Source of the DNA: an uncultured virus (IMG/VR IMGVR_UViG_3300044948_000587)
Lineage: Duplodnaviria; Heunggongvirae; Uroviricota; Caudoviricetes
Length of the DNA: 64,000 nucleotides
Strand: one strand, 5' to 3'
IMG/VR virus record: IMGVR_UViG_3300044948_000587
In this document: positions 1-64,000 of the stretch, piece after piece
Layout of the letters: each line of letters begins with the position of its first letter
Position numbering within the stretch: position 1 is the first letter of the stretch
The notes under the pieces: generated by a model
Seen by the model: the letters and a program-made list of their open reading frames with translations, nothing else
What the model was told of the DNA's origin: nothing
The model's database searches: none
Made by a program: the position numbers and the translations under genes

Positions 1-1
1 A

Positions 2-433
2 AATGAAAATACAACATATACACATAACAGATCTAAATCATTACATTTAGATTTATTAATTTTACATGAAAATGAATTATATATTGATGAAGTAAAAGAT
101 GGTATGAGTTTAGACACCAAAAAAAGTGATGCGGAAATTACTGAAATAAAAATGGTAAAAGAATTATGTGAAAATAAAACAAACTTAAAATGTAAATCAA
201 GTATTATATTATGGACATGTCAAGATTTATCAAATGCATCGATTAAAAGTGACGAAGCGAGTGATTATATTGTAATAGGTAGGGATTTATGTGAAATTTT
301 AAATGTTAGTTTTGATGATATTGAAAATAAAAGATACCAATCAAATCGACATAATGGAGAATTTGCCATGAATTATATAAAAGAAATAAATGAAGAAATT
401 ATAAAAATAGAAAAAAATGAAACCACTCTGTAA
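2..433 (+). CDS. Probable PD-(D/E)XK restriction endonuclease, 5'-truncated by window edge
   Basis: The frame of the listed 104..433 ORF is open back to position 2 and reads ...HLDLLILHENELYIDEVKDGMSLDTKKS, a D...E-x-K nuclease-like motif. It overlaps a downstream adenine methylase. Confidence 0.55.
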   Translation, partial: NENTTYTHNRSKSLHLDLLILHENELYIDEVKDGMSLDTKKSDAEITEIKMVKELCENKTNLKCKSSIILWTCQDLSNASIKSDEASDYIVIGRDLCEILNVSFDDIENKRYQSNRHNGEFAMNYIKEINEEIIKIEKNETTL

Positions 434-1241
434 ATGGTCGGGAGGCAAAAGAAATGAAATAAAGTTGTTTCAAAAATACTATCCACAAGAATTTAATGTT
501 TATATTGAACCATTTATCGGAGGAGGAGCCGTTTATTTTGATTTGAATTTTAAAGGTAAAAATGTTATTAATGATGTTCATCCAGATTTAGTTAATTTTT
601 ATAAAATGATTGCAGATGGTCATAGTAAAGAAATTTACGATTTAGCTAGTTCTTGGGGAACTACTGAGATTGATTTTTATATTGTGAGAGGGGGTAGTAA
701 ACAAAAATTAAAAAACGGTGAACTACCTTTTGTTCCAAAAAACGATATTGAAAGAGCCGCACAATTTTATTATTTAAGAAAAACTTGTTTTAGAGGAATG
801 ATTAGATATAACGATGAAGGTAAATTCAATATCCCATGGGGAAGATATAAAACAGTTAATTTTGAGGATTTATTAGTACCGGATTACAATCATCTTTTAA
901 ATAGAACTGATGTAAGTTTAGGTGATTACAAACATATCTTTGAAAAATACAATTCACCTGATAATTTTGTTTTTTTAGACCCACCGTACGATTCTGAATT
1001 TAATGATTATGGTTTTGATGATTTTAATAGACAATCTCAAATAGAGTTGGCTGAAATTTTTAAAACAACTAAAAATAAATGTTTAATGGTGATATCCGAA
1101 ACTGATTTTATTAAAAATCTTTATAAGGATTTTATTGTTGGAACATACCCTAAAAAATATGCATTCAAAATATATAAAGGTAGAATTGGTGATGAAATCG
1201 ATAAAAATCATCTTATTATAATGAATTATAAAAATGAGTAA
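417..1241 (+). CDS. Dam-family (D12 class) N6-adenine DNA methyltransferase
   Basis: KWSGGK N-terminus, EPFIGGGAV SAM-binding motif, FLDPPY catalytic motif. Confidence 0.93.
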   Translation: MKPLCKWSGGKRNEIKLFQKYYPQEFNVYIEPFIGGGAVYFDLNFKGKNVINDVHPDLVNFYKMIADGHSKEIYDLASSWGTTEIDFYIVRGGSKQKLKNGELPFVPKNDIERAAQFYYLRKTCFRGMIRYNDEGKFNIPWGRYKTVNFEDLLVPDYNHLLNRTDVSLGDYKHIFEKYNSPDNFVFLDPPYDSEFNDYGFDDFNRQSQIELAEIFKTTKNKCLMVISETDFIKNLYKDFIVGTYPKKYAFKIYKGRIGDEIDKNHLIIMNYKNE

Positions 1242-3570
1242 TCCTTTTATTAAAGTTACGTGGCAGGATGTTCCTGAAAATTTCACCCCTGAGAAAATCA
1301 GAAGGGTGAAATCTTATTTTGAGAAAAAGTATGGTGCGAAGTCAGTTCAAGTTATTACTAAAACATTGGCCAACGTAAATCAAACACGTTTAGAATCCTT
1401 AGAGGCATCTGATAATATTTTAGACCATCAGTATCAAAAGAAACTGATGAAAGATTTCCTTAGAGATAACAACATTGTTATTAAAGAGGAACTGATGGAA
1501 AGACTAGATAATAAAGTCAACACTCAAATAGATAAGTTAAATGAAAATAAAGTTAGATATAACAAATGGTACATCAAGAAAGTTGAATTCTCAAACTTTT
1601 TATCATTTGGTGATAATAATGTTATTGATTTTACAGGTTTGGACGGCATTACTGTAATTGAATCCACACCCAAAAATTTTGGTGGTAAATCAACATCATC
1701 AGTTGACCTTTTAATGTTCTTATTTTTTAATGCAACAACCAAAACTAAAACCAACGGTGAAATCTTTAACAGATTTACAGATAAAAATGAGGTAAGTGTT
1801 CGAGGTGAAATTACTATTGACGGAGAAGATTATGTAATTGAAAGAAAGACTTCTCGTAAAATGAGTAAGTCGGGTGAATATACAATTAAAAACGAATTAG
1901 AATTCTTTAAGAAAGATGAAGATGGGACTATCGTCAATTTATCTGGTGAACAAAGAAGGGAAACCGAAGCGTTTATAACTTCAGCAATTGGAACCCAAGA
2001 AGATTTCTTGTCAACCATTTTAACAACAGGATATAATTTAGAAGAGTTAATTGAATCTAAACCAACTGCTCGTGGACAAATTTTAACAAAGTTCATGGGA
2101 TTAGAAAGTCTTAAATTAAAAGAGGAAATTGCTAAAGAAATTTTCAACGATTGGAGTAAAAAATTAATTTCTAACACACACGACAAAGTTAATTTAGAAT
2201 CTGATAATCAAACATATAAAGAAAGTATCACTAACTCCGAAAGTGATATTGTTAGATTAACAAAAGACTTAGGTAAGTTTGAAAAGGATTTAGAAAAGTT
2301 AGAAAAGAAAAGAGACGAAGTATTCTTAAAAAGAAACAATGATGTTGATAAAGAATTATTGAATACAAACCCAACTTTATTACAAAGAGAAGTTACTTTT
2401 TTATTAACTCAAAAAAACGTAAGTCAAACAAACGCGGATAATATTTCAGTTATAGAACCATCACAATATTATCATGAGGACCAACACAAAGAGTTAAGAG
2501 GTGAGATGGCCAATCTTCAAGGAATTGATGTTGTATGCAAACACGAAAAAAGTGACAGAGAAAAACTAATAAAGAAATTTGAAGAAGGGACAGTTTGTCC
2601 AACTTGTAATAGAGCGTTAGATGAGGTAGACCACACAGATGAAATCAATAAAATTAAAAAAGAAATTGAAGACATCATCAAGTCAATGGAAGAAAATCAA
2701 ATTCAATTTGATTTATTAAAAGAACAATCCGAATCGTTTGACACATTAAAGACTGAGTTTGAAACTTACGAAAAGAATAAACTTCGTAAAGAAAGATATG
2801 AATTGGAGGTTGAACAAAAACAACTTGAGATTGATACTAAACAAACAAGACTAGATAATTACGAAAGTAATAAAAAGAAACTTGAGGATAATCAAAAAAT
2901 AGATGCTGAAGTAATATCCCTTAAGACTAAAATTGAAACGGCAAACGGAGACATAAGACAAACAAATACTAACATTGAAAAACATACCAACAATATCACT
3001 AACATGAATGATAAGATTGGTATCAATGAAGAGTTGATTAAAAAAATAACAGCCGAAGAAGAGTTGTTGTCTGTGTTTAAAATATACCTAACTGTTTATG
3101 GTAAGAATGGTATTTCAAAAATCATACTTAAAAATATGGTACCGTTAATCAACCAAGAGTTATATCGTTTGTTAGTGGATAGTTGTCATTTCATTTTAGA
3201 GATGAATATAAACGATAAGAACGAGGTTGAATTTATAATGATAGATACTGAGACACGAATTGTTAAACCTCTTAATGCGGGGTCTGGTTACGAAAGAACC
3301 ATATCCTCTTTAGCACTTCGTAGTGTGTTAACTAAAATTTCATCATTACCTAAACCAAACATTGTGGTAATGGATGAAGTATTTGGTAAGATAGCGGATG
3401 AGAACTTAGAAATGGTAGGGGAATTCTTTAAGAAAATTAAAAATTACTTTGACCACATACTTGTTATATCACACAATTCTTTAATACGCAACTGGTCAGA
3501 TAATATTATCATGATTAAGAAAGAAGAAAACGTTTCATCAATAGATTTTATCACTACCAAGATTTCTTAA
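1234..3570 (+). CDS. SbcC/Rad50/gp46-like SMC ATPase (recombination nuclease subunit)
   Basis: NFLSFG, GGKST Walker A, long coiled coil with CPTC zinc hook, GSGYE signature, VVMDE Walker B, ISH motif. Confidence 0.92.
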   Translation: MSNPFIKVTWQDVPENFTPEKIRRVKSYFEKKYGAKSVQVITKTLANVNQTRLESLEASDNILDHQYQKKLMKDFLRDNNIVIKEELMERLDNKVNTQIDKLNENKVRYNKWYIKKVEFSNFLSFGDNNVIDFTGLDGITVIESTPKNFGGKSTSSVDLLMFLFFNATTKTKTNGEIFNRFTDKNEVSVRGEITIDGEDYVIERKTSRKMSKSGEYTIKNELEFFKKDEDGTIVNLSGEQRRETEAFITSAIGTQEDFLSTILTTGYNLEELIESKPTARGQILTKFMGLESLKLKEEIAKEIFNDWSKKLISNTHDKVNLESDNQTYKESITNSESDIVRLTKDLGKFEKDLEKLEKKRDEVFLKRNNDVDKELLNTNPTLLQREVTFLLTQKNVSQTNADNISVIEPSQYYHEDQHKELRGEMANLQGIDVVCKHEKSDREKLIKKFEEGTVCPTCNRALDEVDHTDEINKIKKEIEDIIKSMEENQIQFDLLKEQSESFDTLKTEFETYEKNKLRKERYELEVEQKQLEIDTKQTRLDNYESNKKKLEDNQKIDAEVISLKTKIETANGDIRQTNTNIEKHTNNITNMNDKIGINEELIKKITAEEELLSVFKIYLTVYGKNGISKIILKNMVPLINQELYRLLVDSCHFILEMNINDKNEVEFIMIDTETRIVKPLNAGSGYERTISSLALRSVLTKISSLPKPNIVVMDEVFGKIADENLEMVGEFFKKIKNYFDHILVISHNSLIRNWSDNIIMIKKEENVSSIDFITTKIS

Positions 3571-4368
3571 TTTTAAAATATAATCTTTAAGACCATTTTC
3601 TAAATTCCATTTAGATTTCCAACCAAACATCCATTTATGTGGTTTACTTTCAGTATGGAATTGATATCCATTAGGAATATCTTTTTCATCATGATATGTG
3701 TATGGTATGTTTAAATTATCTAACACATCTTCAAAGGTTCTTGCAACACCATTACCAACTTCATACCAATCACCTGCGTTTTCTTTGTAATTTTCCATTG
3801 CAAATATGTTGGCACTTATAATGTCTTTTACATAAACAAAATCTCGTTTAGGTTTAAGTGGAAATAATTTAATTTCCAAACCTTCTTCTTGTTTTTGTAA
3901 CATTTGATATGCAACTGAAGCCATCTTTCCTTTATTATGTTCTAAAGGACCATAGACATTAAAATAACGTAAAGCAATCCCACCATTTTTAATTACTAAT
4001 TGTTCCGCAACGTACTTACTCCAACCATATAGGTTAGATGGGTGTATACCATTAGTTCCGTAATTTGCTGCTGACGATGAATATATGAGTTTACTGTTCA
4101 TTGTGTTTGACCATTCAGATAAACAACGTGTAAATTCGTAGTTTCTGGTCATCATATAATTGACATCTGTTTCCAAAGTATCGGAACAAGCACCTACGTG
4201 AAATATGACATCAGGGACAAAATCGTCTAATAAATCAAATATTTCATCATACCATTTAGGTAGGTCAAAAATGTCTTCATTTATTTCTAAAATTACATGG
4301 TTATTTACAAGTTCATTTAATAGGTTTTTTCCAATAAAACCATTTGTTCCTGTTATTAAAATTCTCAT
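3538..4368 (-). CDS. hldD: ADP-L-glycero-D-manno-heptose 6-epimerase-like SDR
   Basis: ITGTNGFIG, FHVGACSDT, YSSSAANYG, YGWSK, LRYFNVYGP..HKGKMAS, RDFVYV. Confidence 0.85.
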   Translation of the reverse strand: MRILITGTNGFIGKNLLNELVNNHVILEINEDIFDLPKWYDEIFDLLDDFVPDVIFHVGACSDTLETDVNYMMTRNYEFTRCLSEWSNTMNSKLIYSSSAANYGTNGIHPSNLYGWSKYVAEQLVIKNGGIALRYFNVYGPLEHNKGKMASVAYQMLQKQEEGLEIKLFPLKPKRDFVYVKDIISANIFAMENYKENAGDWYEVGNGVARTFEDVLDNLNIPYTYHDEKDIPNGYQFHTESKPHKWMFGWKSKWNLENGLKDYILKLRNLGSDKIY

Positions 4369-4369
4369 A

Positions 4370-5134
4370 TTATTTTTTTTTTCTAATTATTGGAACACTA
4401 ACACCTCTTTTTTGAACAACGATAGATGCCATTTCATTTGCGTATATTATTGACTCCTCAATATTTTTTGTTTCTAAATATTTTACGGTAAATGATGCGG
4501 TAAAAGTATCACCAGCACCACTCACATCAATGGTTTCACGTGGATCAGGTGATGGATATATATTATCCATATATTTTGCACCTTTTGAACCTAACGTTAC
4601 AATTAACTTATTTGGATAAAGTTTCTTAACATCATCACTAAAATTACGATACTCATGTTCATTTAATTTAATAAAATTAAAATTAGATACGAGGTCAGGT
4701 GAGATTTGTTTTTTTGTATCCATAACAATAAAACGAGAATGATAAGCAATCTCTAATAGTAATTTTTCATTTAAAAATCCTTTATTATAATCACTCACAA
4801 TAATTGCATCCGAATCTTTTATCTCATCGATGACACTATCAGTTAATTCCAAGGGTGTAATTGTCTCCTCACCCTCATCAACCCTAATAAACATGTGGTT
4901 AGATTTATCGTCCACATATCTTGTTTTCTTAATTGGTTGAAATTGATGTATATGTTTTATTATAATATCATAGTTTAACGATTTCAAATTTTCAATTACA
5001 TTCCCACCCATTCCAAAATTTCTCTCCACGTATAATGGATTAAAAACGGGGACAGGAGCTTCAGGACTTAATCTTTTAGTTTCACCATATACGAATATAT
5101 CCGTACATATCTCACCTATTACAGTTATTTTCAT
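4370..5134 (-). CDS. hldE: Heptose-7-phosphate kinase (HldE/RfaE kinase domain, PfkB family)
   Basis: RLSPEAPVPV, SDYNKG, DVSGAGDTF; kinase domain only, no adenylyltransferase domain. Confidence 0.85.
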   Translation of the reverse strand: MKITVIGEICTDIFVYGETKRLSPEAPVPVFNPLYVERNFGMGGNVIENLKSLNYDIIIKHIHQFQPIKKTRYVDDKSNHMFIRVDEGEETITPLELTDSVIDEIKDSDAIIVSDYNKGFLNEKLLLEIAYHSRFIVMDTKKQISPDLVSNFNFIKLNEHEYRNFSDDVKKLYPNKLIVTLGSKGAKYMDNIYPSPDPRETIDVSGAGDTFTASFTVKYLETKNIEESIIYANEMASIVVQKRGVSVPIIRKKK

Positions 5135-5137
5135 AAT

Positions 5138-5200
5138 AAAATATAAAATAAATAATTAACAGTTTCAATTTTTTATTCTAAATAAAATTCCATATATTTG
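5138..5200. promoter_or_regulatory. Divergent Bacteroidota-type promoters (hldE on minus, clpP on plus)
   Basis: Plus strand TATATTTG at 5193-5200 matches TAnnTTTG. Minus strand ATTG (5166-5169)-N20-TATATTTT (5138-5145). Confidence 0.55.
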
Positions 5201-5221
5201 TCACATACAAATAAACTTATT

Positions 5222-5896
5222 ATGACACCAAAAGATTATCAAAGTTTCGGTCTTTACGCTAAAGATCAAGGGATTAGTTCGTTAAAGTTACATCACTACA
5301 ATAAACGGATTGAGGATAGTCTAACCCCCTATATATTAGAGGAAAGACAAATGAATGTAACCATTATGGATGTGTTTTCACGTTTAATGATGGAACGAAT
5401 TATATGGGTTGCTGGTGGGGTTGATGACCATATGTCAACAATCTGTCAAGCACAATTAATGTTTTTAGATAGTTTAGATAATAATGACATTACAATGCAC
5501 ATCGATTCTCCGGGTGGTAGTGTTAAGTCTGGGTTATCTATTGTAGATGTTATGGATTATATCTCATCGGATATTAGAACCATTAACACAGGGATGGCGG
5601 CATCAATGGGTTCGGTTTTATTAGGTGCGGGAACTAAAGGAAAAAGAGGTTCTTTAAGATTTTCACAAACCATGTTACATCAATCTTCAGGTGGGGCAGT
5701 CGGTAATATCCAAGACGCTGAAATTAGTATGGTTGAGTGGAGAAAGGTAAATGACACCTTATTTACCCTTTTAGGTGAGTATTGTGGTAAAACAGCCGAA
5801 CAGGTTAAAACTGATGCAACTAGAGATTTATGGTTAAATGCGGAGGATGCACTTTCATATGGTATTATTGACGAAATAGTTAAGAAAAAGAAATAA
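5222..5896 (+). CDS. clpP: ATP-dependent Clp protease proteolytic subunit
   Basis: DVFSRLMMERII, IDSPGGSV, GMAASMG (catalytic Ser), MLHQ, RDLWLNAEDALSYGIID. ATG at 5222 preferred over TTG at 5198. Confidence 0.95.
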   Translation: MTPKDYQSFGLYAKDQGISSLKLHHYNKRIEDSLTPYILEERQMNVTIMDVFSRLMMERIIWVAGGVDDHMSTICQAQLMFLDSLDNNDITMHIDSPGGSVKSGLSIVDVMDYISSDIRTINTGMAASMGSVLLGAGTKGKRGSLRFSQTMLHQSSGGAVGNIQDAEISMVEWRKVNDTLFTLLGEYCGKTAEQVKTDATRDLWLNAEDALSYGIIDEIVKKKK

Positions 5897-5898
5897 GT

Positions 5899-5925
5899 AA
5901 AAGGGAACAAAAGTTCCCTTTCTTC
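5899..5925 (+). terminator. Hairpin, probable intrinsic terminator after clpP
   Basis: aaagggaac-aaaa-gttcccttt followed by a short pyrimidine tract. Confidence 0.6.
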
Positions 5926-5947
5926 ATATTTATAATAAACACATAAT

Positions 5948-6283
5948 ATGAAGATTGATAAAACAAACGTACTATTAGTTTTAATCGCTTGTTTGGCCGC
6001 ATACACAATATTTCAGAATCAAGGTATAAAAACCGACGTTGCTGGTTATAATGCGAAAATTGAATCCCTACAAAAAGAGATAGATTCGGTTTATGTTGCA
6101 AACAAAAAGATTGATAATCAAATTGAAAAGGTTGATAACCACATCGTTAACGTAGATAAAGAAATTGACAATGTGACTAAAAACATAACTATTATTAAAA
6201 ACAACACAGATGAAAAAGTTAATTCTATTACTACTATTGGTAATGTCGAGCTTGAGCAGTTATTCACAAACAGATACAACTAA
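5948..6283 (+). CDS. Membrane-anchored coiled-coil protein (possibly i-spanin-like)
   Basis: N-terminal TM helix followed by heptad-rich sequence; overlaps the next gene. Confidence 0.5.
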   Translation: MKIDKTNVLLVLIACLAAYTIFQNQGIKTDVAGYNAKIESLQKEIDSVYVANKKIDNQIEKVDNHIVNVDKEIDNVTKNITIIKNNTDEKVNSITTIGNVELEQLFTNRYN

Positions 6284-6635
6284 AATTATCGTTTCTGATA
6301 CAAATAAGGTCACCTTACCAACAAGAGTTGCTAGATTAGCATTTCAAGATTTACTTCGTTACGACGGTGCCAAATTAGAGATTAATGAGTTAAATAAGGT
6401 AATAACACTTAAAGACGAACAAATTGGTTTGTTTAAACAAAAAGATTCATTAAAGGACCAAAAAATTGGAAATTTAGAATTAATCATCAATAAAAAAGAT
6501 GAACAATTTGGATTAGAAAGACAAAAATCTGAAAGTTTATTAAAAGAACTTAAAGGTCAAAGAGCTAAAACATTCCTTTATAAAGTTGGGTCCTTTGTTG
6601 GAATAATTGCAACTTCATTATATCTTCTTAAGTAA
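6210..6635 (+). CDS. Secreted or membrane coiled-coil protein
   Basis: Signal peptide MKKLILLLLLVMSSLSSYSQ, coiled coil, hydrophobic C-terminus. Confidence 0.55.
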   Translation: MKKLILLLLLVMSSLSSYSQTDTTKIIVSDTNKVTLPTRVARLAFQDLLRYDGAKLEINELNKVITLKDEQIGLFKQKDSLKDQKIGNLELIINKKDEQFGLERQKSESLLKELKGQRAKTFLYKVGSFVGIIATSLYLLK

Positions 6636-6637
6636 AG

Positions 6638-7285
6638 ATGAAAAAATATTTAAACGTCAAGAATTTTACGATTGTTATTCTGATAATACTATTATTCTTG
6701 GCATTTTTTAATCCAGGAGGATACCTACCTAATAGGACAAATATAATGGTTGATTCAATACCATATGCGGTTCATGATACCATCTCTGTTGATAATTTAG
6801 TTGAGGTTGAAGTAGAAGTCGAGGTTCCTGTTGAGGTTGAAGTTGAGAAAAGGGTTGAGGTACCCGTTCTAACTCCTGTTGATACTAATGAAATATTGAA
6901 AGTTTATTTTGCAAAAATCCAACACAAGGAAGTATTAACGTTACCTAACAATCAAGGGATTGTAACTATAACTGACACAATTTCGAAAAACAACATAGTC
7001 AATCGTAAGTTTATTGCAGATATAAAACGTATGATTGTTAAAGATACTATCTACACACAAATACCAAGAAAAACTGAGGCTTATTTAGGTATTGATGCTA
7101 AATTTGATAAACCTAATGTTGTGAATATCATTGGATTGAGCATGTTATTTAAAAATAAAGATGATAATCACATGTATAGATTGGGTGTCGGGGTCACAAA
7201 TAGAACTGATGACCAAGGAAGTACAGGTAAATTAACACCGTTTATTGGAGGGGGAGTTTATTGGAAAGTTAAATTAAGAAAGTAA
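6638..7285 (+). CDS. Membrane-anchored protein with VE/VEV repeats and C-terminal amphipathic beta strands
   Basis: N-terminal TM, VEVEVEVEVPVEVEVEKRVEVP, ends PFIGGGVYWKVKLRK. Confidence 0.55.
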   Translation: MKKYLNVKNFTIVILIILLFLAFFNPGGYLPNRTNIMVDSIPYAVHDTISVDNLVEVEVEVEVPVEVEVEKRVEVPVLTPVDTNEILKVYFAKIQHKEVLTLPNNQGIVTITDTISKNNIVNRKFIADIKRMIVKDTIYTQIPRKTEAYLGIDAKFDKPNVVNIIGLSMLFKNKDDNHMYRLGVGVTNRTDDQGSTGKLTPFIGGGVYWKVKLRK

Positions 7286-7309
7286 TTCACCAACCAATAT
7301 TTTATTTAA

Positions 7310-7750
7310 ATGAAGACATATATTTTATTCATATTTGGAATGTTCGACGACCATGAAGATATTGAATTTTTCTGTACCCAAGTTCTTGCTGAAAGTAAAG
7401 TAATTGAATCTGTTAGGTTTGTAATTGAAAATTCCCAAAACATTATTGTCATTTTTGACTCAGAATTTGACCATAAAAACATATCAAATGAACTTTTTGG
7501 TTTACTGATAAATGATAATATTAAATTTTACTTTATATTTGATAGGGAGAATTTAGTAACAGCACACTTACCTGCCGAGGTAAAAGATTTTATATTTAAA
7601 CCATCAAATGCTAATCACATAGTTAGAGTTGAATATGAAAAAACAAGTCCTATTTTGGATTTAGACCAACTACTTGAAAAAATAGAAGAATCAGGAATTG
7701 CTAGTTTAACTTCCGAAGAAAAAAAATTCTTAGATAATTTTGATAATTAA
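7310..7750 (+). CDS. Hypothetical protein with C-terminal DUF6576-like motif
   Basis: LDQLLEKIEESGIASLTSEEKKFLD resembles the helical tail of Bacteroidota rhomboid proteins. Confidence 0.5.
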   Translation: MKTYILFIFGMFDDHEDIEFFCTQVLAESKVIESVRFVIENSQNIIVIFDSEFDHKNISNELFGLLINDNIKFYFIFDRENLVTAHLPAEVKDFIFKPSNANHIVRVEYEKTSPILDLDQLLEKIEESGIASLTSEEKKFLDNFDN

Positions 7751-7770
7751 TCAAAAAATTCGTATCTTAG
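7739..7770 (+). promoter_or_regulatory. Bacteroidota-type promoter upstream of sigma factor
   Basis: TTTG (7739-7742)-N20-TATCTTAG (7763-7770); one mismatch to TAnnTTTG. Confidence 0.55.
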
Positions 7771-7794
7771 TCCTACACTAACAATAACTTACCA

Positions 7795-8610
7795 ATGAAG
7801 AAATCCATCTTAGTCAACGCCGACGAACTAACAAACTACATCAAAGATTTACGTAAAATTCCTGTAATCACACACGAAAGACAGGAAATTATTTTTAATT
7901 TGTTGAATAATAAAAATACAACAAAGGAAGATAAAAAGAAATTACATGATGAGTTAATTGTTGGTAATCTTAGATTTGTAATATCCGTATCAAAAGCGTA
8001 TCAAAATCAAGGGATGGATTTACTTGATATCATATCTGAAGGTAACATAGGATTAATTAAAGCGGCCGAAAGGTTTGACCCTACAAGTGGGTTAAAATTT
8101 ATATCTTATGCGGTGTGGTGGGTTAGACAATCAATCATGGCATTTTTAAATGAAAATGCTAGAACAATTAGAATCCCTTCAAATTTAGTTCAAGAGGCTC
8201 AAAAGAATAAAAAATTAGATTTAAGCGACGAGGATAAATTCTACACAAATAATTCAGAAGAAAGTACACCAATAGGAACACAATTACCATATTGTGTTGG
8301 TCTATATCGTGAAATTAATGAGGATGGGGACCAACTAATTGATGTAATTCCAAATAGAGAAGTTATAAGTCCTGATGAAATATTAAACACACCTGAAGAA
8401 ATAAAAAAGAAAGTGTCTTTAATGTTGGGGGTTTTAGACGAAAGAGAAAAAACAATTATTGAAAAATATTACGGATTAACTGGTATAGAATCCAATTTAG
8501 AAGATTTGGGTGATGAATTTGGATGTACAAAAGAACGTATCCGACAACTAAGAGATAAAGCAATAAAGAAGCTCAGAAACGAGAGTTTTGGGTTATTAAA
8601 CTATTTATAA
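7795..8610 (+). CDS. RNA polymerase sigma-70 factor, RpoD/SigA-like, lacking region 1.1
   Basis: NLRFVISV, EGNIGLIKAAERFDP, KFISYAVWWVRQ, RTIRIP, region 4 TKERIRQ. Confidence 0.93.
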   Translation: MKKSILVNADELTNYIKDLRKIPVITHERQEIIFNLLNNKNTTKEDKKKLHDELIVGNLRFVISVSKAYQNQGMDLLDIISEGNIGLIKAAERFDPTSGLKFISYAVWWVRQSIMAFLNENARTIRIPSNLVQEAQKNKKLDLSDEDKFYTNNSEESTPIGTQLPYCVGLYREINEDGDQLIDVIPNREVISPDEILNTPEEIKKKVSLMLGVLDEREKTIIEKYYGLTGIESNLEDLGDEFGCTKERIRQLRDKAIKKLRNESFGLLNYL

Positions 8611-8622
8611 AAATATAACATT

Positions 8623-8916
8623 ATGAAAAAGTTAATCGAATTAATAAAAACATATAAACTACAGATACTGATTTTTTTAACAGTCATATTCTTTTTTCGC
8701 TCTTGTAGTAATTCAAGTAAAGTGACTAAATTAGAAAAAATTGTAAAACAACAGGTTACCATTAATGATAGTCTTAAAATCACACATAAAAACGAAAAAA
8801 TAGCAATTCACGGTTTTTATGATAATTGGATTACACAAAAAGATAGGGGACCACAGTTAATGGAACTACATTTCATTGTTAAAGAAAAACTAAAAAAAGA
8901 ACAAGAATCTAAATGA
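8623..8916 (+). CDS. Small membrane protein
   Basis: Hydrophobic N-terminal segment ending FFFRSC. Confidence 0.6.
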   Translation: MKKLIELIKTYKLQILIFLTVIFFFRSCSNSSKVTKLEKIVKQQVTINDSLKITHKNEKIAIHGFYDNWITQKDRGPQLMELHFIVKEKLKKEQESK

Positions 8917-9866
8917 AACATTGGTTAAACCAAAATTTTAAAACATTAATTATTGCTGCATTTTTGATTCCAATCATTACTGTGGCAATTGTTTCTATTT
9001 CACACGTTACAAAATGGTATGGTATATCTAATCCTGTAAGTTGGGCTGTTTATTTGTCAATTGGAATTGAGATTGCCGCATTATCAGCATTGGCAGCCAT
9101 TTCCGCAAACATGGGTAAGAAAGTTTATTTTCCATTTGCGGTTGTGACATTAATTCAATTTATTGGTAACATATTTTTCGCATATACATATATCGACATC
9201 AACGGACAATCATTTAAAGATTGGGTTGATTTGGTATCCCCATTAACAGAATTAATGGGAGTTGACCCCACAGATATGATAGGTAATAAAAGATTTTTGG
9301 CATTTTTTGCTGGAGGTATGTTACCAATCATTTCATTATCTTTTCTACATATGTTAGTTAAATTTACCGAAGAAGATAGATTAAAAGAGAATGGATTAAT
9401 TCAAAATAAAGAACCTATATCTAATCCAGAAGAACTAAAAGATTTTGTTGATGAGACAACAAGAATACGTTTAAGTGAAAATGATTTAAAGAAACTTGAA
9501 GAAGTGTTATTAAATCCACCCCCACCAAATGATGAATTAAAGAAGGCGGCGGAAGAATATAAAAGACGTGGAGAGTTATTGGCGGAGATAATGAAGAATG
9601 ATGAAGAATTGGGTTTATATAACGAACCATTTGATAATCCATTAATTAAAGTAGAAGAAATTCATCAAATAAATGAAGATAGTGGAAAAAATTCATCAAA
9701 CAAGGAAGAATCTGAAGTTATAGTGGAAAATAAAACACTAACCGCTAAATTAGGGGAACTTAAAAAAAACGGGTATAAGGTCAGTCAACTTGAAGAAGAA
9801 GATATAACACCTGAAACTACAATTGAAACTACGTTACCTGAAAAGGAAGACGAAAAAAAAAAATAA
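8913..9866 (+). CDS. Multi-pass membrane protein with acidic tail; probable -1 frameshift extension to 10078
   Basis: About four TM helices in the first 150 aa. Ends GAA AAA AAA AAA TAA, with an open ATG-less -1 frame continuing to 10078. Confidence 0.7.
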   Translation: MKHWLNQNFKTLIIAAFLIPIITVAIVSISHVTKWYGISNPVSWAVYLSIGIEIAALSALAAISANMGKKVYFPFAVVTLIQFIGNIFFAYTYIDINGQSFKDWVDLVSPLTELMGVDPTDMIGNKRFLAFFAGGMLPIISLSFLHMLVKFTEEDRLKENGLIQNKEPISNPEELKDFVDETTRIRLSENDLKKLEEVLLNPPPPNDELKKAAEEYKRRGELLAEIMKNDEELGLYNEPFDNPLIKVEEIHQINEDSGKNSSNKEESEVIVENKTLTAKLGELKKNGYKVSQLEEEDITPETTIETTLPEKEDEKKK

Positions 9867-10099
9867 AAAGGTCAACATCCAAGAACCGCAAAAAAGAAAT
9901 CTCAGAATTTCCAGAGATTTTTAATCTCAACCCTACTTTACAAAGTCAAGAAGAAGAATTATATTGGGAAAAGGACGATATTAATCCAAATCAAATAATA
10001 TATGATTTGGAAAATAATAAAACCATAATCCCAACTTCCGATGAAGAATTAATTGGACCATCAACGGATGATAATTAGTTTTAAATTTTGATATATTAA

Positions 10100-10717
10100 A
10101 TGTTAGTAATAAATGATATTGAAACCTTAGATAAGGACAAATTAAATATTGTTAAAAGGAAATCCAAGAAAACACAAATTTTTCTTTACGACACTCAGAG
10201 AAGAGTTGATGATTTTGTTAATAAAATAAAACATAGAAAAAATGGTACATACGATGATGTACCACATTTTATAATTTCAAAATTGGGTTTGGTGTATCAG
10301 TTATTTGATACCGATTACAGTTCAAACACTTTTAATAACCCCAATAACGATAAGAAACAGATTAAAATTGCCATCGAGAATTTGGGGTGGTTAAATAAAA
10401 ATACAATCACTGGTGTCCTTAATAATTGGATTGATGACCCATATAGGTCCGAACCTTATGTTCGTAATTGGAGAAATTACTATTTTTGGGATAGATATGG
10501 AGAAGACCAATTAAAATCATTATCTGAATTGTGTACCTACCTCACGGAAAAACACAATATATACAAACAAGTCGTACCGTCCCAAGGATATATGGAAAAG
10601 GTATCTAATTTTAAGGGAATTGTTTGTAAATCCAATTTTTCAAGTATTTATACAGATATAAACCCGTCCTTTAATTTTAAGGTATTTTTCAATGATGCAA
10701 AAGAAAATGAAAACTGA
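10100..10717 (+). CDS. Amidase_2-fold (N-acetylmuramoyl-L-alanine amidase-like) protein with degenerate zinc ligands
   Basis: QIFLYDT, PHFIISKLGLVYQLFD, IAIENLGWL, YGEDQLKSL, TDINPSF. Confidence 0.6.
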   Translation: MLVINDIETLDKDKLNIVKRKSKKTQIFLYDTQRRVDDFVNKIKHRKNGTYDDVPHFIISKLGLVYQLFDTDYSSNTFNNPNNDKKQIKIAIENLGWLNKNTITGVLNNWIDDPYRSEPYVRNWRNYYFWDRYGEDQLKSLSELCTYLTEKHNIYKQVVPSQGYMEKVSNFKGIVCKSNFSSIYTDINPSFNFKVFFNDAKENEN

Positions 10718-11228
10718 TGAGTATGACGTAACAAAGAACATGTTAAAGACTATTAGAACTTTAACTGAGTCTAAGGTATCGTCCAATATCATCAATGAAA
10801 ACCAAACTGAACTCCAAACCCCTCAGGTCAACACCACTAACGATGAAAATCAAAAAAATGATATTGATGTGATTAATGATGTTGACGTTAAGTTATTATC
10901 AAGTGATCAAAACGACTTGAAATTAACTGATCAACAAAAAACCGCCATTTCTGAATTAATTGATGGATTTAAACAACAAGTTAGTCAAATTGTAGAATTT
11001 GAACCAGGAATGACATTAACCAGAGAACAAATAAGGTTAGATGGTTATTTACCTGATGAGGATATTAACTTTGTTTTTATCTCAGGTAAAGAAAGTGGGG
11101 TATATATTAACGCAGATATGTTAAAGTTAGAACAAGATGTTGCTACATCATTAGAAAAATTGGCAAAATTTGAAATAACATTTAAATCCGCGATGGACCC
11201 AATAATACAAGAAAGAACTAATAACTAA
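10707..11228 (+). CDS. Hypothetical protein (possible virion/head protein)
   Basis: Clean ORF in a tightly packed operon; ATG at 10707. Confidence 0.6.
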   Translation: MKTDEYDVTKNMLKTIRTLTESKVSSNIINENQTELQTPQVNTTNDENQKNDIDVINDVDVKLLSSDQNDLKLTDQQKTAISELIDGFKQQVSQIVEFEPGMTLTREQIRLDGYLPDEDINFVFISGKESGVYINADMLKLEQDVATSLEKLAKFEITFKSAMDPIIQERTNN

Positions 11229-11229
11229 A

Positions 11230-11469
11230 ATGGCATTAACAGATCAAGATAGAAGAGATATTGAAAAAATCACCAAAAAGGAGATTAAAGACTTTATGGA
11301 TTCAACTCAAGCAACCAAAATTGTTGTTAAAATGATTCAAGATGAATTGGGTACTAAAAAGATTGATGACAAAATTGTAGATTTGTCCACTAAGGTTGTG
11401 GTTGAGTTATTTAAAACCTTATGGCAAAGAAAGTCATTTTGGGAGAGCGCATTAAAGAATGTTAAATAA
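11230..11469 (+). CDS. Hypothetical protein
   Basis: ORF coupled to both neighbours (TAATG overlap downstream). Confidence 0.65.
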   Translation: MALTDQDRRDIEKITKKEIKDFMDSTQATKIVVKMIQDELGTKKIDDKIVDLSTKVVVELFKTLWQRKSFWESALKNVK

Positions 11470-12344
11470 TGGATAAAAAACTAATAGCAGATGAAATTGA
11501 TGAATTACAAAGAGTAGTTCAAGACCTCAAAAGAAATGAGGACCTTGATATTAGTCTTGGTAAATTAGTCACCGCTTTTAGTAAATCTAAAGAAGTTGAA
11601 TTAAGTAAAGATATTTGGGATAAATTAGAAAACACGGAATCAAACGACGTTGAGAAGGGTCAAATGAATTTGGTTAAAAAAATCGCCAAAAGATATGGTA
11701 AAACCGACCCCGAAATATTATCTAAGTCGTTAGAAAGTGGAGAATATCACCGTCCATTAATAGTTAAGTTAGATGGTGACAGATACCATTTAGTTGCGGG
11801 TAACACAAGATTGTGTACCGCCAAAGCAATGGGAATGATACCTAATGTGTTTATTGCGGACATATCAGGAAATAAAGAAGAGACCAAAGAATCCACAGAC
11901 GCTGGTTCATCTGGTTCATCTGAAGGTCCTCTATTTGGTAAATCGAGTACAATTAAAAGAAGAATCTCTAAAATCCCTAATATGAACCTAAATGAGGTTA
12001 CTACAGGGGATGCGGGTGAATATGATGTCCCATTATTTGGAACGTCACCAAAGGGTCGTAAAAACCCATTAAAGATAGATGGTCCTGATAGTATCTATAA
12101 GGGTAGGGCGGTAAAAGATAGGGATTTCCCAAAATGGGGTGGTCCTGATAGTGTTTTTGTTAAGGTAAAGGAAAAATGTAAAAAATTCCCTTATTGTAAC
12201 CAAGGAGATATGAATGCGTTAGAAATCATAAAAGAAGACGATGAATTGATATTAACAATTAAAGAAACGGCTAAAAAATACGGAATTTCATATAAACATA
12301 TGGAATCTATCGTATTAAATGAGATTAACAAGATATTTATTTAA
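11469..12344 (+). CDS. ParB/Srx-like domain protein
   Basis: LSKSLESGEYHRPLIVKLDGDRYHLVAGNTRLCTAKAMG matches the ParB N-terminal pattern P-I-V...Y-x-L-x-x-G-x-x-R. Confidence 0.6.
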   Translation: MDKKLIADEIDELQRVVQDLKRNEDLDISLGKLVTAFSKSKEVELSKDIWDKLENTESNDVEKGQMNLVKKIAKRYGKTDPEILSKSLESGEYHRPLIVKLDGDRYHLVAGNTRLCTAKAMGMIPNVFIADISGNKEETKESTDAGSSGSSEGPLFGKSSTIKRRISKIPNMNLNEVTTGDAGEYDVPLFGTSPKGRKNPLKIDGPDSIYKGRAVKDRDFPKWGGPDSVFVKVKEKCKKFPYCNQGDMNALEIIKEDDELILTIKETAKKYGISYKHMESIVLNEINKIFI

Positions 12345-12346
12345 TT

Positions 12347-13741
12347 ATGAAAGTAAGTGAACTAAACACCATTATTGAAAATATTTTATCTGAAGAAGTT
12401 AAGAGAGCAATCCTTAATGAATCTAAAGGTAAATCTAAAGAAGTATTTCACATAATTTGTGATGGGGAACCATATATGAATTGCGACACTCAAAATGAGG
12501 CTGAAGAACACTTAGATAAATTAAAAAAAGAACATCCAGGTAAACAATTTATCATCGAAAAAACAATGTACGAATCTCATGAAGATATGTTACATAAATT
12601 AGATAAAATGGGTGAACAATTAGAAGAAAAAGAAAATACAAATATGGAAAATCAAGAACCAATGGAAGGTAACTCTTTCGGTCAAGCGGTATTAAACGCA
12701 AAAGAAAAGGGAGAAAAGACTTTTGAATTTGACGGAGAACAACATGATGTTGAGGAATGTTGGAAACAATTAGAAGAAGAAGAGATGGTTGGCACAATGG
12801 AAGAAAAGAAAGAAGAAGATGAAGAAGATGAAGAAGACGAAGGACCATATAGTGATTGTTGTGGTGCACATACCGATATGCCAGAATATGGAATTTGTCC
12901 TGAATGTAGAGAACATTGTGGTTGGGTGAACGGAAATGGTGATGAGATTGATATTTCAGAAGAAAAAGAATGTAAAGAATGTGGACAACCTATGGAAGAA
13001 GAGGGTGTCGATTTTGAAAAAATATTAAGAGGTAAAAAAACTGAAGTTGCTGAAGAAAAAACTACATGTGAAAGCGGAGGAATGTATGAGTCTAAAAAGA
13101 AAACTGTACGTTTAACTGAAACTGAACTAACTAATTTAATTGCTAAGATGGTTAGTGAATCTGTACCAGGATTAGAAGTTACAAAAAAATCACATACTGA
13201 AAGTGGTAAAGAAAATTCATCACATTTAAAAGATGTTGATAAGAAAATGAAAGATTACTTATCATTTGATGGTAATGACAATCCTGAGTTTCCTAAACCA
13301 ATAGGTAAAGGAGAAAAGGTTGCAAGAAAAAATACACAAAAACAAGAAGACGAAATTAAGAAAAATTTTGCAGGTTTAGAAAATTTAGATTACGATATTG
13401 AGCCAGATGAAAACTTTAAGAAAAGATTGAAGATGGCAATAGATGGTGATAGATTAATGGGTAATGCTCCTACCACAGAAAAAACTAATGTAGTTCCATC
13501 TAATGGTTCTAAATTAGGAGAAGAACCTAAAGATAAAGATGGTAATAGTATCCCAACACCTGAAACCGCAAAGAAGATTGAAAAACAAGTTAAGGATAGA
13601 GGAGAAGATAAAAAGAACAGAGTATTGTATAAAAAAGAAAAAGTTCCAGTTAGTGAATCTAAAACAACATTAAATAGTGTTCTTTTAGAAGAAATAAACA
13701 AAATGAAGAAAATTTCGGAATACAACAAAAAAACTCAATAG
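12347..13741 (+). CDS. Acidic Cys-cluster protein, putative internal head protein
   Basis: Glu-rich; SDCCGA, CPECREHCG, ECKECG; KKTVRLTETELTNLIAKMVSE motif. Confidence 0.55.
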   Translation: MKVSELNTIIENILSEEVKRAILNESKGKSKEVFHIICDGEPYMNCDTQNEAEEHLDKLKKEHPGKQFIIEKTMYESHEDMLHKLDKMGEQLEEKENTNMENQEPMEGNSFGQAVLNAKEKGEKTFEFDGEQHDVEECWKQLEEEEMVGTMEEKKEEDEEDEEDEGPYSDCCGAHTDMPEYGICPECREHCGWVNGNGDEIDISEEKECKECGQPMEEEGVDFEKILRGKKTEVAEEKTTCESGGMYESKKKTVRLTETELTNLIAKMVSESVPGLEVTKKSHTESGKENSSHLKDVDKKMKDYLSFDGNDNPEFPKPIGKGEKVARKNTQKQEDEIKKNFAGLENLDYDIEPDENFKKRLKMAIDGDRLMGNAPTTEKTNVVPSNGSKLGEEPKDKDGNSIPTPETAKKIEKQVKDRGEDKKNRVLYKKEKVPVSESKTTLNSVLLEEINKMKKISEYNKKTQ

Positions 13742-13791
13742 TGTCTTTTTTTTATTTTGATTTATCCTTATATTAGTAATATTATAAGGTT

Positions 13792-14247
13792 ATGGAAAAT
13801 AAAGAGGACTACTTAGATTTTATCTCATCTGAGAATTACAAAAATCAAATCGACATTTGGTATCGAACTTACAATATAAGTCGTGAAAAAATAGAACTTT
13901 TTCACGATTTTGTCGTTTCATTATATTCAATAATAGATGAAACATATTTGGGACCTGATATTTTATTCACGGAAGTAGACCAAAAAAATCATTTTACATG
14001 GTGTTGGGACAAAATCATCAATAACTTCAGCAAAGAAAAAATATTCTTTAAAGAAAGGGGTAATTGTTACGAATACTGTTGGAACTTCTTTTTGGAAGCG
14101 TTCTATTTTGCACAAATGGATGGTAATCAATTAAGAATAAGTGATTACTTCTTTAACTTATTCAATTTTAAGCATAGAAAAACAAGGTCGGAATTAGACA
14201 TGTTAACCGAAGTTTATAAAATGTTTGAACAAAACTTGAAAAAGTAA
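13792..14247 (+). CDS. Hypothetical protein
   Basis: Clean 151 aa ORF with a promoter-like TATATTAG upstream. Confidence 0.65.
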   Translation: MENKEDYLDFISSENYKNQIDIWYRTYNISREKIELFHDFVVSLYSIIDETYLGPDILFTEVDQKNHFTWCWDKIINNFSKEKIFFKERGNCYEYCWNFFLEAFYFAQMDGNQLRISDYFFNLFNFKHRKTRSELDMLTEVYKMFEQNLKK

Positions 14248-14266
14248 AATTTTTTTCATATATTAC
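14235..14266 (+). promoter_or_regulatory. Bacteroidota-type promoter variant
   Basis: CTTG (14235-14238)-N20-TATATTAC (14259-14266) upstream of the Hc1-like gene. Confidence 0.45.
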
Positions 14267-14285
14267 TATTAAAAACCGAGATATT

Positions 14286-14465
14286 ATGGAAACTTTAAAA
14301 AAAATAAAGGACCTAGTTGAGAGAATGTCCGTCGATACACAAAAGGTATACGATAAAGGAAATCGAAGTGCATCCATTAGGGCTAGAAAATATGCACAGG
14401 AAATAAAAATCCTTATTGCGGTATATCGTAGGGATATTTTAGAAGAAATTAAAAAACATGATTGA
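14286..14465 (+). CDS. Histone H1-like (Hc1 family) small DNA-binding protein; missed by ORF track
   Basis: 59 aa METLKKIKDLVERMSVDTQKVYDKGNRSASIRARKYAQEIK...; the KGN-x-A-x-x-RARK motif is typical of Hc1-like proteins. Confidence 0.75.
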   Translation: METLKKIKDLVERMSVDTQKVYDKGNRSASIRARKYAQEIKILIAVYRRDILEEIKKHD

Positions 14466-14637
14466 ACAAATTAAACTTTTTTTATTCGTGATGAGTATTA
14501 TATACACATTACGATTTGTTGTTGAGTTTGTGGTAAGGCTCACACAAGAAAATCCTGAACCTATGACAATGTCAAAATTAGATCAGGTGTTTCAAATTAT
14601 ATCATTATCATACATAATAACCTACATTTTAATTTAA
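14458..14637 (+). CDS. Small two-TM membrane protein; missed by ORF track
   Basis: 59 aa MIEQIKLFLFVMSIIYTLRFVVEFVV...IISLSYIITYILI; exactly fills the gap between genes. Confidence 0.65.
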   Translation: MIEQIKLFLFVMSIIYTLRFVVEFVVRLTQENPEPMTMSKLDQVFQIISLSYIITYILI

Positions 14638-14641
14638 AAAC

Positions 14642-15097
14642 GTGTTTGAAAATATAAAATCATTAAGGCCTCATTTTCATTCTTTAAGAGAAATTGAAGG
14701 TAATGTTAGTTTAGACATTAAGTTACCATTGAATTGGAAATTTGAGGAAATAATAAAACCATATAGGTCAATTAAAGTTAAACTACAAGATAAGAATGAG
14801 AAATATACTTTATTATCTTTAGTAACTAACGCCACGCAAGAAGGTTACGATGTTATTTTTGCATGTGCGTTAGAAGTACTTACACAAAACAAAGAGGAAG
14901 AAGAAAAACAAAAGTTGTTTCAACAAAAAGTTAAAGAGTTACAACAATTATTTCAAAACGAAAAGTTAGATAAATTAAAAGATATAAACCTACTTGAGGA
15001 TTATGGACAAGAGATTACAACAAGGACTGAATTGGTTGACGAAGGAGACGGAGAAGGACAAACTGGAGATACAGACGCACAAGAATCAGTTGATTAA
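14642..15097 (+). CDS. Hypothetical protein
   Basis: GTG-start ORF with coiled-coil C-terminal half. Confidence 0.6.
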   Translation: MFENIKSLRPHFHSLREIEGNVSLDIKLPLNWKFEEIIKPYRSIKVKLQDKNEKYTLLSLVTNATQEGYDVIFACALEVLTQNKEEEEKQKLFQQKVKELQQLFQNEKLDKLKDINLLEDYGQEITTRTELVDEGDGEGQTGDTDAQESVD

Positions 15098-15206
15098 GGA
15101 ATTAAAACAACTTGATAAAAGTGAAATGTTTAAACCAGAAATAAAAAAGAAGATATCTATAATAGATAAGATATTAAAGATATTAGGATATGGAAAAAAA
15201 AGGTGA
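15003..15206 (+). CDS. Hypothetical protein
   Basis: ATG at 15003; overlaps both neighbours. Confidence 0.55.
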   Translation: MDKRLQQGLNWLTKETEKDKLEIQTHKNQLIKELKQLDKSEMFKPEIKKKISIIDKILKILGYGKKR

Positions 15207-15423
15207 CATATTAAATCAACTCGCAATCATTAGCGATTTATTAGAAAAAGTTAATGTTAAAGTTGAATCCAAAACTATTGTTTTTGAATTATCAAAAATT
15301 GAATACGAAAAGGTATTGACTACTCTTCAAAAGAAATACGGAAAACGAATGGATGCACCCGACGGTAAATTCAACATATCTATTGGTGAGGTTGAAATTG
15401 TTTTTAATATGAGTAATGTCTAA
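15190..15423 (+). CDS. Hypothetical protein
   Basis: 77 aa ORF convergent with the minus-strand gene. Confidence 0.55.
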   Translation: MEKKGDILNQLAIISDLLEKVNVKVESKTIVFELSKIEYEKVLTTLQKKYGKRMDAPDGKFNISIGEVEIVFNMSNV

Positions 15424-16042
15424 ATAATTCTCTACGTTTAAATCCTTTTAATTCTAATAAATTATAAAGTAACGTTCTTTGATGGGTTGTAATATCTTTT
15501 ACAAATATAAAATTACCCTTTTTTCTTCTTATTAAATCTTCTTTTATTATATTGAATAATCTTTCAGAGTCATCTTTATTTTTATTACCATATAATTTAA
15601 CATCCTCTTCTATTTGAACAAAAATTTTATTGTTTAATGTAAAAATTTGAGCAATTTCAGTTATCGGTGTAATTTTATCCATCATCTCATGATAACGAAT
15701 TCTTTTTTTAGTTTGAAAATCGTATATCAGTTCTTCTTGCCAATATGTTATAATTTCCTTTATTCTAAATTTATCCCCCTCAATGAGAGCGGGTTCATTT
15801 CTGCCCAAACTATCTTTAACCCAAGTCGTGGTTGCCCATCTATTATTTGGAAACACCAATGCTAATTCAAATACCAATTCTTGATTTCTTTTTCCCCCTT
15901 GTTGTTTTACGTAAGGTGGTTTTTTTTCTGTCTTAAACTCCCTCCAATATTCATATACGGTGTTACGAGTCATACATCTGTATAATATTTTAACTCTTTT
16001 TTTGTTACTAAAAAGAACTATAAAATATTTCCCGTTTTTCAT
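15404..16042 (-). CDS. Hypothetical protein
   Basis: Likely start MKNGKY at 16042, with ATGA overlap to the upstream small ORF. Confidence 0.65.
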   Translation of the reverse strand: MKNGKYFIVLFSNKKRVKILYRCMTRNTVYEYWREFKTEKKPPYVKQQGGKRNQELVFELALVFPNNRWATTTWVKDSLGRNEPALIEGDKFRIKEIITYWQEELIYDFQTKKRIRYHEMMDKITPITEIAQIFTLNNKIFVQIEEDVKLYGNKNKDDSERLFNIIKEDLIRRKKGNFIFVKDITTHQRTLLYNLLELKGFKRRELFRHYSY

Positions 16043-16194
16043 AAGATATTGGTTATTAAAGAATAAAGACCATATATCGCCAATCCAGACCAAATAATAA
16101 CAAAAATAACAACCCCTTTTGGAAAGTCATTTGTTTTATCATAAACGTCCTTATACGATTCGGAACTATTCTTTTTACAATTTGTACATGCCAT
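16039..16194 (-). CDS. Small CxxC membrane protein; missed by ORF track
   Basis: 51 aa MACTNCKK...GVVIFVIIWSGLAIYGLYSLITNIL. Confidence 0.6.
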   Translation of the reverse strand: MACTNCKKNSSESYKDVYDKTNDFPKGVVIFVIIWSGLAIYGLYSLITNIL

Positions 16195-16267
16195 AATCAA
16201 ATATATACCATTTATTTCTTTTTGTAAAATTTTTTAGTTATATTTTTTAATATAAATAAAAATAAAG

Positions 16268-17110
16268 ATGATATCTTATATTGGTGGTAAAGCACGTATT
16301 GGTAAGTGGATAGTTCCACAAATACCAACTGACATTGAAACATATGTTGAAGGATTTTCAGGAATGTTTTGGGTCTTTTTTAATATGGATTTAAGTAAAT
16401 TCCCGAATTTAAATAAAGTTGTTTATAATGACTTTAACAGATTGAATGCCAATCTGATGAAATGGTCAAAACAATATGATATATTATGGAACGAATTGGC
16501 AAAATATCCATGTCAACAATTAGGAGTTGTAGATACACCACCAGAATATGCTGAGATGTTTAAACAATATCAGAAAGAAGTTTTTAATGATGATTTAGTT
16601 ATAACAGAAGAAAATAGTTTGGAAATTGCGGGTAAGTATGTTTATGTCTTATGTCAAGTATTTTCAGGTTCAAAACCCGAAACTGCGGCTTACACCGACT
16701 ACAAAGGAAAATATCGTTGTAAAGTTCTTATCTTTATGGATAAGTTAAAGAACCCAAAATACCGTGAACATTTTGATAAGTTAACATTTGTCGAGAACAT
16801 GGATTTTGAGGCGGTCGTTGAAAAATACGATTCACCAACAACTTATTTCTATATGGACCCACCATATTGGAAAACTGAAAATTACTATTCAAATCATGAC
16901 TTTGATGTGAATGATCACACACGATTGGCGGAATGTATTAAAAATATCCAAGGTAAATTTAGTTTATCGTATTATGATTTTCCTAAATTGGTTGAATGGT
17001 TTCCAAAAGATGAATATAAATGGAATCAAAAAGATTTCGCAAAGGCGGCTGCAGCTAAAAAAGACGGTAAACAAAATATGGGCACCGAACTTTTAATTAT
17101 GAATTATTAA
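16268..17110 (+). CDS. Dam-like N6-adenine DNA methyltransferase (orphan)
   Basis: SYIGGKA, YVEGFSG, YND, FYMDPPY, ELLIMNY. Confidence 0.88.
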   Translation: MISYIGGKARIGKWIVPQIPTDIETYVEGFSGMFWVFFNMDLSKFPNLNKVVYNDFNRLNANLMKWSKQYDILWNELAKYPCQQLGVVDTPPEYAEMFKQYQKEVFNDDLVITEENSLEIAGKYVYVLCQVFSGSKPETAAYTDYKGKYRCKVLIFMDKLKNPKYREHFDKLTFVENMDFEAVVEKYDSPTTYFYMDPPYWKTENYYSNHDFDVNDHTRLAECIKNIQGKFSLSYYDFPKLVEWFPKDEYKWNQKDFAKAAAAKKDGKQNMGTELLIMNY

Positions 17111-17134
17111 AATAATATTTATTAAAAAAAGAGT

Positions 17135-17662
17135 ATGGAATTAAGTTGGTATGTGGTAAAAGTTTTACCCGGAAAAGAAAGGTCATTAACCGAAGAATTT
17201 AATAAACAAATTTTATTAGGTAAAATGAAAAACATAAATCGTTTTGTTTGTCCAACCGAAAAGGAGTTTAAGGTGGTAAAAAACAAAAAAGTTTTAAGAG
17301 AAAGGGTTTTATATAGTGGGTACCTTTATTTTGAATCCCCATCAAAATTAAGTGAATCCGATTTAAAAACAATCTCATTAACACCAAATATTATGGGAAT
17401 GATGGGAGATAGAATTCCAGTATTATTAAGGGAAAATGATATTAAACGAATTTTAAAAGACGATTCTTTAGATGAACATATAGAATCTAAAAAATTAAAA
17501 TATATTGTTGGTGAAGTTGTAAGTGTTATTGAAGGACCATTTTCATCGTTTGAAGCAACTATTTCAGAAATTAAGGGAGAAAAAGTTGATCTTGAAATTA
17601 AAATATTTGGCAGAAACACACCAGTATCATTAACGATAAATCAAATTGAAAAATTAAAATGA
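17135..17662 (+). CDS. nusG: Transcription elongation/antitermination factor NusG
   Basis: WYVVKV..GKE NGN domain, YSGYLY, KOW motif GEVVSVIEGPFSSF, IFGRNTPV. Confidence 0.92.
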   Translation: MELSWYVVKVLPGKERSLTEEFNKQILLGKMKNINRFVCPTEKEFKVVKNKKVLRERVLYSGYLYFESPSKLSESDLKTISLTPNIMGMMGDRIPVLLRENDIKRILKDDSLDEHIESKKLKYIVGEVVSVIEGPFSSFEATISEIKGEKVDLEIKIFGRNTPVSLTINQIEKLK

Positions 17663-17976
17663 AATTATCCCCCGAAGTATTAACATATATCCAAACAGTT
17701 AAAAATTATTTAAAAAAGAATGATGAAGCCCGAAAATATTTTTTAACGGGTGTTGATGAAGATTTTTTTTTCCAACATTTAAGTGAAATCTCTCAAAAAA
17801 ATTTCAACTCATTAGGTGAAGCGATGTTAAATAAAGAACAATTTGATTTATTAAGAAACACAATGAAGGCAATCTCAATCGTAAATAAATCAAAAATAGA
17901 AGATACACAAGTTATTAATCCTGAAGAAAATATCTTTATAGATATGAGAGGTTTAAGTAAAATTTGTCTTAACTAA
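17659..17976 (+). CDS. Hypothetical protein
   Basis: ATGA-coupled ORF. Confidence 0.6.
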   Translation: MKLSPEVLTYIQTVKNYLKKNDEARKYFLTGVDEDFFFQHLSEISQKNFNSLGEAMLNKEQFDLLRNTMKAISIVNKSKIEDTQVINPEENIFIDMRGLSKICLN

Positions 17977-18011
17977 CTTTATTTTTAAATTTAAATATAT
18001 TACATTATACC

Positions 18012-19082
18012 ATGTCAAGAAAATTACCAGAAAATTATCCTATGTACGATACGGTATATGGAAGTGAAGTACCAACCGAGCAATATTATGTTGTGTTATT
18101 CGATAGGTTACCATCAAAATATGTTAATACGTCTAACTACGACCCAATAATAAATGAATTCCTAACCTCATTGGGGTTTATTGAGGAAATTAATATTTTT
18201 TCATCAAATAGAAGATACGATTTGTCGTCACAATCATTATACGTTAATTTTGATATGAAGATGATGATTAGGATTTCAGGAAACACAAATAAAACAAAAG
18301 ATAATTTAGTACAACTTGATATTGTTTACGATATTTCACAAGGTCCATTAAGTAAACAATTAGATTTAGATAAGATTAAAACATTTGAACGAACAAAAAA
18401 GAAAGCAAATATTCAGTTAGTTAAAAGTGAAATGGGTCATTTAGATACTGAAGAATATGATTTATTAGTACCCCCAATTAATTTAAAATTAAATTATGGT
18501 GAATCATTTATTAAAGTTAATGATGCAATTGTAAAAAAATTAAATGAAAATAATGGTAAAGGAATTATTTTGTTACATGGTGATCCTGGAACAGGGAAGA
18601 CATCCTATATAAAATACTTAACAACATTAATTAAAGAAAAAGATATTTTATTTATTCCACCATCTATGGCGGAAATGTTATCCGAACCATCAATTATACC
18701 ATTCTTAATGGACCATAAAAATAGTATCCTTATTATTGAAGATGCTGAACGTGTAATTTCAGATAGAGAAGGTAATGGTTCCCCCGCTGGTGTTTCTAAT
18801 ATTTTAAATTTAACCGACGGTATATTGGGGGATTGTTTAAGTATTCAAATAGTGGCCACTTTTAACATGAAAAGGGAAAAAATAGACCAAGCTTTACTCC
18901 GTAAGGGTCGATTAATTGCGGAACATAAATTTGAAAAATTAACAGTAGAGGAAAGTAATAAACTATTAAAACACATAAAAAAAGACCATAAAGTTTCGGA
19001 AGGGTTAACATTAGCAGATATATATAATATCGATGTTGAAGTTCACAGACCAACAAAAGAAAAAAGTAAGTTAGGGTTTTGA
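18012..19082 (+). CDS. AAA+ ATPase (BCS1-like Walker B)
   Basis: LLHGDPGTGKT, IIEDAE, LNLTDG, IDQALLRKGR. Confidence 0.88.
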   Translation: MSRKLPENYPMYDTVYGSEVPTEQYYVVLFDRLPSKYVNTSNYDPIINEFLTSLGFIEEINIFSSNRRYDLSSQSLYVNFDMKMMIRISGNTNKTKDNLVQLDIVYDISQGPLSKQLDLDKIKTFERTKKKANIQLVKSEMGHLDTEEYDLLVPPINLKLNYGESFIKVNDAIVKKLNENNGKGIILLHGDPGTGKTSYIKYLTTLIKEKDILFIPPSMAEMLSEPSIIPFLMDHKNSILIIEDAERVISDREGNGSPAGVSNILNLTDGILGDCLSIQIVATFNMKREKIDQALLRKGRLIAEHKFEKLTVEESNKLLKHIKKDHKVSEGLTLADIYNIDVEVHRPTKEKSKLGF

Positions 19083-19134
19083 TTAGTCAAATAAATTTAA
19101 ATTGGTCGATATTTAATATAAAAGAAAACACAAT

Positions 19135-19440
19135 ATGGAAAATGTAACTGCGGAATACGTAAAACAACTACAATTAGAAGGAAAGAAAATTTTGGTGGAT
19201 TATTGGGCAACTTGGTGTGGACCATGTCAAGCGTTAATTCCTAGATTAGAACTATTAGAATCTGATTATCCTAATGTTACATTTGTAAAGGTTAATGTGG
19301 ATGAGAATATGGATAGTGCATTAGAATTAGGAGTAAGAACGGTACCAACTATTATGATATATGATGGTGAAAATCTTATCAATCGTTCTATGGGTGCCAA
19401 TGTTGATAGTGTTTATACTAAAATATTAGATACGTTATAA
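19135..19440 (+). CDS. trxA: Thioredoxin
   Basis: WATWCGPC active site, VPT cis-Pro loop. Confidence 0.92.
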   Translation: MENVTAEYVKQLQLEGKKILVDYWATWCGPCQALIPRLELLESDYPNVTFVKVNVDENMDSALELGVRTVPTIMIYDGENLINRSMGANVDSVYTKILDTL

Positions 19441-19441
19441 T

Positions 19442-19714
19442 ATGTCAAATAATGTTATTGTTTTTACATTAAATGGTTGTGGCCATTGTGTTGAGTTAAA
19501 AAAAGAACTTAAAAAACAACAAATAACATTTAATGAAATTGAAGTTGGTAATAATAAAGAGATATGGGATAAAGTCGTTGAACAAACAGGACATAATTCA
19601 CTACCAACAGTGTTTATAGCATTAGATGGTTCCGATGAAGGACCTGTCTATGTACCCGGAAGAGACTACGATAATCGAGATGACTTGATTAAAAAGATAA
19701 AAATTTACGTTTAA
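19442..19714 (+). CDS. Glutaredoxin/NrdH-like redoxin
   Basis: CGHC and SLPTVF motifs. Confidence 0.85.
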   Translation: MSNNVIVFTLNGCGHCVELKKELKKQQITFNEIEVGNNKEIWDKVVEQTGHNSLPTVFIALDGSDEGPVYVPGRDYDNRDDLIKKIKIYV

Positions 19715-19718
19715 CTAT

Positions 19719-19749
19719 AAGAGGATTTAAAATAATCCTCTTTTTTTTT
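19719..19749 (+). terminator. Rho-independent terminator
   Basis: aagaggatt...aatcctctt stem followed by a T9 run. Confidence 0.85.
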
Positions 19750-19796
19750 ACAAACTATCGAAATAAAAGTATTTATGTAAAAGACATTACTTTTAC

Positions 19797-22700
19797 ATGG
19801 CCTTACAAAGAATAAATTGGACACAGATTGATAGTGAGAACGTCCCTTCGGGGTCGATTATTGATTTAGGTTCATCCTCCAACCCTCTTCATGCGGTATA
19901 TGCCGAAAATTTATACATTTCCGGTGTAAGTGTATCTTCATTAATTACTTATGGTACAAGTGGAACTGGTGGAAGTGGTTCTAACGGAACGTCAGGTTCA
20001 TCAGGTTCTAGTGGTGTGGGTTCTTCAGGAACGGCCGGTTCTTCAGGAACATCAGGACAAGCGGGTACTTCAGGAACTTCGGGAACTTCAGGTGAGGCGG
20101 GAACGTCAGGTTCTTCAGGTTCTAGTGGTGTTGGTTCTTCAGGTTCTTCGGGAACTTCAGGTGAGGCGGGAACGTCAGGTTCATCAGGTTCAAGTGGTGT
20201 TGGAACAAGTGGAACTTCAGGAAGTAGTGGTACATCACCATTAGGGTTTTCATCAGGAACTTCGGGAACTTCAGGTGAGGCGGGAACGTCAGGTTCTTCA
20301 GGTTCTTCGGGGTTAGCCGGAACTTCAGGCTCTTCGGGAACTTCAGGTGAGGCGGGAACGTCAGGTTCATCAGGATCTAGTGGTGTGGGTACTAGTGGAA
20401 CTTCGGGTTCAAGTGGTACAGGTTCATCATTATCAATTACACAATCAGGAGGGTCAACATATACTGCGGTTTCAGGAATAACATTTAGTGGTGCAACAAT
20501 CGTTGACCAAGGAAATGGTAGTATTACTGTTAATATTATTGGAGGTGGAACTTCAGGTACAGGTGGTACAGGTTCATCGGGAACTTCAGGAATTGATGGT
20601 TACGAAGGACATTTAGCAATTTGGAAATATAGTGGAAACACAAACACATCTCTTGACCCTGGTACAGGATATTTTAATTTAGATTCGGCAGCTTGGGGAA
20701 CATCAACAACAAGTATCACATTAGATAATTTTGCTTATTCACCAAATACAAATTTTTCAGCTTACTTAGACGGATTAACTATAGGTACCATTTTAAAATT
20801 GGTAAAAGTAGGTGACGCATCAACATTTAAGTTATTAAAAATTGATTTAGTATCACCACTTGATAGTGGATTTGAGAATTATACTGTTAGTCAATTATCA
20901 TCAGGTGGAACAGACCCGAATGATAATGACCAATTTTTAATTATACCATTAGGTATACCAGGTTTAACGGGTACTGCCGGTACTTCGGGTTCATCAGGTT
21001 CTAGTGGTTCATCGGGTTCTAGTGGTTCTTCAGGAACGGCTGGAACTTCAGGAACTGCCGGAACATCAGGTTCTGACGGTACTTCGGGAACTAGTGGTTC
21101 TTCAGGAACAGCTGGTTCTAGTGGTTCTTCAGGTTCATCAGGAAGTACAGGTACTTCGGGAACTAGTGGTTCTGACGGTACAAGTGGCACTTCAGGGGAT
21201 TCAATTTTTACATTAACGGGTTCTAATTGGTATACTAATGAAAACGTTATAATTGACGGTAAATTAACTGTAAATGAATTGATAGTATCATCTTCAATTA
21301 CAAATATGACCGTACAATATTCTAGTGGGTCAACTAAATTTGGAGACACATCGGATGATACTCATACATTTACAGGGTCTGTTAACATATCAGGTTCAAT
21401 AGTTGCAACTGGCACGTCATTAGTTTCAGGTTCATCACAAGTTATACTTTCAGGAGTTACAGGATTTTCAGATTTTAGTAGTTCAATTTCAACATCATTA
21501 GCGGGATTAACAACAACATTAAATGATAGTAATATTTGGCAACAAACCGGTAGTTACTATTCAGCTAATCAAAATATTCAAATTACAGGTAGTGCTGGTT
21601 CATTAATGAAATCACCTGATGGAGCGACTGACGAAAAATATGCATTGGCAATTTCACAATCAATTCATGCTAGTAATATTAATGTTGGTATACCAACTTC
21701 AAATGATTGGGGTTCGAATTTAAATGGTTCTTATTTTAATAATTTTAATAAAAACACAGACGTTTCTGAAATATTGAGATTTGTTGCGGGTTTATTATCA
21801 TCTTCAGCACCTGACGCAGCACCTAATACAAAAACATATAGTACTGCAACTAGAAATATTGTTAATACAACAGCGGGTAGTGTATCAACAACAGTACCCG
21901 GTAGTGTTCCACAAAGTTCTACTAACACAACAATTACTTATTTAAATGGTAAAGGATTTGCTAACACAGGACAACCATTATTTAGTGGAATTACTATCAA
22001 TACAAACGCATCTTACGGACATACATTTACAAGTGTGTCAGCTGGGTCTACCAACGTATCATCTTCAGTTGATGCACAATTATTTGGTTTAGGTCAATTA
22101 AGTAGTGGTACACCAACAAATTTTAGAGTATCGGGTTCATTTACATTTAAATTTAAAGATAGTAGTTTAAAAACGGACACCGCAACATCAAGTTCAAATC
22201 ATTTAATAACACAAACAGGTGCTGGTACAACAAGTGGTGTTACGTTAGCAAAAATAACAACAGCAAATCCTGCGGTTATTCCAGCAGCTTATCAAGATGG
22301 TAAATTTGTTTCAGTATTTTCACCTACAATATATAATGGTGGTTTAAGTGGAATAAGTGGTAGTGGTTATTATAACATAACATCATCTATTTCAATATCA
22401 AGTGGATCTGCAACAACATATACAACCCCTGTTACAAGTGATATTGAAGTATTCTATGCTCCTCTTTCTACTATTGCAACAAACATACCGGCACAAACAC
22501 CAACATTTAGTGGTGTAAGTGTTAATGCAATATCAGCCGTTTCTCGTTCATTGAGTGGAGCGCCTTTCTTAACAAGTGCAACATATAATATTTCAGGTTC
22601 TGTTACAGGATTGTTTAATCCATTATATTATGCAGGCACTGGTATTGCAACAATAGGTGTTAGTGGAACAGGTTTAGTTGCAACATCTGGAACAAATACA

Positions 22701-23669
22701 GTATCAACATTGGGTGGTACAATACAAACATCAAATGCGGTTTATGATTCAACAGGTGTAACTGTAAGAAGTACATCTACAGTTCCTTATGAAACAGATA
22801 TTGTTAAAGTAAATGGACTTTATACATTTACAGCACCGGCATCATCAAACGTAGTTTCGGCTTCGGGTTCGACAACACCAACAACATTTACATTAACAGT
22901 TAACGGTTTAAATAAAGCTGGTACAACAAGTACAAATACGTCAACAGTATCATATCATACTGCGGGAAATTTTAGTCAACTAAGTGCGAGTGGTAGTTTG
23001 GCCTATTATGGTAGAGTACAAGGAACAGATTCAGGAACAAACTCGGGAGCGTCAAACTTAGAACCATTTACTGGTGAAAGTAATAGAATACAATTAAGTG
23101 ATAATATATTATCATTCACAGGAACAGCTTGGGATACGGCATTTGGTTTATATAATTTAGGCGAAAAAGATTTACAAGTTAAACCTGGTTTCTTAGTTAA
23201 ACCTGGCGGAGCTTACAAGTATTGGTTAGAAAATCCAAGTGATACAAGTGATTACAAATATTATGTTAGAAAAGTTACAACCAACGCAGGTGTAAAGGGA
23301 ACAATGACTTTAAACATGGGATCTACCCTTGTGAATTGGAATTCAACAACAAGTAATTCTGTTTCATGTTTAATTTTATTTGAATCAACAAAGAGTGGTT
23401 TATATACACCACCAAGATTTTTTGACCCATCAAACGCTTTAACAAACTTAGGTACGATTACTGCAAATACTGACGGAACAAATCCATTTGGTTCAAGTAT
23501 ATATGTAAATCGTTGTAACACAAGTAGTGTTTCGTCAACAACATATACAATTCCATTAATTAGTGGTGACGGTATGATACTAAATGCAACATATACGAAT
23601 ATTTATGTAATTGTAAGATACAAAGGAGACCCAACACCAATAACTTCCATAACAACAACTTTTAGTTAA
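19797..23669 (+). CDS. Large Ser/Thr/Gly-rich virion structural (fibre-like) protein with Gly-X-Ser tracts
   Basis: 1290 aa; GSS/GTS tracts, STKFGDTSDDTHTFTGS module, long S/T-rich beta-like C-terminal region. Confidence 0.7.
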   Translation: MALQRINWTQIDSENVPSGSIIDLGSSSNPLHAVYAENLYISGVSVSSLITYGTSGTGGSGSNGTSGSSGSSGVGSSGTAGSSGTSGQAGTSGTSGTSGEAGTSGSSGSSGVGSSGSSGTSGEAGTSGSSGSSGVGTSGTSGSSGTSPLGFSSGTSGTSGEAGTSGSSGSSGLAGTSGSSGTSGEAGTSGSSGSSGVGTSGTSGSSGTGSSLSITQSGGSTYTAVSGITFSGATIVDQGNGSITVNIIGGGTSGTGGTGSSGTSGIDGYEGHLAIWKYSGNTNTSLDPGTGYFNLDSAAWGTSTTSITLDNFAYSPNTNFSAYLDGLTIGTILKLVKVGDASTFKLLKIDLVSPLDSGFENYTVSQLSSGGTDPNDNDQFLIIPLGIPGLTGTAGTSGSSGSSGSSGSSGSSGTAGTSGTAGTSGSDGTSGTSGSSGTAGSSGSSGSSGSTGTSGTSGSDGTSGTSGDSIFTLTGSNWYTNENVIIDGKLTVNELIVSSSITNMTVQYSSGSTKFGDTSDDTHTFTGSVNISGSIVATGTSLVSGSSQVILSGVTGFSDFSSSISTSLAGLTTTLNDSNIWQQTGSYYSANQNIQITGSAGSLMKSPDGATDEKYALAISQSIHASNINVGIPTSNDWGSNLNGSYFNNFNKNTDVSEILRFVAGLLSSSAPDAAPNTKTYSTATRNIVNTTAGSVSTTVPGSVPQSSTNTTITYLNGKGFANTGQPLFSGITINTNASYGHTFTSVSAGSTNVSSSVDAQLFGLGQLSSGTPTNFRVSGSFTFKFKDSSLKTDTATSSSNHLITQTGAGTTSGVTLAKITTANPAVIPAAYQDGKFVSVFSPTIYNGGLSGISGSGYYNITSSISISSGSATTYTTPVTSDIEVFYAPLSTIATNIPAQTPTFSGVSVNAISAVSRSLSGAPFLTSATYNISGSVTGLFNPLYYAGTGIATIGVSGTGLVATSGTNTVSTLGGTIQTSNAVYDSTGVTVRSTSTVPYETDIVKVNGLYTFTAPASSNVVSASGSTTPTTFTLTVNGLNKAGTTSTNTSTVSYHTAGNFSQLSASGSLAYYGRVQGTDSGTNSGASNLEPFTGESNRIQLSDNILSFTGTAWDTAFGLYNLGEKDLQVKPGFLVKPGGAYKYWLENPSDTSDYKYYVRKVTTNAGVKGTMTLNMGSTLVNWNSTTSNSVSCLILFESTKSGLYTPPRFFDPSNALTNLGTITANTDGTNPFGSSIYVNRCNTSSVSSTTYTIPLISGDGMILNATYTNIYVIVRYKGDPTPITSITTTFS
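19953..21198 (+). repeat. Coding Gly-(S/T)-S triplet tracts, including a 36-nt unit repeated 4 times
   Basis: ttcgggaacttcaggtgaggcgggaacgtcaggttc at 20078, 20147, 20261 and 20333; further tracts near 20545-20600 and 20960-21198. Confidence 0.9.
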
Positions 23670-23678
23670 GAATAAGAA

Positions 23679-25097
23679 ATGTCAATAGATAATAGTAAAA
23701 AATCCCCAAGGTTACTCCAAAGTAGAAGATATACACATGATACTTTTACTGATGCTCAAGAGGCTTTTACTTCAGTATTAGACATTAATGCAAATGAAAT
23801 TTATGTTGATCAAGATTTAATACCTGTAAGTAGTGTTCCTTTTGGAACAAGTGGAGATAATTTATCAATTTATAGTTCTGGTGGTCAAGATGTAATGAAA
23901 TATTACTATCGTTACAAGATGACTAAATCCAGTACGAATACTGAGGTTTGGTTTTTTACAACAGGAACGACAGCGGGAATTGATGCTCAGTTAATTGATT
24001 CTAACCAACAAAAAAACTTCATATCACCAAAATATTCAATCCCCTCACTATCTACTGCAAACGCGGAAGACAGTCCAGCGGGTTATGGTGTTAAAGTTTT
24101 TGTTTCAACGAACTCATCTTCACCATCTGCGGGTGATCAAATATCATCAACAAAATTTGTTTTTGATTATAAGACAGGAGTTTTACAATTTGTTTTAACT
24201 GCAGATAAACCAACGGATAGTCAATATGTTTATATATCTGCATATCAATATGTCGGTAGAACATTAAAAGATTCATTAAACAATTTAGGTAGTGCGGGAA
24301 TATTCCAACAAACAGGTTCATATTATTCAACTATTAATGATATCAAAATCACAGGGTCACTTGTTACTACAGGTGATTTAACTGTTGAAGGTACATTAAC
24401 TGCGAAGACGTTAATTATTTCGTCTTCAGTAACAAACATGGTTGTTCAATACGCTAGTGGATCAACAGCGTTTGGTGACACCGTAAATGACAATCATAAT
24501 TTCACAGGTTCGGTTAATATCACTGGTTCATTAACAATTAATGGACAATCATTTAGTGCTGCAACATCAGGCACAAGTGGTTCATCAGGAACGGCAGGTT
24601 CATCAGGAACAGCAGGTTCATCGGGTACTAGTGGTTCTGATGGTTCATCAGGTTCTAGTGGAAGTTCAGGTAGTAACGGTTCATCGGGTTCTAGCGGTAC
24701 TGCGGGTACATCTGGTTCAAGCGGTATTAGTGGGGTTAACGGAACAGATGGTTCTTCAGGTTCATCAGGAGATTCAATATTTGCACAAACGGGTTCTGCC
24801 CCTTATGATTTTTGGGCAACATCTAAAAATGTACAAATCACCGGTTCATTAATCACCTCAGGTTCTGTTATTATAAGGGGTGATTTAACGGTTGAAGGTA
24901 CCACAACATTAAATCAAAAAAATGATTTAAATAGAGAATCTTTAATAGTATCAGGAGCGTTAAATATTGTTGAGAGAAGAGTTAATACAACGTTAACATC
25001 GGCCTCATTATACTTTAATAATGAACTATCAATCATTAATAACACAATATCAAATCTAACATTCTCTGGAACATTTATTGACTCAGGAGAATTTTAA
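23679..25097 (+). CDS. Virion structural protein with Gly-X-Ser tract
   Basis: FDYKTGVLQF, YISAYQYVG; shares the STAFGDT..D.HNFTGS module; GSS tract at about 24567-24770. Confidence 0.7.
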   Translation: MSIDNSKKSPRLLQSRRYTHDTFTDAQEAFTSVLDINANEIYVDQDLIPVSSVPFGTSGDNLSIYSSGGQDVMKYYYRYKMTKSSTNTEVWFFTTGTTAGIDAQLIDSNQQKNFISPKYSIPSLSTANAEDSPAGYGVKVFVSTNSSSPSAGDQISSTKFVFDYKTGVLQFVLTADKPTDSQYVYISAYQYVGRTLKDSLNNLGSAGIFQQTGSYYSTINDIKITGSLVTTGDLTVEGTLTAKTLIISSSVTNMVVQYASGSTAFGDTVNDNHNFTGSVNITGSLTINGQSFSAATSGTSGSSGTAGSSGTAGSSGTSGSDGSSGSSGSSGSNGSSGSSGTAGTSGSSGISGVNGTDGSSGSSGDSIFAQTGSAPYDFWATSKNVQITGSLITSGSVIIRGDLTVEGTTTLNQKNDLNRESLIVSGALNIVERRVNTTLTSASLYFNNELSIINNTISNLTFSGTFIDSGEF

Positions 25098-25176
25098 AAA
25101 AATAAACAGAAATAATTCTACAAAAGAATAGAAAACAATAAAAATGAACTATTTATCAATTAAACAAATCAAATAG

Positions 25177-28100
25177 ATGGCACAAATTATTAAACACAGG
25201 AGGGGTCAGTTATCCGGAATAAAAGCTTTAACCGCAAACAATGGTGAAATTATTGTTGCGTCGGGTTCAATTTCAGATTTACAAGGACCATTTATTTTCA
25301 TCGGTTCACCCGTATTACTGGATAATGGAACCGCTGGAGCCTTTAGTCCGGCCTCTAAAATATATACAGGAGCAGCTGCACCAACAATATTAAATGCGAG
25401 TTATGGTACTGCTTTAGATGGTACACCATTTTATGCTAGTGGTGACAAATCGTACTATATTTTAAATAATAGTGGTGCTGGTGGAAATACTAAATTAGAT
25501 TTAACAGGTAACATTGAAGGTAACACCATTAGTGGAGTTACTATTACCACATTAACAAGTACTAAGGGTACATTCAGTAGTCAAGTAAATGTTAGTGGGT
25601 CAATTAATGTTACAGGAAGTTTATTTATAAACGGTTCTGAATATACATCAAACTCTTCAGGTACTTCAGGTTCTTCAGGGTCTAGTGGCTCATCAGGAAC
25701 TGCTGGTACATCAGGTTCTTCAGGTTCTAGTGGTTCATCAGGAACATCAGGTTCTTCAGGGTCAGACGGTTCTTCAGGAACTTCAGGTTCTAGTGGTTCA
25801 GCTGGTACTTCAGGTTCTAGTGGTTCTTCAGGAACGTCAGGTTCTAGTGGTTCTTCAGGAACTGCAGGAACATCAGGTTCTTCAGGGTCAGATGGTTCAT
25901 CAGGTTCTTCAGGAACGTCAGGTTCTAGTGGTTCTTCAGGAACTGCAGGAACATCAGGTTCTTCAGGGTCAGATGGTTCATCAGGTTCATCAGGAACAAG
26001 TGGATCATCAGGAACATCGGGTTCTAGTGGTTCTTCAGGAACGGCTGGTACTTCAGGAACATCAGGTTCTTCAGGTTCAGATGGTTCATCAGGATCTTCA
26101 GGTTCATCAGGAACCGCTGGTACTTCAGGAACATCAGGTTCATCAGGTTCTTCAGGGTCAGATGGTTCATCAGGTTCTAGTGGTTCTGCGGGTACGTCAG
26201 GTTCATCAGGGTCATCAGGAACTTCAGGTTCATCAGGTTCATCAGGGTCAGACGGTTCTTCAGGAACATCGGGATCATCAGGTTCATCAGGAACTTCAGG
26301 TTCAAGTGGTTCATCAGGAACTTCAGGTTCATCGGGTTCTTCAGGTTCTAATGGTACAGATGGTACTTCAGGAGATAGTTTATTCGCATTAACTGGTTCA
26401 ATATGGTCTACCCAAAATCCAGTAAGAATAGTAGGAGCTTTAACCGCTTCAATGGTATCATCTTCATTCATAGGCGATGGTGCGGGTTTATATAATATTC
26501 CAGCAAGTGGTGTTACAGGTTTAGAATTAAATAAAATTGTAAACGGTGCGGTAAGTGCTTCAGTTTTATCTGACGGAACATTCAGAGTAAACGGTGATAC
26601 ATTTATTAATGGTACCATCACGGCAAGACAATTAAATATTGATTATGTAACTTCATCAATTTTATACACATCAGGTTCAACTAAGTTTGGTGATACATTT
26701 GATGATTTACATGAATTTACAGGAAGTGTAAACATAACAGGTTCTTTATTCTTAAATGGTGTAACAGTTGGAACGGGTAAACTAAATACAACTGATTTTA
26801 ACTCATATACATCTTCAGTAAATTCACAATTTGCAGGAACATCATCATTTGCGATTTCTTCATCATATGCTGTTTACGCGGAGAATGCAGTTATTGTTTC
26901 AGGTCAAACTAAAACATTAACAGTAACTACTCCATCAACAACATGGTCATTTACACACAATTTGGGTTATAAATTCCCAGCGATTAATGTTTTTGATGGT
27001 AATGATAATGTAATAGTTCCTTCAGGAATTAAAGTAAAAAATAGTAATCTATTAGAGGTATATTTTAATAGTGTTGAAACGGGTACTGTAATTGCCACTA
27101 TCGGTGGTAATGGTTCTTCTGGAACTTCAGGTTCAGGTGGTTCTTCTGGAACTTCAGGTTCTAGTGGTTCATCAGGAACATCAGGTTCTTCAGGGTCAGA
27201 CGGTTCATCAGGAACTTCAGGTTCTAGTGGTTCTTCAGGAACTTCAGGTTCTAGCGGTTCTTCAGGAACATCAGGTTCCTCAGGTTCATCAGGAACTTCA
27301 GGTTCTAGTGGTTCATCAGGTTCTAATGGTACAGATGGTTCTTCAGGTTCTAGTGGTTCTTCAGGAACGGCTGGTACATCAGGAACTTCAGGTTCATCAG
27401 GTTCAGATGGTACTTCAGGAACATCAGGTTCTTCAGGAACTTCAGGTTCTAGTGGTTCATCAGGAACATCAGGTTCAAGTGGTACTGCGGGTACTTCAGG
27501 TTCTTCAGGGTCAGATGGTTCTAGCGGTTCTTCAGGAACAAGTGGTTCATCAGGTTCTTCAGGAACAAGTGGTTCATCAGGTTCTTCAGGAACTTCAGGC
27601 TCAAGTGGTTCTTCAGGAACTTCAGGTTCAGATGGTACTTCAGGAACATCAGGTACTTCAGGTTCGTCAGGTTCTTCAGGAACTGCGGGAACTTCAGGTT
27701 CTAGTGGTTCATCAGGAACTGCAGGTACATCAGGTTCTTCGGGTTCAGATGGTTCTTCAGGTACTTCAGGTTCTAGTGGTTCATCAGGAACATCAGGTTC
27801 ATCAGGAACAGCGGGTACTTCAGGTTCTTCAGGTTCTTCAGGAACGAGTGGTTCTTCAGGTTCTTCAGGGTCTAGCGGTTCATCAGGTTCTTCAGGAGAT
27901 AGTATATTCGCTTTAACAGGTTCAGTTTGGGAGACTAATTTAAATGTTAAGTTCAACCAATCAGTAACCTCATCTATATTCACAGGTTCATTTAAAGGTG
28001 ATGGTGCAGGACTTTATAACATACCAGCAAGTGGTGTTACAGGATTACAATTAGACAAAATTGCAAGTGGAGCGGTAACAGCTTCAGTAACAGCGGCAGG

Positions 28101-28785
28101 TTTACAAGTAAATGCTAACACATCTATCACAGGTTCTTTAAGTGTAAGTCAAGATGTTAGTTTCTTATCTAATTTGTTTGTATCAGGTAACCTACAAGTT
28201 TTGGGTTCATCAACAAATGTTAATATTGAATCACATACAGTTGAAATCGGTGATAATATCATCCAAGTAAACGCTTACTCACCATTTAACAGATATGCGG
28301 GTTTATCAGCATACGATTCAGGTTCAGTAGGTGGTTCAGGTTCATTGTTATGGGATTCAACAAATGATTATTGGATACAAGTTGGTTCTAACGGACAATC
28401 AAGTAAAATGGTTGGAGTTACAGGAGGAGCATATGGTAGTGAAGCAAGTTTAACAACAAACGCAATACCAAAAGCAACTACAGGAAACACAATCGGTGAT
28501 AGTTTGTTAACTGATAATGGTACAACATTAGCATACAACACTAACAAGTTTACCGTAGCATCTTCTGACGGAGCAACGTTAATCGCGGGTAATGTTACTG
28601 TAAGTGCAGCGGGTGGTAGTGACTCTAATAGTAAAACATCAGCAGTTACATTTAGAAACTCATCAAATGTTTTAGGTTATGTATCAACAACAGTTGGTAG
28701 TGACGTAACGGATGGTTTCTTAGGATATAAAACATCAAATGGTGGTTTAGTATTCTCGAATGTAATTGACGGAGGAACATTCTAA
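25177..28785 (+). CDS. Tail fibre-like protein with two very long Gly-X-Ser tracts
   Basis: MAQIIKHRRG N-terminus (Mtd_N-like docking motif), ends IDGGTF, internal duplication GDGAGLYNIPASGVTGL. Confidence 0.75.
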   Translation: MAQIIKHRRGQLSGIKALTANNGEIIVASGSISDLQGPFIFIGSPVLLDNGTAGAFSPASKIYTGAAAPTILNASYGTALDGTPFYASGDKSYYILNNSGAGGNTKLDLTGNIEGNTISGVTITTLTSTKGTFSSQVNVSGSINVTGSLFINGSEYTSNSSGTSGSSGSSGSSGTAGTSGSSGSSGSSGTSGSSGSDGSSGTSGSSGSAGTSGSSGSSGTSGSSGSSGTAGTSGSSGSDGSSGSSGTSGSSGSSGTAGTSGSSGSDGSSGSSGTSGSSGTSGSSGSSGTAGTSGTSGSSGSDGSSGSSGSSGTAGTSGTSGSSGSSGSDGSSGSSGSAGTSGSSGSSGTSGSSGSSGSDGSSGTSGSSGSSGTSGSSGSSGTSGSSGSSGSNGTDGTSGDSLFALTGSIWSTQNPVRIVGALTASMVSSSFIGDGAGLYNIPASGVTGLELNKIVNGAVSASVLSDGTFRVNGDTFINGTITARQLNIDYVTSSILYTSGSTKFGDTFDDLHEFTGSVNITGSLFLNGVTVGTGKLNTTDFNSYTSSVNSQFAGTSSFAISSSYAVYAENAVIVSGQTKTLTVTTPSTTWSFTHNLGYKFPAINVFDGNDNVIVPSGIKVKNSNLLEVYFNSVETGTVIATIGGNGSSGTSGSGGSSGTSGSSGSSGTSGSSGSDGSSGTSGSSGSSGTSGSSGSSGTSGSSGSSGTSGSSGSSGSNGTDGSSGSSGSSGTAGTSGTSGSSGSDGTSGTSGSSGTSGSSGSSGTSGSSGTAGTSGSSGSDGSSGSSGTSGSSGSSGTSGSSGSSGTSGSSGSSGTSGSDGTSGTSGTSGSSGSSGTAGTSGSSGSSGTAGTSGSSGSDGSSGTSGSSGSSGTSGSSGTAGTSGSSGSSGTSGSSGSSGSSGSSGSSGDSIFALTGSVWETNLNVKFNQSVTSSIFTGSFKGDGAGLYNIPASGVTGLQLDKIASGAVTASVTAAGLQVNANTSITGSLSVSQDVSFLSNLFVSGNLQVLGSSTNVNIESHTVEIGDNIIQVNAYSPFNRYAGLSAYDSGSVGGSGSLLWDSTNDYWIQVGSNGQSSKMVGVTGGAYGSEASLTTNAIPKATTGNTIGDSLLTDNGTTLAYNTNKFTVASSDGATLIAGNVTVSAAGGSDSNSKTSAVTFRNSSNVLGYVSTTVGSDVTDGFLGYKTSNGGLVFSNVIDGGTF
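25655..26373 (+). repeat. Coding (Gly-Ser/Thr-Ser)n tract of about 240 codons
   Basis: 9-nt period ggttcttca/ggaacatca/ggttctagt. Confidence 0.95.
27108..27897 (+). repeat. Coding (Gly-Ser/Thr-Ser)n tract of about 260 codons
   Basis: Same 9-nt periodic units. Confidence 0.95.
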
Positions 28786-28805
28786 TAGTAAGTTTAAATA
28801 AAATT

Positions 28806-28836
28806 AAAAGGAGACCCTAAAAAGTCTCCTTTTTTT
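28806..28836 (+). terminator. Rho-independent terminator
   Basis: aaaaggagac-cctaaaaa-gtctcctttt plus T run. Confidence 0.88.
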
Positions 28837-28935
28837 ATTTATACAATACCAACTTTTGTTGTATTTATGTATAATACCTACATAGGTAATTAACCGTGAT
28901 ATATATCACAAAGATTTTTAAGGAAACCCATACAT

Positions 28936-31900
28936 ATGGCACAAATAGTAAAACTACGCAGAAGTTCTGTAGCTGGCAATAAACCAGTTAATGAAACATT
29001 ACAATTAGGGGAATTAGCATTAAATACAACCGACGGTAAAATTTATTTAGCCGTATCTGGTTCAGATGGTCCTACAATTGAAGAGGTAATTACTACAAAT
29101 GCATATAATACAGGTTCAGTAAATCTTAGTGGTAGTCTAAAAGTTGTCGGTACAGAATATGTAACCGGCTCAGTTATAATAACGGGTTCTTTATTCGTTA
29201 ACGGAAATTCATCATTCACATCATTAGTTGTTTCAGGTTCTGACCCTGTTGGTAATGTACAAGCTTACGTTCCACCAAGTTCAGTTTATGATCCTGCGTC
29301 ATTTAACACACCTGAAAGGGTTGCTAGTGGTATTCGTTTTAATTGGAATAATGAAAACTGGACTATTGGTGCAGCAAGAGGTGCAACAACCGATATTGAT
29401 GGTTTAATTTTTAGTAGAAACGGAGTTAAAAAATACATGTTGGACGAAGATGGTAATGCATCTTTATCAGGTTCAATGTATATAAGCGGTTCATTATTTG
29501 TTAATGGTGCTGAAGTTGGAACAGGTAAATTAAACGAAACAACATTTAATTCATATACAAGTTCAAATGTTTCACAATTTGCGGGAACATCATCATTTGC
29601 ATTAACCGCATCATATGTTGCAAATCCAACATTAGTATCAGGGTCAACAAAAAAATCAACAGTATCGGTAGGAGCAACAACATGGTCATTCAATCACCAA
29701 TTAGGTGAAAGATATCCATCAATTAATGTATTCGATTCAAATGGTTTTGTTGTTATCCCTAAAGATATTGAAACAATAGATGCAAATAACTTAAATGTAT
29801 ATTTTTCATCAAATCAGACAGGTACAGTAATTGCAACAATAGGCGGAGGAGGTTCGTCAGGAACGAGTGGTAATGGTACTTCAGGAACAAGTGGTTCATC
29901 GGGTTCTAGTGGAACAAGTGGTTCATCAGGAACTAGTGGTGTTAACGGTTCTTCAGGTACAAGTGGTGGTTCAGGTTCTTCAGGGTCTAATGGTACATCA
30001 GGTTCATCAGGAACGAGTGGTAGAGATGGTATTGGTGGTACAACACAAACATTTGCAGCATCTACAACATGGTCAGTAGCACATAATTTAGGTACTAATT
30101 TTCCGGCAGTAACTGTTTGGGACGATAATAAAAATGTGGTTATCCCAAGTCAAATAAAATCAATCGATACTAACAATATTGATGTTTATTTTGGTAGTCC
30201 AATTTCAGGTAGTGTAAATGTAATATTTGGTGGACATGTTGTTAGTGGTGCTATTGACACATCGGCGGTTGGACACATTGTACCTTCAGTTAATAACACA
30301 TATGATTTAGGTTCGGCATCAAAACAATTTAGACACTTATATTTGTCATCAGGTTCATTATATATTGACGGACAAAAAGTTTTGGGTAGTTCAAACCAAG
30401 AGTTACAAATTACAACGGATAATGGTCAATCATTAAAAATATTAGAACAAGGTACCGATACTATCACATTACAAAGTGCTGACGGAGACATTCAATTAAA
30501 AACATCTGCGGGTGGTAATGTATTGTTAGACCCAACAACAGGATTAATTGATTTAAGAGGAACGGTTCAAATACAAGACGGTAATAAAATTACAAGTTCA
30601 GGAGCAACTAAAGTTGTTTTTGGAAATGATATAGAAGTTACGGGTTCGATTAGAACAAGTGGTACATTAATTGTAAATGGGGTTTCATTCTCAGCCATGA
30701 CATCAGGAACTTCAGGTTCAAGTGGTGGTTCGGGTTCATCTGGTTCAGGTGGTACTTCAGGAACATCAGGTTCTAATGGGTCTAGTGGAACATCAGGTTC
30801 ATCAGGAACAAGTGGTACTTCAGGAAGTAGTGGAACGTCAGGCAGTTCAGGGTCATCGGGTACAAGTGGAACCTCAGTAACTGTTTCAGGTACTAACGAT
30901 GTAATTGGTAAATTCAGTTCAGGAACATTAGTTAATTCAAATATAACCGATAATGCTTCGGTAGTTAACATTAATTCAAATACAATAATCACAGGTTCAT
31001 TGACGATTACACAAAACTTAAATGTTTTAGGTTCATCATCAATAACTTATACGACAGCTTCCCAATTAAGGGTAGATGATAATGTTATTACGGTTAATGC
31101 CTCAAGTCCAGGTGTGAGATTTGCTGGTTTATCAGTAATTGATAGTGGTTCGTCACCTACCGTTTCGGGTTCATTCTTATTTGATTCATTAAATAATCAA
31201 TTTGTTTATGTTCACACAAATCAAGGTGTGGTAACATCTTCAGTTGTTATGGTGGGTGCACAAACTTACAATAGTTTAGGAAATGAGATTTTACCCACAC
31301 AAAATAGAATATTAAAATCTTTAGGTCAGGAACATCTTGGTGATTCTAATATTTCAGATGATGGCACAACAGTTAAAATTAGTACAAACACAGAAATAAC
31401 AGGTTCGTTAAGAGTTACAAGTTTAAATATTAACGGAACATCGTACGCCGCTGCTACAAGTGGAACGTCAGGTTCTTCAGGTAGTTCAGGTACAAGTGGT
31501 TCATCAGGAACATCAGGTTCTTCAGGTTCAAATGGTTCTTCAGGAACATCAGGTAGTTCAGGTTCTAGCGGAACATCTGGCAGTTCAGGTTCATCAGGAA
31601 CATCAGGTTCTAGTGGTAGTAACGGTTCATCAGGTTCTAGTGGTACAACAACAATCACAAATGCGGTAGATAATAGAGTAATGACAAGTGTCGGTGGTGT
31701 TACGTTAAATGCGGAAGCGAATTTAACATTTGACGGATCAACATTAACAGTAACAGGAGCAGTATCAACAACCGGTAACTTAACAGTAGGTGGAACATTA
31801 ACAGAAAACTCATCAGTAAGATATAAGGATAACATTGAAACTTTAAAATATGGTTTAGATAATGTTCTTAAAATGAGAGGTGTTTCATACATTAAAAAAG

Positions 31901-32082
31901 ATACAGGTGTTAAAGAGATTGGTTTAATAGCAGAAGAGTTAAATGAAATTGCACCTGAATTGGTAAATAAAAATGAAGAAGGATTACCTGATTCCGTTTC
32001 TTACGGTAGAGTAGTTTCATATTTGATTGAAGCAATAAAAGATTTAAAGAAAGAAATTGAAGAACTTAAATCAAATAAATAA
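28936..32082 (+). CDS. Tail fibre protein with C-terminal peptidase S74 intramolecular chaperone
   Basis: MAQIVKLRRS...GELALNTTDGKIY N-terminus; three GSS tracts; SSVRYKDNI...IGLIAEEL...PELV...LIEAIKDL S74 signature. Confidence 0.88.
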   Translation: MAQIVKLRRSSVAGNKPVNETLQLGELALNTTDGKIYLAVSGSDGPTIEEVITTNAYNTGSVNLSGSLKVVGTEYVTGSVIITGSLFVNGNSSFTSLVVSGSDPVGNVQAYVPPSSVYDPASFNTPERVASGIRFNWNNENWTIGAARGATTDIDGLIFSRNGVKKYMLDEDGNASLSGSMYISGSLFVNGAEVGTGKLNETTFNSYTSSNVSQFAGTSSFALTASYVANPTLVSGSTKKSTVSVGATTWSFNHQLGERYPSINVFDSNGFVVIPKDIETIDANNLNVYFSSNQTGTVIATIGGGGSSGTSGNGTSGTSGSSGSSGTSGSSGTSGVNGSSGTSGGSGSSGSNGTSGSSGTSGRDGIGGTTQTFAASTTWSVAHNLGTNFPAVTVWDDNKNVVIPSQIKSIDTNNIDVYFGSPISGSVNVIFGGHVVSGAIDTSAVGHIVPSVNNTYDLGSASKQFRHLYLSSGSLYIDGQKVLGSSNQELQITTDNGQSLKILEQGTDTITLQSADGDIQLKTSAGGNVLLDPTTGLIDLRGTVQIQDGNKITSSGATKVVFGNDIEVTGSIRTSGTLIVNGVSFSAMTSGTSGSSGGSGSSGSGGTSGTSGSNGSSGTSGSSGTSGTSGSSGTSGSSGSSGTSGTSVTVSGTNDVIGKFSSGTLVNSNITDNASVVNINSNTIITGSLTITQNLNVLGSSSITYTTASQLRVDDNVITVNASSPGVRFAGLSVIDSGSSPTVSGSFLFDSLNNQFVYVHTNQGVVTSSVVMVGAQTYNSLGNEILPTQNRILKSLGQEHLGDSNISDDGTTVKISTNTEITGSLRVTSLNINGTSYAAATSGTSGSSGSSGTSGSSGTSGSSGSNGSSGTSGSSGSSGTSGSSGSSGTSGSSGSNGSSGSSGTTTITNAVDNRVMTSVGGVTLNAEANLTFDGSTLTVTGAVSTTGNLTVGGTLTENSSVRYKDNIETLKYGLDNVLKMRGVSYIKKDTGVKEIGLIAEELNEIAPELVNKNEEGLPDSVSYGRVVSYLIEAIKDLKKEIEELKSNK

Positions 32083-32552
32083 TGGCGACATTAATAGGTA
32101 CAACTGCAACAACATACAATGCAACATCTACGTCAAATGCAAGTAGTACAATTTGTTCTAATACAATGGCTTTACAACAATGGGGTGGGAATGTTTCCGT
32201 AATATCACCATATTATAGTGCAACACCATATACGGATGTACTTTGTAATAATAATAATTGGCAATGGGTAACAGGGTATGTTAGTTTTTTAGGATATCAA
32301 AGTTACAATAGTACTCAAAATGTTTGGTTTGCACTATCACAATATGGTTTACAAATAACATCGGGGCCAACTAATGACCAATTAATAACATTTTCATATT
32401 ATGAAGACCCAACAAGTGCTTCTAAAAGTTGGTTAAGATTTACAAATCAATATAACGCATCGTGGGCAAATGCCACCTGTTTAGTTAATATAACATTATT
32501 CGCTCCAAATGCTAATGCAATAACATCACCTATTTTAACAAGATACGTTTAA
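32082..32552 (+). CDS. Small fibre-associated protein, paralog 1 of 3
   Basis: Shares LSQYGL, WLRFTN and S.ILTR with the next two ORFs. Confidence 0.7.
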   Translation: MATLIGTTATTYNATSTSNASSTICSNTMALQQWGGNVSVISPYYSATPYTDVLCNNNNWQWVTGYVSFLGYQSYNSTQNVWFALSQYGLQITSGPTNDQLITFSYYEDPTSASKSWLRFTNQYNASWANATCLVNITLFAPNANAITSPILTRYV

Positions 32553-33019
32553 TGGCAACTTTACAAAATACAACAATAAATGGTACGATAACCGCATCTA
32601 CGAGTTTCACATCACCACGTATATTAAATAATACAAGTTATAATCATATGATGAGGGAGTATAGTGGAACTGTATCAATACCATCATCAGTTAATAATGC
32701 AACAAACTATGTTGACCTATTTGGTAATCTAGGGGTTCATAATCGTATGTATGGATTTTGTAGTTGGGTAACATATCAATCTCAAATACATTGTGGTAGT
32801 TTTTATTGGCAATTATCAGAGTATGGACTTAGTACACAAACATTAACAAATTCAGGTAATTGGTCTGTTGCTAGACATAATCCAACATATGGAACAAATT
32901 ATTTGAGATTTACAAATACAGTAGGAACTGAATGGGGTAATGGTACATATTACTTTGTATTAAATGTACAAGGACCCGGTGATTTCACATCATCATATTT
33001 AACACAAAGAGTAAGATAA
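32552..33019 (+). CDS. Small fibre-associated protein, paralog 2 of 3
   Basis: LSEYGL, YLRFTN, SSYLTQRVR. Confidence 0.7.
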   Translation: MATLQNTTINGTITASTSFTSPRILNNTSYNHMMREYSGTVSIPSSVNNATNYVDLFGNLGVHNRMYGFCSWVTYQSQIHCGSFYWQLSEYGLSTQTLTNSGNWSVARHNPTYGTNYLRFTNTVGTEWGNGTYYFVLNVQGPGDFTSSYLTQRVR

Positions 33020-33459
33020 TGGCAAATTTAATAGCAACAACATCTTCCGAATTAACAGCAACTTCAATAACATCACCAAAAATGTTAATGAGTAATACAT
33101 ATGGGGCAATGAATGAATGGACAGGAACGGCGGCGATTAATAATGGTTCTTCCGTTGATTTAATATGTAATGTTAGTGGATACGCAAGAACAATTGGACT
33201 TTGTAATTTTTTTAATTTTACAACGGGAACATGGAGATATGGAATATTTGAGTTTGATGTATCAAGATATGGATTACAACACACACCAATTTTATCGTGG
33301 GGAGATTATTCAGTATCTCATTATCAAGAAGGTAATGTTGACAGAAATTGGTTAAGATTTACCAATACATCAGGACAAAATGGATTAACTGTTTATTTTA
33401 ATATAAGAATATTAAATTCATCGGGGTACGAATCGTCAATATTAACAAGAGTAAAATAA
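33019..33459 (+). CDS. Small fibre-associated protein, paralog 3 of 3
   Basis: VSRYGL, WLRFTN, SSILTRVK. Confidence 0.7.
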   Translation: MANLIATTSSELTATSITSPKMLMSNTYGAMNEWTGTAAINNGSSVDLICNVSGYARTIGLCNFFNFTTGTWRYGIFEFDVSRYGLQHTPILSWGDYSVSHYQEGNVDRNWLRFTNTSGQNGLTVYFNIRILNSSGYESSILTRVK

Positions 33460-33468
33460 TTATATAAT

Positions 33469-33735
33469 ATGATACATGAATTAGACAACGGAGACCCATT
33501 ATTAAGTCCAATCGACGGAACACCACTTACTGAAGATCAAAGATATGGATTTTATATTGGTTTATCTGAACATTACGCAACACAATATCAAAGAGATAGA
33601 CAACAAATATACCCATCATTAGGTAATCAATTAGATATGTTGTGGCATGAATTAAATGTGAGCGGTAGTTTAACAAGTAATGGTGAATGGTTTAATAAAA
33701 TAAAAGAGGTTAAAGAAAACAATCCAAAACCTTAA
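33469..33735 (+). CDS. Small phage tail-fibre-associated (assembly chaperone-like) protein
   Basis: YQRDRQQIYPSLGNQLDMLWH...IKEVKENNPKP pattern, recalled from proteins beside phage fibre genes. Confidence 0.6.
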   Translation: MIHELDNGDPLLSPIDGTPLTEDQRYGFYIGLSEHYATQYQRDRQQIYPSLGNQLDMLWHELNVSGSLTSNGEWFNKIKEVKENNPKP

Positions 33736-33738
33736 TAA

Positions 33739-34602
33739 ATGGCAAATCTTACAAATCTTACCATAAACGACACTGGTTATATACAATTACCATCGGGTAC
33801 AACGGCACAAAGACCCGTATCACCATTGACTGGTTATATTAGATTTAATACAACTATGGGTTTAGTTGAATATTACAACGGTACTTATTGGATAGATCAA
33901 ACAACCGGTAGAATTGCGGAAGGTGGTATTGTAACATCAAACTTATTACTTCATTTAGATAGTGGTAAACCAACGAGTTATCGCGGTGGTAATGTGTGGT
34001 ATGATGTTAGTTCACAATGTGCACATGGGATATTTGTAAACAGTCCAACATATACACCAGCTGATGGTTCGGGAGGTACCGTTTCATTTGACGGAACTAA
34101 TGATTATATTAGAATTTCTACATTAAATACATTACCAACAACACAAATAACTATGGAAGGTTGGATTAAACCAACAAGAACAGTAAGTACAGGTACAGTA
34201 AGAGGTGGTGTGGTTTCTGCAACAAATACAACATATTTGGGTATATTTAATTCCGCAGATGGTGGTAGTACACACTCTTTACATTGGGCAAATACTACCG
34301 ATAGTAGTAGACCATATAGTGCAGTTGGTAATATTCCCAATAATGTTTGGTCACACATTGTAGGTACATGGGATGGTTCAACGAGTAGAGCGTATGTGAA
34401 TGGTACTGAAGTATGGTCTGCGGCACAGACAGGGACAATTGCCGCTGCCACATATGTAGTTGGAACATATGGAAGTGGATTGACAGATGGGTTGCATAAT
34501 TTTCAAGGACAAATTGCAATTGCAAGAATGTATAGTATAGGATTAAGTGGAGCTCAAGTTTTACAAAATTATAATGCTCAAAGAAATAGATTTAATATTT
34601 AA
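33739..34602 (+). CDS. LamG/concanavalin A-like lectin domain virion protein
   Basis: LPSGTTAQRP...IRFNTT..VEYYNG; LLLHLD, FDGTNDY, WSHIVGTWDG, QNYNAQRNRF. Confidence 0.85.
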   Translation: MANLTNLTINDTGYIQLPSGTTAQRPVSPLTGYIRFNTTMGLVEYYNGTYWIDQTTGRIAEGGIVTSNLLLHLDSGKPTSYRGGNVWYDVSSQCAHGIFVNSPTYTPADGSGGTVSFDGTNDYIRISTLNTLPTTQITMEGWIKPTRTVSTGTVRGGVVSATNTTYLGIFNSADGGSTHSLHWANTTDSSRPYSAVGNIPNNVWSHIVGTWDGSTSRAYVNGTEVWSAAQTGTIAAATYVVGTYGSGLTDGLHNFQGQIAIARMYSIGLSGAQVLQNYNAQRNRFNI

Positions 34603-34607
34603 ATGTA

Positions 34608-35315
34608 ATGGCAAGTTTAAAAAATTTAACAATTAACGACACTGGATTTATTGGATTACCAACAGGTAGTACAGCTGAAAGACCATCTCCATCTAATGGA
34701 TATTTAAGATATAATACTACATTAGGTAGACCCGAAGTTTATATTAGTAGTTGGTTAAACCCATACGCCAGAACGGAAGGTTATTTACATTATTACGAAG
34801 GTAGAGATGCAAATTTATATACTGCAAATTGGAATAATAGCACAACGTATTCAATGTTAAATTTTGGTGGATTAGGTCATATTACGGCACATGGTTGGAC
34901 AACTGGTCCTGCAACATATACATTAACATTAGGTTCAATTCCAATACACACACAAGTTCGTTATTTAGTATTTTGGCATTTAGTAGATTCGTTGGATACT
35001 GAAACAAGTAATTTGTACTTAATGAACTCAGCCGGAACTGAAACTGAATTTCTAAGATTTACAAAGATATATAACGCGGTACCAACCACATCGGTTTTAC
35101 AATCGGGAGCAACAGCAACGTGGAGTGGTGCTAAATCGTACACATATAGACCTTGGGCAAGTGGAGCATATGGAAACGATGGTTACTATTTATTTGATAG
35201 TGGATATTATGACCACACATCCACATCATTTACTGCAAGACACGTATGTGGTGCAGACCAAGCACAAGCGGATGAAGCGATGTATCTTTCACACGTTCAA
35301 TTATGGATTAAATAA
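34608..35315 (+). CDS. Virion protein with LPTGSTAERP module and unknown C-terminal domain
   Basis: Same N-terminal module as its neighbours. Confidence 0.7.
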   Translation: MASLKNLTINDTGFIGLPTGSTAERPSPSNGYLRYNTTLGRPEVYISSWLNPYARTEGYLHYYEGRDANLYTANWNNSTTYSMLNFGGLGHITAHGWTTGPATYTLTLGSIPIHTQVRYLVFWHLVDSLDTETSNLYLMNSAGTETEFLRFTKIYNAVPTTSVLQSGATATWSGAKSYTYRPWASGAYGNDGYYLFDSGYYDHTSTSFTARHVCGADQAQADEAMYLSHVQLWIK

Positions 35316-35321
35316 TAAATT

Positions 35322-36983
35322 ATGGCAACACTTAAAAATACAACAATAACAAGTTCTACGGGATATTTGGGGTTACCATCTGGAACAGGAACACAACGAC
35401 CATCACCAACAACTGGAATGATGAGATATAATTCAAGTCGTACTGAGGTTGAAGTATATGATGGTACCAAATGGATGAGTGTACAAAAAAGAAAAGAAAA
35501 TTATAGTACATCTGGTTTAGTTTGTTATATAGATGCAGGTGACCCTAATTGTTATAGTGGTAATGGTAGTACATTAACCGATTTATCAGGAAATGCTAAT
35601 AATTTAACTCTACCTGGTTCAGGTGTTTCATTTAATACTACCGGAGGAGGTTCTTTATATTTTGATGGAACCGCAAGAGCAAACGTTGCACATCATAGTT
35701 CATTGGATTTTACTAGTACACAACAATATACTGCGTTAATTTGGGTAAATCCATCATTAGGTGGTGGAACTTGGCACGGATTAATTAGTAAAGGAGATTC
35801 ACAACAATACGCCGCAACATTGAGAAGTGCATTCGGATATATTCATTATGAAACAAATTACTCATTGGCAGCGATAGATACACCCAATAATTCAATAATA
35901 GGAAGTAAGTGGCAACAAGTTGTCATTAGAAGTGACGGGTCATCAAAAGCAACATTTATTGATACAATACGATGTGCATATGTAACAGGTGCCGTTAGTT
36001 CAACTACAAATACTGAAACATTGAGATTTGGTGAAGGTAATACGGGAGAATTACTTATTGGTTATTTAGGAGCGGTTATGATTTATAACCGAGCATTAAG
36101 TGATGAAGAAATTGGAAATATATTTAATGAACAAAGAGGTAGATATGGAGTAGATGCACCATTAGGATCGGCATTTAATCCAGCGGATTCGGCACAAACA
36201 ATAAAGACCTTAAATACAAATGCACCAAATGGTGTATATTATATAAATTTACCCAATATCGGCCCGAGAAAAACATTTTGTATTATGGATAGTACATATG
36301 ATGGAGGGGGTTGGATGATGGTAATGAAAGCCACACGAGGAACTACTTTTAATTATGGGGCAAGTTATTGGACCACACAAAATGTATTAAATCAAAATAA
36401 TTTAAATCAAGATGATGGTGATGCCAAATACGATGCATTCAATTATTTTGAAGGTACAGATTTAATGGCTAGATGGCCCGATATTCCAACTACTGGTGGT
36501 AGTATTGCGGGAACAGGAAATTGGATATGGATGGAAAAAGGGTTTAATGGTGGTAGAGCTAGTACGCGAACAAATTTAGTAGATTTTTTTACTAATGCAG
36601 GAACATACGAAAGTGGTGATGGTGGTACTTATGGTGGATATTTTTTAAGAGATGCAAAAACTTTTACTGGTTGGGCAAGTGGAGTATTTTCAAGTCAAGT
36701 AGATATTAGATTTTATGGATTTAATTTTAGAAACAACCCATTGTATTTTGGTGCAACCGATGCCAAAGTTAGATGGGGGTTTGGTTGGAATGAAAACGGA
36801 GAAGGGTTGTATACATCACCCGCTACTTTGGCAGTTGGACCATATAGAGGTTCGGATGATGTAAGTGGTGGTATTGGTATGGATAGTAGATATGGTAATT
36901 TCTCAGGTGGAGATTTGATTGGTTGTTGTCAAGATACGACTGGTATAAATAGAAGTGCAAGAGTGGAAGTCTATATTAGATAA
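35322..36983 (+). CDS. LamG plus fibrinogen-C-like domain virion protein
   Basis: LPSGTGTQRP; LamG (YIDAG...IYNRALS); NGVYYI...FCIMDS..GGGWMMV fibrinogen-like motif. Confidence 0.8.
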   Translation: MATLKNTTITSSTGYLGLPSGTGTQRPSPTTGMMRYNSSRTEVEVYDGTKWMSVQKRKENYSTSGLVCYIDAGDPNCYSGNGSTLTDLSGNANNLTLPGSGVSFNTTGGGSLYFDGTARANVAHHSSLDFTSTQQYTALIWVNPSLGGGTWHGLISKGDSQQYAATLRSAFGYIHYETNYSLAAIDTPNNSIIGSKWQQVVIRSDGSSKATFIDTIRCAYVTGAVSSTTNTETLRFGEGNTGELLIGYLGAVMIYNRALSDEEIGNIFNEQRGRYGVDAPLGSAFNPADSAQTIKTLNTNAPNGVYYINLPNIGPRKTFCIMDSTYDGGGWMMVMKATRGTTFNYGASYWTTQNVLNQNNLNQDDGDAKYDAFNYFEGTDLMARWPDIPTTGGSIAGTGNWIWMEKGFNGGRASTRTNLVDFFTNAGTYESGDGGTYGGYFLRDAKTFTGWASGVFSSQVDIRFYGFNFRNNPLYFGATDAKVRWGFGWNENGEGLYTSPATLAVGPYRGSDDVSGGIGMDSRYGNFSGGDLIGCCQDTTGINRSARVEVYIR

Positions 36984-37024
36984 TAATATTTTAATTATTG
37001 AAATATTTTTCTTATATTATAGGT

Positions 37025-37711
37025 ATGAATAATATCGGTATAGGTATAATGTGTTTCGGTGATGTTTCCTATTTTAACAGTACAAAAGAAAAAGTTACCA
37101 ATTTAAAAGATATTGGAATTGATTGTTATATCTTAACCGATGAACCAGAACAATTTACAACTAAAACCATACACTACGGTAGACACCTCAAGTCATATCA
37201 TGATAAGATAATATTAGTTAAAGAAATATTAAAAAATCACAATATCTGTATTCTAATAGATGCCGACACTTTTATCTCCGACTATTCATTTATCGAACAG
37301 TTAGTTAACTATCCATACCAAAATGGAATTACATATGTTGAAACTCTATTAAGTCATAAGATAAAAAAAGAATTCATAAGAGATATTCAAATGAATATTG
37401 GAGATATTGATTGGTTAAATTATAAAACATATCTCCAAAAAATATATCCACAATATGGTGATTTAGAGACCATTTACGAGTACTTCTTGGTTTTCAATAA
37501 AGAAGGATTAAAAGATAATTTCTTTCTCTTATATGAGAAGTTACAATCAATTAAAGAGGCGTGTGATGTGATGAGTGGAAAGAAAATTGTGGTAGGGTCA
37601 GCTGAAGGTGTATCAATACAAGTTGCCGCAAAAATTACGGATACCCAAATACAAAAAGATGTGGTATTATTTGAATTAATTAAAGATAAAATTAAAAATG
37701 ATTCAAGATAA
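37025..37711 (+). CDS. Putative GT-A fold glycosyltransferase
   Basis: YILTD, SYHDK, ILIDADT DxD motif; ATG at 37025. Confidence 0.5.
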   Translation: MNNIGIGIMCFGDVSYFNSTKEKVTNLKDIGIDCYILTDEPEQFTTKTIHYGRHLKSYHDKIILVKEILKNHNICILIDADTFISDYSFIEQLVNYPYQNGITYVETLLSHKIKKEFIRDIQMNIGDIDWLNYKTYLQKIYPQYGDLETIYEYFLVFNKEGLKDNFFLLYEKLQSIKEACDVMSGKKIVVGSAEGVSIQVAAKITDTQIQKDVVLFELIKDKIKNDSR

Positions 37712-38453
37712 CAATTATATAAAAAAATACATCACCAACAATCAAGAATTTGATGAAATGGGTGATGAAATATTAAAAAGTGTACCGTTTCGTTGGAGCC
37801 ATGGTGCAACAGATTTACATATGGGTGATGGTATCATTGTGTATGCGTTGATACAACATATGAGAGCAAAGACTTGCGTTTGTTTAGGTAGCGGTGGTGG
37901 TTTTATTCCACGTATCATGACACAAGCAAGAATTGATTTACACAAACAAGAAATATTTGAAGGTAACGGTAGTCATAATTGGGGAGACATAGGTGAGACC
38001 TATATTGTTGACGCAATGAACGGAGTTGGTGGACAAGTTAATTGGTTTGATGAAGATAGTTTTCTTAGAAAATGGTTTCAACCAAGAATAATTAATACCA
38101 CAACCGAAGATGCCTTTCATAACTACTTCGTTTTAAACGATATAAAGATTGATTATTTACATATTGATGCCGGACATAGTTATGAAAATGTTAAAGAAGA
38201 CTTTGAACTTTATACACAGATATTATCAACGAATGCAATCGTATCTATACACGATACCGACCCAAATTATGCCGACAAATACATTGTAACCAACGAGGTT
38301 AAAGATAGGGGTGATTTTGATGATTGGACAGGACCAATTAAGTTTAACCAAGAAATCGATGAGACAAAATGGGAAAAAATTAATCTATTTAATTTTGGTA
38401 TAGTTAAAAACAAACCATCATCCACAGGAATTACAATTTTACGTAAAAAATAG
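37698..38453 (+). CDS. Class I SAM-dependent methyltransferase (Methyltransf_24-like)
   Basis: CLGSGGG, IDYLHIDAGHSYENVKEDF, IHDT. Confidence 0.85.
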   Translation: MIQDNNYIKKYITNNQEFDEMGDEILKSVPFRWSHGATDLHMGDGIIVYALIQHMRAKTCVCLGSGGGFIPRIMTQARIDLHKQEIFEGNGSHNWGDIGETYIVDAMNGVGGQVNWFDEDSFLRKWFQPRIINTTTEDAFHNYFVLNDIKIDYLHIDAGHSYENVKEDFELYTQILSTNAIVSIHDTDPNYADKYIVTNEVKDRGDFDDWTGPIKFNQEIDETKWEKINLFNFGIVKNKPSSTGITILRKK

Positions 38454-38462
38454 CCTTAGACA

Positions 38463-38494
38463 TTTGATTTATACGTAAAAATTTCTTATATTTT
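38463..38494 (+). promoter_or_regulatory. Bacteroidota-type promoter
   Basis: TTTG (38463-38466)-N20-TATATTTT (38487-38494). Confidence 0.5.
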
Positions 38495-38500
38495 ATACTA

Positions 38501-39352
38501 ATGGTAAGATTAGTTACAGTTATAGGTCACGGAGTTAAATTACTACCTCATTTCATTAAACATTATTCAAGATATGTTGATGAAATTAATATAGTTGTTT
38601 ACCAATCAGACTTACATCCAGATTTACATGATGAAGTGTCACAATACATTGAAAATCAAAACAATGTAAAAATTGTACATACATTAACGGAAAGAATATT
38701 TGATTGGGAAAAGGTAACTAGTTTATATAATTTCATAAAATCAAAACACAAAAATGATTGGTGGGTAGTCGCCGACATTGATGAGTTTCATTTATACCCT
38801 GATGATGATTTACCAAAAGTAATTCAAACATGTGAAGAGTATGGTTTTGAAATGGTTAGAGGTGGGTTTATTGATAGAATAGGTAGAGGTGGAGAGTTTG
38901 CAGAATTGGTTGACGATGTATCTATATGGGACCAATTTCCGAACGCAGGATTTTTTAGATATCCAATGAGTAGTGCAAACCCTAATAAAATATGTCTAAT
39001 GAAAGGTTTTGTTGAAATAACATCAGGACAACATTATGCTAAAATAGATGGTCAAACAACTTGGAAATGGCAAGGATGGAATCATCCACAAATAAACCCA
39101 ATCGATTTCGTTCAAGTACATCATTTCAAGTGGGATAGAACATCAATCGAAAGAATAAAAACCGTTGCTGAATTAAACGAAGATTATGCATATTCAAATG
39201 AGTATTTCACAATGTTTAAAGAATTAATAAAAACTAAATTTAGAATAAATCTAATGGAAAAAGATTTCATGTTTGAATTGGGTTTGATATACCCCAAATA
39301 TGAATTATATAAAAATTGGAATAAATTAATAAACAAAATAATATCAATATGA
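38501..39352 (+). CDS. Glycosyltransferase family 2-like (Glyco_tranf_2_4 type)
   Basis: LLPHFIKHY, WWVVADIDEF, GQH, HHFKW. Confidence 0.75.
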   Translation: MVRLVTVIGHGVKLLPHFIKHYSRYVDEINIVVYQSDLHPDLHDEVSQYIENQNNVKIVHTLTERIFDWEKVTSLYNFIKSKHKNDWWVVADIDEFHLYPDDDLPKVIQTCEEYGFEMVRGGFIDRIGRGGEFAELVDDVSIWDQFPNAGFFRYPMSSANPNKICLMKGFVEITSGQHYAKIDGQTTWKWQGWNHPQINPIDFVQVHHFKWDRTSIERIKTVAELNEDYAYSNEYFTMFKELIKTKFRINLMEKDFMFELGLIYPKYELYKNWNKLINKIISI

Positions 39353-39374
39353 CACATATAAATATTGGATTAGA

Positions 39375-40781
39375 ATGAGATTAGCGATAATAGTACCATA
39401 TAGAGACAGAAGAGACGATTTAGATGTGTTTATACCACACATGGAAAAATTTTTAGCTAATAAACAAATAGATTATAAAATTTTTGTTGCTGAACAATCT
39501 GACGATAGGGCTTTCAATTACGGTAAAATATGTAATGCAGTTTTTAATGAAATAAAAGATGATTACGATTATTTTTGTTTTCATGACGTAGATTTATTAC
39601 CATTAAATGACGATGCTGATTATTCTTATAAAGACATCCCAACACATTTGGTTTTTGAGAATAAAAATAAAGAAAAGATATTACCATACAGCCAATATTT
39701 CGGTGGTGTGGTAATTTTTAGTAAAAACGATTTTATAAAGATAAACGGATTTGGGAATGACTATTGGGGTAAAGGATATGTTGATTTAGATTTATTATAT
39801 CGATGTTTAAAAAGTAAAATTACCTTAACTAAAAATTACGATTATAATCTTAAAGAAATACTCAAATCTGATTTAAAATATAGAAACATTACCAAAAAGG
39901 TTTCTAAAATTGTTTTACCTGAAAATTCAATTATAGTTAATAGAAAATCTGACGTCATTGCCACCAATTTTACGTTAAGTTTTCATTATAAAGAAGTGAG
40001 ACAAAATAGGAAAAAAATAGTAATTTTTAGGACACTTGATTTTGGAGATTTCCAAATATTCACCATAAATGGACAAATGATTTTACAATTTTTTGATAAG
40101 GGTAAACTATTCCAAATCGACATTAACAACGAAGTCGATATAACTCAGTTTAATCATTTTACATTTACTCACGATTACAATAAAAAAGAATTTATTATCT
40201 ATATAAATGGTGTTGAAAAATTTAATATTAATTATACCATAAATTATAATTTTACCAAAAAAAATGTTATATTAGGTGATATAGACAATAGCGTAAAAAT
40301 TGAATTAATTGATTTTAAATTGTTTACAAAAAAACTAACAAAAAATGAAGTTAATAGAAATTTTTACTATGGGGTAAAATCAAATTGTTTTGAATTTAAT
40401 AAGATTACGTTTTACGATAATGTAACAAAATTTATTGATGAGCATTTTAACATTTGGGAAATTATGGGTAAAACAACATCCGATAAAGAAAACTTAATAA
40501 TTGGTGAAATGTTAATGGTAGATGTGGTTAATAAACAATTAAATAAAGTAAAATATACACCAAATAAAATAAAAGGAAGATATGAAATTAGAGGTAATAA
40601 ATTTGATAACATTGAAACAACGTATCATCCCGATATATTAGAAAATAAAAACACTTACTATAATGATTTGTTGACTAATAAGATTAATACAAGTAAGTTT
40701 GGACTAAAAAGTGTTAAGTACACTTTATTGAATAAAATAGAATATAATAATAACACAGAATGGTTAAAAATATCTCTTTAA
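39375..40781 (+). CDS. GT7 galactosyltransferase-like protein with inserted LamG-like domain (degenerate active site)
   Basis: IIVPYRDR, FNYGK, FHDVDLLP, YFGGV, INGFGNDYWGKGYVDLDL. Confidence 0.8.
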   Translation: MRLAIIVPYRDRRDDLDVFIPHMEKFLANKQIDYKIFVAEQSDDRAFNYGKICNAVFNEIKDDYDYFCFHDVDLLPLNDDADYSYKDIPTHLVFENKNKEKILPYSQYFGGVVIFSKNDFIKINGFGNDYWGKGYVDLDLLYRCLKSKITLTKNYDYNLKEILKSDLKYRNITKKVSKIVLPENSIIVNRKSDVIATNFTLSFHYKEVRQNRKKIVIFRTLDFGDFQIFTINGQMILQFFDKGKLFQIDINNEVDITQFNHFTFTHDYNKKEFIIYINGVEKFNINYTINYNFTKKNVILGDIDNSVKIELIDFKLFTKKLTKNEVNRNFYYGVKSNCFEFNKITFYDNVTKFIDEHFNIWEIMGKTTSDKENLIIGEMLMVDVVNKQLNKVKYTPNKIKGRYEIRGNKFDNIETTYHPDILENKNTYYNDLLTNKINTSKFGLKSVKYTLLNKIEYNNNTEWLKISL

Positions 40782-41338
40782 CAAAGTATCAAGTTGAAAA
40801 TCTTGAAAATATCGCAGATTTATTAGAAAGTATTGATTATTCTAAAGAAGATGCTGAAATTAAATTTTTAACTCTTATTGTGAATATTGAAAGCCTTTTA
40901 CCAAAATCAAATATTTTTGATTACGTGTTTAAGACGGATATCACGAAAGATAAGAAATTAGAATTACAGGAAAATAAAAAACAAAAATTTGTGGTAATAA
41001 ATGACAATGTGGAGTTGTTAAAATCATTACCAAATGATATTGAATTTAAGTGGAGCCAAGTAAATAATAAATACGATATCATAAATAACACATACGATGA
41101 AATAAAAAGTATCGAATCAAACATCCAAGATATTCACACACAAATGAGTGAAATAGCTTCTGAAAACGATGTGTTATATGGTGAGATAGAAAATATTGAC
41201 TTTGAAATATCACAAATTGATAACTACATTGAGGAGTCCGAATGGAAAGTAGACTTGGATAGTCACGAAGAAATAACATTTAATAAAATAAAAGAAAAAT
41301 TAATAATCGAAAAAAAGTTTAATTATGGAAATATCTAA
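40760..41338 (+). CDS. Acidic coiled-coil hypothetical protein
   Basis: Heptad-rich C-terminal half. Confidence 0.55.
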   Translation: MVKNISLTKYQVENLENIADLLESIDYSKEDAEIKFLTLIVNIESLLPKSNIFDYVFKTDITKDKKLELQENKKQKFVVINDNVELLKSLPNDIEFKWSQVNNKYDIINNTYDEIKSIESNIQDIHTQMSEIASENDVLYGEIENIDFEISQIDNYIEESEWKVDLDSHEEITFNKIKEKLIIEKKFNYGNI

Positions 41339-41570
41339 AGAAGAACAACACGAATTAAATAAAAAGGGTGTTGAAGCTATGACAAGAATTGCAACCTCAT
41401 TGGAGGGTATAAACGATTGGGTTTATACATTAAATACCGCAGCATGGTCAGAGAGACTAGAGTGGTATTTAAACGAATTTTATCAATTAGCTAAAGCAAA
41501 AACTATCGGTTCATCCGATAGACCAACAAAAGAATATGAAGAAGAAACTGGCGATAATAGTCCCTTATAG
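41325..41570 (+). CDS. Hypothetical protein
   Basis: 81 aa ORF overlapping both neighbours. Confidence 0.6.
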   Translation: MEISKEEQHELNKKGVEAMTRIATSLEGINDWVYTLNTAAWSERLEWYLNEFYQLAKAKTIGSSDRPTKEYEEETGDNSPL

Positions 41571-42783
41571 GGATAGAAGTACTCATTTAAATACGTTTAT
41601 TTCATACATGGAATCTTATTTAAAAGATTACACATATGAAATCATTGTTATTAATCAAGCGGATAACCAACCATTTAATAGAGGTAAATTATTAAACATC
41701 GGCGCAAAATATGCCATAGACAATGGTTTTGATTATTTGTGTTTTCACGATGTAGATATGTTACCAATTAATGCAGATTACTCATATCCTAAAGAACCAA
41801 CAAGTCTAATATCTGAATTGGAAAATAAAGAAGGTAATATATTTTTTACTTACTTTGGAGGTATCACTTTATTTAATATTCAAGATTTTATAACGGTGAA
41901 TGGATATTCTAATAACTATTGGGGGTGGGGATATGAAGATACTGATTTATTTTATAGAGTTACACATAGCGGATTATTTTTTGATTCTGAAATGATTGGT
42001 GAGAATGACTATTCTTTATTTTCTGTTGAATTAAAAGAAGAGGATTATATAAAAATACCAATAGACTCTAAATTCATTGATGGCGATTTTAATATTAAAT
42101 TAACCACAAAAGTTGAATCTAAGTATTTCGATGAGAATAAAAATTATGATGAATATCCAATATTATCCATACCGGGATATAACATTGGTATTTTTTATAA
42201 TTCATTTAATAGATTTTTTATACAGGTTTATGATACTAATAAAAAACCATATTCAATTACAACGGACATTTTAGATGACGTAACATCAAGTTTTACATTT
42301 TCTAAGGTTAGGAATACAATTTCATTCTCAATGAATAACAAATTAATTGGTGAAGTTGTTATGGATAGTCCAATACTTAATTTAGACAATGAATTTATGT
42401 ATATAGGAACGTTCTCTGAAAAAGAAAAAATCGAATTTGATTTAACAATAATTGACATTGAAATTGACGACTATCATTTAGGTACAAATGATTATGAATT
42501 AATAGGTGGCGTTATTAATTCTGATAAAATGATATCACATAGAACTTCAATACCAAAACCAATTAGAAGAGAAGGGTTATATCGTGAATTATATCACGAC
42601 AGTAACTCATCAATTAACAAATCTTGGGTACATAAAGAAACTAGAAATAATCAAATATTTTTTAATAATTTTGTTAAGCAAAATTTAATTGATTTCACTA
42701 AAGAAGGATTAAACACACTTCAATATGAATTAATTTCGGAAAAAGATAATAATAACCATAAAATTTTGTCCGTATCATTATGA
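41536..42783 (+). CDS. GT7 galactosyltransferase with inserted LamG-like domain
   Basis: IIVPYRDR, FNRGKLLNIG, FHDVDMLP, NGYSNNYWGWGYEDTDL, LYH, EGLNTLQY. Confidence 0.87.
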   Translation: MKKKLAIIVPYRDRSTHLNTFISYMESYLKDYTYEIIVINQADNQPFNRGKLLNIGAKYAIDNGFDYLCFHDVDMLPINADYSYPKEPTSLISELENKEGNIFFTYFGGITLFNIQDFITVNGYSNNYWGWGYEDTDLFYRVTHSGLFFDSEMIGENDYSLFSVELKEEDYIKIPIDSKFIDGDFNIKLTTKVESKYFDENKNYDEYPILSIPGYNIGIFYNSFNRFFIQVYDTNKKPYSITTDILDDVTSSFTFSKVRNTISFSMNNKLIGEVVMDSPILNLDNEFMYIGTFSEKEKIEFDLTIIDIEIDDYHLGTNDYELIGGVINSDKMISHRTSIPKPIRREGLYRELYHDSNSSINKSWVHKETRNNQIFFNNFVKQNLIDFTKEGLNTLQYELISEKDNNNHKILSVSL

Positions 42784-44192
42784 GTCATAAATTAGGGATT
42801 TGTATACCATATAGAAATAGAAAAGAACATTTAGATAAATTAGTTCCACATCTTTCTGAACATTTAACAAAACAAGGAATAGAACATACTTTTTATGTTG
42901 GACATCAACTAGACGATAAATTATTTAACAGAGGGGCGATGAAAAACATTGCAGCTAAATATGCGTTTGAAGATGGGTGCGACTATATTGCATGGCACGA
43001 TGTGGATATGTTACCACAAGAAAATGCGGACTATTCGTACCCATCGGAAACCCCTGTACATATCGCAACTAAATTGTCAAAGTATAATTATGGTTTAGGT
43101 TATGATCAATACTTTGGTGGCGTTGTATTATTCACAAAAGAACAAGTTGAAAAAACTAACGGATACTCAAATGATTATTGGGATTGGGGAATGGAAGATG
43201 ATGATTTATTTTGGAGATCATATTTTGAAGGTATGACAACTGGTGATATCTTTAAAGAATATAAAAGTAAAAAAATAGGTATTTTCAATGGAATAAATTC
43301 ACATGTTGAAATACCTGCTAATAGAAAATTAGTAGAATGTTTAAATAAAAACCATACAATATCTTTTTTAGTTTGTGCAGAACAACAACCAGAGAAAGTA
43401 CCAATTTGGTTAATTGGTGACAAAGAAAAGAAATTTATCGAATATCCAATCTTTGTAAAAACGGGCGGTTACAATTATATGTTATCTTTTAATAACTCAA
43501 GAGCCTTCACGATGAAAGTATTTGACGAAAGAAGAAACCCAATTTATAATTGGATTAAAAGATTTGAATCTCTTTGGACTTGGGTTACGTTATCAATAGA
43601 CACAGAAAATAATCAAATGTATTTTTATCTAAATAACGAACTGACAAGAAATCAATTCGGTACCAAAGAAAATTTACCAATTTCTTATGAAGGTAAACTA
43701 ATGAGATATGATTTAAGAAATCCATTTATGATTGGATTTGATAATTTTACTAACACAAGATTTAAAGGTAAAATTGCAAGAATAAAACTATATAATAAAT
43801 TTTTTAATAGTGAAGAAATAAATAACATAATTGATGATAAATTAGATACTCCACTATTAAATTTTGATTTTGATAATTTAACGCAAGAGTATCAATTAAA
43901 CAACATTGATTTAATAGATGAACAAATTCAAGTTATTGAAAATATTATACCATTTAGAAGAGAGGGGGTTTTTGATTGTCTATCACATATAGATGAGGGT
44001 TATGTAGGGGGTACGTGGAAAAAAGGTGAAACTACAGCTAAAAATGAAAAAAGGTTTGTTTCTGAAATGCAACAAGGATTGATTAATTACAAAGAAGATG
44101 GTTTAAATAATATATTGAATGTAATGGATATTGATAATGTAGATGTATCTTTATATCCAAACACTAAATTTATAAATGTAAAAATGAAATGA
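42780..44192 (+). CDS. GT7 galactosyltransferase with inserted LamG-like domain
   Basis: CIPYRNR, FNRGAMKN, WHDVDMLP, NGYSNDYWDWGMEDDDL; insert ending FKGKIARIKLYN; DGLN. Confidence 0.87.
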   Translation: MSHKLGICIPYRNRKEHLDKLVPHLSEHLTKQGIEHTFYVGHQLDDKLFNRGAMKNIAAKYAFEDGCDYIAWHDVDMLPQENADYSYPSETPVHIATKLSKYNYGLGYDQYFGGVVLFTKEQVEKTNGYSNDYWDWGMEDDDLFWRSYFEGMTTGDIFKEYKSKKIGIFNGINSHVEIPANRKLVECLNKNHTISFLVCAEQQPEKVPIWLIGDKEKKFIEYPIFVKTGGYNYMLSFNNSRAFTMKVFDERRNPIYNWIKRFESLWTWVTLSIDTENNQMYFYLNNELTRNQFGTKENLPISYEGKLMRYDLRNPFMIGFDNFTNTRFKGKIARIKLYNKFFNSEEINNIIDDKLDTPLLNFDFDNLTQEYQLNNIDLIDEQIQVIENIIPFRREGVFDCLSHIDEGYVGGTWKKGETTAKNEKRFVSEMQQGLINYKEDGLNNILNVMDIDNVDVSLYPNTKFINVKMK

Positions 44193-45574
44193 GCGACTTT
44201 GACGTAACCAAAAGTGAATTAGATAAGGTAGGTTGTGGTATGTGTTTAGCAAAATGGACACAAGTTACTATGCATTTACACAATGGAATGACACACTCAT
44301 GTCATCACCCTGTACCACATAAAATACCATTAAGTGAAATAAAAGAAAATCCAACAGCATTACACAATACCAAATATAAGAAATTGGCTCGTAAAGAAAT
44401 GTTGGAAAATAAAAGACCTGGTGAATGTGACTATTGTTGGAATGTTGAAGATAATTCTAATTCATTTTCAGATAGAGTATTTAAATCAAATGAATCTTGG
44501 TCATTACCACATTTAGAAGAAATTAAAGGATTAAATTGGAAAGCAAATTATAACCCAAAATATGTTGAGGTAAGTTTTTCAAATACATGTAATTTTAAAT
44601 GTGCATATTGTAGTCCAATGGCATCTTCAAAGTGGGTTGAAGAAATTGAAAAATTTGGTGGGTACCCGTTGTCATATAATTTTAACAATTTAGAGTGGTT
44701 AAAAGAAACTGGTCAGTTACCATATAAACAAACAGAATACAATCCGTATGTGGAATCTTTTTGGAATTGGTGGCCTGAATTGTATAGAGACTTACATACA
44801 TTTAGAATAACGGGTGGTGAACCATTGTTAGCTAAAGATACTTGGAAGGTATTAGATTTTATTGCTGAGACACCCGAACCAAACAGAAAACTAAATTTAT
44901 CTATTAATACCAATTTAGGTGTACCAAAAAACTTGATTAATGAGTTTGTTAAAAAGGCTAAGAAGATAATTGAGGAAGATAGGGTTAACGAATTTATTAT
45001 ATTCACATCATGTGAAACATGGGGAGAACAAGCTGAGTACATTAGATTTGGTTTGAACTTTAATCAATTCTTAGAAAACGTTGAATACATTCTACAAGAG
45101 TTACCTAAAGTGACTATCAACATTATGTCTACATTCAATGCCTTATCACCATTTGGTTATGATAAGTTAATTGATAAGGTACAAGAACTAAAAGAAAAGT
45201 ACCAAAATAAAGAAAGATATTGGAATTCGGCAATTCAATTAGATACTGCTTATTTAAGATGGCCACCACATTTATCCGTTAAAATTCTGGATAGAGAACA
45301 TAAGGATTTAATCTTAGAGTCAGCTAAAAAGGCATTCTATTATGCAACACCAAAATTCACAAACGATTACTTTGGATTTTCAGATACCGAAGTTCAAAAG
45401 ATTAAAAGACTTTATGATTTTGCAATATCTGATGATGGATTTGAAGTTGAAAAGAACAGATTAGATTTTGTTAAATTTGTTGATGAATATGACATAAGAA
45501 AGGGTACGAATTTTTTAAATACATTCCCACAATTAGAAAACTTTTATAATGAAATTAGAAATAAAAAAAGGTGA
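44189..45574 (+). CDS. Radical SAM protein with N-terminal twitch/SPASM-like Cys cluster
   Basis: CNFKCAYC, ITGGEP, N-terminal CLAKW..SCHH..ECDYCW. Confidence 0.9.
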   Translation: MSDFDVTKSELDKVGCGMCLAKWTQVTMHLHNGMTHSCHHPVPHKIPLSEIKENPTALHNTKYKKLARKEMLENKRPGECDYCWNVEDNSNSFSDRVFKSNESWSLPHLEEIKGLNWKANYNPKYVEVSFSNTCNFKCAYCSPMASSKWVEEIEKFGGYPLSYNFNNLEWLKETGQLPYKQTEYNPYVESFWNWWPELYRDLHTFRITGGEPLLAKDTWKVLDFIAETPEPNRKLNLSINTNLGVPKNLINEFVKKAKKIIEEDRVNEFIIFTSCETWGEQAEYIRFGLNFNQFLENVEYILQELPKVTINIMSTFNALSPFGYDKLIDKVQELKEKYQNKERYWNSAIQLDTAYLRWPPHLSVKILDREHKDLILESAKKAFYYATPKFTNDYFGFSDTEVQKIKRLYDFAISDDGFEVEKNRLDFVKFVDEYDIRKGTNFLNTFPQLENFYNEIRNKKR

Positions 45575-46136
45575 ACCATGGGTCATGTGGCCCGACCTAT
45601 TAGTGGGTAATTTTAACAATTTTCCTGCTAATAAAATTTTTGACCACAAGGGTGACTATGTTTTTACAATCGAGTTTGAATTGGTTGAACAAATCACCGA
45701 TAAAGTGTGTTTATTCTCAAAATTACCGTCATATTTGGGGGTTGATTTAAGAAATGGAGGGATTACCTTCACTTATTCACAAAAGGATAAGGAGACGGAT
45801 TATATTGACGCCAATTACAACTGGTTGGTTGGTAAGAAATATGAATTGAAAATTGAAAAGAAAGAAAAAAATGTTATATTAACAATAGACAAGTTTCAAA
45901 TTTTTAATTTTAAAATTGAAAACGATTTAAAAGAAGATTCTGACTCACATATTATATTTGGGGCAGGTAATTTTCCTAAAAATGGGTTTAATTTAAATTA
46001 TTTTAACGTTATATTATACAGTATTAAAATAGTAAAAGATGGTGAAGTAATTTCACATAATGACTTTGAAAAATTCATACACGGAAAAAGTTATGATATA
46101 ACCGGTAACTGTAATTTTATTCACAAAATAATATAA
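45549..46136 (+). CDS. Stand-alone LamG-like beta-sandwich protein
   Basis: Beta-strand-rich pattern, IIFGAG, ends YDITGNCN. Confidence 0.45.
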   Translation: MKLEIKKGEPWVMWPDLLVGNFNNFPANKIFDHKGDYVFTIEFELVEQITDKVCLFSKLPSYLGVDLRNGGITFTYSQKDKETDYIDANYNWLVGKKYELKIEKKEKNVILTIDKFQIFNFKIENDLKEDSDSHIIFGAGNFPKNGFNLNYFNVILYSIKIVKDGEVISHNDFEKFIHGKSYDITGNCNFIHKII

Positions 46137-46140
46137 AAAT

Positions 46141-47586
46141 ATGTCAGAAGAATTAAGAGAATGGAGAGAAAAACACTTAAACTCAATTAGTTGTAGTTTT
46201 TGTGCCGCAAAATGGTATAATGCAAGTCTCCATTTAGGTCATGGATTTACAAACTCATGTCACCTACCGTTACCACATCCTATTGATTTAGAAGAGATTA
46301 AAACAAACCCTTCTGCGCTTCATAATACCCAACACAAAAAGGAAATGCGTAGAATGATGTTAACGGGAGTAAAACCCGCTGAATGTTCGTATTGTTGGAA
46401 AATTGAAGATATTGGTAGAGGTAATATTTCTGATAGAGTTTACAAAAGTCAAATCTATAAAGATGAAGACATTGCAGCATTAAAAGACATTCCTTGGGAT
46501 CAAGACATTCCATTAAAAACGGTTGAGGTTAGTTTTGACCGTATATGTAATTTTGCTTGCAGTTACTGTAATTCCGGTTACAGTACAACTTGGGGTAAAG
46601 ACATTAGAAATAATGGGGCATATCAAAAGTTTAAAACCAGTAGTGCCGGCGCATATTACGCTGATGGTTCTTGGTCTGAAGTATATGGAAAATATGGTGA
46701 AGATAATCCATATGTAAAAGCGTTCTTAGATTGGTGGCCTGAATTGTCACAAACATTAGAAGAGATTAGAATTACTGGTGGTGAACCATCACAAAGTCAT
46801 AATTTTTGGCAGTTCATGGAGTTAATGAAAAAACATCCATCTAAAAATTTAAGACTTGCAATTAACTCTAACTTAGGTTTAAACGAAGCTACCGTTCAAA
46901 AATTAATTGACATCACCAAAGAAGTGGAGGTTAAAGAGTTTGACATTTATACGAGTAATGAATCATATGGTAAACATGCTGAATACATTAGAGATGGTTT
47001 GAAATATGATATTTGGAGAAATAATGTGGTTAAAGTTATTGAAAACGCTAACATTAGACAACTTGTTATAATGATGACCATTAATAGTTTATGTCTTTTT
47101 AGTATCACTGAATTTTTAGATGATATGTTAGAAATTAAAGGTAAATATGGTGCACATAAATTGATTGTTGATTTTAATATATTAAGATGGCCAGCCTTTA
47201 TGTCACCATTAACATTACCCGATGATATTAAACATGATTTACACGGTAAGTTATCAATGTGGTGGAGAAAACATAAATCTAATAAGTTAATTAATATGCA
47301 TGAAGGTGCACAAATACAAAGACTGATAGATTATATTGAAGTGGTAAATAGAGGTCACAATACGACTGAAATGGATAAGAGTTTACAATACCATGATTTT
47401 AAAAGTTTTTATAATCAATATGATATCCGTAGAAATAAAAACTTCAATGAAACATTCCCTGAACTATCTGAATGGTATGATTCTTTAGAAATTGATATGA
47501 CAATACCTGATGTAAGAGTTACCGACGGTAGAATAACACATTATGAGGCTGGCGAATACGAGTCTGATATTAAAAATAATAATTAA
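46141..47586 (+). CDS. Radical SAM protein with N-terminal twitch/SPASM-like Cys cluster (paralog)
   Basis: CNFACSYC, ITGGEP, CAAKW..SCH..ECSYCW. Confidence 0.9.
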   Translation: MSEELREWREKHLNSISCSFCAAKWYNASLHLGHGFTNSCHLPLPHPIDLEEIKTNPSALHNTQHKKEMRRMMLTGVKPAECSYCWKIEDIGRGNISDRVYKSQIYKDEDIAALKDIPWDQDIPLKTVEVSFDRICNFACSYCNSGYSTTWGKDIRNNGAYQKFKTSSAGAYYADGSWSEVYGKYGEDNPYVKAFLDWWPELSQTLEEIRITGGEPSQSHNFWQFMELMKKHPSKNLRLAINSNLGLNEATVQKLIDITKEVEVKEFDIYTSNESYGKHAEYIRDGLKYDIWRNNVVKVIENANIRQLVIMMTINSLCLFSITEFLDDMLEIKGKYGAHKLIVDFNILRWPAFMSPLTLPDDIKHDLHGKLSMWWRKHKSNKLINMHEGAQIQRLIDYIEVVNRGHNTTEMDKSLQYHDFKSFYNQYDIRRNKNFNETFPELSEWYDSLEIDMTIPDVRVTDGRITHYEAGEYESDIKNNN

Positions 47587-47588
47587 TA

Positions 47589-48869
47589 ATGAATTTCTTA
47601 TTTGAAGATTTTGATAATTGGGGAAATTTAATTTCATGTGAAGATGTAAATCCGTCTGGAATAAAAAGATTTACAAGGTCACCACTATTAAATGCTGCTA
47701 GTATTTACCATTCATTTAATAAATTGGATAACTTTATTCAATATAAAAATTCAGATGAAAATGTTGACGGTTACTACATCATATCTTTAGGTGTTAATCA
47801 CAGCCCTGAAGATTGGACTGGATATAACTCAAACAAAAAAAGTCTATTCTCATATATTAGTGAGAAATATTTAACCGATATTAAAATAGGTAAAGCATTC
47901 TTACTGATTGACCAAAGTTTTGAAGGTTATCAATCTTCTTGGTTATGGGATTGGTTTCATACAGAATGTAGTATATTCGACATACCACCTAAACAAATTA
48001 TATATGTAACGGGTAATATGATTGTTGATGTGTTCTATAATGATTGGGCAAACACTAATAACATTTCTGAACGAATTAAAGTTGTTGGTTATTCTCATTT
48101 TGAATTAGATATGGCAATGGAGTGTTATCGAAAAGGTGAGACTGAAAATCCATTACACACTTTTAATGAAAATTTAAATTATAAGATTGATAATGTTGAT
48201 AAAATAAAAACATACGCGTGTTTAAACAAAAGATTAAGAAATCATAGAATATGGTTTTATAAATATCTATACCATTCAGGTCTATTGGAAAAAGGGTTGG
48301 TTAGTATGAATAAGTTTGGGGAATACAATCATTATTTCGAAGGTAAAGAAATGAGTAAGTTAGAAGTTTCAATTATTACTAAAAACTTACCTTTATTGGT
48401 TTATGATAAACGTAATGATGAACTTGACGATAATTTTTACATTAGAAGATTTAATGATGAAGTTTGTTTAGATACCTATATGACAGTTATCAGCGAAGCT
48501 CAATGTAATGATAGTGATAACACCATGTTTTTAAGTGAAAAAACATTTAAAGTCATTGCTTGTAGACATCCTTTTATTATCATGGGAAATAAAGATAGTA
48601 TGAGAATGATGAGGGAAATTGGTTATAAAACATTTGATGGTTTTATAGATGAAGGATATGATAATTTACCGGCACATGATAGATTACAATATATTGTTGA
48701 ATCTATAAGAAAGGTGGATAACATTAAAGATAAAATTGAATGGTATAAGTCAATGGAAGATATTTTGGAATACAACTATAATACACTGATAAATAAACTA
48801 TATAAAATACCTAAAGAGTTTAACGATATTCGTAAATATTGTCAAACTATATATAAAAAAATGTTATAA
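47589..48869 (+). CDS. Putative glycosyltransferase-like protein (TEK family, paralog 1 of 4)
   Basis: CLNKRLRNHR, VISEA, FLSEKTFK..HPFII.G, GYKTF...IDEGYD. Confidence 0.5.
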   Translation: MNFLFEDFDNWGNLISCEDVNPSGIKRFTRSPLLNAASIYHSFNKLDNFIQYKNSDENVDGYYIISLGVNHSPEDWTGYNSNKKSLFSYISEKYLTDIKIGKAFLLIDQSFEGYQSSWLWDWFHTECSIFDIPPKQIIYVTGNMIVDVFYNDWANTNNISERIKVVGYSHFELDMAMECYRKGETENPLHTFNENLNYKIDNVDKIKTYACLNKRLRNHRIWFYKYLYHSGLLEKGLVSMNKFGEYNHYFEGKEMSKLEVSIITKNLPLLVYDKRNDELDDNFYIRRFNDEVCLDTYMTVISEAQCNDSDNTMFLSEKTFKVIACRHPFIIMGNKDSMRMMREIGYKTFDGFIDEGYDNLPAHDRLQYIVESIRKVDNIKDKIEWYKSMEDILEYNYNTLINKLYKIPKEFNDIRKYCQTIYKKML

Positions 48870-48870
48870 A

Positions 48871-49848
48871 ATGTACGATTGGTATAAATGGAAATTAATT
48901 GATAAATTACAAAAAAATTCCAAAGCAATTATTGGAATTGGAGATAGCTTTACTCAAGGTCAGGGCGCATGTTCTATTGAGTTATGGAAAAAACATAATT
49001 GGGATTTAGGTGGTGTTGGAATTAAAGATGAAAGAGAGTTACTCACATCTTTTTATGAAAATTCTTGGGTTAATAAATTATGTACAAATCATTTTACTGA
49101 CCACATACCAATTAATTTAGGTATGGTTGGAAGGGGTAATAGAGGTGCGGTAAAAGAACTTTATTTACATCCAGAACTTAATTTAGAATCTATAGAAGAA
49201 AAGATAGTAATTTTCATGTTAACAGGTATTGAACGATTTGATTTTATACATAAAAATTTACATGAACATATTCATTTTTTAACAATTTGGCCAGACCCAA
49301 TGGCACAAGGAGACCACTCCAAATTATGGACAGAATATTACGAATCAATTTGGAGTGATAAATTTGGTATAATTGAAATGTTATTGAGTATAGCCGAAGC
49401 CAAAACATGGTGTAAAGCCCATAATGCTAAATTATATTTAATAAGCGCATTTAGACCTGAATATGAAAGACAACCATTTATAAGAGGAATTATGGGTGAT
49501 ATTGATGATGAATCAAATTATCTATATAAACAAACTGAATATATAAAAAGTTTAGTTGATATTATTGATTGGAAAAAATTTATTAGACCAAATGGATTTA
49601 AGTGTGTTAGTGATTTTCTTTGTTCATTAGAAAATAGAGATGATTTAATTGAAGAAATTGGGTCTGCAAAGTATTATGAATTTGCTGGAAAAATTAAAAA
49701 ATTTAGTCCTAAAGGATATGTTACAAATTGTGCGCATCCATCTCAAAAAGGACACGAAGCAATTGCAAAATCAATATATGAATCAATCATTGAAGATTTA
49801 AATAAAGAAGAAGAAATAATAACAAATAAAACAAAAAATTTAATATAA
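48871..49848 (+). CDS. SGNH/GDSL-like hydrolase or acyltransferase
   Basis: IGDSFTQGQG, NLG..GRGN, HPSQKGH. Confidence 0.7.
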   Translation: MYDWYKWKLIDKLQKNSKAIIGIGDSFTQGQGACSIELWKKHNWDLGGVGIKDERELLTSFYENSWVNKLCTNHFTDHIPINLGMVGRGNRGAVKELYLHPELNLESIEEKIVIFMLTGIERFDFIHKNLHEHIHFLTIWPDPMAQGDHSKLWTEYYESIWSDKFGIIEMLLSIAEAKTWCKAHNAKLYLISAFRPEYERQPFIRGIMGDIDDESNYLYKQTEYIKSLVDIIDWKKFIRPNGFKCVSDFLCSLENRDDLIEEIGSAKYYEFAGKIKKFSPKGYVTNCAHPSQKGHEAIAKSIYESIIEDLNKEEEIITNKTKNLI

Positions 49849-50286
49849 ATGGAACAAAGAAGATTTTTACCAACGTTATCGGAATTAATAGATAGATTAT
49901 CTATTGTGCAATTAAAAGAAGTTTTTATAACTGACCATAAAAAAGAATATGCACAAGAAATATCAGACATCACACATGACATTCAATTAATACTTGAAGA
50001 GAAAGATGTTGTTATTACTGGTGAAATGTTAAGAGCGGTTATTGTTTGTTCTCAGATGAATTTACATATTTGGCATAACGAATCTAATGTAAGAAGTGGT
50101 AAAGAAGGTCCAAGTAAATTGGCGTTAACTCATGGTCTTAATGGTATAAGAAATACCGCCAAAAACAAAATTCAAGAAGTAGTTGGCGGTAGAAAAGACT
50201 ATAAGATTGATTGTATAGCCGCAGATTTTAAAGATTGGGAAATTAGTTGGAATAATACAACTCAGGATACTCAACAACAAGGTTAA
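49849..50286 (+). CDS. Helical hypothetical protein (ELIDRLSI motif)
   Basis: LSELIDRLSIVQLK...NLHIWHNE...NGIRNTAKNKI. Confidence 0.6.
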   Translation: MEQRRFLPTLSELIDRLSIVQLKEVFITDHKKEYAQEISDITHDIQLILEEKDVVITGEMLRAVIVCSQMNLHIWHNESNVRSGKEGPSKLALTHGLNGIRNTAKNKIQEVVGGRKDYKIDCIAADFKDWEISWNNTTQDTQQQG

Positions 50287-50791
50287 TACCACCTTTTTCA
50301 TACGCATTCCTATAAACATCTTCGATTGTGTCCCACTTGGTTAAATCATAGATACCAATGTTGGGACACATTGATTTAAATTCGTTAATATAGTTTCCTC
50401 TATGTTGATGACCAGGGTCTAACGGTTTATCTGAACCTTTACCTAATCGTATAATCATATTTGGATTCCATTCTCCTTTACTCATCAACCCAATTTTATC
50501 AACGTGGTTGATTAATTGATTTGCAGCACAAATAATAAAATCCCACCTTGGATAAAATGTAATTACAAATTTACCGGCCATTGCCATACCTAACGACATT
50601 CCCATTTGAGATTCTTCCATAACCGGTAACTCAATCATTTTTTCTTTTGGTACATCACCTATAGTTGTACTCATAGGATTACCGTGCCAAAGGACTTGTT
50701 GACCAATAAAAACTGTATCTTCTTGTTGACCAAGGTATGTCATTGAATTAGTTAGTGCGTCCTTATATGGGGTGTATTCTGGTTGACTCAT
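50243..50791 (-). CDS. TPP-dependent dehydrogenase E1 beta / transketolase pyrimidine-binding domain (short)
   Basis: IELPVMEESQMGMSLGMAMAG, NQLINH, GHQH; no C-terminal domain. Confidence 0.8.
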   Translation of the reverse strand: MSQPEYTPYKDALTNSMTYLGQQEDTVFIGQQVLWHGNPMSTTIGDVPKEKMIELPVMEESQMGMSLGMAMAGKFVITFYPRWDFIICAANQLINHVDKIGLMSKGEWNPNMIIRLGKGSDKPLDPGHQHRGNYINEFKSMCPNIGIYDLTKWDTIEDVYRNAYEKGGINLVVEYPELYYSN

Positions 50792-51618
50792 TTTAAATCT
50801 TTTTCTATGTTTTCAATTATGTTTTTTGCAATTATTTCGTGACATTCTTTAGAAGGATGATGATCATCAGGTGGGGTCTTACCAAAATGTTCTGTATCAA
50901 ATTTTATTCTAAGATGTGAAAAATTATCTTGTAATTCTCTTATTGTTAAGTGTTCAATATCGTTATGTTTTAATTTAATAAATCTTTCATTTAAAAAATC
51001 GTCTTTTAATATGTCTGGAACTAAATTATCTTCCCACGCTAATATTCGGGTTTTAATACCCTTTCCTTCGTAAAACTTTAATTCTTTTTTTAATCTAGCA
51101 ATTTGTTTTTGTGTGTGATCAACAATCCAATCATCAAAGGTCATATTGTTTTTATCCATCCAATTAAAAAATTTCTCACTATTCCAACCAATATCTTTAC
51201 TGTGTGGCCAAACACTAGCATGTTCAATTACTCCCTGATCAATGAAATAAAATTTGTTTCTCCAAATTTGAGATAATTGAATTACAATGTAATCAAAATC
51301 ATCATAATCATATCTTTCAGTTGAAAGATGTTTATTAGCATCAATGTTATCTTTAAAGTTGAATATTGTTTGAAAAAAATCAAATGTTTCATCTTCACAA
51401 CCACCGTTCATCTTTTTAAACACTTCAAATGTTTTAAAATGGTTTGCAATTAATCTTGGGTATCTTAAAGTATCTCTATATTTTCTGTGTGCGTCATTAA
51501 CGCTTTTATCGTTATATGTATATTCATTTACTGGATAAACCAATCTATTTAATTCTGAATAAAAATATAATCCTTGACCCCATGTGAATGAACAACCCCC
51601 AAATAAAATTCCTTTCAT
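50788..51618 (-). CDS. SGNH/GDSL-like protein
   Basis: FGGCSFTWGQG, DHHPSKECH. Confidence 0.65.
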   Translation of the reverse strand: MKGILFGGCSFTWGQGLYFYSELNRLVYPVNEYTYNDKSVNDAHRKYRDTLRYPRLIANHFKTFEVFKKMNGGCEDETFDFFQTIFNFKDNIDANKHLSTERYDYDDFDYIVIQLSQIWRNKFYFIDQGVIEHASVWPHSKDIGWNSEKFFNWMDKNNMTFDDWIVDHTQKQIARLKKELKFYEGKGIKTRILAWEDNLVPDILKDDFLNERFIKLKHNDIEHLTIRELQDNFSHLRIKFDTEHFGKTPPDDHHPSKECHEIIAKNIIENIEKDLK

Positions 51619-51624
51619 GTTTTA

Positions 51625-52596
51625 TTAATTAAATTCTTCTTTATTTTCTATATACCAAATATACGCCAATTTAAGTCCAACCTCAAGGTTTGTTTTAGCT
51701 TCCCAACCCAAATTTTCTTTAATTTTATTAGAATCTATTCTACGTGTTGGTATCATAGATGGTTTACCTTGTATGTATTCTGTAGGCGCTTCATAATCAA
51801 CAATGTGTTTCATTTTTTCTAATACATCGTTTACCGAATAAACCTCGTTTGAACCTACATTATATACTTGAAACATTTCAGTTTCTTTTTCCATAACAAT
51901 TTGTAACGCTTCAACAAAATCTTCAATATAAAGTAAATCTCTTAATTCACTACCATCACCCCATACAGGAATTGGATTCATTTTATCTGCAACTTTACGA
52001 ATGGTTGCCGGAGTTACGTGACATTTGTTAAAATCATACTTATCGTGAGGACCAAATAAATTCGCAGGTCTAATAACCGTACATTTCATTTTTACAGGTA
52101 GATACTTACCATATAACTCACATTGAACTTCAGCATAACGTTTCATCCAACCAACAGGGAAGTAAACAGGGTAAGGTTCATTAAACAAGAAATCAGTCTC
52201 AACAACGGGTTCATCACCTTTAGGTGGATAAACTGTGTTAGATGATAAGAAAATGTAATGTTGAACTTTATTTCTCCAACTGGCATCAATTAAGAAGTTA
52301 TTCATTGCGACATTTGGGGTAACATGAGCTAACGGGTCTACCACAGTGTCAACCGCGTTTGAAGTTGAAGCGGCTGCGTGAAAAACAACATTAACACCTT
52401 CAGTTGCCTCTCGACATCCTTGATATGTTTGTAAATCATGTTGAGTATATTCTACATTATCGTATTTAGTTCTAACACCACGTTTGTGTAAATTAACTCT
52501 TAAATTTGTATATCCTTCCTTTATTAATCTTGCGGTTAAATTTTGACCTACTAATCCCGAACCACCAGTGATTAATATTTTAGAATTCTTATTCAT
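51625..52596 (-). CDS. GDP-L-fucose synthase-like NAD-dependent epimerase/reductase
   Basis: ITGGSGLVG, RPANLFGPHD, HVTPA.IRK, VWGDGSELRD. Confidence 0.82.
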   Translation of the reverse strand: MNKNSKILITGGSGLVGQNLTARLIKEGYTNLRVNLHKRGVRTKYDNVEYTQHDLQTYQGCREATEGVNVVFHAAASTSNAVDTVVDPLAHVTPNVAMNNFLIDASWRNKVQHYIFLSSNTVYPPKGDEPVVETDFLFNEPYPVYFPVGWMKRYAEVQCELYGKYLPVKMKCTVIRPANLFGPHDKYDFNKCHVTPATIRKVADKMNPIPVWGDGSELRDLLYIEDFVEALQIVMEKETEMFQVYNVGSNEVYSVNDVLEKMKHIVDYEAPTEYIQGKPSMIPTRRIDSNKIKENLGWEAKTNLEVGLKLAYIWYIENKEEFN

Positions 52597-52619
52597 TGTT
52601 TTATTTTTAATTATGTTAT

Positions 52620-54266
52620 TTAATTTGCAACCCGACTTTTGTCAAAAAAATCTTTTTTATATATGAAATCGATAAATGTGAATCGTCTGAAATTATTTTT
52701 AACAGCCTCAACTGCATGTTCAGGATTGTTTTCAGTAAAGTCTAATATACAGAAATTATCGTTTATTGGTAAAACCGTTGTTTGTATTTTATTTTCCTCT
52801 ATAATTAATTGACCACCACCATCATTATAATCTTTTTCGTAAGATAAGTAAATCAATATCACACTAATTCTACCTTCATTTTTTCCATCTCTATGTTTTT
52901 CAATAAAATCACCATTCTCATATAAAGTAAAATTGGAAACATGGGACATATTACCAATATATTCTGGATATAATTTACCCATTAAATTCTCAGAAATCTT
53001 CTCAAAATATTCTTTTAATCTATCCAATGTGTAACTTGGTCCTTGACTTTCCCACCAACGTTGTCCAATCTTACGATTATTTTCAATAATATATTGTTCT
53101 CTTAATGGTATTTCTTCTTCAGTAAGAAGTATTTTATAATTTTCCTGCGGGCTATAAATGTTATAATCTAAACGGTATTTGTAAATGTCCTTAGTTTCGG
53201 AAGACTTAAATAATAAATCAATCTTTTCAAAGAATTCATCTTTGTTTGTTGTTAATTCATTTGTGTTGCCAACATAATAACCAGATTTTAAAAAATCATT
53301 AATACTAACACTAATACCATCTACAGGTTCCAATTTACAATAATAAGAATAAACTTTATTTAGTCCATCTTTAAATGATGTTTTAGGAAATAATCCATAT
53401 AGATTTTGTTTGGTGACATCCATTTGTCTTCTTAAATCACCGTTTGGTTTGCTTGGGTCCCAAATAATTTTAATTGTTTTATTACTAGAAAGAATTAAAC
53501 TTTCCACCATAGATTTAATAGTAATTTCTTCACCCGAACCAAAATTTACAATATCATTTATTTGTTTATCGTACATTTGATAAATTGCATCTGCAACATC
53601 TTCTCCATAAACAAAATCCCTAATCGGACTTCCATCACCCCAACATTCTATTGTATCGTCCGAGTGATAAACTTTTTTAACCGTACTAGATATTACGGTA
53701 CCTCCGCCAGTAAAATCATCATATTCACCGTATATGTTTGCTGGTCTAATTATTGACCATTTTTTATATCCATATTGAACTTTATATGCTTCTAATAATA
53801 GTTCACCCATCCTTTTAGACCATGATGGAAACCAATCATGTTCAGATGGTAATGTTTTCCACACATCATCCTCAACAAATTTCTCAGAAGGAGCGTAGAC
53901 ACCAACAGAACTCATAAAAACTAACCAAATATCCATTTTTGAACATTGATTAATTAATTCAGTATTGATTTTAAATGAAGGATAAAGAAAATCTACCGGA
54001 GATTCTTTGGCCCTTATTGGTGACCCCTTAACACCAAACGCGTTTACAACAACATCTGGTTTATGTCTGTTTAATACATCTCTAATATTATTATCTACAG
54101 TTAAATCTAAACATTCATATTTAAATTTATCTTCATGTTCGTAAAATATTTTAATTTGTATTGGTTTAATGTCAACGCCAACAACAATAAAATCTTCTTT
54201 TAAAAATTTCTTTATTAAATAAGTTCCCACTAAACCAGAACATCCGGTTATTAATACTGTTTTCAT
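52620..54266 (-). CDS. GDP-fucose synthase-like SDR fused to a C-terminal 2OG-Fe(II) oxygenase
   Basis: ITGCSGLVG, RPANIYG, WGDGSPIRDF, DPSKPNG; then YENGDFIEKHRD, LIYLS, GGQL, HAVEAV, RFT. Confidence 0.82.
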   Translation of the reverse strand: MKTVLITGCSGLVGTYLIKKFLKEDFIVVGVDIKPIQIKIFYEHEDKFKYECLDLTVDNNIRDVLNRHKPDVVVNAFGVKGSPIRAKESPVDFLYPSFKINTELINQCSKMDIWLVFMSSVGVYAPSEKFVEDDVWKTLPSEHDWFPSWSKRMGELLLEAYKVQYGYKKWSIIRPANIYGEYDDFTGGGTVISSTVKKVYHSDDTIECWGDGSPIRDFVYGEDVADAIYQMYDKQINDIVNFGSGEEITIKSMVESLILSSNKTIKIIWDPSKPNGDLRRQMDVTKQNLYGLFPKTSFKDGLNKVYSYYCKLEPVDGISVSINDFLKSGYYVGNTNELTTNKDEFFEKIDLLFKSSETKDIYKYRLDYNIYSPQENYKILLTEEEIPLREQYIIENNRKIGQRWWESQGPSYTLDRLKEYFEKISENLMGKLYPEYIGNMSHVSNFTLYENGDFIEKHRDGKNEGRISVILIYLSYEKDYNDGGGQLIIEENKIQTTVLPINDNFCILDFTENNPEHAVEAVKNNFRRFTFIDFIYKKDFFDKSRVAN

Positions 54267-55525
54267 TTTATTTCTTTATTTACTAGGTAGTCAAAAAAGT
54301 AATTAACATCTTTAGTTGATCTAAAAATGTTTAATACCGCCTGTTTATTTTTTTCAAATCGTTCAATGTTATTGTTATAAAATTCAATAACTTTATCTTT
54401 ATTATCGTTTAATCGTTTAATTTCATCTAAGACCATAAAAAATCTTTTTCTAATATCAGGCTCTCTATCGTAACTATGATCTATAAAATCATCAAAAACA
54501 TCAAACCCATGTAACTCTCTCAGATACCTTACGTGTCTTTGTGATGATAAAAAAATTGGTAATTGATAAAAATAAAATGGTTTTAATGATTTTTCGGTAA
54601 TGTGTACCGCATCATAATGATAATTAGATTCAGTTACTATATTAACATACGTATTTTCAAATGTTTTAGTTTCATAAATTTTTTCCCAATTAAATGACCC
54701 TAAAACCTCCTCAGCTTCAAACCACCCCGACTCCTCTTCATATTTACTTCGTTTAATATCAATAGAATCAAAATAATCAATTTCGGGTTTTAATTCTATA
54801 ATATCTTCATCATGTAAAATTCCGTTATAAAAATAGGTTAATGTTTTTTGTCTCTTAGCCCACCCCATAATAAGTGACCAATCCACATTTTCTAATATCC
54901 CAAGTTTCATTAACATTACCAATAAAGTATATCTATGTGTTTTGGGTGACCTATTGTGACACATAAAAAACCCTTCCTTATCTTTTACATATTTTGAATT
55001 TTGAAATGACAAATGTCGAGCAATAAATTTTAATAAAAATCCTGATGAATAAACATTAAGTTTTGTTCCAGTTTTAAATTTTAATATTTCCATTTCGGCA
55101 TTATTGTTAATAACAAATATCCGACTTAAATCAAAACCTTTTTTGGTAAAATAAGAATCAATATATAATAAATAATCTTCAGTTTCATATTCATGTTCGT
55201 TTAAAAATATGATATTGAAATTATTACATGATAAAAAACATTCCCCAACAATTTCAGGTAAAGGAATTGTTTTATATTCTTTAAATGTATTATGGACATT
55301 ACCAATCCCGTTTATAAAATAAAAATAATTCTCATCAGGGTTTTTGTAAACGTCTTCAATCTTACATTTATTCATTCGATGATATATTTTATGACTTGAA
55401 TCGTCATAAAATCTAAAAAACCCATCTAAAATCCTAAACCTATTTGGTTGTGTTGTGTTAAGTAAATTAGGTTGTGTTTCACCATCCACCCAATTATCGT
55501 AAACTACATTTAAAATATCACCCAT
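54263..55525 (-). CDS. Putative glycosyltransferase-like protein (TEK family, paralog 2 of 4)
   Basis: HNRSPKTHR, NIVTES, HITEKSLKPF, FDDFIDHSYD; ATG at 55525. Confidence 0.5.
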   Translation of the reverse strand: MGDILNVVYDNWVDGETQPNLLNTTQPNRFRILDGFFRFYDDSSHKIYHRMNKCKIEDVYKNPDENYFYFINGIGNVHNTFKEYKTIPLPEIVGECFLSCNNFNIIFLNEHEYETEDYLLYIDSYFTKKGFDLSRIFVINNNAEMEILKFKTGTKLNVYSSGFLLKFIARHLSFQNSKYVKDKEGFFMCHNRSPKTHRYTLLVMLMKLGILENVDWSLIMGWAKRQKTLTYFYNGILHDEDIIELKPEIDYFDSIDIKRSKYEEESGWFEAEEVLGSFNWEKIYETKTFENTYVNIVTESNYHYDAVHITEKSLKPFYFYQLPIFLSSQRHVRYLRELHGFDVFDDFIDHSYDREPDIRKRFFMVLDEIKRLNDNKDKVIEFYNNNIERFEKNKQAVLNIFRSTKDVNYFFDYLVNKEIK

Positions 55526-56142
55526 TTTCCTGTTCCGTAGTGCGGCCACTCTTTTTTATAATCGTACCAAATAACATCATTAGGTGCTTCAGTTTTTATT
55601 TTCCAAGTTTCTATTGTTGGAGTATTGGTTGAAACTCCATTATCCTCTACCACAAATTTTATTGGTAAATCAAAATTCTTGGCATATTTGTAATTTTCCA
55701 TAAATCCACCAGTTTCGTATGCCATATCACCAATAAAACACCATACCATTTCATCATTACCTTCCATTTTATTTTTCATAGCAACACCAACTGCAATTGG
55801 TATGATGGCACCAACAATAGCGGACGCATAAAACTTCTCTTCTTTATTTACTAACGTAATAGACCTACCTTCTAATATTTCGTTTTCAATCCATAGAGGG
55901 TCTATACCTTTTAGTAATGCGTGATAATGTGATCTCCAAGTAGAGAAAACCCAATCAGATTTTTTTATTCGTCTAAAGATTTCAATTAATTCTTTTTCAT
56001 TACCACCACTCAAATGAATCGGTCCTCTTACTCTACCCGATTCCCAATGGTCTGCCATCTTTCTTTCAAATTGAATTAATCCTGCACTATCCCATAATGA
56101 TTCTCTCACTATTGGTAAATGGTCATTTAAATTTTTTATCAT
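55510..56142 (-). CDS. TPP-dependent dehydrogenase E1 alpha-like subunit (short)
   Basis: HLSGGNE, STWRSHYHAL, GDMA...EDN TPP-binding motif. Confidence 0.85.
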   Translation of the reverse strand: MIKNLNDHLPIVRESLWDSAGLIQFERKMADHWESGRVRGPIHLSGGNEKELIEIFRRIKKSDWVFSTWRSHYHALLKGIDPLWIENEILEGRSITLVNKEEKFYASAIVGAIIPIAVGVAMKNKMEGNDEMVWCFIGDMAYETGGFMENYKYAKNFDLPIKFVVEDNGVSTNTPTIETWKIKTEAPNDVIWYDYKKEWPHYGTGKWVIF

Positions 56143-56684
56143 CTATCTCTTTTTTGTAATATTGGATTATTTGTTGGCCATTCCATTTGATATTCGGGGT
56201 CATTCCATTTAACAACTCCTTGTTCGTCAGCATCGACATAACCATCTTTATAAAATAGGTTATAGTGAAACATACAATCGGTTAATGCGTAATGTCCATT
56301 TGCAAACCCTGGTGGAACCAACACTTGATTTCTTTCTTTTTCAGTTATCATGAAAGATTCCCAATCCCCAAATGTTGATGAATATTTCCTCATATCTAAT
56401 ACTATTAAATATATATCACCAACTGCGGCTTGTACTAACTTCCAAGTTTTAGTATCATAGTGTAAACCTCTTAATACCCCTTTATACGATTTTGAAAATC
56501 TACCGTGAATACTAATTTCACTTTTTTCATAATGTATATGCCTCATTACAGGATGTTCTTCTGAATGAAAGGTTGTGAATATTTCACCTCTATATTCTCT
56601 ATAAATTGAAGGTGTAAACGTTGGAACTTGATATCCAAATACTTTTGATGGAGTTTCTATAAACTCATCCCATTTATTGCTCAT
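56139..56684 (-). CDS. rmlC: dTDP-4-dehydrorhamnose 3,5-epimerase family
   Basis: SYKGVLRGLH, KLV...G.I..V.LDMR..S.TFG, VPPGFANGH, WNDP. Confidence 0.88.
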   Translation of the reverse strand: MSNKWDEFIETPSKVFGYQVPTFTPSIYREYRGEIFTTFHSEEHPVMRHIHYEKSEISIHGRFSKSYKGVLRGLHYDTKTWKLVQAAVGDIYLIVLDMRKYSSTFGDWESFMITEKERNQVLVPPGFANGHYALTDCMFHYNLFYKDGYVDADEQGVVKWNDPEYQMEWPTNNPILQKRDR

Positions 56685-56685
56685 A

Positions 56686-57657
56686 TTATGTGTTGTTTGC
56701 GTATCCTAAAGGAAAACCATTTCTAAATTCTGCACCCATTTTAGGTACAATCATTTGGTATGCCATTATTAATTCATTAATTCCCATATCAATATCCCAC
56801 TTAGGAGACCAACCAGTCAATTCAACTTTAGTGTTTGATACAATGTAATCTCTTTTATCGGGGTCTTCGTAATAGTCATTATATGACACTGCAAAGTTTT
56901 TAACATGAGATTGAATTTTCTCAAGTAATTCCTGTTTTGATAAATTAGCGTTACTTAATCCAACATTGAAAACTTCACCCTTATATTTGTCATAATTTTC
57001 TAACATAAACAAAAACACATTTGCCACATCTTGAATATGTATGAAATTTCTTTTAAAACTCTTTTCAAAAACAACAATGTATTTGTCAGTGATTGCCTTA
57101 TAAGTAAAATCATTAACTAATAAGTCGGTTCTCATTCTTGGAGACACACCAAAAACAGTTGCCAATCTAAAAACAATAGCGTCAGTTGAAGTCCTTAAAA
57201 AATTCTCAGCTTCACATTTTGTTTGACCATAAACTGAAATTGGTGTAAGTGGAGATTCCTCGGTACATTCTAATTGACCAGTACTTAAACCATAACCACT
57301 ATTTGTATTTGGATATAAAATCTTTTTACCCTTTCCATTTGTGAATTTAACAATATTAACTATTTGTTGTAAGTTAATTTCTTTTGCTAATTTAGGGTCT
57401 TGTGCACAAGCAGGAAACCCAACTATTGCGGCTAAAGGTATGATTACATCAACCTCATTACATAACCTTTCCAATTCCGTTTCATTACGAACATCACCAT
57501 AGATAAATTTAAAATTTGGATTTGATGTGTATTGTAATAGTGAGGTTTGATTAAATAATAATTTATCCAAGACTATTACGTTGTGACCGTAATCTAACAT
57601 TTTACCAGTAATAACAGAACCGAGATAACCGGCACCACCTGTGATTAGTATTTTCAT
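56686..57657 (-). CDS. NAD-dependent sugar epimerase/dehydratase
   Basis: ITGGAGYLGS, LAAIVGFPAC, YGQTK, RLATVFGVSPRMRTDL. Confidence 0.88.
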   Translation of the reverse strand: MKILITGGAGYLGSVITGKMLDYGHNVIVLDKLLFNQTSLLQYTSNPNFKFIYGDVRNETELERLCNEVDVIIPLAAIVGFPACAQDPKLAKEINLQQIVNIVKFTNGKGKKILYPNTNSGYGLSTGQLECTEESPLTPISVYGQTKCEAENFLRTSTDAIVFRLATVFGVSPRMRTDLLVNDFTYKAITDKYIVVFEKSFKRNFIHIQDVANVFLFMLENYDKYKGEVFNVGLSNANLSKQELLEKIQSHVKNFAVSYNDYYEDPDKRDYIVSNTKVELTGWSPKWDIDMGINELIMAYQMIVPKMGAEFRNGFPLGYANNT

Positions 57658-57661
57658 AATT

Positions 57662-57723
57662 AAAATATACGAAAAATATTATTAATTTCAAATTGTTATT
57701 TCAATTATTTTTAACTATATTAT
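57662..57723. promoter_or_regulatory. Back-to-back Bacteroidota-type promoters
   Basis: Minus strand TTTG (57689-57692)-N19-TATATTTT (57662-57669). Plus strand ATTG (57692-57695)-N20-TATATTAT (57716-57723). Confidence 0.55.
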
Positions 57724-57732
57724 CACATAGAT

Positions 57733-58977
57733 ATGGATAAAATTATATGCAGTTTAGAAGAGTGGGATAGTGTTATTGACTATCATAGACCTAATGGTGC
57801 ATCTAAATCTTGGTATTTAAAAGAATTAGGGGAATTAACAAGACCCCTAATGTGGGGTAATTGGGACTTATTTAATGAAAACGGTGAATTTTTTACGCCA
57901 GATTTTTTTAAAGGTAAAATAGCACCGAACATATATAATAAAAAAATAGAATACCAAACAATAGATAACATAGAGAACGACAAACACATATATGTTATTA
58001 ATATTTATAATGTTTCATTTTTTTATGAAAATTTAGATATTGGATTTAGTTGCATATCTGAAAAATATCTTGATGATGTTAGAAATGGAAAATCCAAGAT
58101 AGTTTTAATGTTGTTGTATGAAGGAACGTCAGGTTCTAAAGATAACTATGACTTGGAAATTATAAATAAGTGGAGAAAGGATTCTAACTTACCAACAAAT
58201 TCAATTTATTTTTGTTGTGGTAATTTATTGTGTAATCAAATCACTATAGAGAAAGGATTAGGGATTACGTCGATACCAATGTTGGATTTTGAAACATGGA
58301 ACACATATCAAGGTGATATTGTTGACTATACACCTGTAAATCAAAAAAACTTATTTTTAAATTATAATAGAAACCCTAGACCTCATAGGGTTGAATTTTT
58401 AAGTAATCTTTTAAATGTAGATATTTTTAATAGGGGTTTAATTAGTATAGGAAAGGTTATTGATGGTAACAATGAATTTTTAATCAACAACACCCCTATT
58501 ACTATTGATGATACCTATGATTTAAAATTCAATATGGCATGTAGTATAACTAAAAGTGATTATGAAAAAACATTCATATCGGTCGTATCTGAAACATTAG
58601 TTGATGAAGGTACTTTGTTTATAACTGAGAAAACTTGGAAGCCGATAATGGTTGGTCATCCATTTATGATTTTGGGTAATCAAGGTACATTAAAGTATTT
58701 AAAATCAATAGGTTATAAAACTTTTAGTCCTTGGATTAATGAAGAATATGATGATATTTCAGATTCTGCAACAAGGTTAATTAAAATTGTTGAGGAATTG
58801 GAAAAATTAAGTAAAAAGAGTGTTGAGGAATTATTAGAAATTAGGAAAGAAATGGGAGATATATGTAAACATAATCAGGAAAATTTTAATAACCGATTTA
58901 AAATGAAGTATGGTGAGAATAATATAAACGGAGATATATCAAACATGTTTGATATTATATGGAATGAAATTAGTTAA
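57733..58977 (+). CDS. Putative glycosyltransferase-like protein (TEK family, paralog 3 of 4)
   Basis: NYNRNPRPHR, VVSET, FITEKTWKPI..HPF. Confidence 0.5.
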   Translation: MDKIICSLEEWDSVIDYHRPNGASKSWYLKELGELTRPLMWGNWDLFNENGEFFTPDFFKGKIAPNIYNKKIEYQTIDNIENDKHIYVINIYNVSFFYENLDIGFSCISEKYLDDVRNGKSKIVLMLLYEGTSGSKDNYDLEIINKWRKDSNLPTNSIYFCCGNLLCNQITIEKGLGITSIPMLDFETWNTYQGDIVDYTPVNQKNLFLNYNRNPRPHRVEFLSNLLNVDIFNRGLISIGKVIDGNNEFLINNTPITIDDTYDLKFNMACSITKSDYEKTFISVVSETLVDEGTLFITEKTWKPIMVGHPFMILGNQGTLKYLKSIGYKTFSPWINEEYDDISDSATRLIKIVEELEKLSKKSVEELLEIRKEMGDICKHNQENFNNRFKMKYGENNINGDISNMFDIIWNEIS

Positions 58978-58979
58978 CT

Positions 58980-60236
58980 ATGGAAAATAACACAAAAAAA
59001 CTAAATTTAGTTTACGATAAGTGGGATGACAACACAAAAAAACCAACACCAAACGGTAGTTGGGATGCCTCTAACTTAATAAACCATTTCATAAATGATT
59101 CATTTAAATACAATAAATTTGAGTTGAAAAATTGTAAATTAGAAGATGTTTATGAAAATAAAAATGAAAAATACTATTATTTTTTTACACACGGTAGAGA
59201 GGAACTATCAAAAATTTTTGACAGAGAATTACCATTTGAAATTGATATATTAAACTGTTTAAAAGACTGCCCAAATTTTTATTTTGTTTACATTACAGAA
59301 CATGAACCAGATAATGAAAGTGGGTTCAGAATGTTACGAGAATTTATATCTTATCAAAAATTAAACGAAACACAATTTTACGTCATAAATAATAATGATA
59401 AACTTAATGAATATAAAATAAAATATAATAGTAATATAAATGTGCATTCATTGCAATTCATAGCTCACTCCTCAACAAAAGTTTTAGATTATGTTGGCGG
59501 GTGTAGTTTTATTCCTAACAAAACAGGTAAATTTGCTATGTTATTTAATAAATCCCCGAGATCTCAAAGGGCGTGTTTGTTATGTCTATTAATGAAAAAT
59601 GGATTACTTAACCAAATGAATTGGTCTTTTGTACCAACATATAATGTTAACATAGATGAAAGGTATTTTAAGGATTTATTAAGTGAAAATGATATAAATG
59701 ACATTAAATCTGAGATTGATGATTTTTCTAAATTAGAAATTAAAATCAGTGATTTTGAGGAAGAAAAAAATTGGTTTAACAAACACGAACAACCAAATAT
59801 GGCTGGGTTACCAAAAATAATGACAATACCAGAGTACCCAAAAAATTATGAAAATTCATATGTTAACATTGTTACCGAATCAATGTATTTTAAAAAGTAT
59901 AATGTAATCCACATAACTGAAAAATCATTTAGACCATTTTATTATTATCAAATCCCATTAATATTGGCGTCCGAAGGACATGTTAAAAAAATAAAAGAGA
60001 GATATGGGTTAGATTTTTTTGACGACATCATTGACCACAGTTATGATGGTATTAAAAATGATAGAGATAGATTATATGCTTTTGTAAAAGAAATTGAAAG
60101 AATACATCAAAATAAAGACCAAATCATTGAATTTTATAAAAAAAATCAAGAAAGATTTGAAGATAATAAAAGAAAAATCATTAAAAATTTAGATTTAGTT
60201 AATGATGAATATGAATTTTTTAAAAACTTAATTTAA
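58980..60236 (+). CDS. Putative glycosyltransferase-like protein (TEK family, paralog 4 of 4)
   Basis: Close paralog of 54263-55525: LNLVYDKW, NIVTES, HITEKSFRPF, FDDIIDHSYD. Confidence 0.5.
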   Translation: MENNTKKLNLVYDKWDDNTKKPTPNGSWDASNLINHFINDSFKYNKFELKNCKLEDVYENKNEKYYYFFTHGREELSKIFDRELPFEIDILNCLKDCPNFYFVYITEHEPDNESGFRMLREFISYQKLNETQFYVINNNDKLNEYKIKYNSNINVHSLQFIAHSSTKVLDYVGGCSFIPNKTGKFAMLFNKSPRSQRACLLCLLMKNGLLNQMNWSFVPTYNVNIDERYFKDLLSENDINDIKSEIDDFSKLEIKISDFEEEKNWFNKHEQPNMAGLPKIMTIPEYPKNYENSYVNIVTESMYFKKYNVIHITEKSFRPFYYYQIPLILASEGHVKKIKERYGLDFFDDIIDHSYDGIKNDRDRLYAFVKEIERIHQNKDQIIEFYKKNQERFEDNKRKIIKNLDLVNDEYEFFKNLI

Positions 60237-60946
60237 TGGGAACATTATGGACTTTTGGTTGCAGTTTTACTGCGGAGTGGTATCCAGTGGGATATGAAAA
60301 CCCATCGACATACGATGAATATAAAAAATTTAAAGGAGGTACGTTACCTGATGTGTGGCCAATTATTTTAGGTAAAAAATTAAATTATGACCTTAGAAAC
60401 TGTGCCTTTGGTGGGTCATCAAATTATAATATATTAAAACAGTTTATTAATGCAATTGATAACATAAATGAGGGGGACATATTAATATTTGGATGGACAA
60501 GTTTACTTAGATTTTGTGCTGTTAGTGAATCGGAACATAAAATTATTGAAATGTTACCAAGATATTCATATGATGTAAATGTTGGTTATTCAAAAACAAC
60601 TGTTGATGAAATATTGGTTAATAGGTCACATCCATTATGGGCGGAAGAGGTTAATAATTGGATTAAGTTTATTAATGATTATTGTTGTTTAAAAAATGTT
60701 GAGATATTTCATTGGAATAGTGATATTTTGTTGTTTGACGAGAACTCCAAATTTATTGATGATAAAAAATACATATTACCACCAAAAGGAAATCAGAATG
60801 AAACAATGATTAATTATTTTACCAATAATATAGGAACAATACAAGATGAAACTGATGGTAAAATTAATGATTTACATTTAGGTGAGTTTGGTCACATTAA
60901 ACAAGCTGAATATTTTTATAATCACATAAAAAAACACATAAAATGA
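60236..60946 (+). CDS. SGNH/GDSL-like protein
   Basis: FGCSFT, GGSSN, DLHLGEFGH. Confidence 0.65.
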   Translation: MGTLWTFGCSFTAEWYPVGYENPSTYDEYKKFKGGTLPDVWPIILGKKLNYDLRNCAFGGSSNYNILKQFINAIDNINEGDILIFGWTSLLRFCAVSESEHKIIEMLPRYSYDVNVGYSKTTVDEILVNRSHPLWAEEVNNWIKFINDYCCLKNVEIFHWNSDILLFDENSKFIDDKKYILPPKGNQNETMINYFTNNIGTIQDETDGKINDLHLGEFGHIKQAEYFYNHIKKHIK

Positions 60947-61566
60947 GGTTAATAACATTTGGAGATAGTTGGACTGCGGGTCATGGTATTGAAACTGATA
61001 TAAAATATAAAGAGGAACCATTTCCAGATGCATTCACACAAAAATTAAGGGATATGAATTCGTGGCCAAGATGGGTTGCACAAAAACTTGATTGTCCATA
61101 TGTTAATCTTGGTGTTTGTGGTTATGGAAACGAATACATTTTAAATGAGATTGATGGAATTAAAAATTTTGGATTATTATCTAAAGACGACATCATCATT
61201 GTTATGTTCTCATATCCATATAGATATAAATCTAAAGATAGTCACAATGTTGTTGAGATATTCTTACTAATGGAAGAAATTTTAAAAGATTATAAACATT
61301 TTTATTTTAATTCATTTTACCCATCGTTTAGGGAGGAGGATGTCGACACCAAAAAACTACCATCATATTTCATTAATCCCGATGGGTGTGTTTCAGATAT
61401 TTTAAGGGAATATGAAATTAAAAATGATGAATCAGTTTGGGAGTATGGTAATAGAAGTGTATGGAATGACGAGGAAAATTTTTACGAGGGAGATTATCAC
61501 CCAAATTTAAATGGTTATAAAATAATTGGAGATTACATATATGAACAAATTAATAAAATTATATAA
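60943..61566 (+). CDS. SGNH/GDSL-like protein
   Basis: FGDSWTAGHG, NLGVCGYGN, DYHPNLNGY. Confidence 0.72.
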   Translation: MRLITFGDSWTAGHGIETDIKYKEEPFPDAFTQKLRDMNSWPRWVAQKLDCPYVNLGVCGYGNEYILNEIDGIKNFGLLSKDDIIIVMFSYPYRYKSKDSHNVVEIFLLMEEILKDYKHFYFNSFYPSFREEDVDTKKLPSYFINPDGCVSDILREYEIKNDESVWEYGNRSVWNDEENFYEGDYHPNLNGYKIIGDYIYEQINKII

Positions 61567-62287
61567 CGAAGATAATATTAAAATATGGGTGGATTATTTA
61601 ACTCATGTTGATATTAAATTTAATGGGTATAAACCAAAAATTCAAAACAACTCAAAACACTATGCTGTTATAATTGAACCTAGACAACATCTTAATTTAG
61701 CGTTGGTGATGAAATCAACAATGTTTCATTTAAATGAGAATGAATCACCAATTAAGTGGGGATTACAAATTTTTCATGGTACGAATAACGAAGACTATAT
61801 AAAAAACATAACTAAAGATTGGGGTGGAGTTGAATATTTTAATATGGGGGTTAGAAACTTATCAAATATTGAACATAGTGAGTATATGGAAACATCGGAT
61901 TTTTGGAAAAATGTAAAAGGGGATAAGGCTTTAATTTTTCAAACAGATTCTTTACTATTAAGAAGCGGTATTGATGAATTCTTATCTTATGATTACATAG
62001 GAGCTCCGTGGAGAAAACCAAAAGAAAATCAGTGGGTTGGTAATGGAGGATTATCATTAAGAACCGTTAGTAAAATGATTGAAATTTGTGAAAATAACCC
62101 AGTTACCGAACAAATTTGGGAAGATATTTATTTTATGAAACATATGAAAGGAATGGGTGTTGCTGATGTTGAAACCGCGTCAAAATTTAGTATGGAAGAC
62201 GTATTTTCAAAAAACCCCTTAGGTGTTCATAACCCAATAAGACACATTGAACCAAAACAATTAAAAAAGGTTCTTTTTAAAAAATAG
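61541..62287 (+). CDS. DUF5672-like putative glycosyltransferase
   Basis: LIFQTDS, YDYIGAPW, VGNGGLSLR, EDIYF, FSME, LGVH. Confidence 0.75.
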   Translation: MNKLIKLYNEDNIKIWVDYLTHVDIKFNGYKPKIQNNSKHYAVIIEPRQHLNLALVMKSTMFHLNENESPIKWGLQIFHGTNNEDYIKNITKDWGGVEYFNMGVRNLSNIEHSEYMETSDFWKNVKGDKALIFQTDSLLLRSGIDEFLSYDYIGAPWRKPKENQWVGNGGLSLRTVSKMIEICENNPVTEQIWEDIYFMKHMKGMGVADVETASKFSMEDVFSKNPLGVHNPIRHIEPKQLKKVLFKK

Positions 62288-62290
62288 ACA

Positions 62291-63955
62291 ATGTATATAA
62301 TCGGAATATCGGCATTTTATCATGACTCCTCTGTATGTTTATTCAGAGATAACCAATTAATATTTGCATGTGAAGAAGAAAAGTTCACAGGGATAAAACA
62401 CGATAGTTCATTCCCTGATAGGGCGTTAGATTATATATATATAAAATATAAAATAAACGAGAAAAATTTACAGGCGGTTTGTTATTACGAAGACCCAAAA
62501 TTAAAATACCAAAGAGTAGTTGATAACATTAGACCACAACTATTTAAAAACCCCTTTTATTCTATTAAATCTTTTTTAAAGATTAAAAGAAACATGAAAA
62601 CTTTAGATAAAAGACTTAAAGAGTTATCACCTAATGTTTTTTATTCCACACATCATGAGGCTCACCAATATTATTCATATTACACATCACCATTTGAAAA
62701 GGCAACTTGTCTATCAATAGATGGTGTTGGTGAGATTGATACGTTATCGGTTGGTTTTGGTGACTACCAAGGTATTGAATATGGTAGTATGGCGAAATAC
62801 CCACATTCGTTAGGTTTATTTTATTCTGCAATGACCTCATTTTTAGGGTTTAGACCAAATGAAGGTGAATATAAAATGATGGGATTGGCCCCATATGGAA
62901 ATTCGGAAATTTATATTGATAAGGTAAGAAAATTAATTACATATAAAAATAGTAAATTGGAATGTAATATGGATGTTTTTTGTTGGAATACATCTGACAA
63001 AACCATGTTCAATGATAATCTTTCTACATTACTTGAGATTGACCAACGTATACCTGACGATAGTTTAGAACCAGTACACAAAGATTTAGCGGCATCAGTA
63101 CAAAAAGTTTACGAAGAAATATTATTCAAAATTTTAAAATCAATTTCAATTATAAGTGAAAGTCAAAATTTATGTTTAAGTGGAGGTTGTGCATATAATG
63201 GAACGGCAAATGGTAAGATTGTTAACGATTCGGCATTCAGTCATTTATGGATACCACCGGCACCATCTGATGCGGGTTCTGCAATAGGTGCTGTCATTCA
63301 TTATTTAGTTAAGGAAAAGAAAGTTAGAAATAAAGTGACCAAAAATCCATTCTTAGGACCAATGTATTTTCTTGATGAGATTAAAGACGCCATTAAGAAA
63401 ACTAAAAATTATAAGTTTGCGTCAGATACAAGTCTTATAGATTATGTCGCGAAAAAATTAAAAGAGGGTAAAGTTGTGGGTTGGTTTCATGGTCACATTG
63501 AATTCGGTTCAAGAGCATTGGGTAATCGATCAATCTTGGCAGACCCAACTATTGAGGGTATGAAAGACAGGATTAATAAAGTCATTAAAAAACGAGAAGG
63601 GTTTAGACCATTTGCGCCGATGGTGACTAAAGAAAGACAAGATGAATTTTTTGAAATGACTGACGATATCCCATATATGAATCAAGTGGTTAAGGTTAAA
63701 CCAGAATATAGAGACATATTAAAAGCGGTAACTCACGTAGACGGTTCAGCAAGAGTACAAACGGTATATAAAAACACCATGATATATGATTTATTAAAAT
63801 CATTTGAAAAGGTATCAGGGTACCCAATATTATTAAACACGTCGTTTAATGTTAAAGATAAAACAATGGTATTGACACCCAAAGATGCGGTAGATACTTT
63901 TTACGATACTGACATGGATTTGTTGGTTATAGGTAATTATATAATATATAAATAA
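62291..63955 (+). CDS. O-carbamoyltransferase (NodU/CmcH/TobZ family)
   Basis: YHDSS, EEEKF, HHEAH, DGVGE, EYKMMGLAPYG, EFGSRALGNRSIL, RPFAP, HVDGSARVQTV, LLNTSFN. Confidence 0.95.
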   Translation: MYIIGISAFYHDSSVCLFRDNQLIFACEEEKFTGIKHDSSFPDRALDYIYIKYKINEKNLQAVCYYEDPKLKYQRVVDNIRPQLFKNPFYSIKSFLKIKRNMKTLDKRLKELSPNVFYSTHHEAHQYYSYYTSPFEKATCLSIDGVGEIDTLSVGFGDYQGIEYGSMAKYPHSLGLFYSAMTSFLGFRPNEGEYKMMGLAPYGNSEIYIDKVRKLITYKNSKLECNMDVFCWNTSDKTMFNDNLSTLLEIDQRIPDDSLEPVHKDLAASVQKVYEEILFKILKSISIISESQNLCLSGGCAYNGTANGKIVNDSAFSHLWIPPAPSDAGSAIGAVIHYLVKEKKVRNKVTKNPFLGPMYFLDEIKDAIKKTKNYKFASDTSLIDYVAKKLKEGKVVGWFHGHIEFGSRALGNRSILADPTIEGMKDRINKVIKKREGFRPFAPMVTKERQDEFFEMTDDIPYMNQVVKVKPEYRDILKAVTHVDGSARVQTVYKNTMIYDLLKSFEKVSGYPILLNTSFNVKDKTMVLTPKDAVDTFYDTDMDLLVIGNYIIYK

Positions 63956-64000
63956 ATGTCTAAAATTCTAATCATAGGGGATAGTTTTGTTGGTAAAGGT
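63956..64000 (+). CDS. SGNH-like protein, N-terminus only (cut by window edge)
   Basis: MSKILIIGDSFVGKG. Confidence 0.55.
   Translation, partial: MSKILIIGDSFVGKG

Follow-up and report, generated by a model that had tools for sequence, protein, structure and literature searches.

Collagen-like fibre genes

The window, the whole 64,000-nucleotide stretch of DNA that was analysed, comes from an uncultured T4-like jumbo phage, and 39 proteins from it were searched for family membership by profile. Four consecutive plus-strand genes encode fibre proteins with Gly-X-Y triplets. F1 (19797..23669), a fibre or structural protein with 74 triplets, is preceded by a TATTTAT motif. F2 (23679..25097) is a fibre segment of 472 residues with 23 triplets, and F3 (25177..28785) holds 169 triplets, 80 in one uninterrupted tract and 89 in another. 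The distal fibre F4 (28936..32082) combines 62 triplets with a C-terminal S74 chaperone. Together the four contain 328 triplets, with 557 Ser/Thr residues within the tracts and one proline overall. These counts are of runs of at least four triplets; runs of at least five give 74, 23, 169 and 59, against maxima of 10, 5, 17 and 8 in 1000 shuffles per protein. All four reading frames pass the Pfam Collagen threshold and their best PHROG matches are tail fibres; they have the long Gly-X-Y runs expected of collagen-like phage fibres. The original prediction of four giant structural genes with hundreds of Ser/Thr in Gly-X-Ser tracts holds for the tracts, but 'giant' does not describe F2. The four fibres show no enrichment of N-X-S/T or D-(S/T)-X sequons.

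The LamG cassette and the constant core of the island

The fibre genes are followed on the plus strand by a variable cassette (32082..36983) of three small unknown proteins, an 88-residue phage protein, two LamG proteins and one further unknown. The glycan-related island then extends over 27 kb (36998-63955). Its first part, also on the plus strand, begins with u237 (36998..37711), which contains a DxD-like motif and has no Pfam family, and continues with a Methyltransf_24 methyltransferase (37698..38453) and a GT2_4-like glycosyltransferase (38501..39352). Three GT7-LamG proteins, assigned by Pfam and by motifs, are encoded at 39375..40781 (a), 41536..42783 (b) and 42780..44192 (c). Two twitch radical SAM proteins (44189..45574 and 46141..47586) score 335 and 305 bits against NF033640, for which the cut-off is 170, and a free LamG-like domain (45549..46136; PF02210, E 4.6e-4) lies between them.

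GT7-LamG c, which belongs to the core, consists of a β-1,4-GalT7-like N-terminal part joined to a LamG/pentraxin domain. Its predicted structure (pLDDT 92.3) matches B4GalT7 in Foldseek (E 8e-14) as well as pentraxin and LamG structures, and 253 relatives were found. Placement in GT7 is given by the GT7N and GT7C domains, the DxD motif, a WG..EDDD-type acceptor motif and the fold; in protein a the acceptor motif is altered. The GT7-LamG clusters among the top Atlas matches listed are 100% viral. When the LamG domains of the enzymes and of the virion proteins were compared as a common docking domain, the profile scores were weak.

The variable part of the island

The remainder of the island starts with the first of four copies of a family here called X (47589..48869, plus strand), an SGNH-like protein (48871..49848, plus) and u145 (49849..50286, plus), a strongly conserved protein that accompanies the TPP genes; the family search found no family for u145 or u237. 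An operon of eight genes then occupies the minus strand (50243..57657). From its higher coordinates it encodes a 6VO6-like C4 oxidase (56686-57657), a GDP-4-keto-heptose-epimerase-like protein (56139-56684), a TPP alpha chain of 210 residues (55510-56142), the second copy of X (54263-55549), a reductase-2OG fusion (52620-54266), a GFS-like reductase (51625-52596), an SGNH protein (50788-51618) and a TPP beta chain of 182 residues (50243-50791). Returning to the plus strand, the third and fourth copies of X (57733..60236; model pLDDT 80.2, with GT-B matches) are followed by two SGNH-like proteins (60236..61566), a DUF5672 protein (61526..62287) and a NodU/CmcH-type O-carbamoyltransferase (62291..63955).

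The oxidase matches 6VO6 (Cj1427) with an E value of 3e-102, the next match being at 3e-23, and the best matches of the epimerase are GDP-4-keto-heptose epimerases. An oxidase, an epimerase and a reductase of the Cj1427/1430/1428 type are present together, the reductase match being at family level only. Among 23 records, genes for the supply of GDP-heptose were found as an HddA-type GHMP kinase in two and as GmhA (SIS_2) in none. A bacterial cluster with the same sugar-gene set also holds GmhA-, HddA- and HddC-like genes and a flippase.

The predicted model of X falls within the GT-B fold by structure matching. A relationship to GT10 has an Atlas lead of 0.80, whereas there is no Pfam match to PF00852 and GT10 chains reach Z scores of 9.6-10.7 against 12.4 for the top matches. 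At least two copies of X are present in 11 of the 12 regions that have the full sugar set, and none or one in all eight regions that lack it. The three X clusters listed in the Atlas are 100% viral, and neither X nor GT7-LamG c has a match in any GenBank phage.

Family matches bear out most of the gene content originally proposed: the LamG cassette, the three GT7 proteins, the GT2 and DUF5672 proteins, the methyltransferase, the carbamoyltransferase, the radical SAM enzymes, the three NDP-sugar epimerases/reductases (one with the fused 2OG oxygenase domain), the RmlC-like protein, the split TPP enzyme and the 27 kb extent. The five SGNH proteins are four full SGNH-like proteins and a fifth, starting at 63957, that is cut by the window end. 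The enzymes do appear soluble; hydropathy in a 19-residue window peaks above 1.8 only in the second radical SAM protein and TPP alpha, and none of the 39 proteins matches a flippase, Wzy/Wzz or ABC exporter family, as had been claimed. The four GT-B-fold paralogues had been missed.

Promoter motifs were read by eye, a late-type motif standing at 66 of 204 heads and the X operon head being ambiguous. The island and the TibC cassette described below are alike in promoter type, and in the related record G004 both heads bear a non-late motif.

Triplet fibres track a TibC/Aah-type transferase

Across relatives, the Ser/Thr triplets track a TibC/Aah-type transferase encoded outside the window, rather than the island. 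Among 45 related records drawn from 50 loci, 16 have both Ser/Thr collagen and TibC, one collagen only, one TibC only and 27 neither. The collagen-only record, G005, ends within its TibC gene, giving a recount of 17, 0, 1 and 27, and the TibC-only record breaks off 5 kb upstream of its GT7 gene. Two records carry proline-type collagen and no TibC. On the GT7-LamG c tree each trait changes five times, and all three independent pairs agree (p 0.25), three pairs being too few for significance. The association has exceptions: LR756504 has TibC and no collagen match, and five of 21 TibC loci are without triplets within 10 kb. Four of the seven records that are at least 90% complete are without a collagen match.

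The original prediction had expected the repeat fibres and the GT7-LamG island to occur together, and this was contradicted. The island core (methyltransferase, GT2, two GT7-LamG and twitch radical SAM) is present in all 24 related regions compared, one of which was entered without the downstream part of its island, and nine of them are free of triplets. Nearly all of the island is found, at the same locus, in records G018 and G019, where it adjoins fibre homologues with zero triplets. Conversely, in the cultured phage Mel-JY01 there are 202 triplets together with a GT4-methyltransferase-TibC fusion, with no match to the island or to HldD/HldE.

The nearest downstream relative shares 89% nucleotide identity with window positions 59308-64000 and carries TibC beside a further triplet fibre, some 14 kb beyond the window's last gene; judged by such relatives, the window's own genome probably encodes TibC as well. 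The homologues score 264, 282 and 288-290 bits against TIGR04414 (cut-off 200), the last range in four of four records, and retain D110, K230, W305 and the four iron-finger cysteines (residues per PMC4358343). Arg286, the adenine contact of TibC that confers ADP specificity, is Ile in both G004 homologues. Two other candidates for the priming enzyme were rejected: GT41 (OGT) occurs in none of the 45 records, and GtfA (TIGR02918) gives weak partial matches in five, none close to the cut-off.

A possible source of donor lies on the minus strand of the window, in a region outside the range of the original prediction. It encodes a protein resembling the ADP-glyceromanno-heptose 6-epimerase HldD (3538..4368; TIGR02197, 184.5 bits, under the 274.6 cut-off) and one resembling the kinase domain of the heptose-7-phosphate kinase HldE/RfaE (4370..5134; TIGR02198, 127.5 bits, under the cut-off). 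The HldE-like gene is found in seven of the 45 records, six of which have both collagen and TibC. The identity of the sugars is uncertain because Arg286 is lost, Mel-JY01 is without HldD/HldE, and GmhA and the GHMP kinase are absent or rare.

Two proposed glycosylation modules and their possible targets

From gene anatomy, predicted folds and co-occurrence we infer, with about even confidence, two separable modules: TibC-type priming of the fibres, and an island that builds a separate glycan, probably for the virion. In the first, Ser residues of the proline-free Gly-Ser/Thr-Ser fibres would be O-glycosylated in the cytoplasm by the TibC/Aah-type transferase, the donor probably being an NDP-heptose that the HldE/HldD-like pair helps to supply. 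The island would serve glycan assembly throughout the lineage, independently of triplets. Its fixed core (GT2, GT7-LamG, methyltransferase and twitch radical SAM) would make and edit an oligosaccharide, and its variable part would carry GDP-heptose through C4 oxidation, epimerization and reduction, the TPP pair probably attaching a two-carbon branch before the reduction. The X proteins would transfer the sugar, and acylation or carbamoylation would follow. The most likely acceptor is a virion protein, such as a Ser/Thr-rich fibre, with or without triplets, or the LamG proteins; in both phage clades examined the island comes after a large Ser/Thr-rich structural gene. Against the first module, some TibC genes stand apart from triplets as noted above. 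Against the second, nothing but position ties it to a virion acceptor and no priming enzyme was identified for it; the likeness of its sugar genes is to a cluster for bacterial surface polysaccharide, and the late-type motif is missing from its operon heads. A more elaborate form, which we hold to be rather doubtful, is a two-tier self-made glycan coat in which dense TibC-type heptosylation replaces proline as a stabilizer and a C4-branched nine-carbon-sugar oligosaccharide, edited by radical SAM enzymes, decorates virion proteins.

A serious rival, in our estimate somewhat unlikely, keeps the first module and directs the island at the surface of the host. New sugars would enter O-antigen, capsule or a glycoprotein glycan by way of the host's carrier and export machinery, so as to exclude superinfection or guard against grazers. 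This is how the glycan clusters of P-SSM2 and pelagimyophages are read, without a test, in the published text available, and it would suit the flippase-bearing bacterial counterpart of the sugar genes, the non-late motif at the operon heads and the independence of the island from triplets. The absence of a flippase is compatible with such a target, since carriers and exporters of the host could serve soluble transferases. The island nevertheless has no membrane or periplasmic partner, and the GT7-LamG and X clusters listed in the Atlas are exclusively viral. Its core is also constant across two distant phage clades, a constancy that would suit a substrate of the phage itself more than host glycans, which vary.

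The original prediction that the island O-glycosylates the phage's own fibres stands in part. A cytoplasmic, virion-directed capacity is plausible, but the island is separable from the fibres and it is TibC that tracks the triplets. It is improbable, given G018, G019 and Mel-JY01, that the island serves the triplet fibres as their dedicated system or, in this phage, extends fibre glycans already primed with heptose, even though it directly adjoins triplet fibres in the window, G004, G005 and G006, and DUF5672 is confined to five of the 24 regions, all triplet-bearing. B4GalT7, the closest match of GT7-LamG c, extends a Ser-linked sugar, and elongation of fibre glycans may be a side activity of the island.

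A very improbable reading is that the product of the island is a glycoconjugate, soluble or lipid-linked (a decoy, counter-defence or signal), and no coat. Secondary-metabolite clusters often contain radical SAM, carbamoyl, TPP-branching and 2OG enzymes (PMC4425429), but there is no aglycone pathway, transferases and lectin-like domains are many, and the position next to structural genes is constant. Least probable is hypermodification of phage DNA with glycosylated or carbamoylated hydroxymethylpyrimidine. In its favour, T4 BGT is among the GT-B matches of X, and 5hmC is modified by phage carbamoyltransferases from these Pfam families; according to PMC8670742 that activity goes with a gene of the thymidylate-synthase family that has Asp177. 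Such a gene (dCMP hydroxymethylase type) is absent in G004, the four in other records carry Asn instead, and two D12 adenine methylases are encoded in the window. DNA is an unlikely target.

Comparison with known systems

A search of titles and abstract openings, which took in few subscription papers and no supplements, found no description of a phage TibC, of GT7-LamG or of this island. The closest counterparts of the first module are TibC-TibA and Aah-AIDA-I of E. coli (BAHT family, TIGR04414, PDB 4RAP; PMC4358343), which share the family cut-off, the residues, a cytoplasmic location and a place beside Ser-rich repeat proteins. The enzymes of the relatives differ in being phage-encoded and often domain-fused, in the loss of Arg286 and in having Ser or Gly at position 300; the presumed acceptor is a Gly-X-Y fibre, whereas known TibC acceptors are autotransporter passenger domains.

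For the sugar pathway, the capsular heptose route of C. jejuni (PMC10680097) has the same C4 oxidase, 3/5-epimerase and GFS-like reductase (Cj1427/Cj1430/Cj1428) in one operon. By comparison, close relatives of the window have no GmhA/HddA and no capsule export genes, and the TPP alpha and beta chains, the 2OG domain and a second reductase are additional. Two-carbon branching by AviB1/AviB2 and YerE, set side by side with the island by its description in PMC4425429, likewise has enzymes acting on 4-keto sugars next to alpha and beta chains of the PDH-E1 type, but the chains here are much shorter and the predicted substrate is a heptose.

At the level of whole clusters, the P-SSM2 'LPS' clusters and the pelagimyophage host-recognition clusters (PMC1079782, PMC2984593 and PMC7029224) also belong to T4-like aquatic phages and hold large sets of sugar genes, with tail-fibre neighbours in pelagimyophages; GT8 is described there, where GT7-LamG and X are found here. 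The Megavirinae fibril glycosylation clusters (PMC10117803) are of similar size (6-33 genes) and combine virus-encoded nucleotide-sugar enzymes, transferases and modifiers. Their hosts are eukaryotic and their glycans have been shown chemically, and the likeness is one of cluster make-up, with no shared transferase family demonstrated. Precedent for virion glycosylation in phages is given by mycobacteriophages, where the acceptors are the capsid and tail tube (Freeman 2023, as cited in PMC12619734).

Implications

Virion glycosylation has been shown for few phages. In mycobacteriophages it reportedly involves far fewer enzymes than are found here. Since 2005, islands of sugar genes in aquatic T4-like phages have been taken to modify the host surface, an idea put to no test in the literature covered. 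With the two modules told apart, there is a definite enzyme for assays on the fibres and, in Mel-JY01, a cultured model, and the island brings uncharacterized enzyme families together with a predicted branched heptose. If the two-tier coat were real, it would amount to a glycosylation system of giant-virus scale in a bacteriophage, built through virus-specific lectin-fused GT7 and GT-B enzymes.

Triplet fibres of the phage

Four fibre ORFs (F1–F4) between 19797 and 32082 contain 328 Gly-X-Y triplets with 557 Ser/Thr residues inside the tracts, and the counts of all four far exceed those of shuffled controls. This bears out the original observation of Ser/Thr-rich triplet tracts in four structural genes. 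All four have matches to Pfam Collagen and to tail-fibre PHROGs; an S74 chaperone forms the C-terminal end of F4.

A TATTTAT motif, likely a late promoter, lies just 5' of structural genes at 19770, 25150, 28836 and 5927, and also precedes the terminase, portal, sheath and tube genes of G004, a syntenic 336-kb relative. The non-late promoter motif appears Bacteroidota-like. The region 417–19714, in an order kept in relatives, encodes two D12 adenine methylases, an SbcC-like nuclease subunit, ClpP, sigma-70, NusG, an amidase, an AAA ATPase and thioredoxin. A 36-kb viral record encodes proteins identical to those of the first 23.5 kb of the window. T4-type Gp23 occurs in all four near-complete relatives tested, and the closest matches of the G004 capsid protein (40–44%) are an uncultured 484-kb phage, Microcystis phage Mel-JY01 and Flavobacterium immuto phages.

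The glycan island and its occurrence without triplets

Family annotation of the island (36998 to 63955) recovers the glycan enzymes originally listed and, as also noted at first, no flippase, polymerase or exporter among the 39 proteins annotated. Four paralogues (47589, 54263, 57733 and 58980) align with one another and have no family match; the one modelled has a predicted GT-B glycosyltransferase fold, and a relationship to GT10 is a lead only. The confident model of the GT7-LamG protein at 42780..44192 predicts a B4GalT7-like domain and a LamG/pentraxin domain.

Among IMG/VR entries, 253 relatives of this GT7-LamG protein were found and 80 of them retrieved; 45 records, from 50 loci, were examined for co-occurrence. 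The island was expected to be tied to the repeat fibres, and this did not hold. The core (methyltransferase, GT2, two GT7-LamG, radical SAM) is present in 24/24 extended regions and triplets are absent from nine of these. A collagen match occurs in 20/45 records and in three of the seven that are at least 90% complete; none was found in G043 (93% complete) or G034 (terminal repeats). G018 and G019, only 35% and 48% complete but with both fibre slots nonetheless read, carry a near-whole island at the same locus adjoining triplet-free fibre homologues. Ser/Thr still makes up 21–32% of triplet-free fibres. The triplets are dispensable for island presence.

The island varies among relatives. The G014 and G020 regions have arrays of 6–7 twitch radical SAM paralogues in place of the heptose operon. 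The u145 gene (49849–50286), 74–93% identical in relatives, co-occurs in one clade with the TPP genes and may encode a third subunit alongside them. Ralstonia phage RsoM2USA (MG752970.1; L257:15001-19747) has a 48%-identical twitch radical SAM gene adjoining a carbamoyltransferase, and no other island gene in the 31 kb examined. G004 has a second glycan cluster (L084:10561-16943; PF11397 GlcNAc transferase, GT25, GT11, methyltransferase and UDP-galactopyranose mutase), and more GT2/GT4 clusters lie elsewhere in its genome.

A TibC/Aah homologue accompanies the triplets

The G004 annotation (184 proteins; 12 across piece borders and all shorter than 150 aa were excluded) includes two TibC/Aah protein-serine heptosyltransferase homologues 8 and 14 kb beyond the carbamoyltransferase, adjoining another triplet fibre; in the nearest downstream relative TibC lies ~14.5 kb beyond it. 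TibC is present in 17/45 records. Ser/Thr collagen and TibC occur together in 16 records, each alone in one, and neither in 27; this count leaves out G017 and G021 (proline-type), G037 is a weak match, the composition of G026 was not inspected, and the G005 record, scored as collagen only, ends within its TibC gene. On a tree of 29 records (the 16 carrying both traits, plus 13 whose length was considered sufficient for scoring absence) each trait changes five times and the independent pairs are 3/3 concordant (p 0.25); with all 45 records, three pairs are concordant and one is tied. In a separate set of 21 TibC loci, most of them near-duplicates, a triplet fibre lies within 10 kb in 16. Compared with the residues described in the relevant part of PMC4358343, the homologues keep D110, K230, W305 and four Cys; R286 is not kept.

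TibC matches four GenBank records. Mel-JY01 has 202 triplets followed by a GT4-methyltransferase-TibC fusion, and no match to the island was found in it. These are Gly-Thr/Ser-Ser triplets of a plus frame open for 1016 aa in its record, PP395634.1 (L241:2-3049); GenBank places two minus-strand hypothetical genes there, probably a mis-annotation. Collagen matches number 72 in LR756501 and zero in LR756504.

Predicted sugar chemistry

The protein at 56686 matches 6VO6 (E 3e-102), which we take to be Cj1427. The best matches of the 56139 protein are GDP-4-keto-heptose epimerases, and the 51625 protein is GDP-fucose-synthase-like. This oxidase, epimerase and reductase set resembles the Campylobacter jejuni oxidise–epimerise–reduce heptose scheme as outlined in part of PMC10680097, and PDH-E1-like pairs, according to a section of PMC4425429, put two-carbon branches on 4-keto sugars. 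The island product is predicted to be a branched heptose, and the whole chemistry is inferred. These five genes recur on a bacterial MAG contig together with GT2s, a flippase-like gene and genes resembling GmhA, HddA and HddC, every one scoring under its cut-off.

The oxidase is found in 25/45 records. The HldD- and HldE-like genes of the window score under family cut-offs; an HldE-like kinase occurs in 7/45 records, six of which also have collagen and TibC. Heptose supply genes are missing from most of these phages, and the island substrate would therefore come from the host or be different. G034 (L110:9693-10742), of a clade with the heptose operon and without triplets, has an HddA-like heptose-7-phosphate kinase (335 bits, below cut-off).

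The acceptor and precedents

Mycobacteriophages reportedly carry virion glycans. Further precedents are BAHT glycosylation of adhesins (PMC4358343), Megavirinae glycosylation clusters (PMC10117803) and the sugar-gene islands of P-SSM2 and pelagimyophages. We lean slightly towards the virion as the acceptor for the island, because it adjoins Ser/Thr-rich structural genes in two clades, its enzyme clusters are virus-restricted and it has no membrane partners. Transfer to the host surface is a less likely but serious alternative, favoured by the sugar genes being of bacterial origin, by the non-late operon heads and by the similar P-SSM2 and pelagimyophage islands, read as host-surface modifiers in PMC1079782, PMC2984593 and PMC7029224. 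DNA is an unlikely acceptor.

The triplet fibres and the glycan island beside them are real, and no paper on this system was found in the literature searched. New here are the two-way separability of the modules (triplet fibres with TibC, and the island), the family of GT-B paralogues and the prediction of a branched heptose, together with Mel-JY01 as a cultured phage for testing.

Follow-up and report, generated by a model that had tools for sequence, protein, structure and literature searches.

Three paralogous phage proteins of the GT7 glycosyltransferase family carry a LamG-like domain within the catalytic region

The window, by which we mean the whole 64,000-nucleotide stretch of DNA analysed, comes from a large uncultured phage of aquatic origin and contains three intact open reading frames on the plus strand that encode GT7 proteins with a LamG-like insert: G1 (class A; 39375..40781, 468 aa), whose active site is altered, G2 (class B; 41536..42783, 415 aa) and G3 (class C; 42780..44192, 470 aa). 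An assembly artefact or a fusion by frameshift was ruled out, as the exact G1 sequence occurs on 25 contigs and the exact G3 sequence on 27. The G2-G3 pair is present in all 81 loci compared, within a cassette whose other members are also encoded on the plus strand. These are a Methyltransf_24 methyltransferase (37698..38453; 74/81 loci), a GT2-family glycosyltransferase (Glyco_tranf_2_4; 38501..39352; 76/81 loci), a twitch-type radical SAM enzyme (NF033640; 44189..45574; family in 78/81 loci), a second enzyme of that type (NF033640; 46141..47586), a free-standing LamG-like protein (45549..46136) and an 81-aa protein (41325..41570). The gene for the 81-aa protein lies directly upstream of G2 in each of the 73 loci with at least 2.5 kb of sequence upstream of G2 and is found once in 5/5 near-complete genomes; its product had no match in Pfam or NCBIfam. 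A complex prediction for G3, G2 and this protein (aa 3-66 as partner, its fold being uncertain) scored 0.00 against a mark of 0.32, which counts neither for nor against a complex. A coiled-coil-like ORF of 192 aa (40760..41338, plus strand) is shared only by the window and the two loci closest to it. The window also codes for NDP-sugar epimerases/dehydratases and an RmlC-like enzyme.

All three proteins scored above the cut-offs of Pfam Glyco_transf_7N (65-80 bits; cut-off 27) and Glyco_transf_7C (53-69 bits; cut-off 23), in agreement with the sequence-only reading, which had called them GT7 proteins split by an inserted LamG-like domain. We used AlphaFold2 models of G2 (pLDDT 90.2, pTM 0.88) and G3 (pLDDT 87.7, pTM 0.83) to examine the fold. 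The G2 model (1..415) superimposes on residues 178..398 of bovine B4GalT1 with Z 26.7, rmsd 1.9 Å and ~32% identity over 209 aligned residues, and in this predicted structure the flanks of the insert refold into one B4GalT1-like domain that includes the C-terminal lid segment. The Foldseek comparison of the G3 model with known structures aligned only the N-terminal GT part, and the GT7 C-terminal part of G3, like that of G1, was assigned from profile matches. By profile comparison, the C-terminal ~75 aa of each class correspond to the C-terminus of uninserted GT7 relatives of ~220 aa (score 33-34, E 3e-6 to 5e-6; maximum score 14-21 among 20 column-shuffled controls per class), and the inserts gave no match to the uninserted GT7 proteins (E 0.26-0.57). 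An HMM built from the uninserted GT7s gave only weak matches to the C-terminal segments (E<0.01 in 0/11 class A, 2/80 class B and 14/81 class C sequences), so that profile-profile comparison and structure were needed. A simple two-domain fusion was ruled out, since the GT7 C-terminus comes after the LamG domain.

The inserts occupy one shared site and comprise 244 aa in G1 (aa 150-393; 39822..40553), 192 aa in G2 (aa 148-339; 41977..42552) and 236 aa in G3 (aa 153-388; 43236..43943), all on the plus strand; the length of 200-250 aa given earlier thus applies to G1 and G3, G2 falling slightly under it. Most class B inserts exceed that of G2 by ~55 aa. The insertion point follows the position of bovine B4GalT1 residue ~330 and precedes the flexible lid and the metal-binding His by about 10-15 residues; it therefore leaves lid and active site intact. 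Structure prediction, proposed earlier as the check on the insert, bore out the LamG fold. Residues 160-331 of the G2 model align with laminin LG, agrin, neurexin, PAPP-A and pentraxin domains (Z 15.5-16.4, rmsd 2.5-3.0 Å) at 5-15% identity, and Foldseek matched the G3 insert to PAPP-A and pentraxins (E 1e-10 to 1e-8). Against Pfam Laminin_G_3 (PF13385; cut-off 27.6), G1 scored 33.5 bits (5.6e-8), G3 27.1 bits, just below the cut-off, and G2 gave no match; the G1 insert was found to be homologous to those of G2 and G3 by profile comparison. The LamG domain is predicted to sit on a two-stranded stalk.

The invariant residues of the inserts are mostly polar or aromatic, and a conserved polar patch was seen in the G3 insert (Q202, Q203, E221, N238, N239, S240, R241, K260 and E263). 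The best fold matches presumably range from sugar-binding domains to ones with protein or Ca2+ ligands, and for that reason the fold does not show lectin activity. Judging from dN/dS values of 0.064, 0.079 and 0.093 (3, 13 and 22 pairs), which are near those of the GT parts, the insert is under purifying selection. Sequence order suggests a circular permutation of the insert with respect to the two virion-type LamG proteins of the phage (33739-34602 and 35322-36983, spanning 33739..36983 on the plus strand), whose unpermuted order served as the reference. Class A showed no signal in the permutation test, and the score of the free LamG family f7 lay inside the shuffled range. The free LamG protein of the cassette is a distant relative of the inserts and has the same permuted order.

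The DxD metal-binding motif is present as HDVD in G1, G2 and G3. G2 (FNR, DVD, GWGYEDTD, His354) and G3 (FNR, DVD, DWGMEDDD, His403) also have the GWGxED-type motif with the equivalents of Glu317, Asp318 and Asp320, the first Gly of this motif being Asp in 70/70 class C sequences. Across class C, the R, E, D, D, D and His positions are retained in all 70 unique sequences; class B retains His, E and the Asp318 equivalent in 69/69 and Arg in 68/69. Both classes retain Tyr at the Tyr289 position, which we take to be linked to a preference for galactose over GalNAc. The acceptor loop of G3 is aromatic and aligns with B4GalT1 Phe280/Tyr286, residues whose roles are described, as is the GWGxED motif of GT7, in the consulted part of PMC4202792. 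The WGWG.EDDD-type and final His motifs had been attributed to all three proteins; they are found in G2 and, with Asp for the first Gly, in G3, and G1 departs from them, since it lacks the equivalents of Arg228 (Tyr49), Glu317 (Val136) and the lid His. G1 has GKGYVDLD at the GWGxEDDD site, FNYG in place of FNR and no lid His in its final segment, and it retains DVD and the Asp318/Asp320 equivalents. The Arg228 equivalent is replaced in 34/34 sequences of the class A alignment, and the lid His is retained in 18/34. On these residues, G1 is a GT7 homolog that should not be classed as a beta-1,4-galactosyltransferase.

G1, G2 and G3 represent three old paralog classes, and a recent tandem duplication was ruled out, as each class forms its own clade in the tree. 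In this tree (midpoint root; computed without P0227 and without the class A row of L001) the uninserted group lies beside class C at weak support (86/79), a placement that does not decide between a single insertion and several. The family had been presented as best known from eukaryotes, to which it proved not to be confined, as many viral contigs encode uninserted GT7 forms. The search with G1 as query yielded only 2 viral loci, a tblastn search with G3 gave no match among 50,697 annotated phage records, and no description of a GT7 protein with an internal LamG domain was found in a literature search of titles and abstract openings. Animal B4GALT enzymes have a type II membrane anchor. G1, G2 and G3 begin directly at the catalytic domain without one; to judge from a maximum 19-residue hydropathy of 0.73-1.11, they have no membrane segment and are soluble, and five neighbouring cassette proteins likewise have none in the hydropathy scan.

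Upstream in the window lie four fibre-type genes (19797..32082, plus strand) that contain G-(S/T)-(S/A) tracts in collagen register and encode candidate acceptors; the last has an S74 chaperone domain. The association with Ser/Thr-rich fibre genes held across loci, fibre-type genes being found within 10 kb upstream in 48/52 loci and downstream in 0/52; the upstream signals were the S74 chaperone in 28 loci and long ORFs with at least 20% S+T in 46. Fibres are generally rich in Ser and Thr and accessory islands often come after tail genes, so that this adjacency is weak evidence. The G-(S/T)-(S/T) tracts themselves were found within 10 kb upstream in only 14/52 loci; among near-complete genomes they are present in 3/7 and missing from 4/7 that retain the enzymes, and two genomes (G007 and G008) encode a tract-free homolog of the fibre protein found in the window.

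We see about an even chance that G2 and G3 elongate a fibre glycan, with the LamG domain as acceptor or docking arm. Both would likely work by inversion, with a dependence on Mn2+, and transfer a hexose (probably galactose) onto an already primed glycan of the Ser/Thr-rich fibre proteins that the phage itself encodes, thereby extending the sugar coat of the fibres; the LamG domain likely holds the glycosylated acceptor beside the active site. A priming transferase would act first; none was identified in this analysis, and the adjacent GT2 is perhaps a candidate for this earlier step. The methyltransferase and the radical SAM enzymes may tailor the sugars, and G1 likely either takes a different donor or acts as a partner without catalysis of its own. 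Virion glycosylation has been reported for mycobacteriophages, as cited in the part of PMC12619734 used here. A wider picture, conceivable and still doubtful, is that an aquatic jumbo-phage lineage runs a cytoplasmic, membrane-free assembly line for virion glycans, in which three GT7 paralogs of animal type divide the labour, the 81-aa protein is a constant partner, radical SAM enzymes tailor the product and the permuted LamG domain steers all of these, reading the growing glycan from inside the fold.

The sequence-only reading had inferred a processive modification of the Ser/Thr tracts and likened the insert to the lectin that guides ppGalNAc-Ts; on this view sugar would be attached straight to Ser/Thr of the G-S/T tracts. 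The window offers it four tract-bearing fibre genes upstream, with tracts in collagen register and without Pro, and Thr glycosylation is cited as a stabiliser of collagen helices in the part of PMC3368898 consulted. However, animal GT7s act on sugar acceptors according to the relevant passage of PMC4202792, G3 retains that acceptor loop, and DVD with an internal LamG is unlike the DxH and C-terminal ricin domain of GT27 enzymes described there. Together with the scarcity of the tracts, upstream in few loci and in a minority of near-complete genomes, this leaves the proposal with the least probability of all readings considered. Sugar hypermodification of phage DNA or nucleotides as a defence against restriction is barely more probable: genes of the radical SAM, methyltransferase, carbamoyltransferase and 2OG-Fe(II) types occur nearby and some phage glycosyltransferases are known to glycosylate DNA (PMC12619734, in part), yet the cassette sits with fibre genes rather than replication genes. 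High-scoring thymidylate synthases were found in 3/5 complete genomes, there only singly and with no second, hydroxymethylase-like copy, and a Tet/JBP match was found in 0/5, a weak argument given that the control was silent too.

Two other explanations are improbable to a lesser degree. The insert could be a protein-docking module rather than a lectin, joining G1, G2, G3, the free LamG protein, the radical SAM enzymes and the 81-aa protein in one glycan-building complex, and this we regard as unlikely. Such a role would fit related LamG domains that are free in 73/81 loci and elsewhere form fusions with radical SAM enzymes, the 81-aa gene found in 73/73 loci, a conserved hydrophobic loop of class C (aa 200-222, low model confidence) and a G1 insert that is conserved although the active site is degenerate. 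The largely polar or aromatic invariant residues of the insert would instead suit a sugar site, and the matches of the class B profile to PDB sequences include sialidase-associated domains (E 0.002-0.009), presumably of the CBM40 lectin type. More unlikely still is that the cassette acts during infection on a glycan of the host surface (LPS, capsule or glycoproteins) and remodels it, for instance so that superinfection is prevented. The many sugar-nucleotide enzymes in the window and the dispensability of the G-(S/T)-(S/T) tracts are consistent with this, as are phage glycosyltransferases known for serotype conversion (PMC12619734, in the part seen). The three GT7s and five neighbours without a membrane segment, the lack of a flippase or polymerase in the Pfam scan of window genes and the consistent position beside fibre genes argue against it.

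These results show that the B4GalT fold has a surface position just before the lid that tolerates a whole domain of ~200 residues, and such a site, in soluble and anchor-free proteins, is of use for understanding and engineering GT7 enzymes. The three classes could serve as a natural series for rules of donor specificity, with two canonical active sites and one altered donor pocket, and should the virion be the target, the cassette would offer a testable way into self-glycosylation by the phages of a large uncultured lineage.

Compared to animal B4GalT1 and B4GalT7 (CAZy GT7; PDB 1tvy, 1nf5, 1o0r, 4irq and 3lw6), the phage proteins share the GT-A fold across the whole catalytic domain, and G2 and G3 also the DxD, FNR, W-G-x-E-D and lid His. 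They differ in being phage-encoded, without a membrane anchor and with 190-245 aa of LamG inside the fold, and in occurring as three paralogs, of which one has an altered donor pocket. Other relatives are the uninserted viral GT7s of ~210-230 aa (P0213, P0228; loci L113-L148) and giant-virus GT7s (A0A481YZG5), which are 45-52% identical over the N-terminal part, soluble and collinear with the phage GT7s in their N- and C-terminal parts, but have no insert and lie outside the cassette. According to the part of PMC4202792 consulted, ppGalNAc-Ts are retaining GT27 enzymes with DxH and a C-terminal ricin lectin that prime Ser/Thr, whereas animal GT7s work by inversion and transfer to an acceptor that is itself a sugar, extending rather than priming. 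The likeness to GT27 is a functional analogy only, that of a GT-A domain with a possible carbohydrate-binding domain that could guide it to glycosylated acceptors; the phage proteins have a GT7 fold, DVD and an internal LamG, and gave no GT27 or ricin match in Pfam or PDB searches. The insert itself has the same beta-sandwich fold as laminin-G/LNS, pentraxin and PAPP-A LG domains (PF13385), from which it differs by its low identity, its nesting in a cytoplasmic enzyme and its apparent permutation relative to virion-type LamG.

The sequence-only reading had described three GT7 galactosyltransferases, each split by a LamG-like domain, and an interrupted GT7 was indeed found in all three proteins. 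G1 (39375-40781, + strand), G2 (41536-42783, + strand) and G3 (42780-44192, + strand) are intact ORFs that passed both GT7 Pfam models. The Pfam matches cover the first ~150 residues, and the matches of G2 and G3 to B4GalT1 and B4GalT7 (E about 1e-26 to 1e-33) also end near residue 150. As a test for true insertion, short uninserted relatives were sought for comparison; P0228, an uninserted viral GT7 of 223 aa, aligned with B4GalT1 across residues 3-212, through the lid segment. Profile comparison of the paralog classes A, B and C, which hold G1, G2 and G3 respectively, showed that, in every class, the final ~75 aa correspond to the C-terminus of uninserted GT7s, represented by 12 proteins (scores 33.3, 33.9 and 33.4, E 3e-6 to 5e-6; maxima of 20 shuffled controls each, 14.5, 14.4 and 21.2). 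In the same comparison the inserts gave no match to uninserted GT7 proteins. A plain HMM detected the C-terminal GT7 segments weakly. The inserts, of 244, 192 and 236 aa, are homologs of each other (profile comparison, E 6e-6 to 3e-13).

Structure prediction supported the LamG insertion in G2 and G3. AlphaFold2 models of G2 (pLDDT 90.2, pTM 0.88) and G3 (pLDDT 87.7, pTM 0.83) showed an all-beta insert with two long strands as entry and exit. VIA-align placed G2 1..415 on bovine B4GalT1 178..398 (Z 26.7, rmsd 1.9 Å, 209 residues) and G2 160-331 on laminin alpha2 LG4-5, agrin, neurexin, PAPP-A and pentraxins (Z 15.5-16.4). Foldseek with G3 put B4GalT7/1 at the top and PAPP-A and pentraxins next, and also matched viral LamG proteins. 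The G1 insert scored above the Laminin_G_3 Pfam cut-off. Counted along B4GalT alignments, the insertion point falls after bovine B4GalT1 residue ~330 and leaves about 10-15 residues ahead of the lid histidine, which is His347 by our count. The anchors of this count were the VIA-align chain range and residue numbers from the available text of PMC4202792. In the window G2 (41977-42552 compared with L013:858-2282) the insert is ~55 aa shorter than is usual for class B; the strand and helix that normally come last in the LamG are missing, yet the model shows a complete sandwich. The G2 proteins of loci L001 and L007 share the short insert, judged by length, and among 79 class B proteins 12 have fewer than 440 aa.

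The insert is under purifying selection, with dN/dS of 0.064, 0.079 and 0.093 (3, 13 and 22 non-overlapping pairs) compared to 0.039-0.085 for the N-terminal GT part. It also appears to be circularly permuted relative to the virion-type LamG of the window, on modest statistics. In class B the N-terminal 'head' of the virion-type LamG matched after the core (insert 201-231 vs core 16-186; score 25.4, maximum of 30 shuffled 14.9), and in class C partly after it (23.4 vs 16.5 shuffled). In two free LamG families the head matched at the C-terminus (25.1 vs 17.6 and 19.2 vs 11.6 shuffled); class A gave no signal in this test, and the score of a third free family lay inside the shuffled range. Among 80 matches of the G3 insert in a 50%-cluster library, all 16 proteins of 430-559 aa were GT7s, with the head after the core in 6, and 19 of the 21 long proteins were tandem-LamG proteins; these counts cover 16 + 21 proteins, the remaining 43 being shorter. 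A register shift in a tandem LamG array would be a simple origin for the permuted insert.

The G2-G3 pair was present in 81/81 loci (80 viral loci and the window), where the presence of G3 follows from how the loci were searched, and 11 of these loci have a third gene; a second set contained 30 loci with three genes. The three classes are old, each forming one side of a branch in the N-terminal-domain tree (A, 10 rows, 99/96; B, 18 rows, 93/82; C, 18 rows, 100/99). Class C kept the equivalents of Arg228, Glu317, Asp318-320, Tyr286, Tyr289 and the lid His in 70/70 unique sequences, and class B those of the His, Glu317, Asp318 and Tyr289 in 69/69 and the Arg in 68/69. In class A, defined as the first of three GT7 genes, the Arg228 position was replaced in 34/34 (31 Tyr, 3 Lys), the Glu317 position was variable (16 Glu), and Asp318 was kept in 26, Asp320 in 32 and the His in 18. 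Lys occupies the Arg228 position in the first-of-three GT7s of L151, L156 and L188; in B4GalT1, R228K raises glucosyltransferase activity (PMC4202792). Window G1 retains both Asp and has lost the Arg, Glu and His, so the catalytic and final-segment motifs previously ascribed to all three proteins hold for G2 and G3 only. According to PMC4202792, B4GalT1 carrying R228K recognizes the 4-hydroxyl of galactose less well, so G1 probably uses a different donor or has a role other than catalysis.

The surrounding cassette runs methyltransferase (74/81), GT2 (76), G1 where present, an 81-aa gene, G2, G3, twitch radical SAM (78) and free LamG. The 81-aa protein (41325-41570), of no known family, is encoded just upstream of G2 in 73/73 loci with enough flank and is single-copy in 5/5 near-complete genomes; with Ile22, Trp41, Arg44 and Tyr48 invariant, it is a possible accessory subunit. 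Related LamG domains are free in 73/81 loci and are also found joined to radical SAM enzymes. Cassettes of the same type encode fusions of two tandem LamG domains with a radical SAM, as well as a protein with a double LamG (L009:11418-14240, L011:11430-14252 and L026:14758-16116). Four proteins of ~420 aa, for which Pfam gives little or nothing (47589-48869, 54263-55549, 57733-58977 and 58980-60236), cluster with recurrent cassette neighbours and are possibly further glycan enzymes. Sugar-nucleotide and tailoring genes lie at window positions 3538-5134, 50243-57657 and 62291-63955 and at 64813-65624 of the genome. A family scan identified epimerases/dehydratases, an RmlC-like enzyme, a split transketolase/E1-like pair, PfkB and a carbamoyltransferase among them, and an APS-kinase-like and a nucleotidyltransferase-like ORF were recognized by eye.

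GT7 with a LamG insert is a real and widespread feature. A search returned 1656 matches among 4628 candidates, a figure that counts matches, of which the best 120 are listed, and not insert carriers. We found no description of this architecture in the literature searched, which covered few subscription journals. Relatives were found on viral contigs as long as 335 kb, and in the Atlas clusters of G3 100% of the members that have a record are viral. The three GTDB matches (L193, L194 and L195), all on contigs of metagenome-assembled genomes and within the same cassette, are likely phage contigs binned with bacteria; L193 comes from a Flavobacteriaceae MAG. A tblastn search of 50,697 annotated phage records with G3 found no match. 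The window, with ~30% G+C, covers the first 64 kb of a virus record of 72,658 bases, and Pfam and family scans identified SbcC-like, ClpP, sigma-70, NusG and D12 methyltransferase genes in it; four long fibre-type genes (19797-32082) precede two LamG proteins, after which genes related to glycans are densely packed. In our reading the window comes from an aquatic, uncultured jumbo phage. A Shine-Dalgarno-like word stood at 1 of 53 window gene starts, and A at -3 in 33 of 53. Such gene starts fit a Bacteroidota host, and given the lack of Shine-Dalgarno sites this is our guess. For a jumbo lineage whose hosts are predicted to be Bacteroidota, four core glycosyltransferases have been reported, and the available text of PMC12619734 on that lineage mentions no galactosyl, laminin or lectin.

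Fibre-type genes lay within 10 kb upstream in 48 of the 52 loci whose flanks are complete, and downstream in 0/52 (43 of these with at least 9 kb downstream). The window fibre tracts keep a collagen Gly-X-Y register in which X is Ser or Thr, Y is mostly Ser and Pro is absent; the 1202-aa ORF has 151 triplets of this kind. A strict G-(S/T)-(S/T) tract was found upstream in only 14/52 loci, in 11/31 records searched and in 3/7 records at least 90% complete, so tracts are not required and hydroxyl-rich fibres are a general neighbour. Homologs of the window fibre protein in the relatives G007 and G008 have no tracts. Two of four tract-less genomes were inspected in full: G007 encodes tract-free fibre proteins of 24-32% Ser+Thr, and G012 (L103, L104 and L107) encodes, elsewhere in its genome, several proteins with long Thr-Pro mucin-like repeats, which are candidate alternative acceptors. 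Direct glycosylation of the fibre tracts is highly improbable.

Architecture, fold, motifs, selection and gene context are what the analysis showed; the roles of the proteins are proposed. We consider it an evenly balanced proposition that G2 and G3 would act in the cytoplasm and lengthen a glycan already primed on fibre proteins; the location is suggested by hydropathy, which revealed no membrane segment in the three GT7s. The LamG insert would hold the acceptor, G1 would supply another sugar or act as a scaffold, and the remaining cassette enzymes would tailor the product. That the LamG is instead a protein dock seems unlikely to us; remodelling of the host surface by the cassette is a decidedly unlikely alternative, and DNA modification a very improbable one. 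As described in PMC4202792, the GT7s of animals are inverting, Mn2+-dependent and transfer Gal to GlcNAc or Xyl, and GT27 enzymes are retaining and prime Ser/Thr. The GT27 enzymes carry a C-terminal ricin domain, whereas the window GT7s carry an internal LamG.
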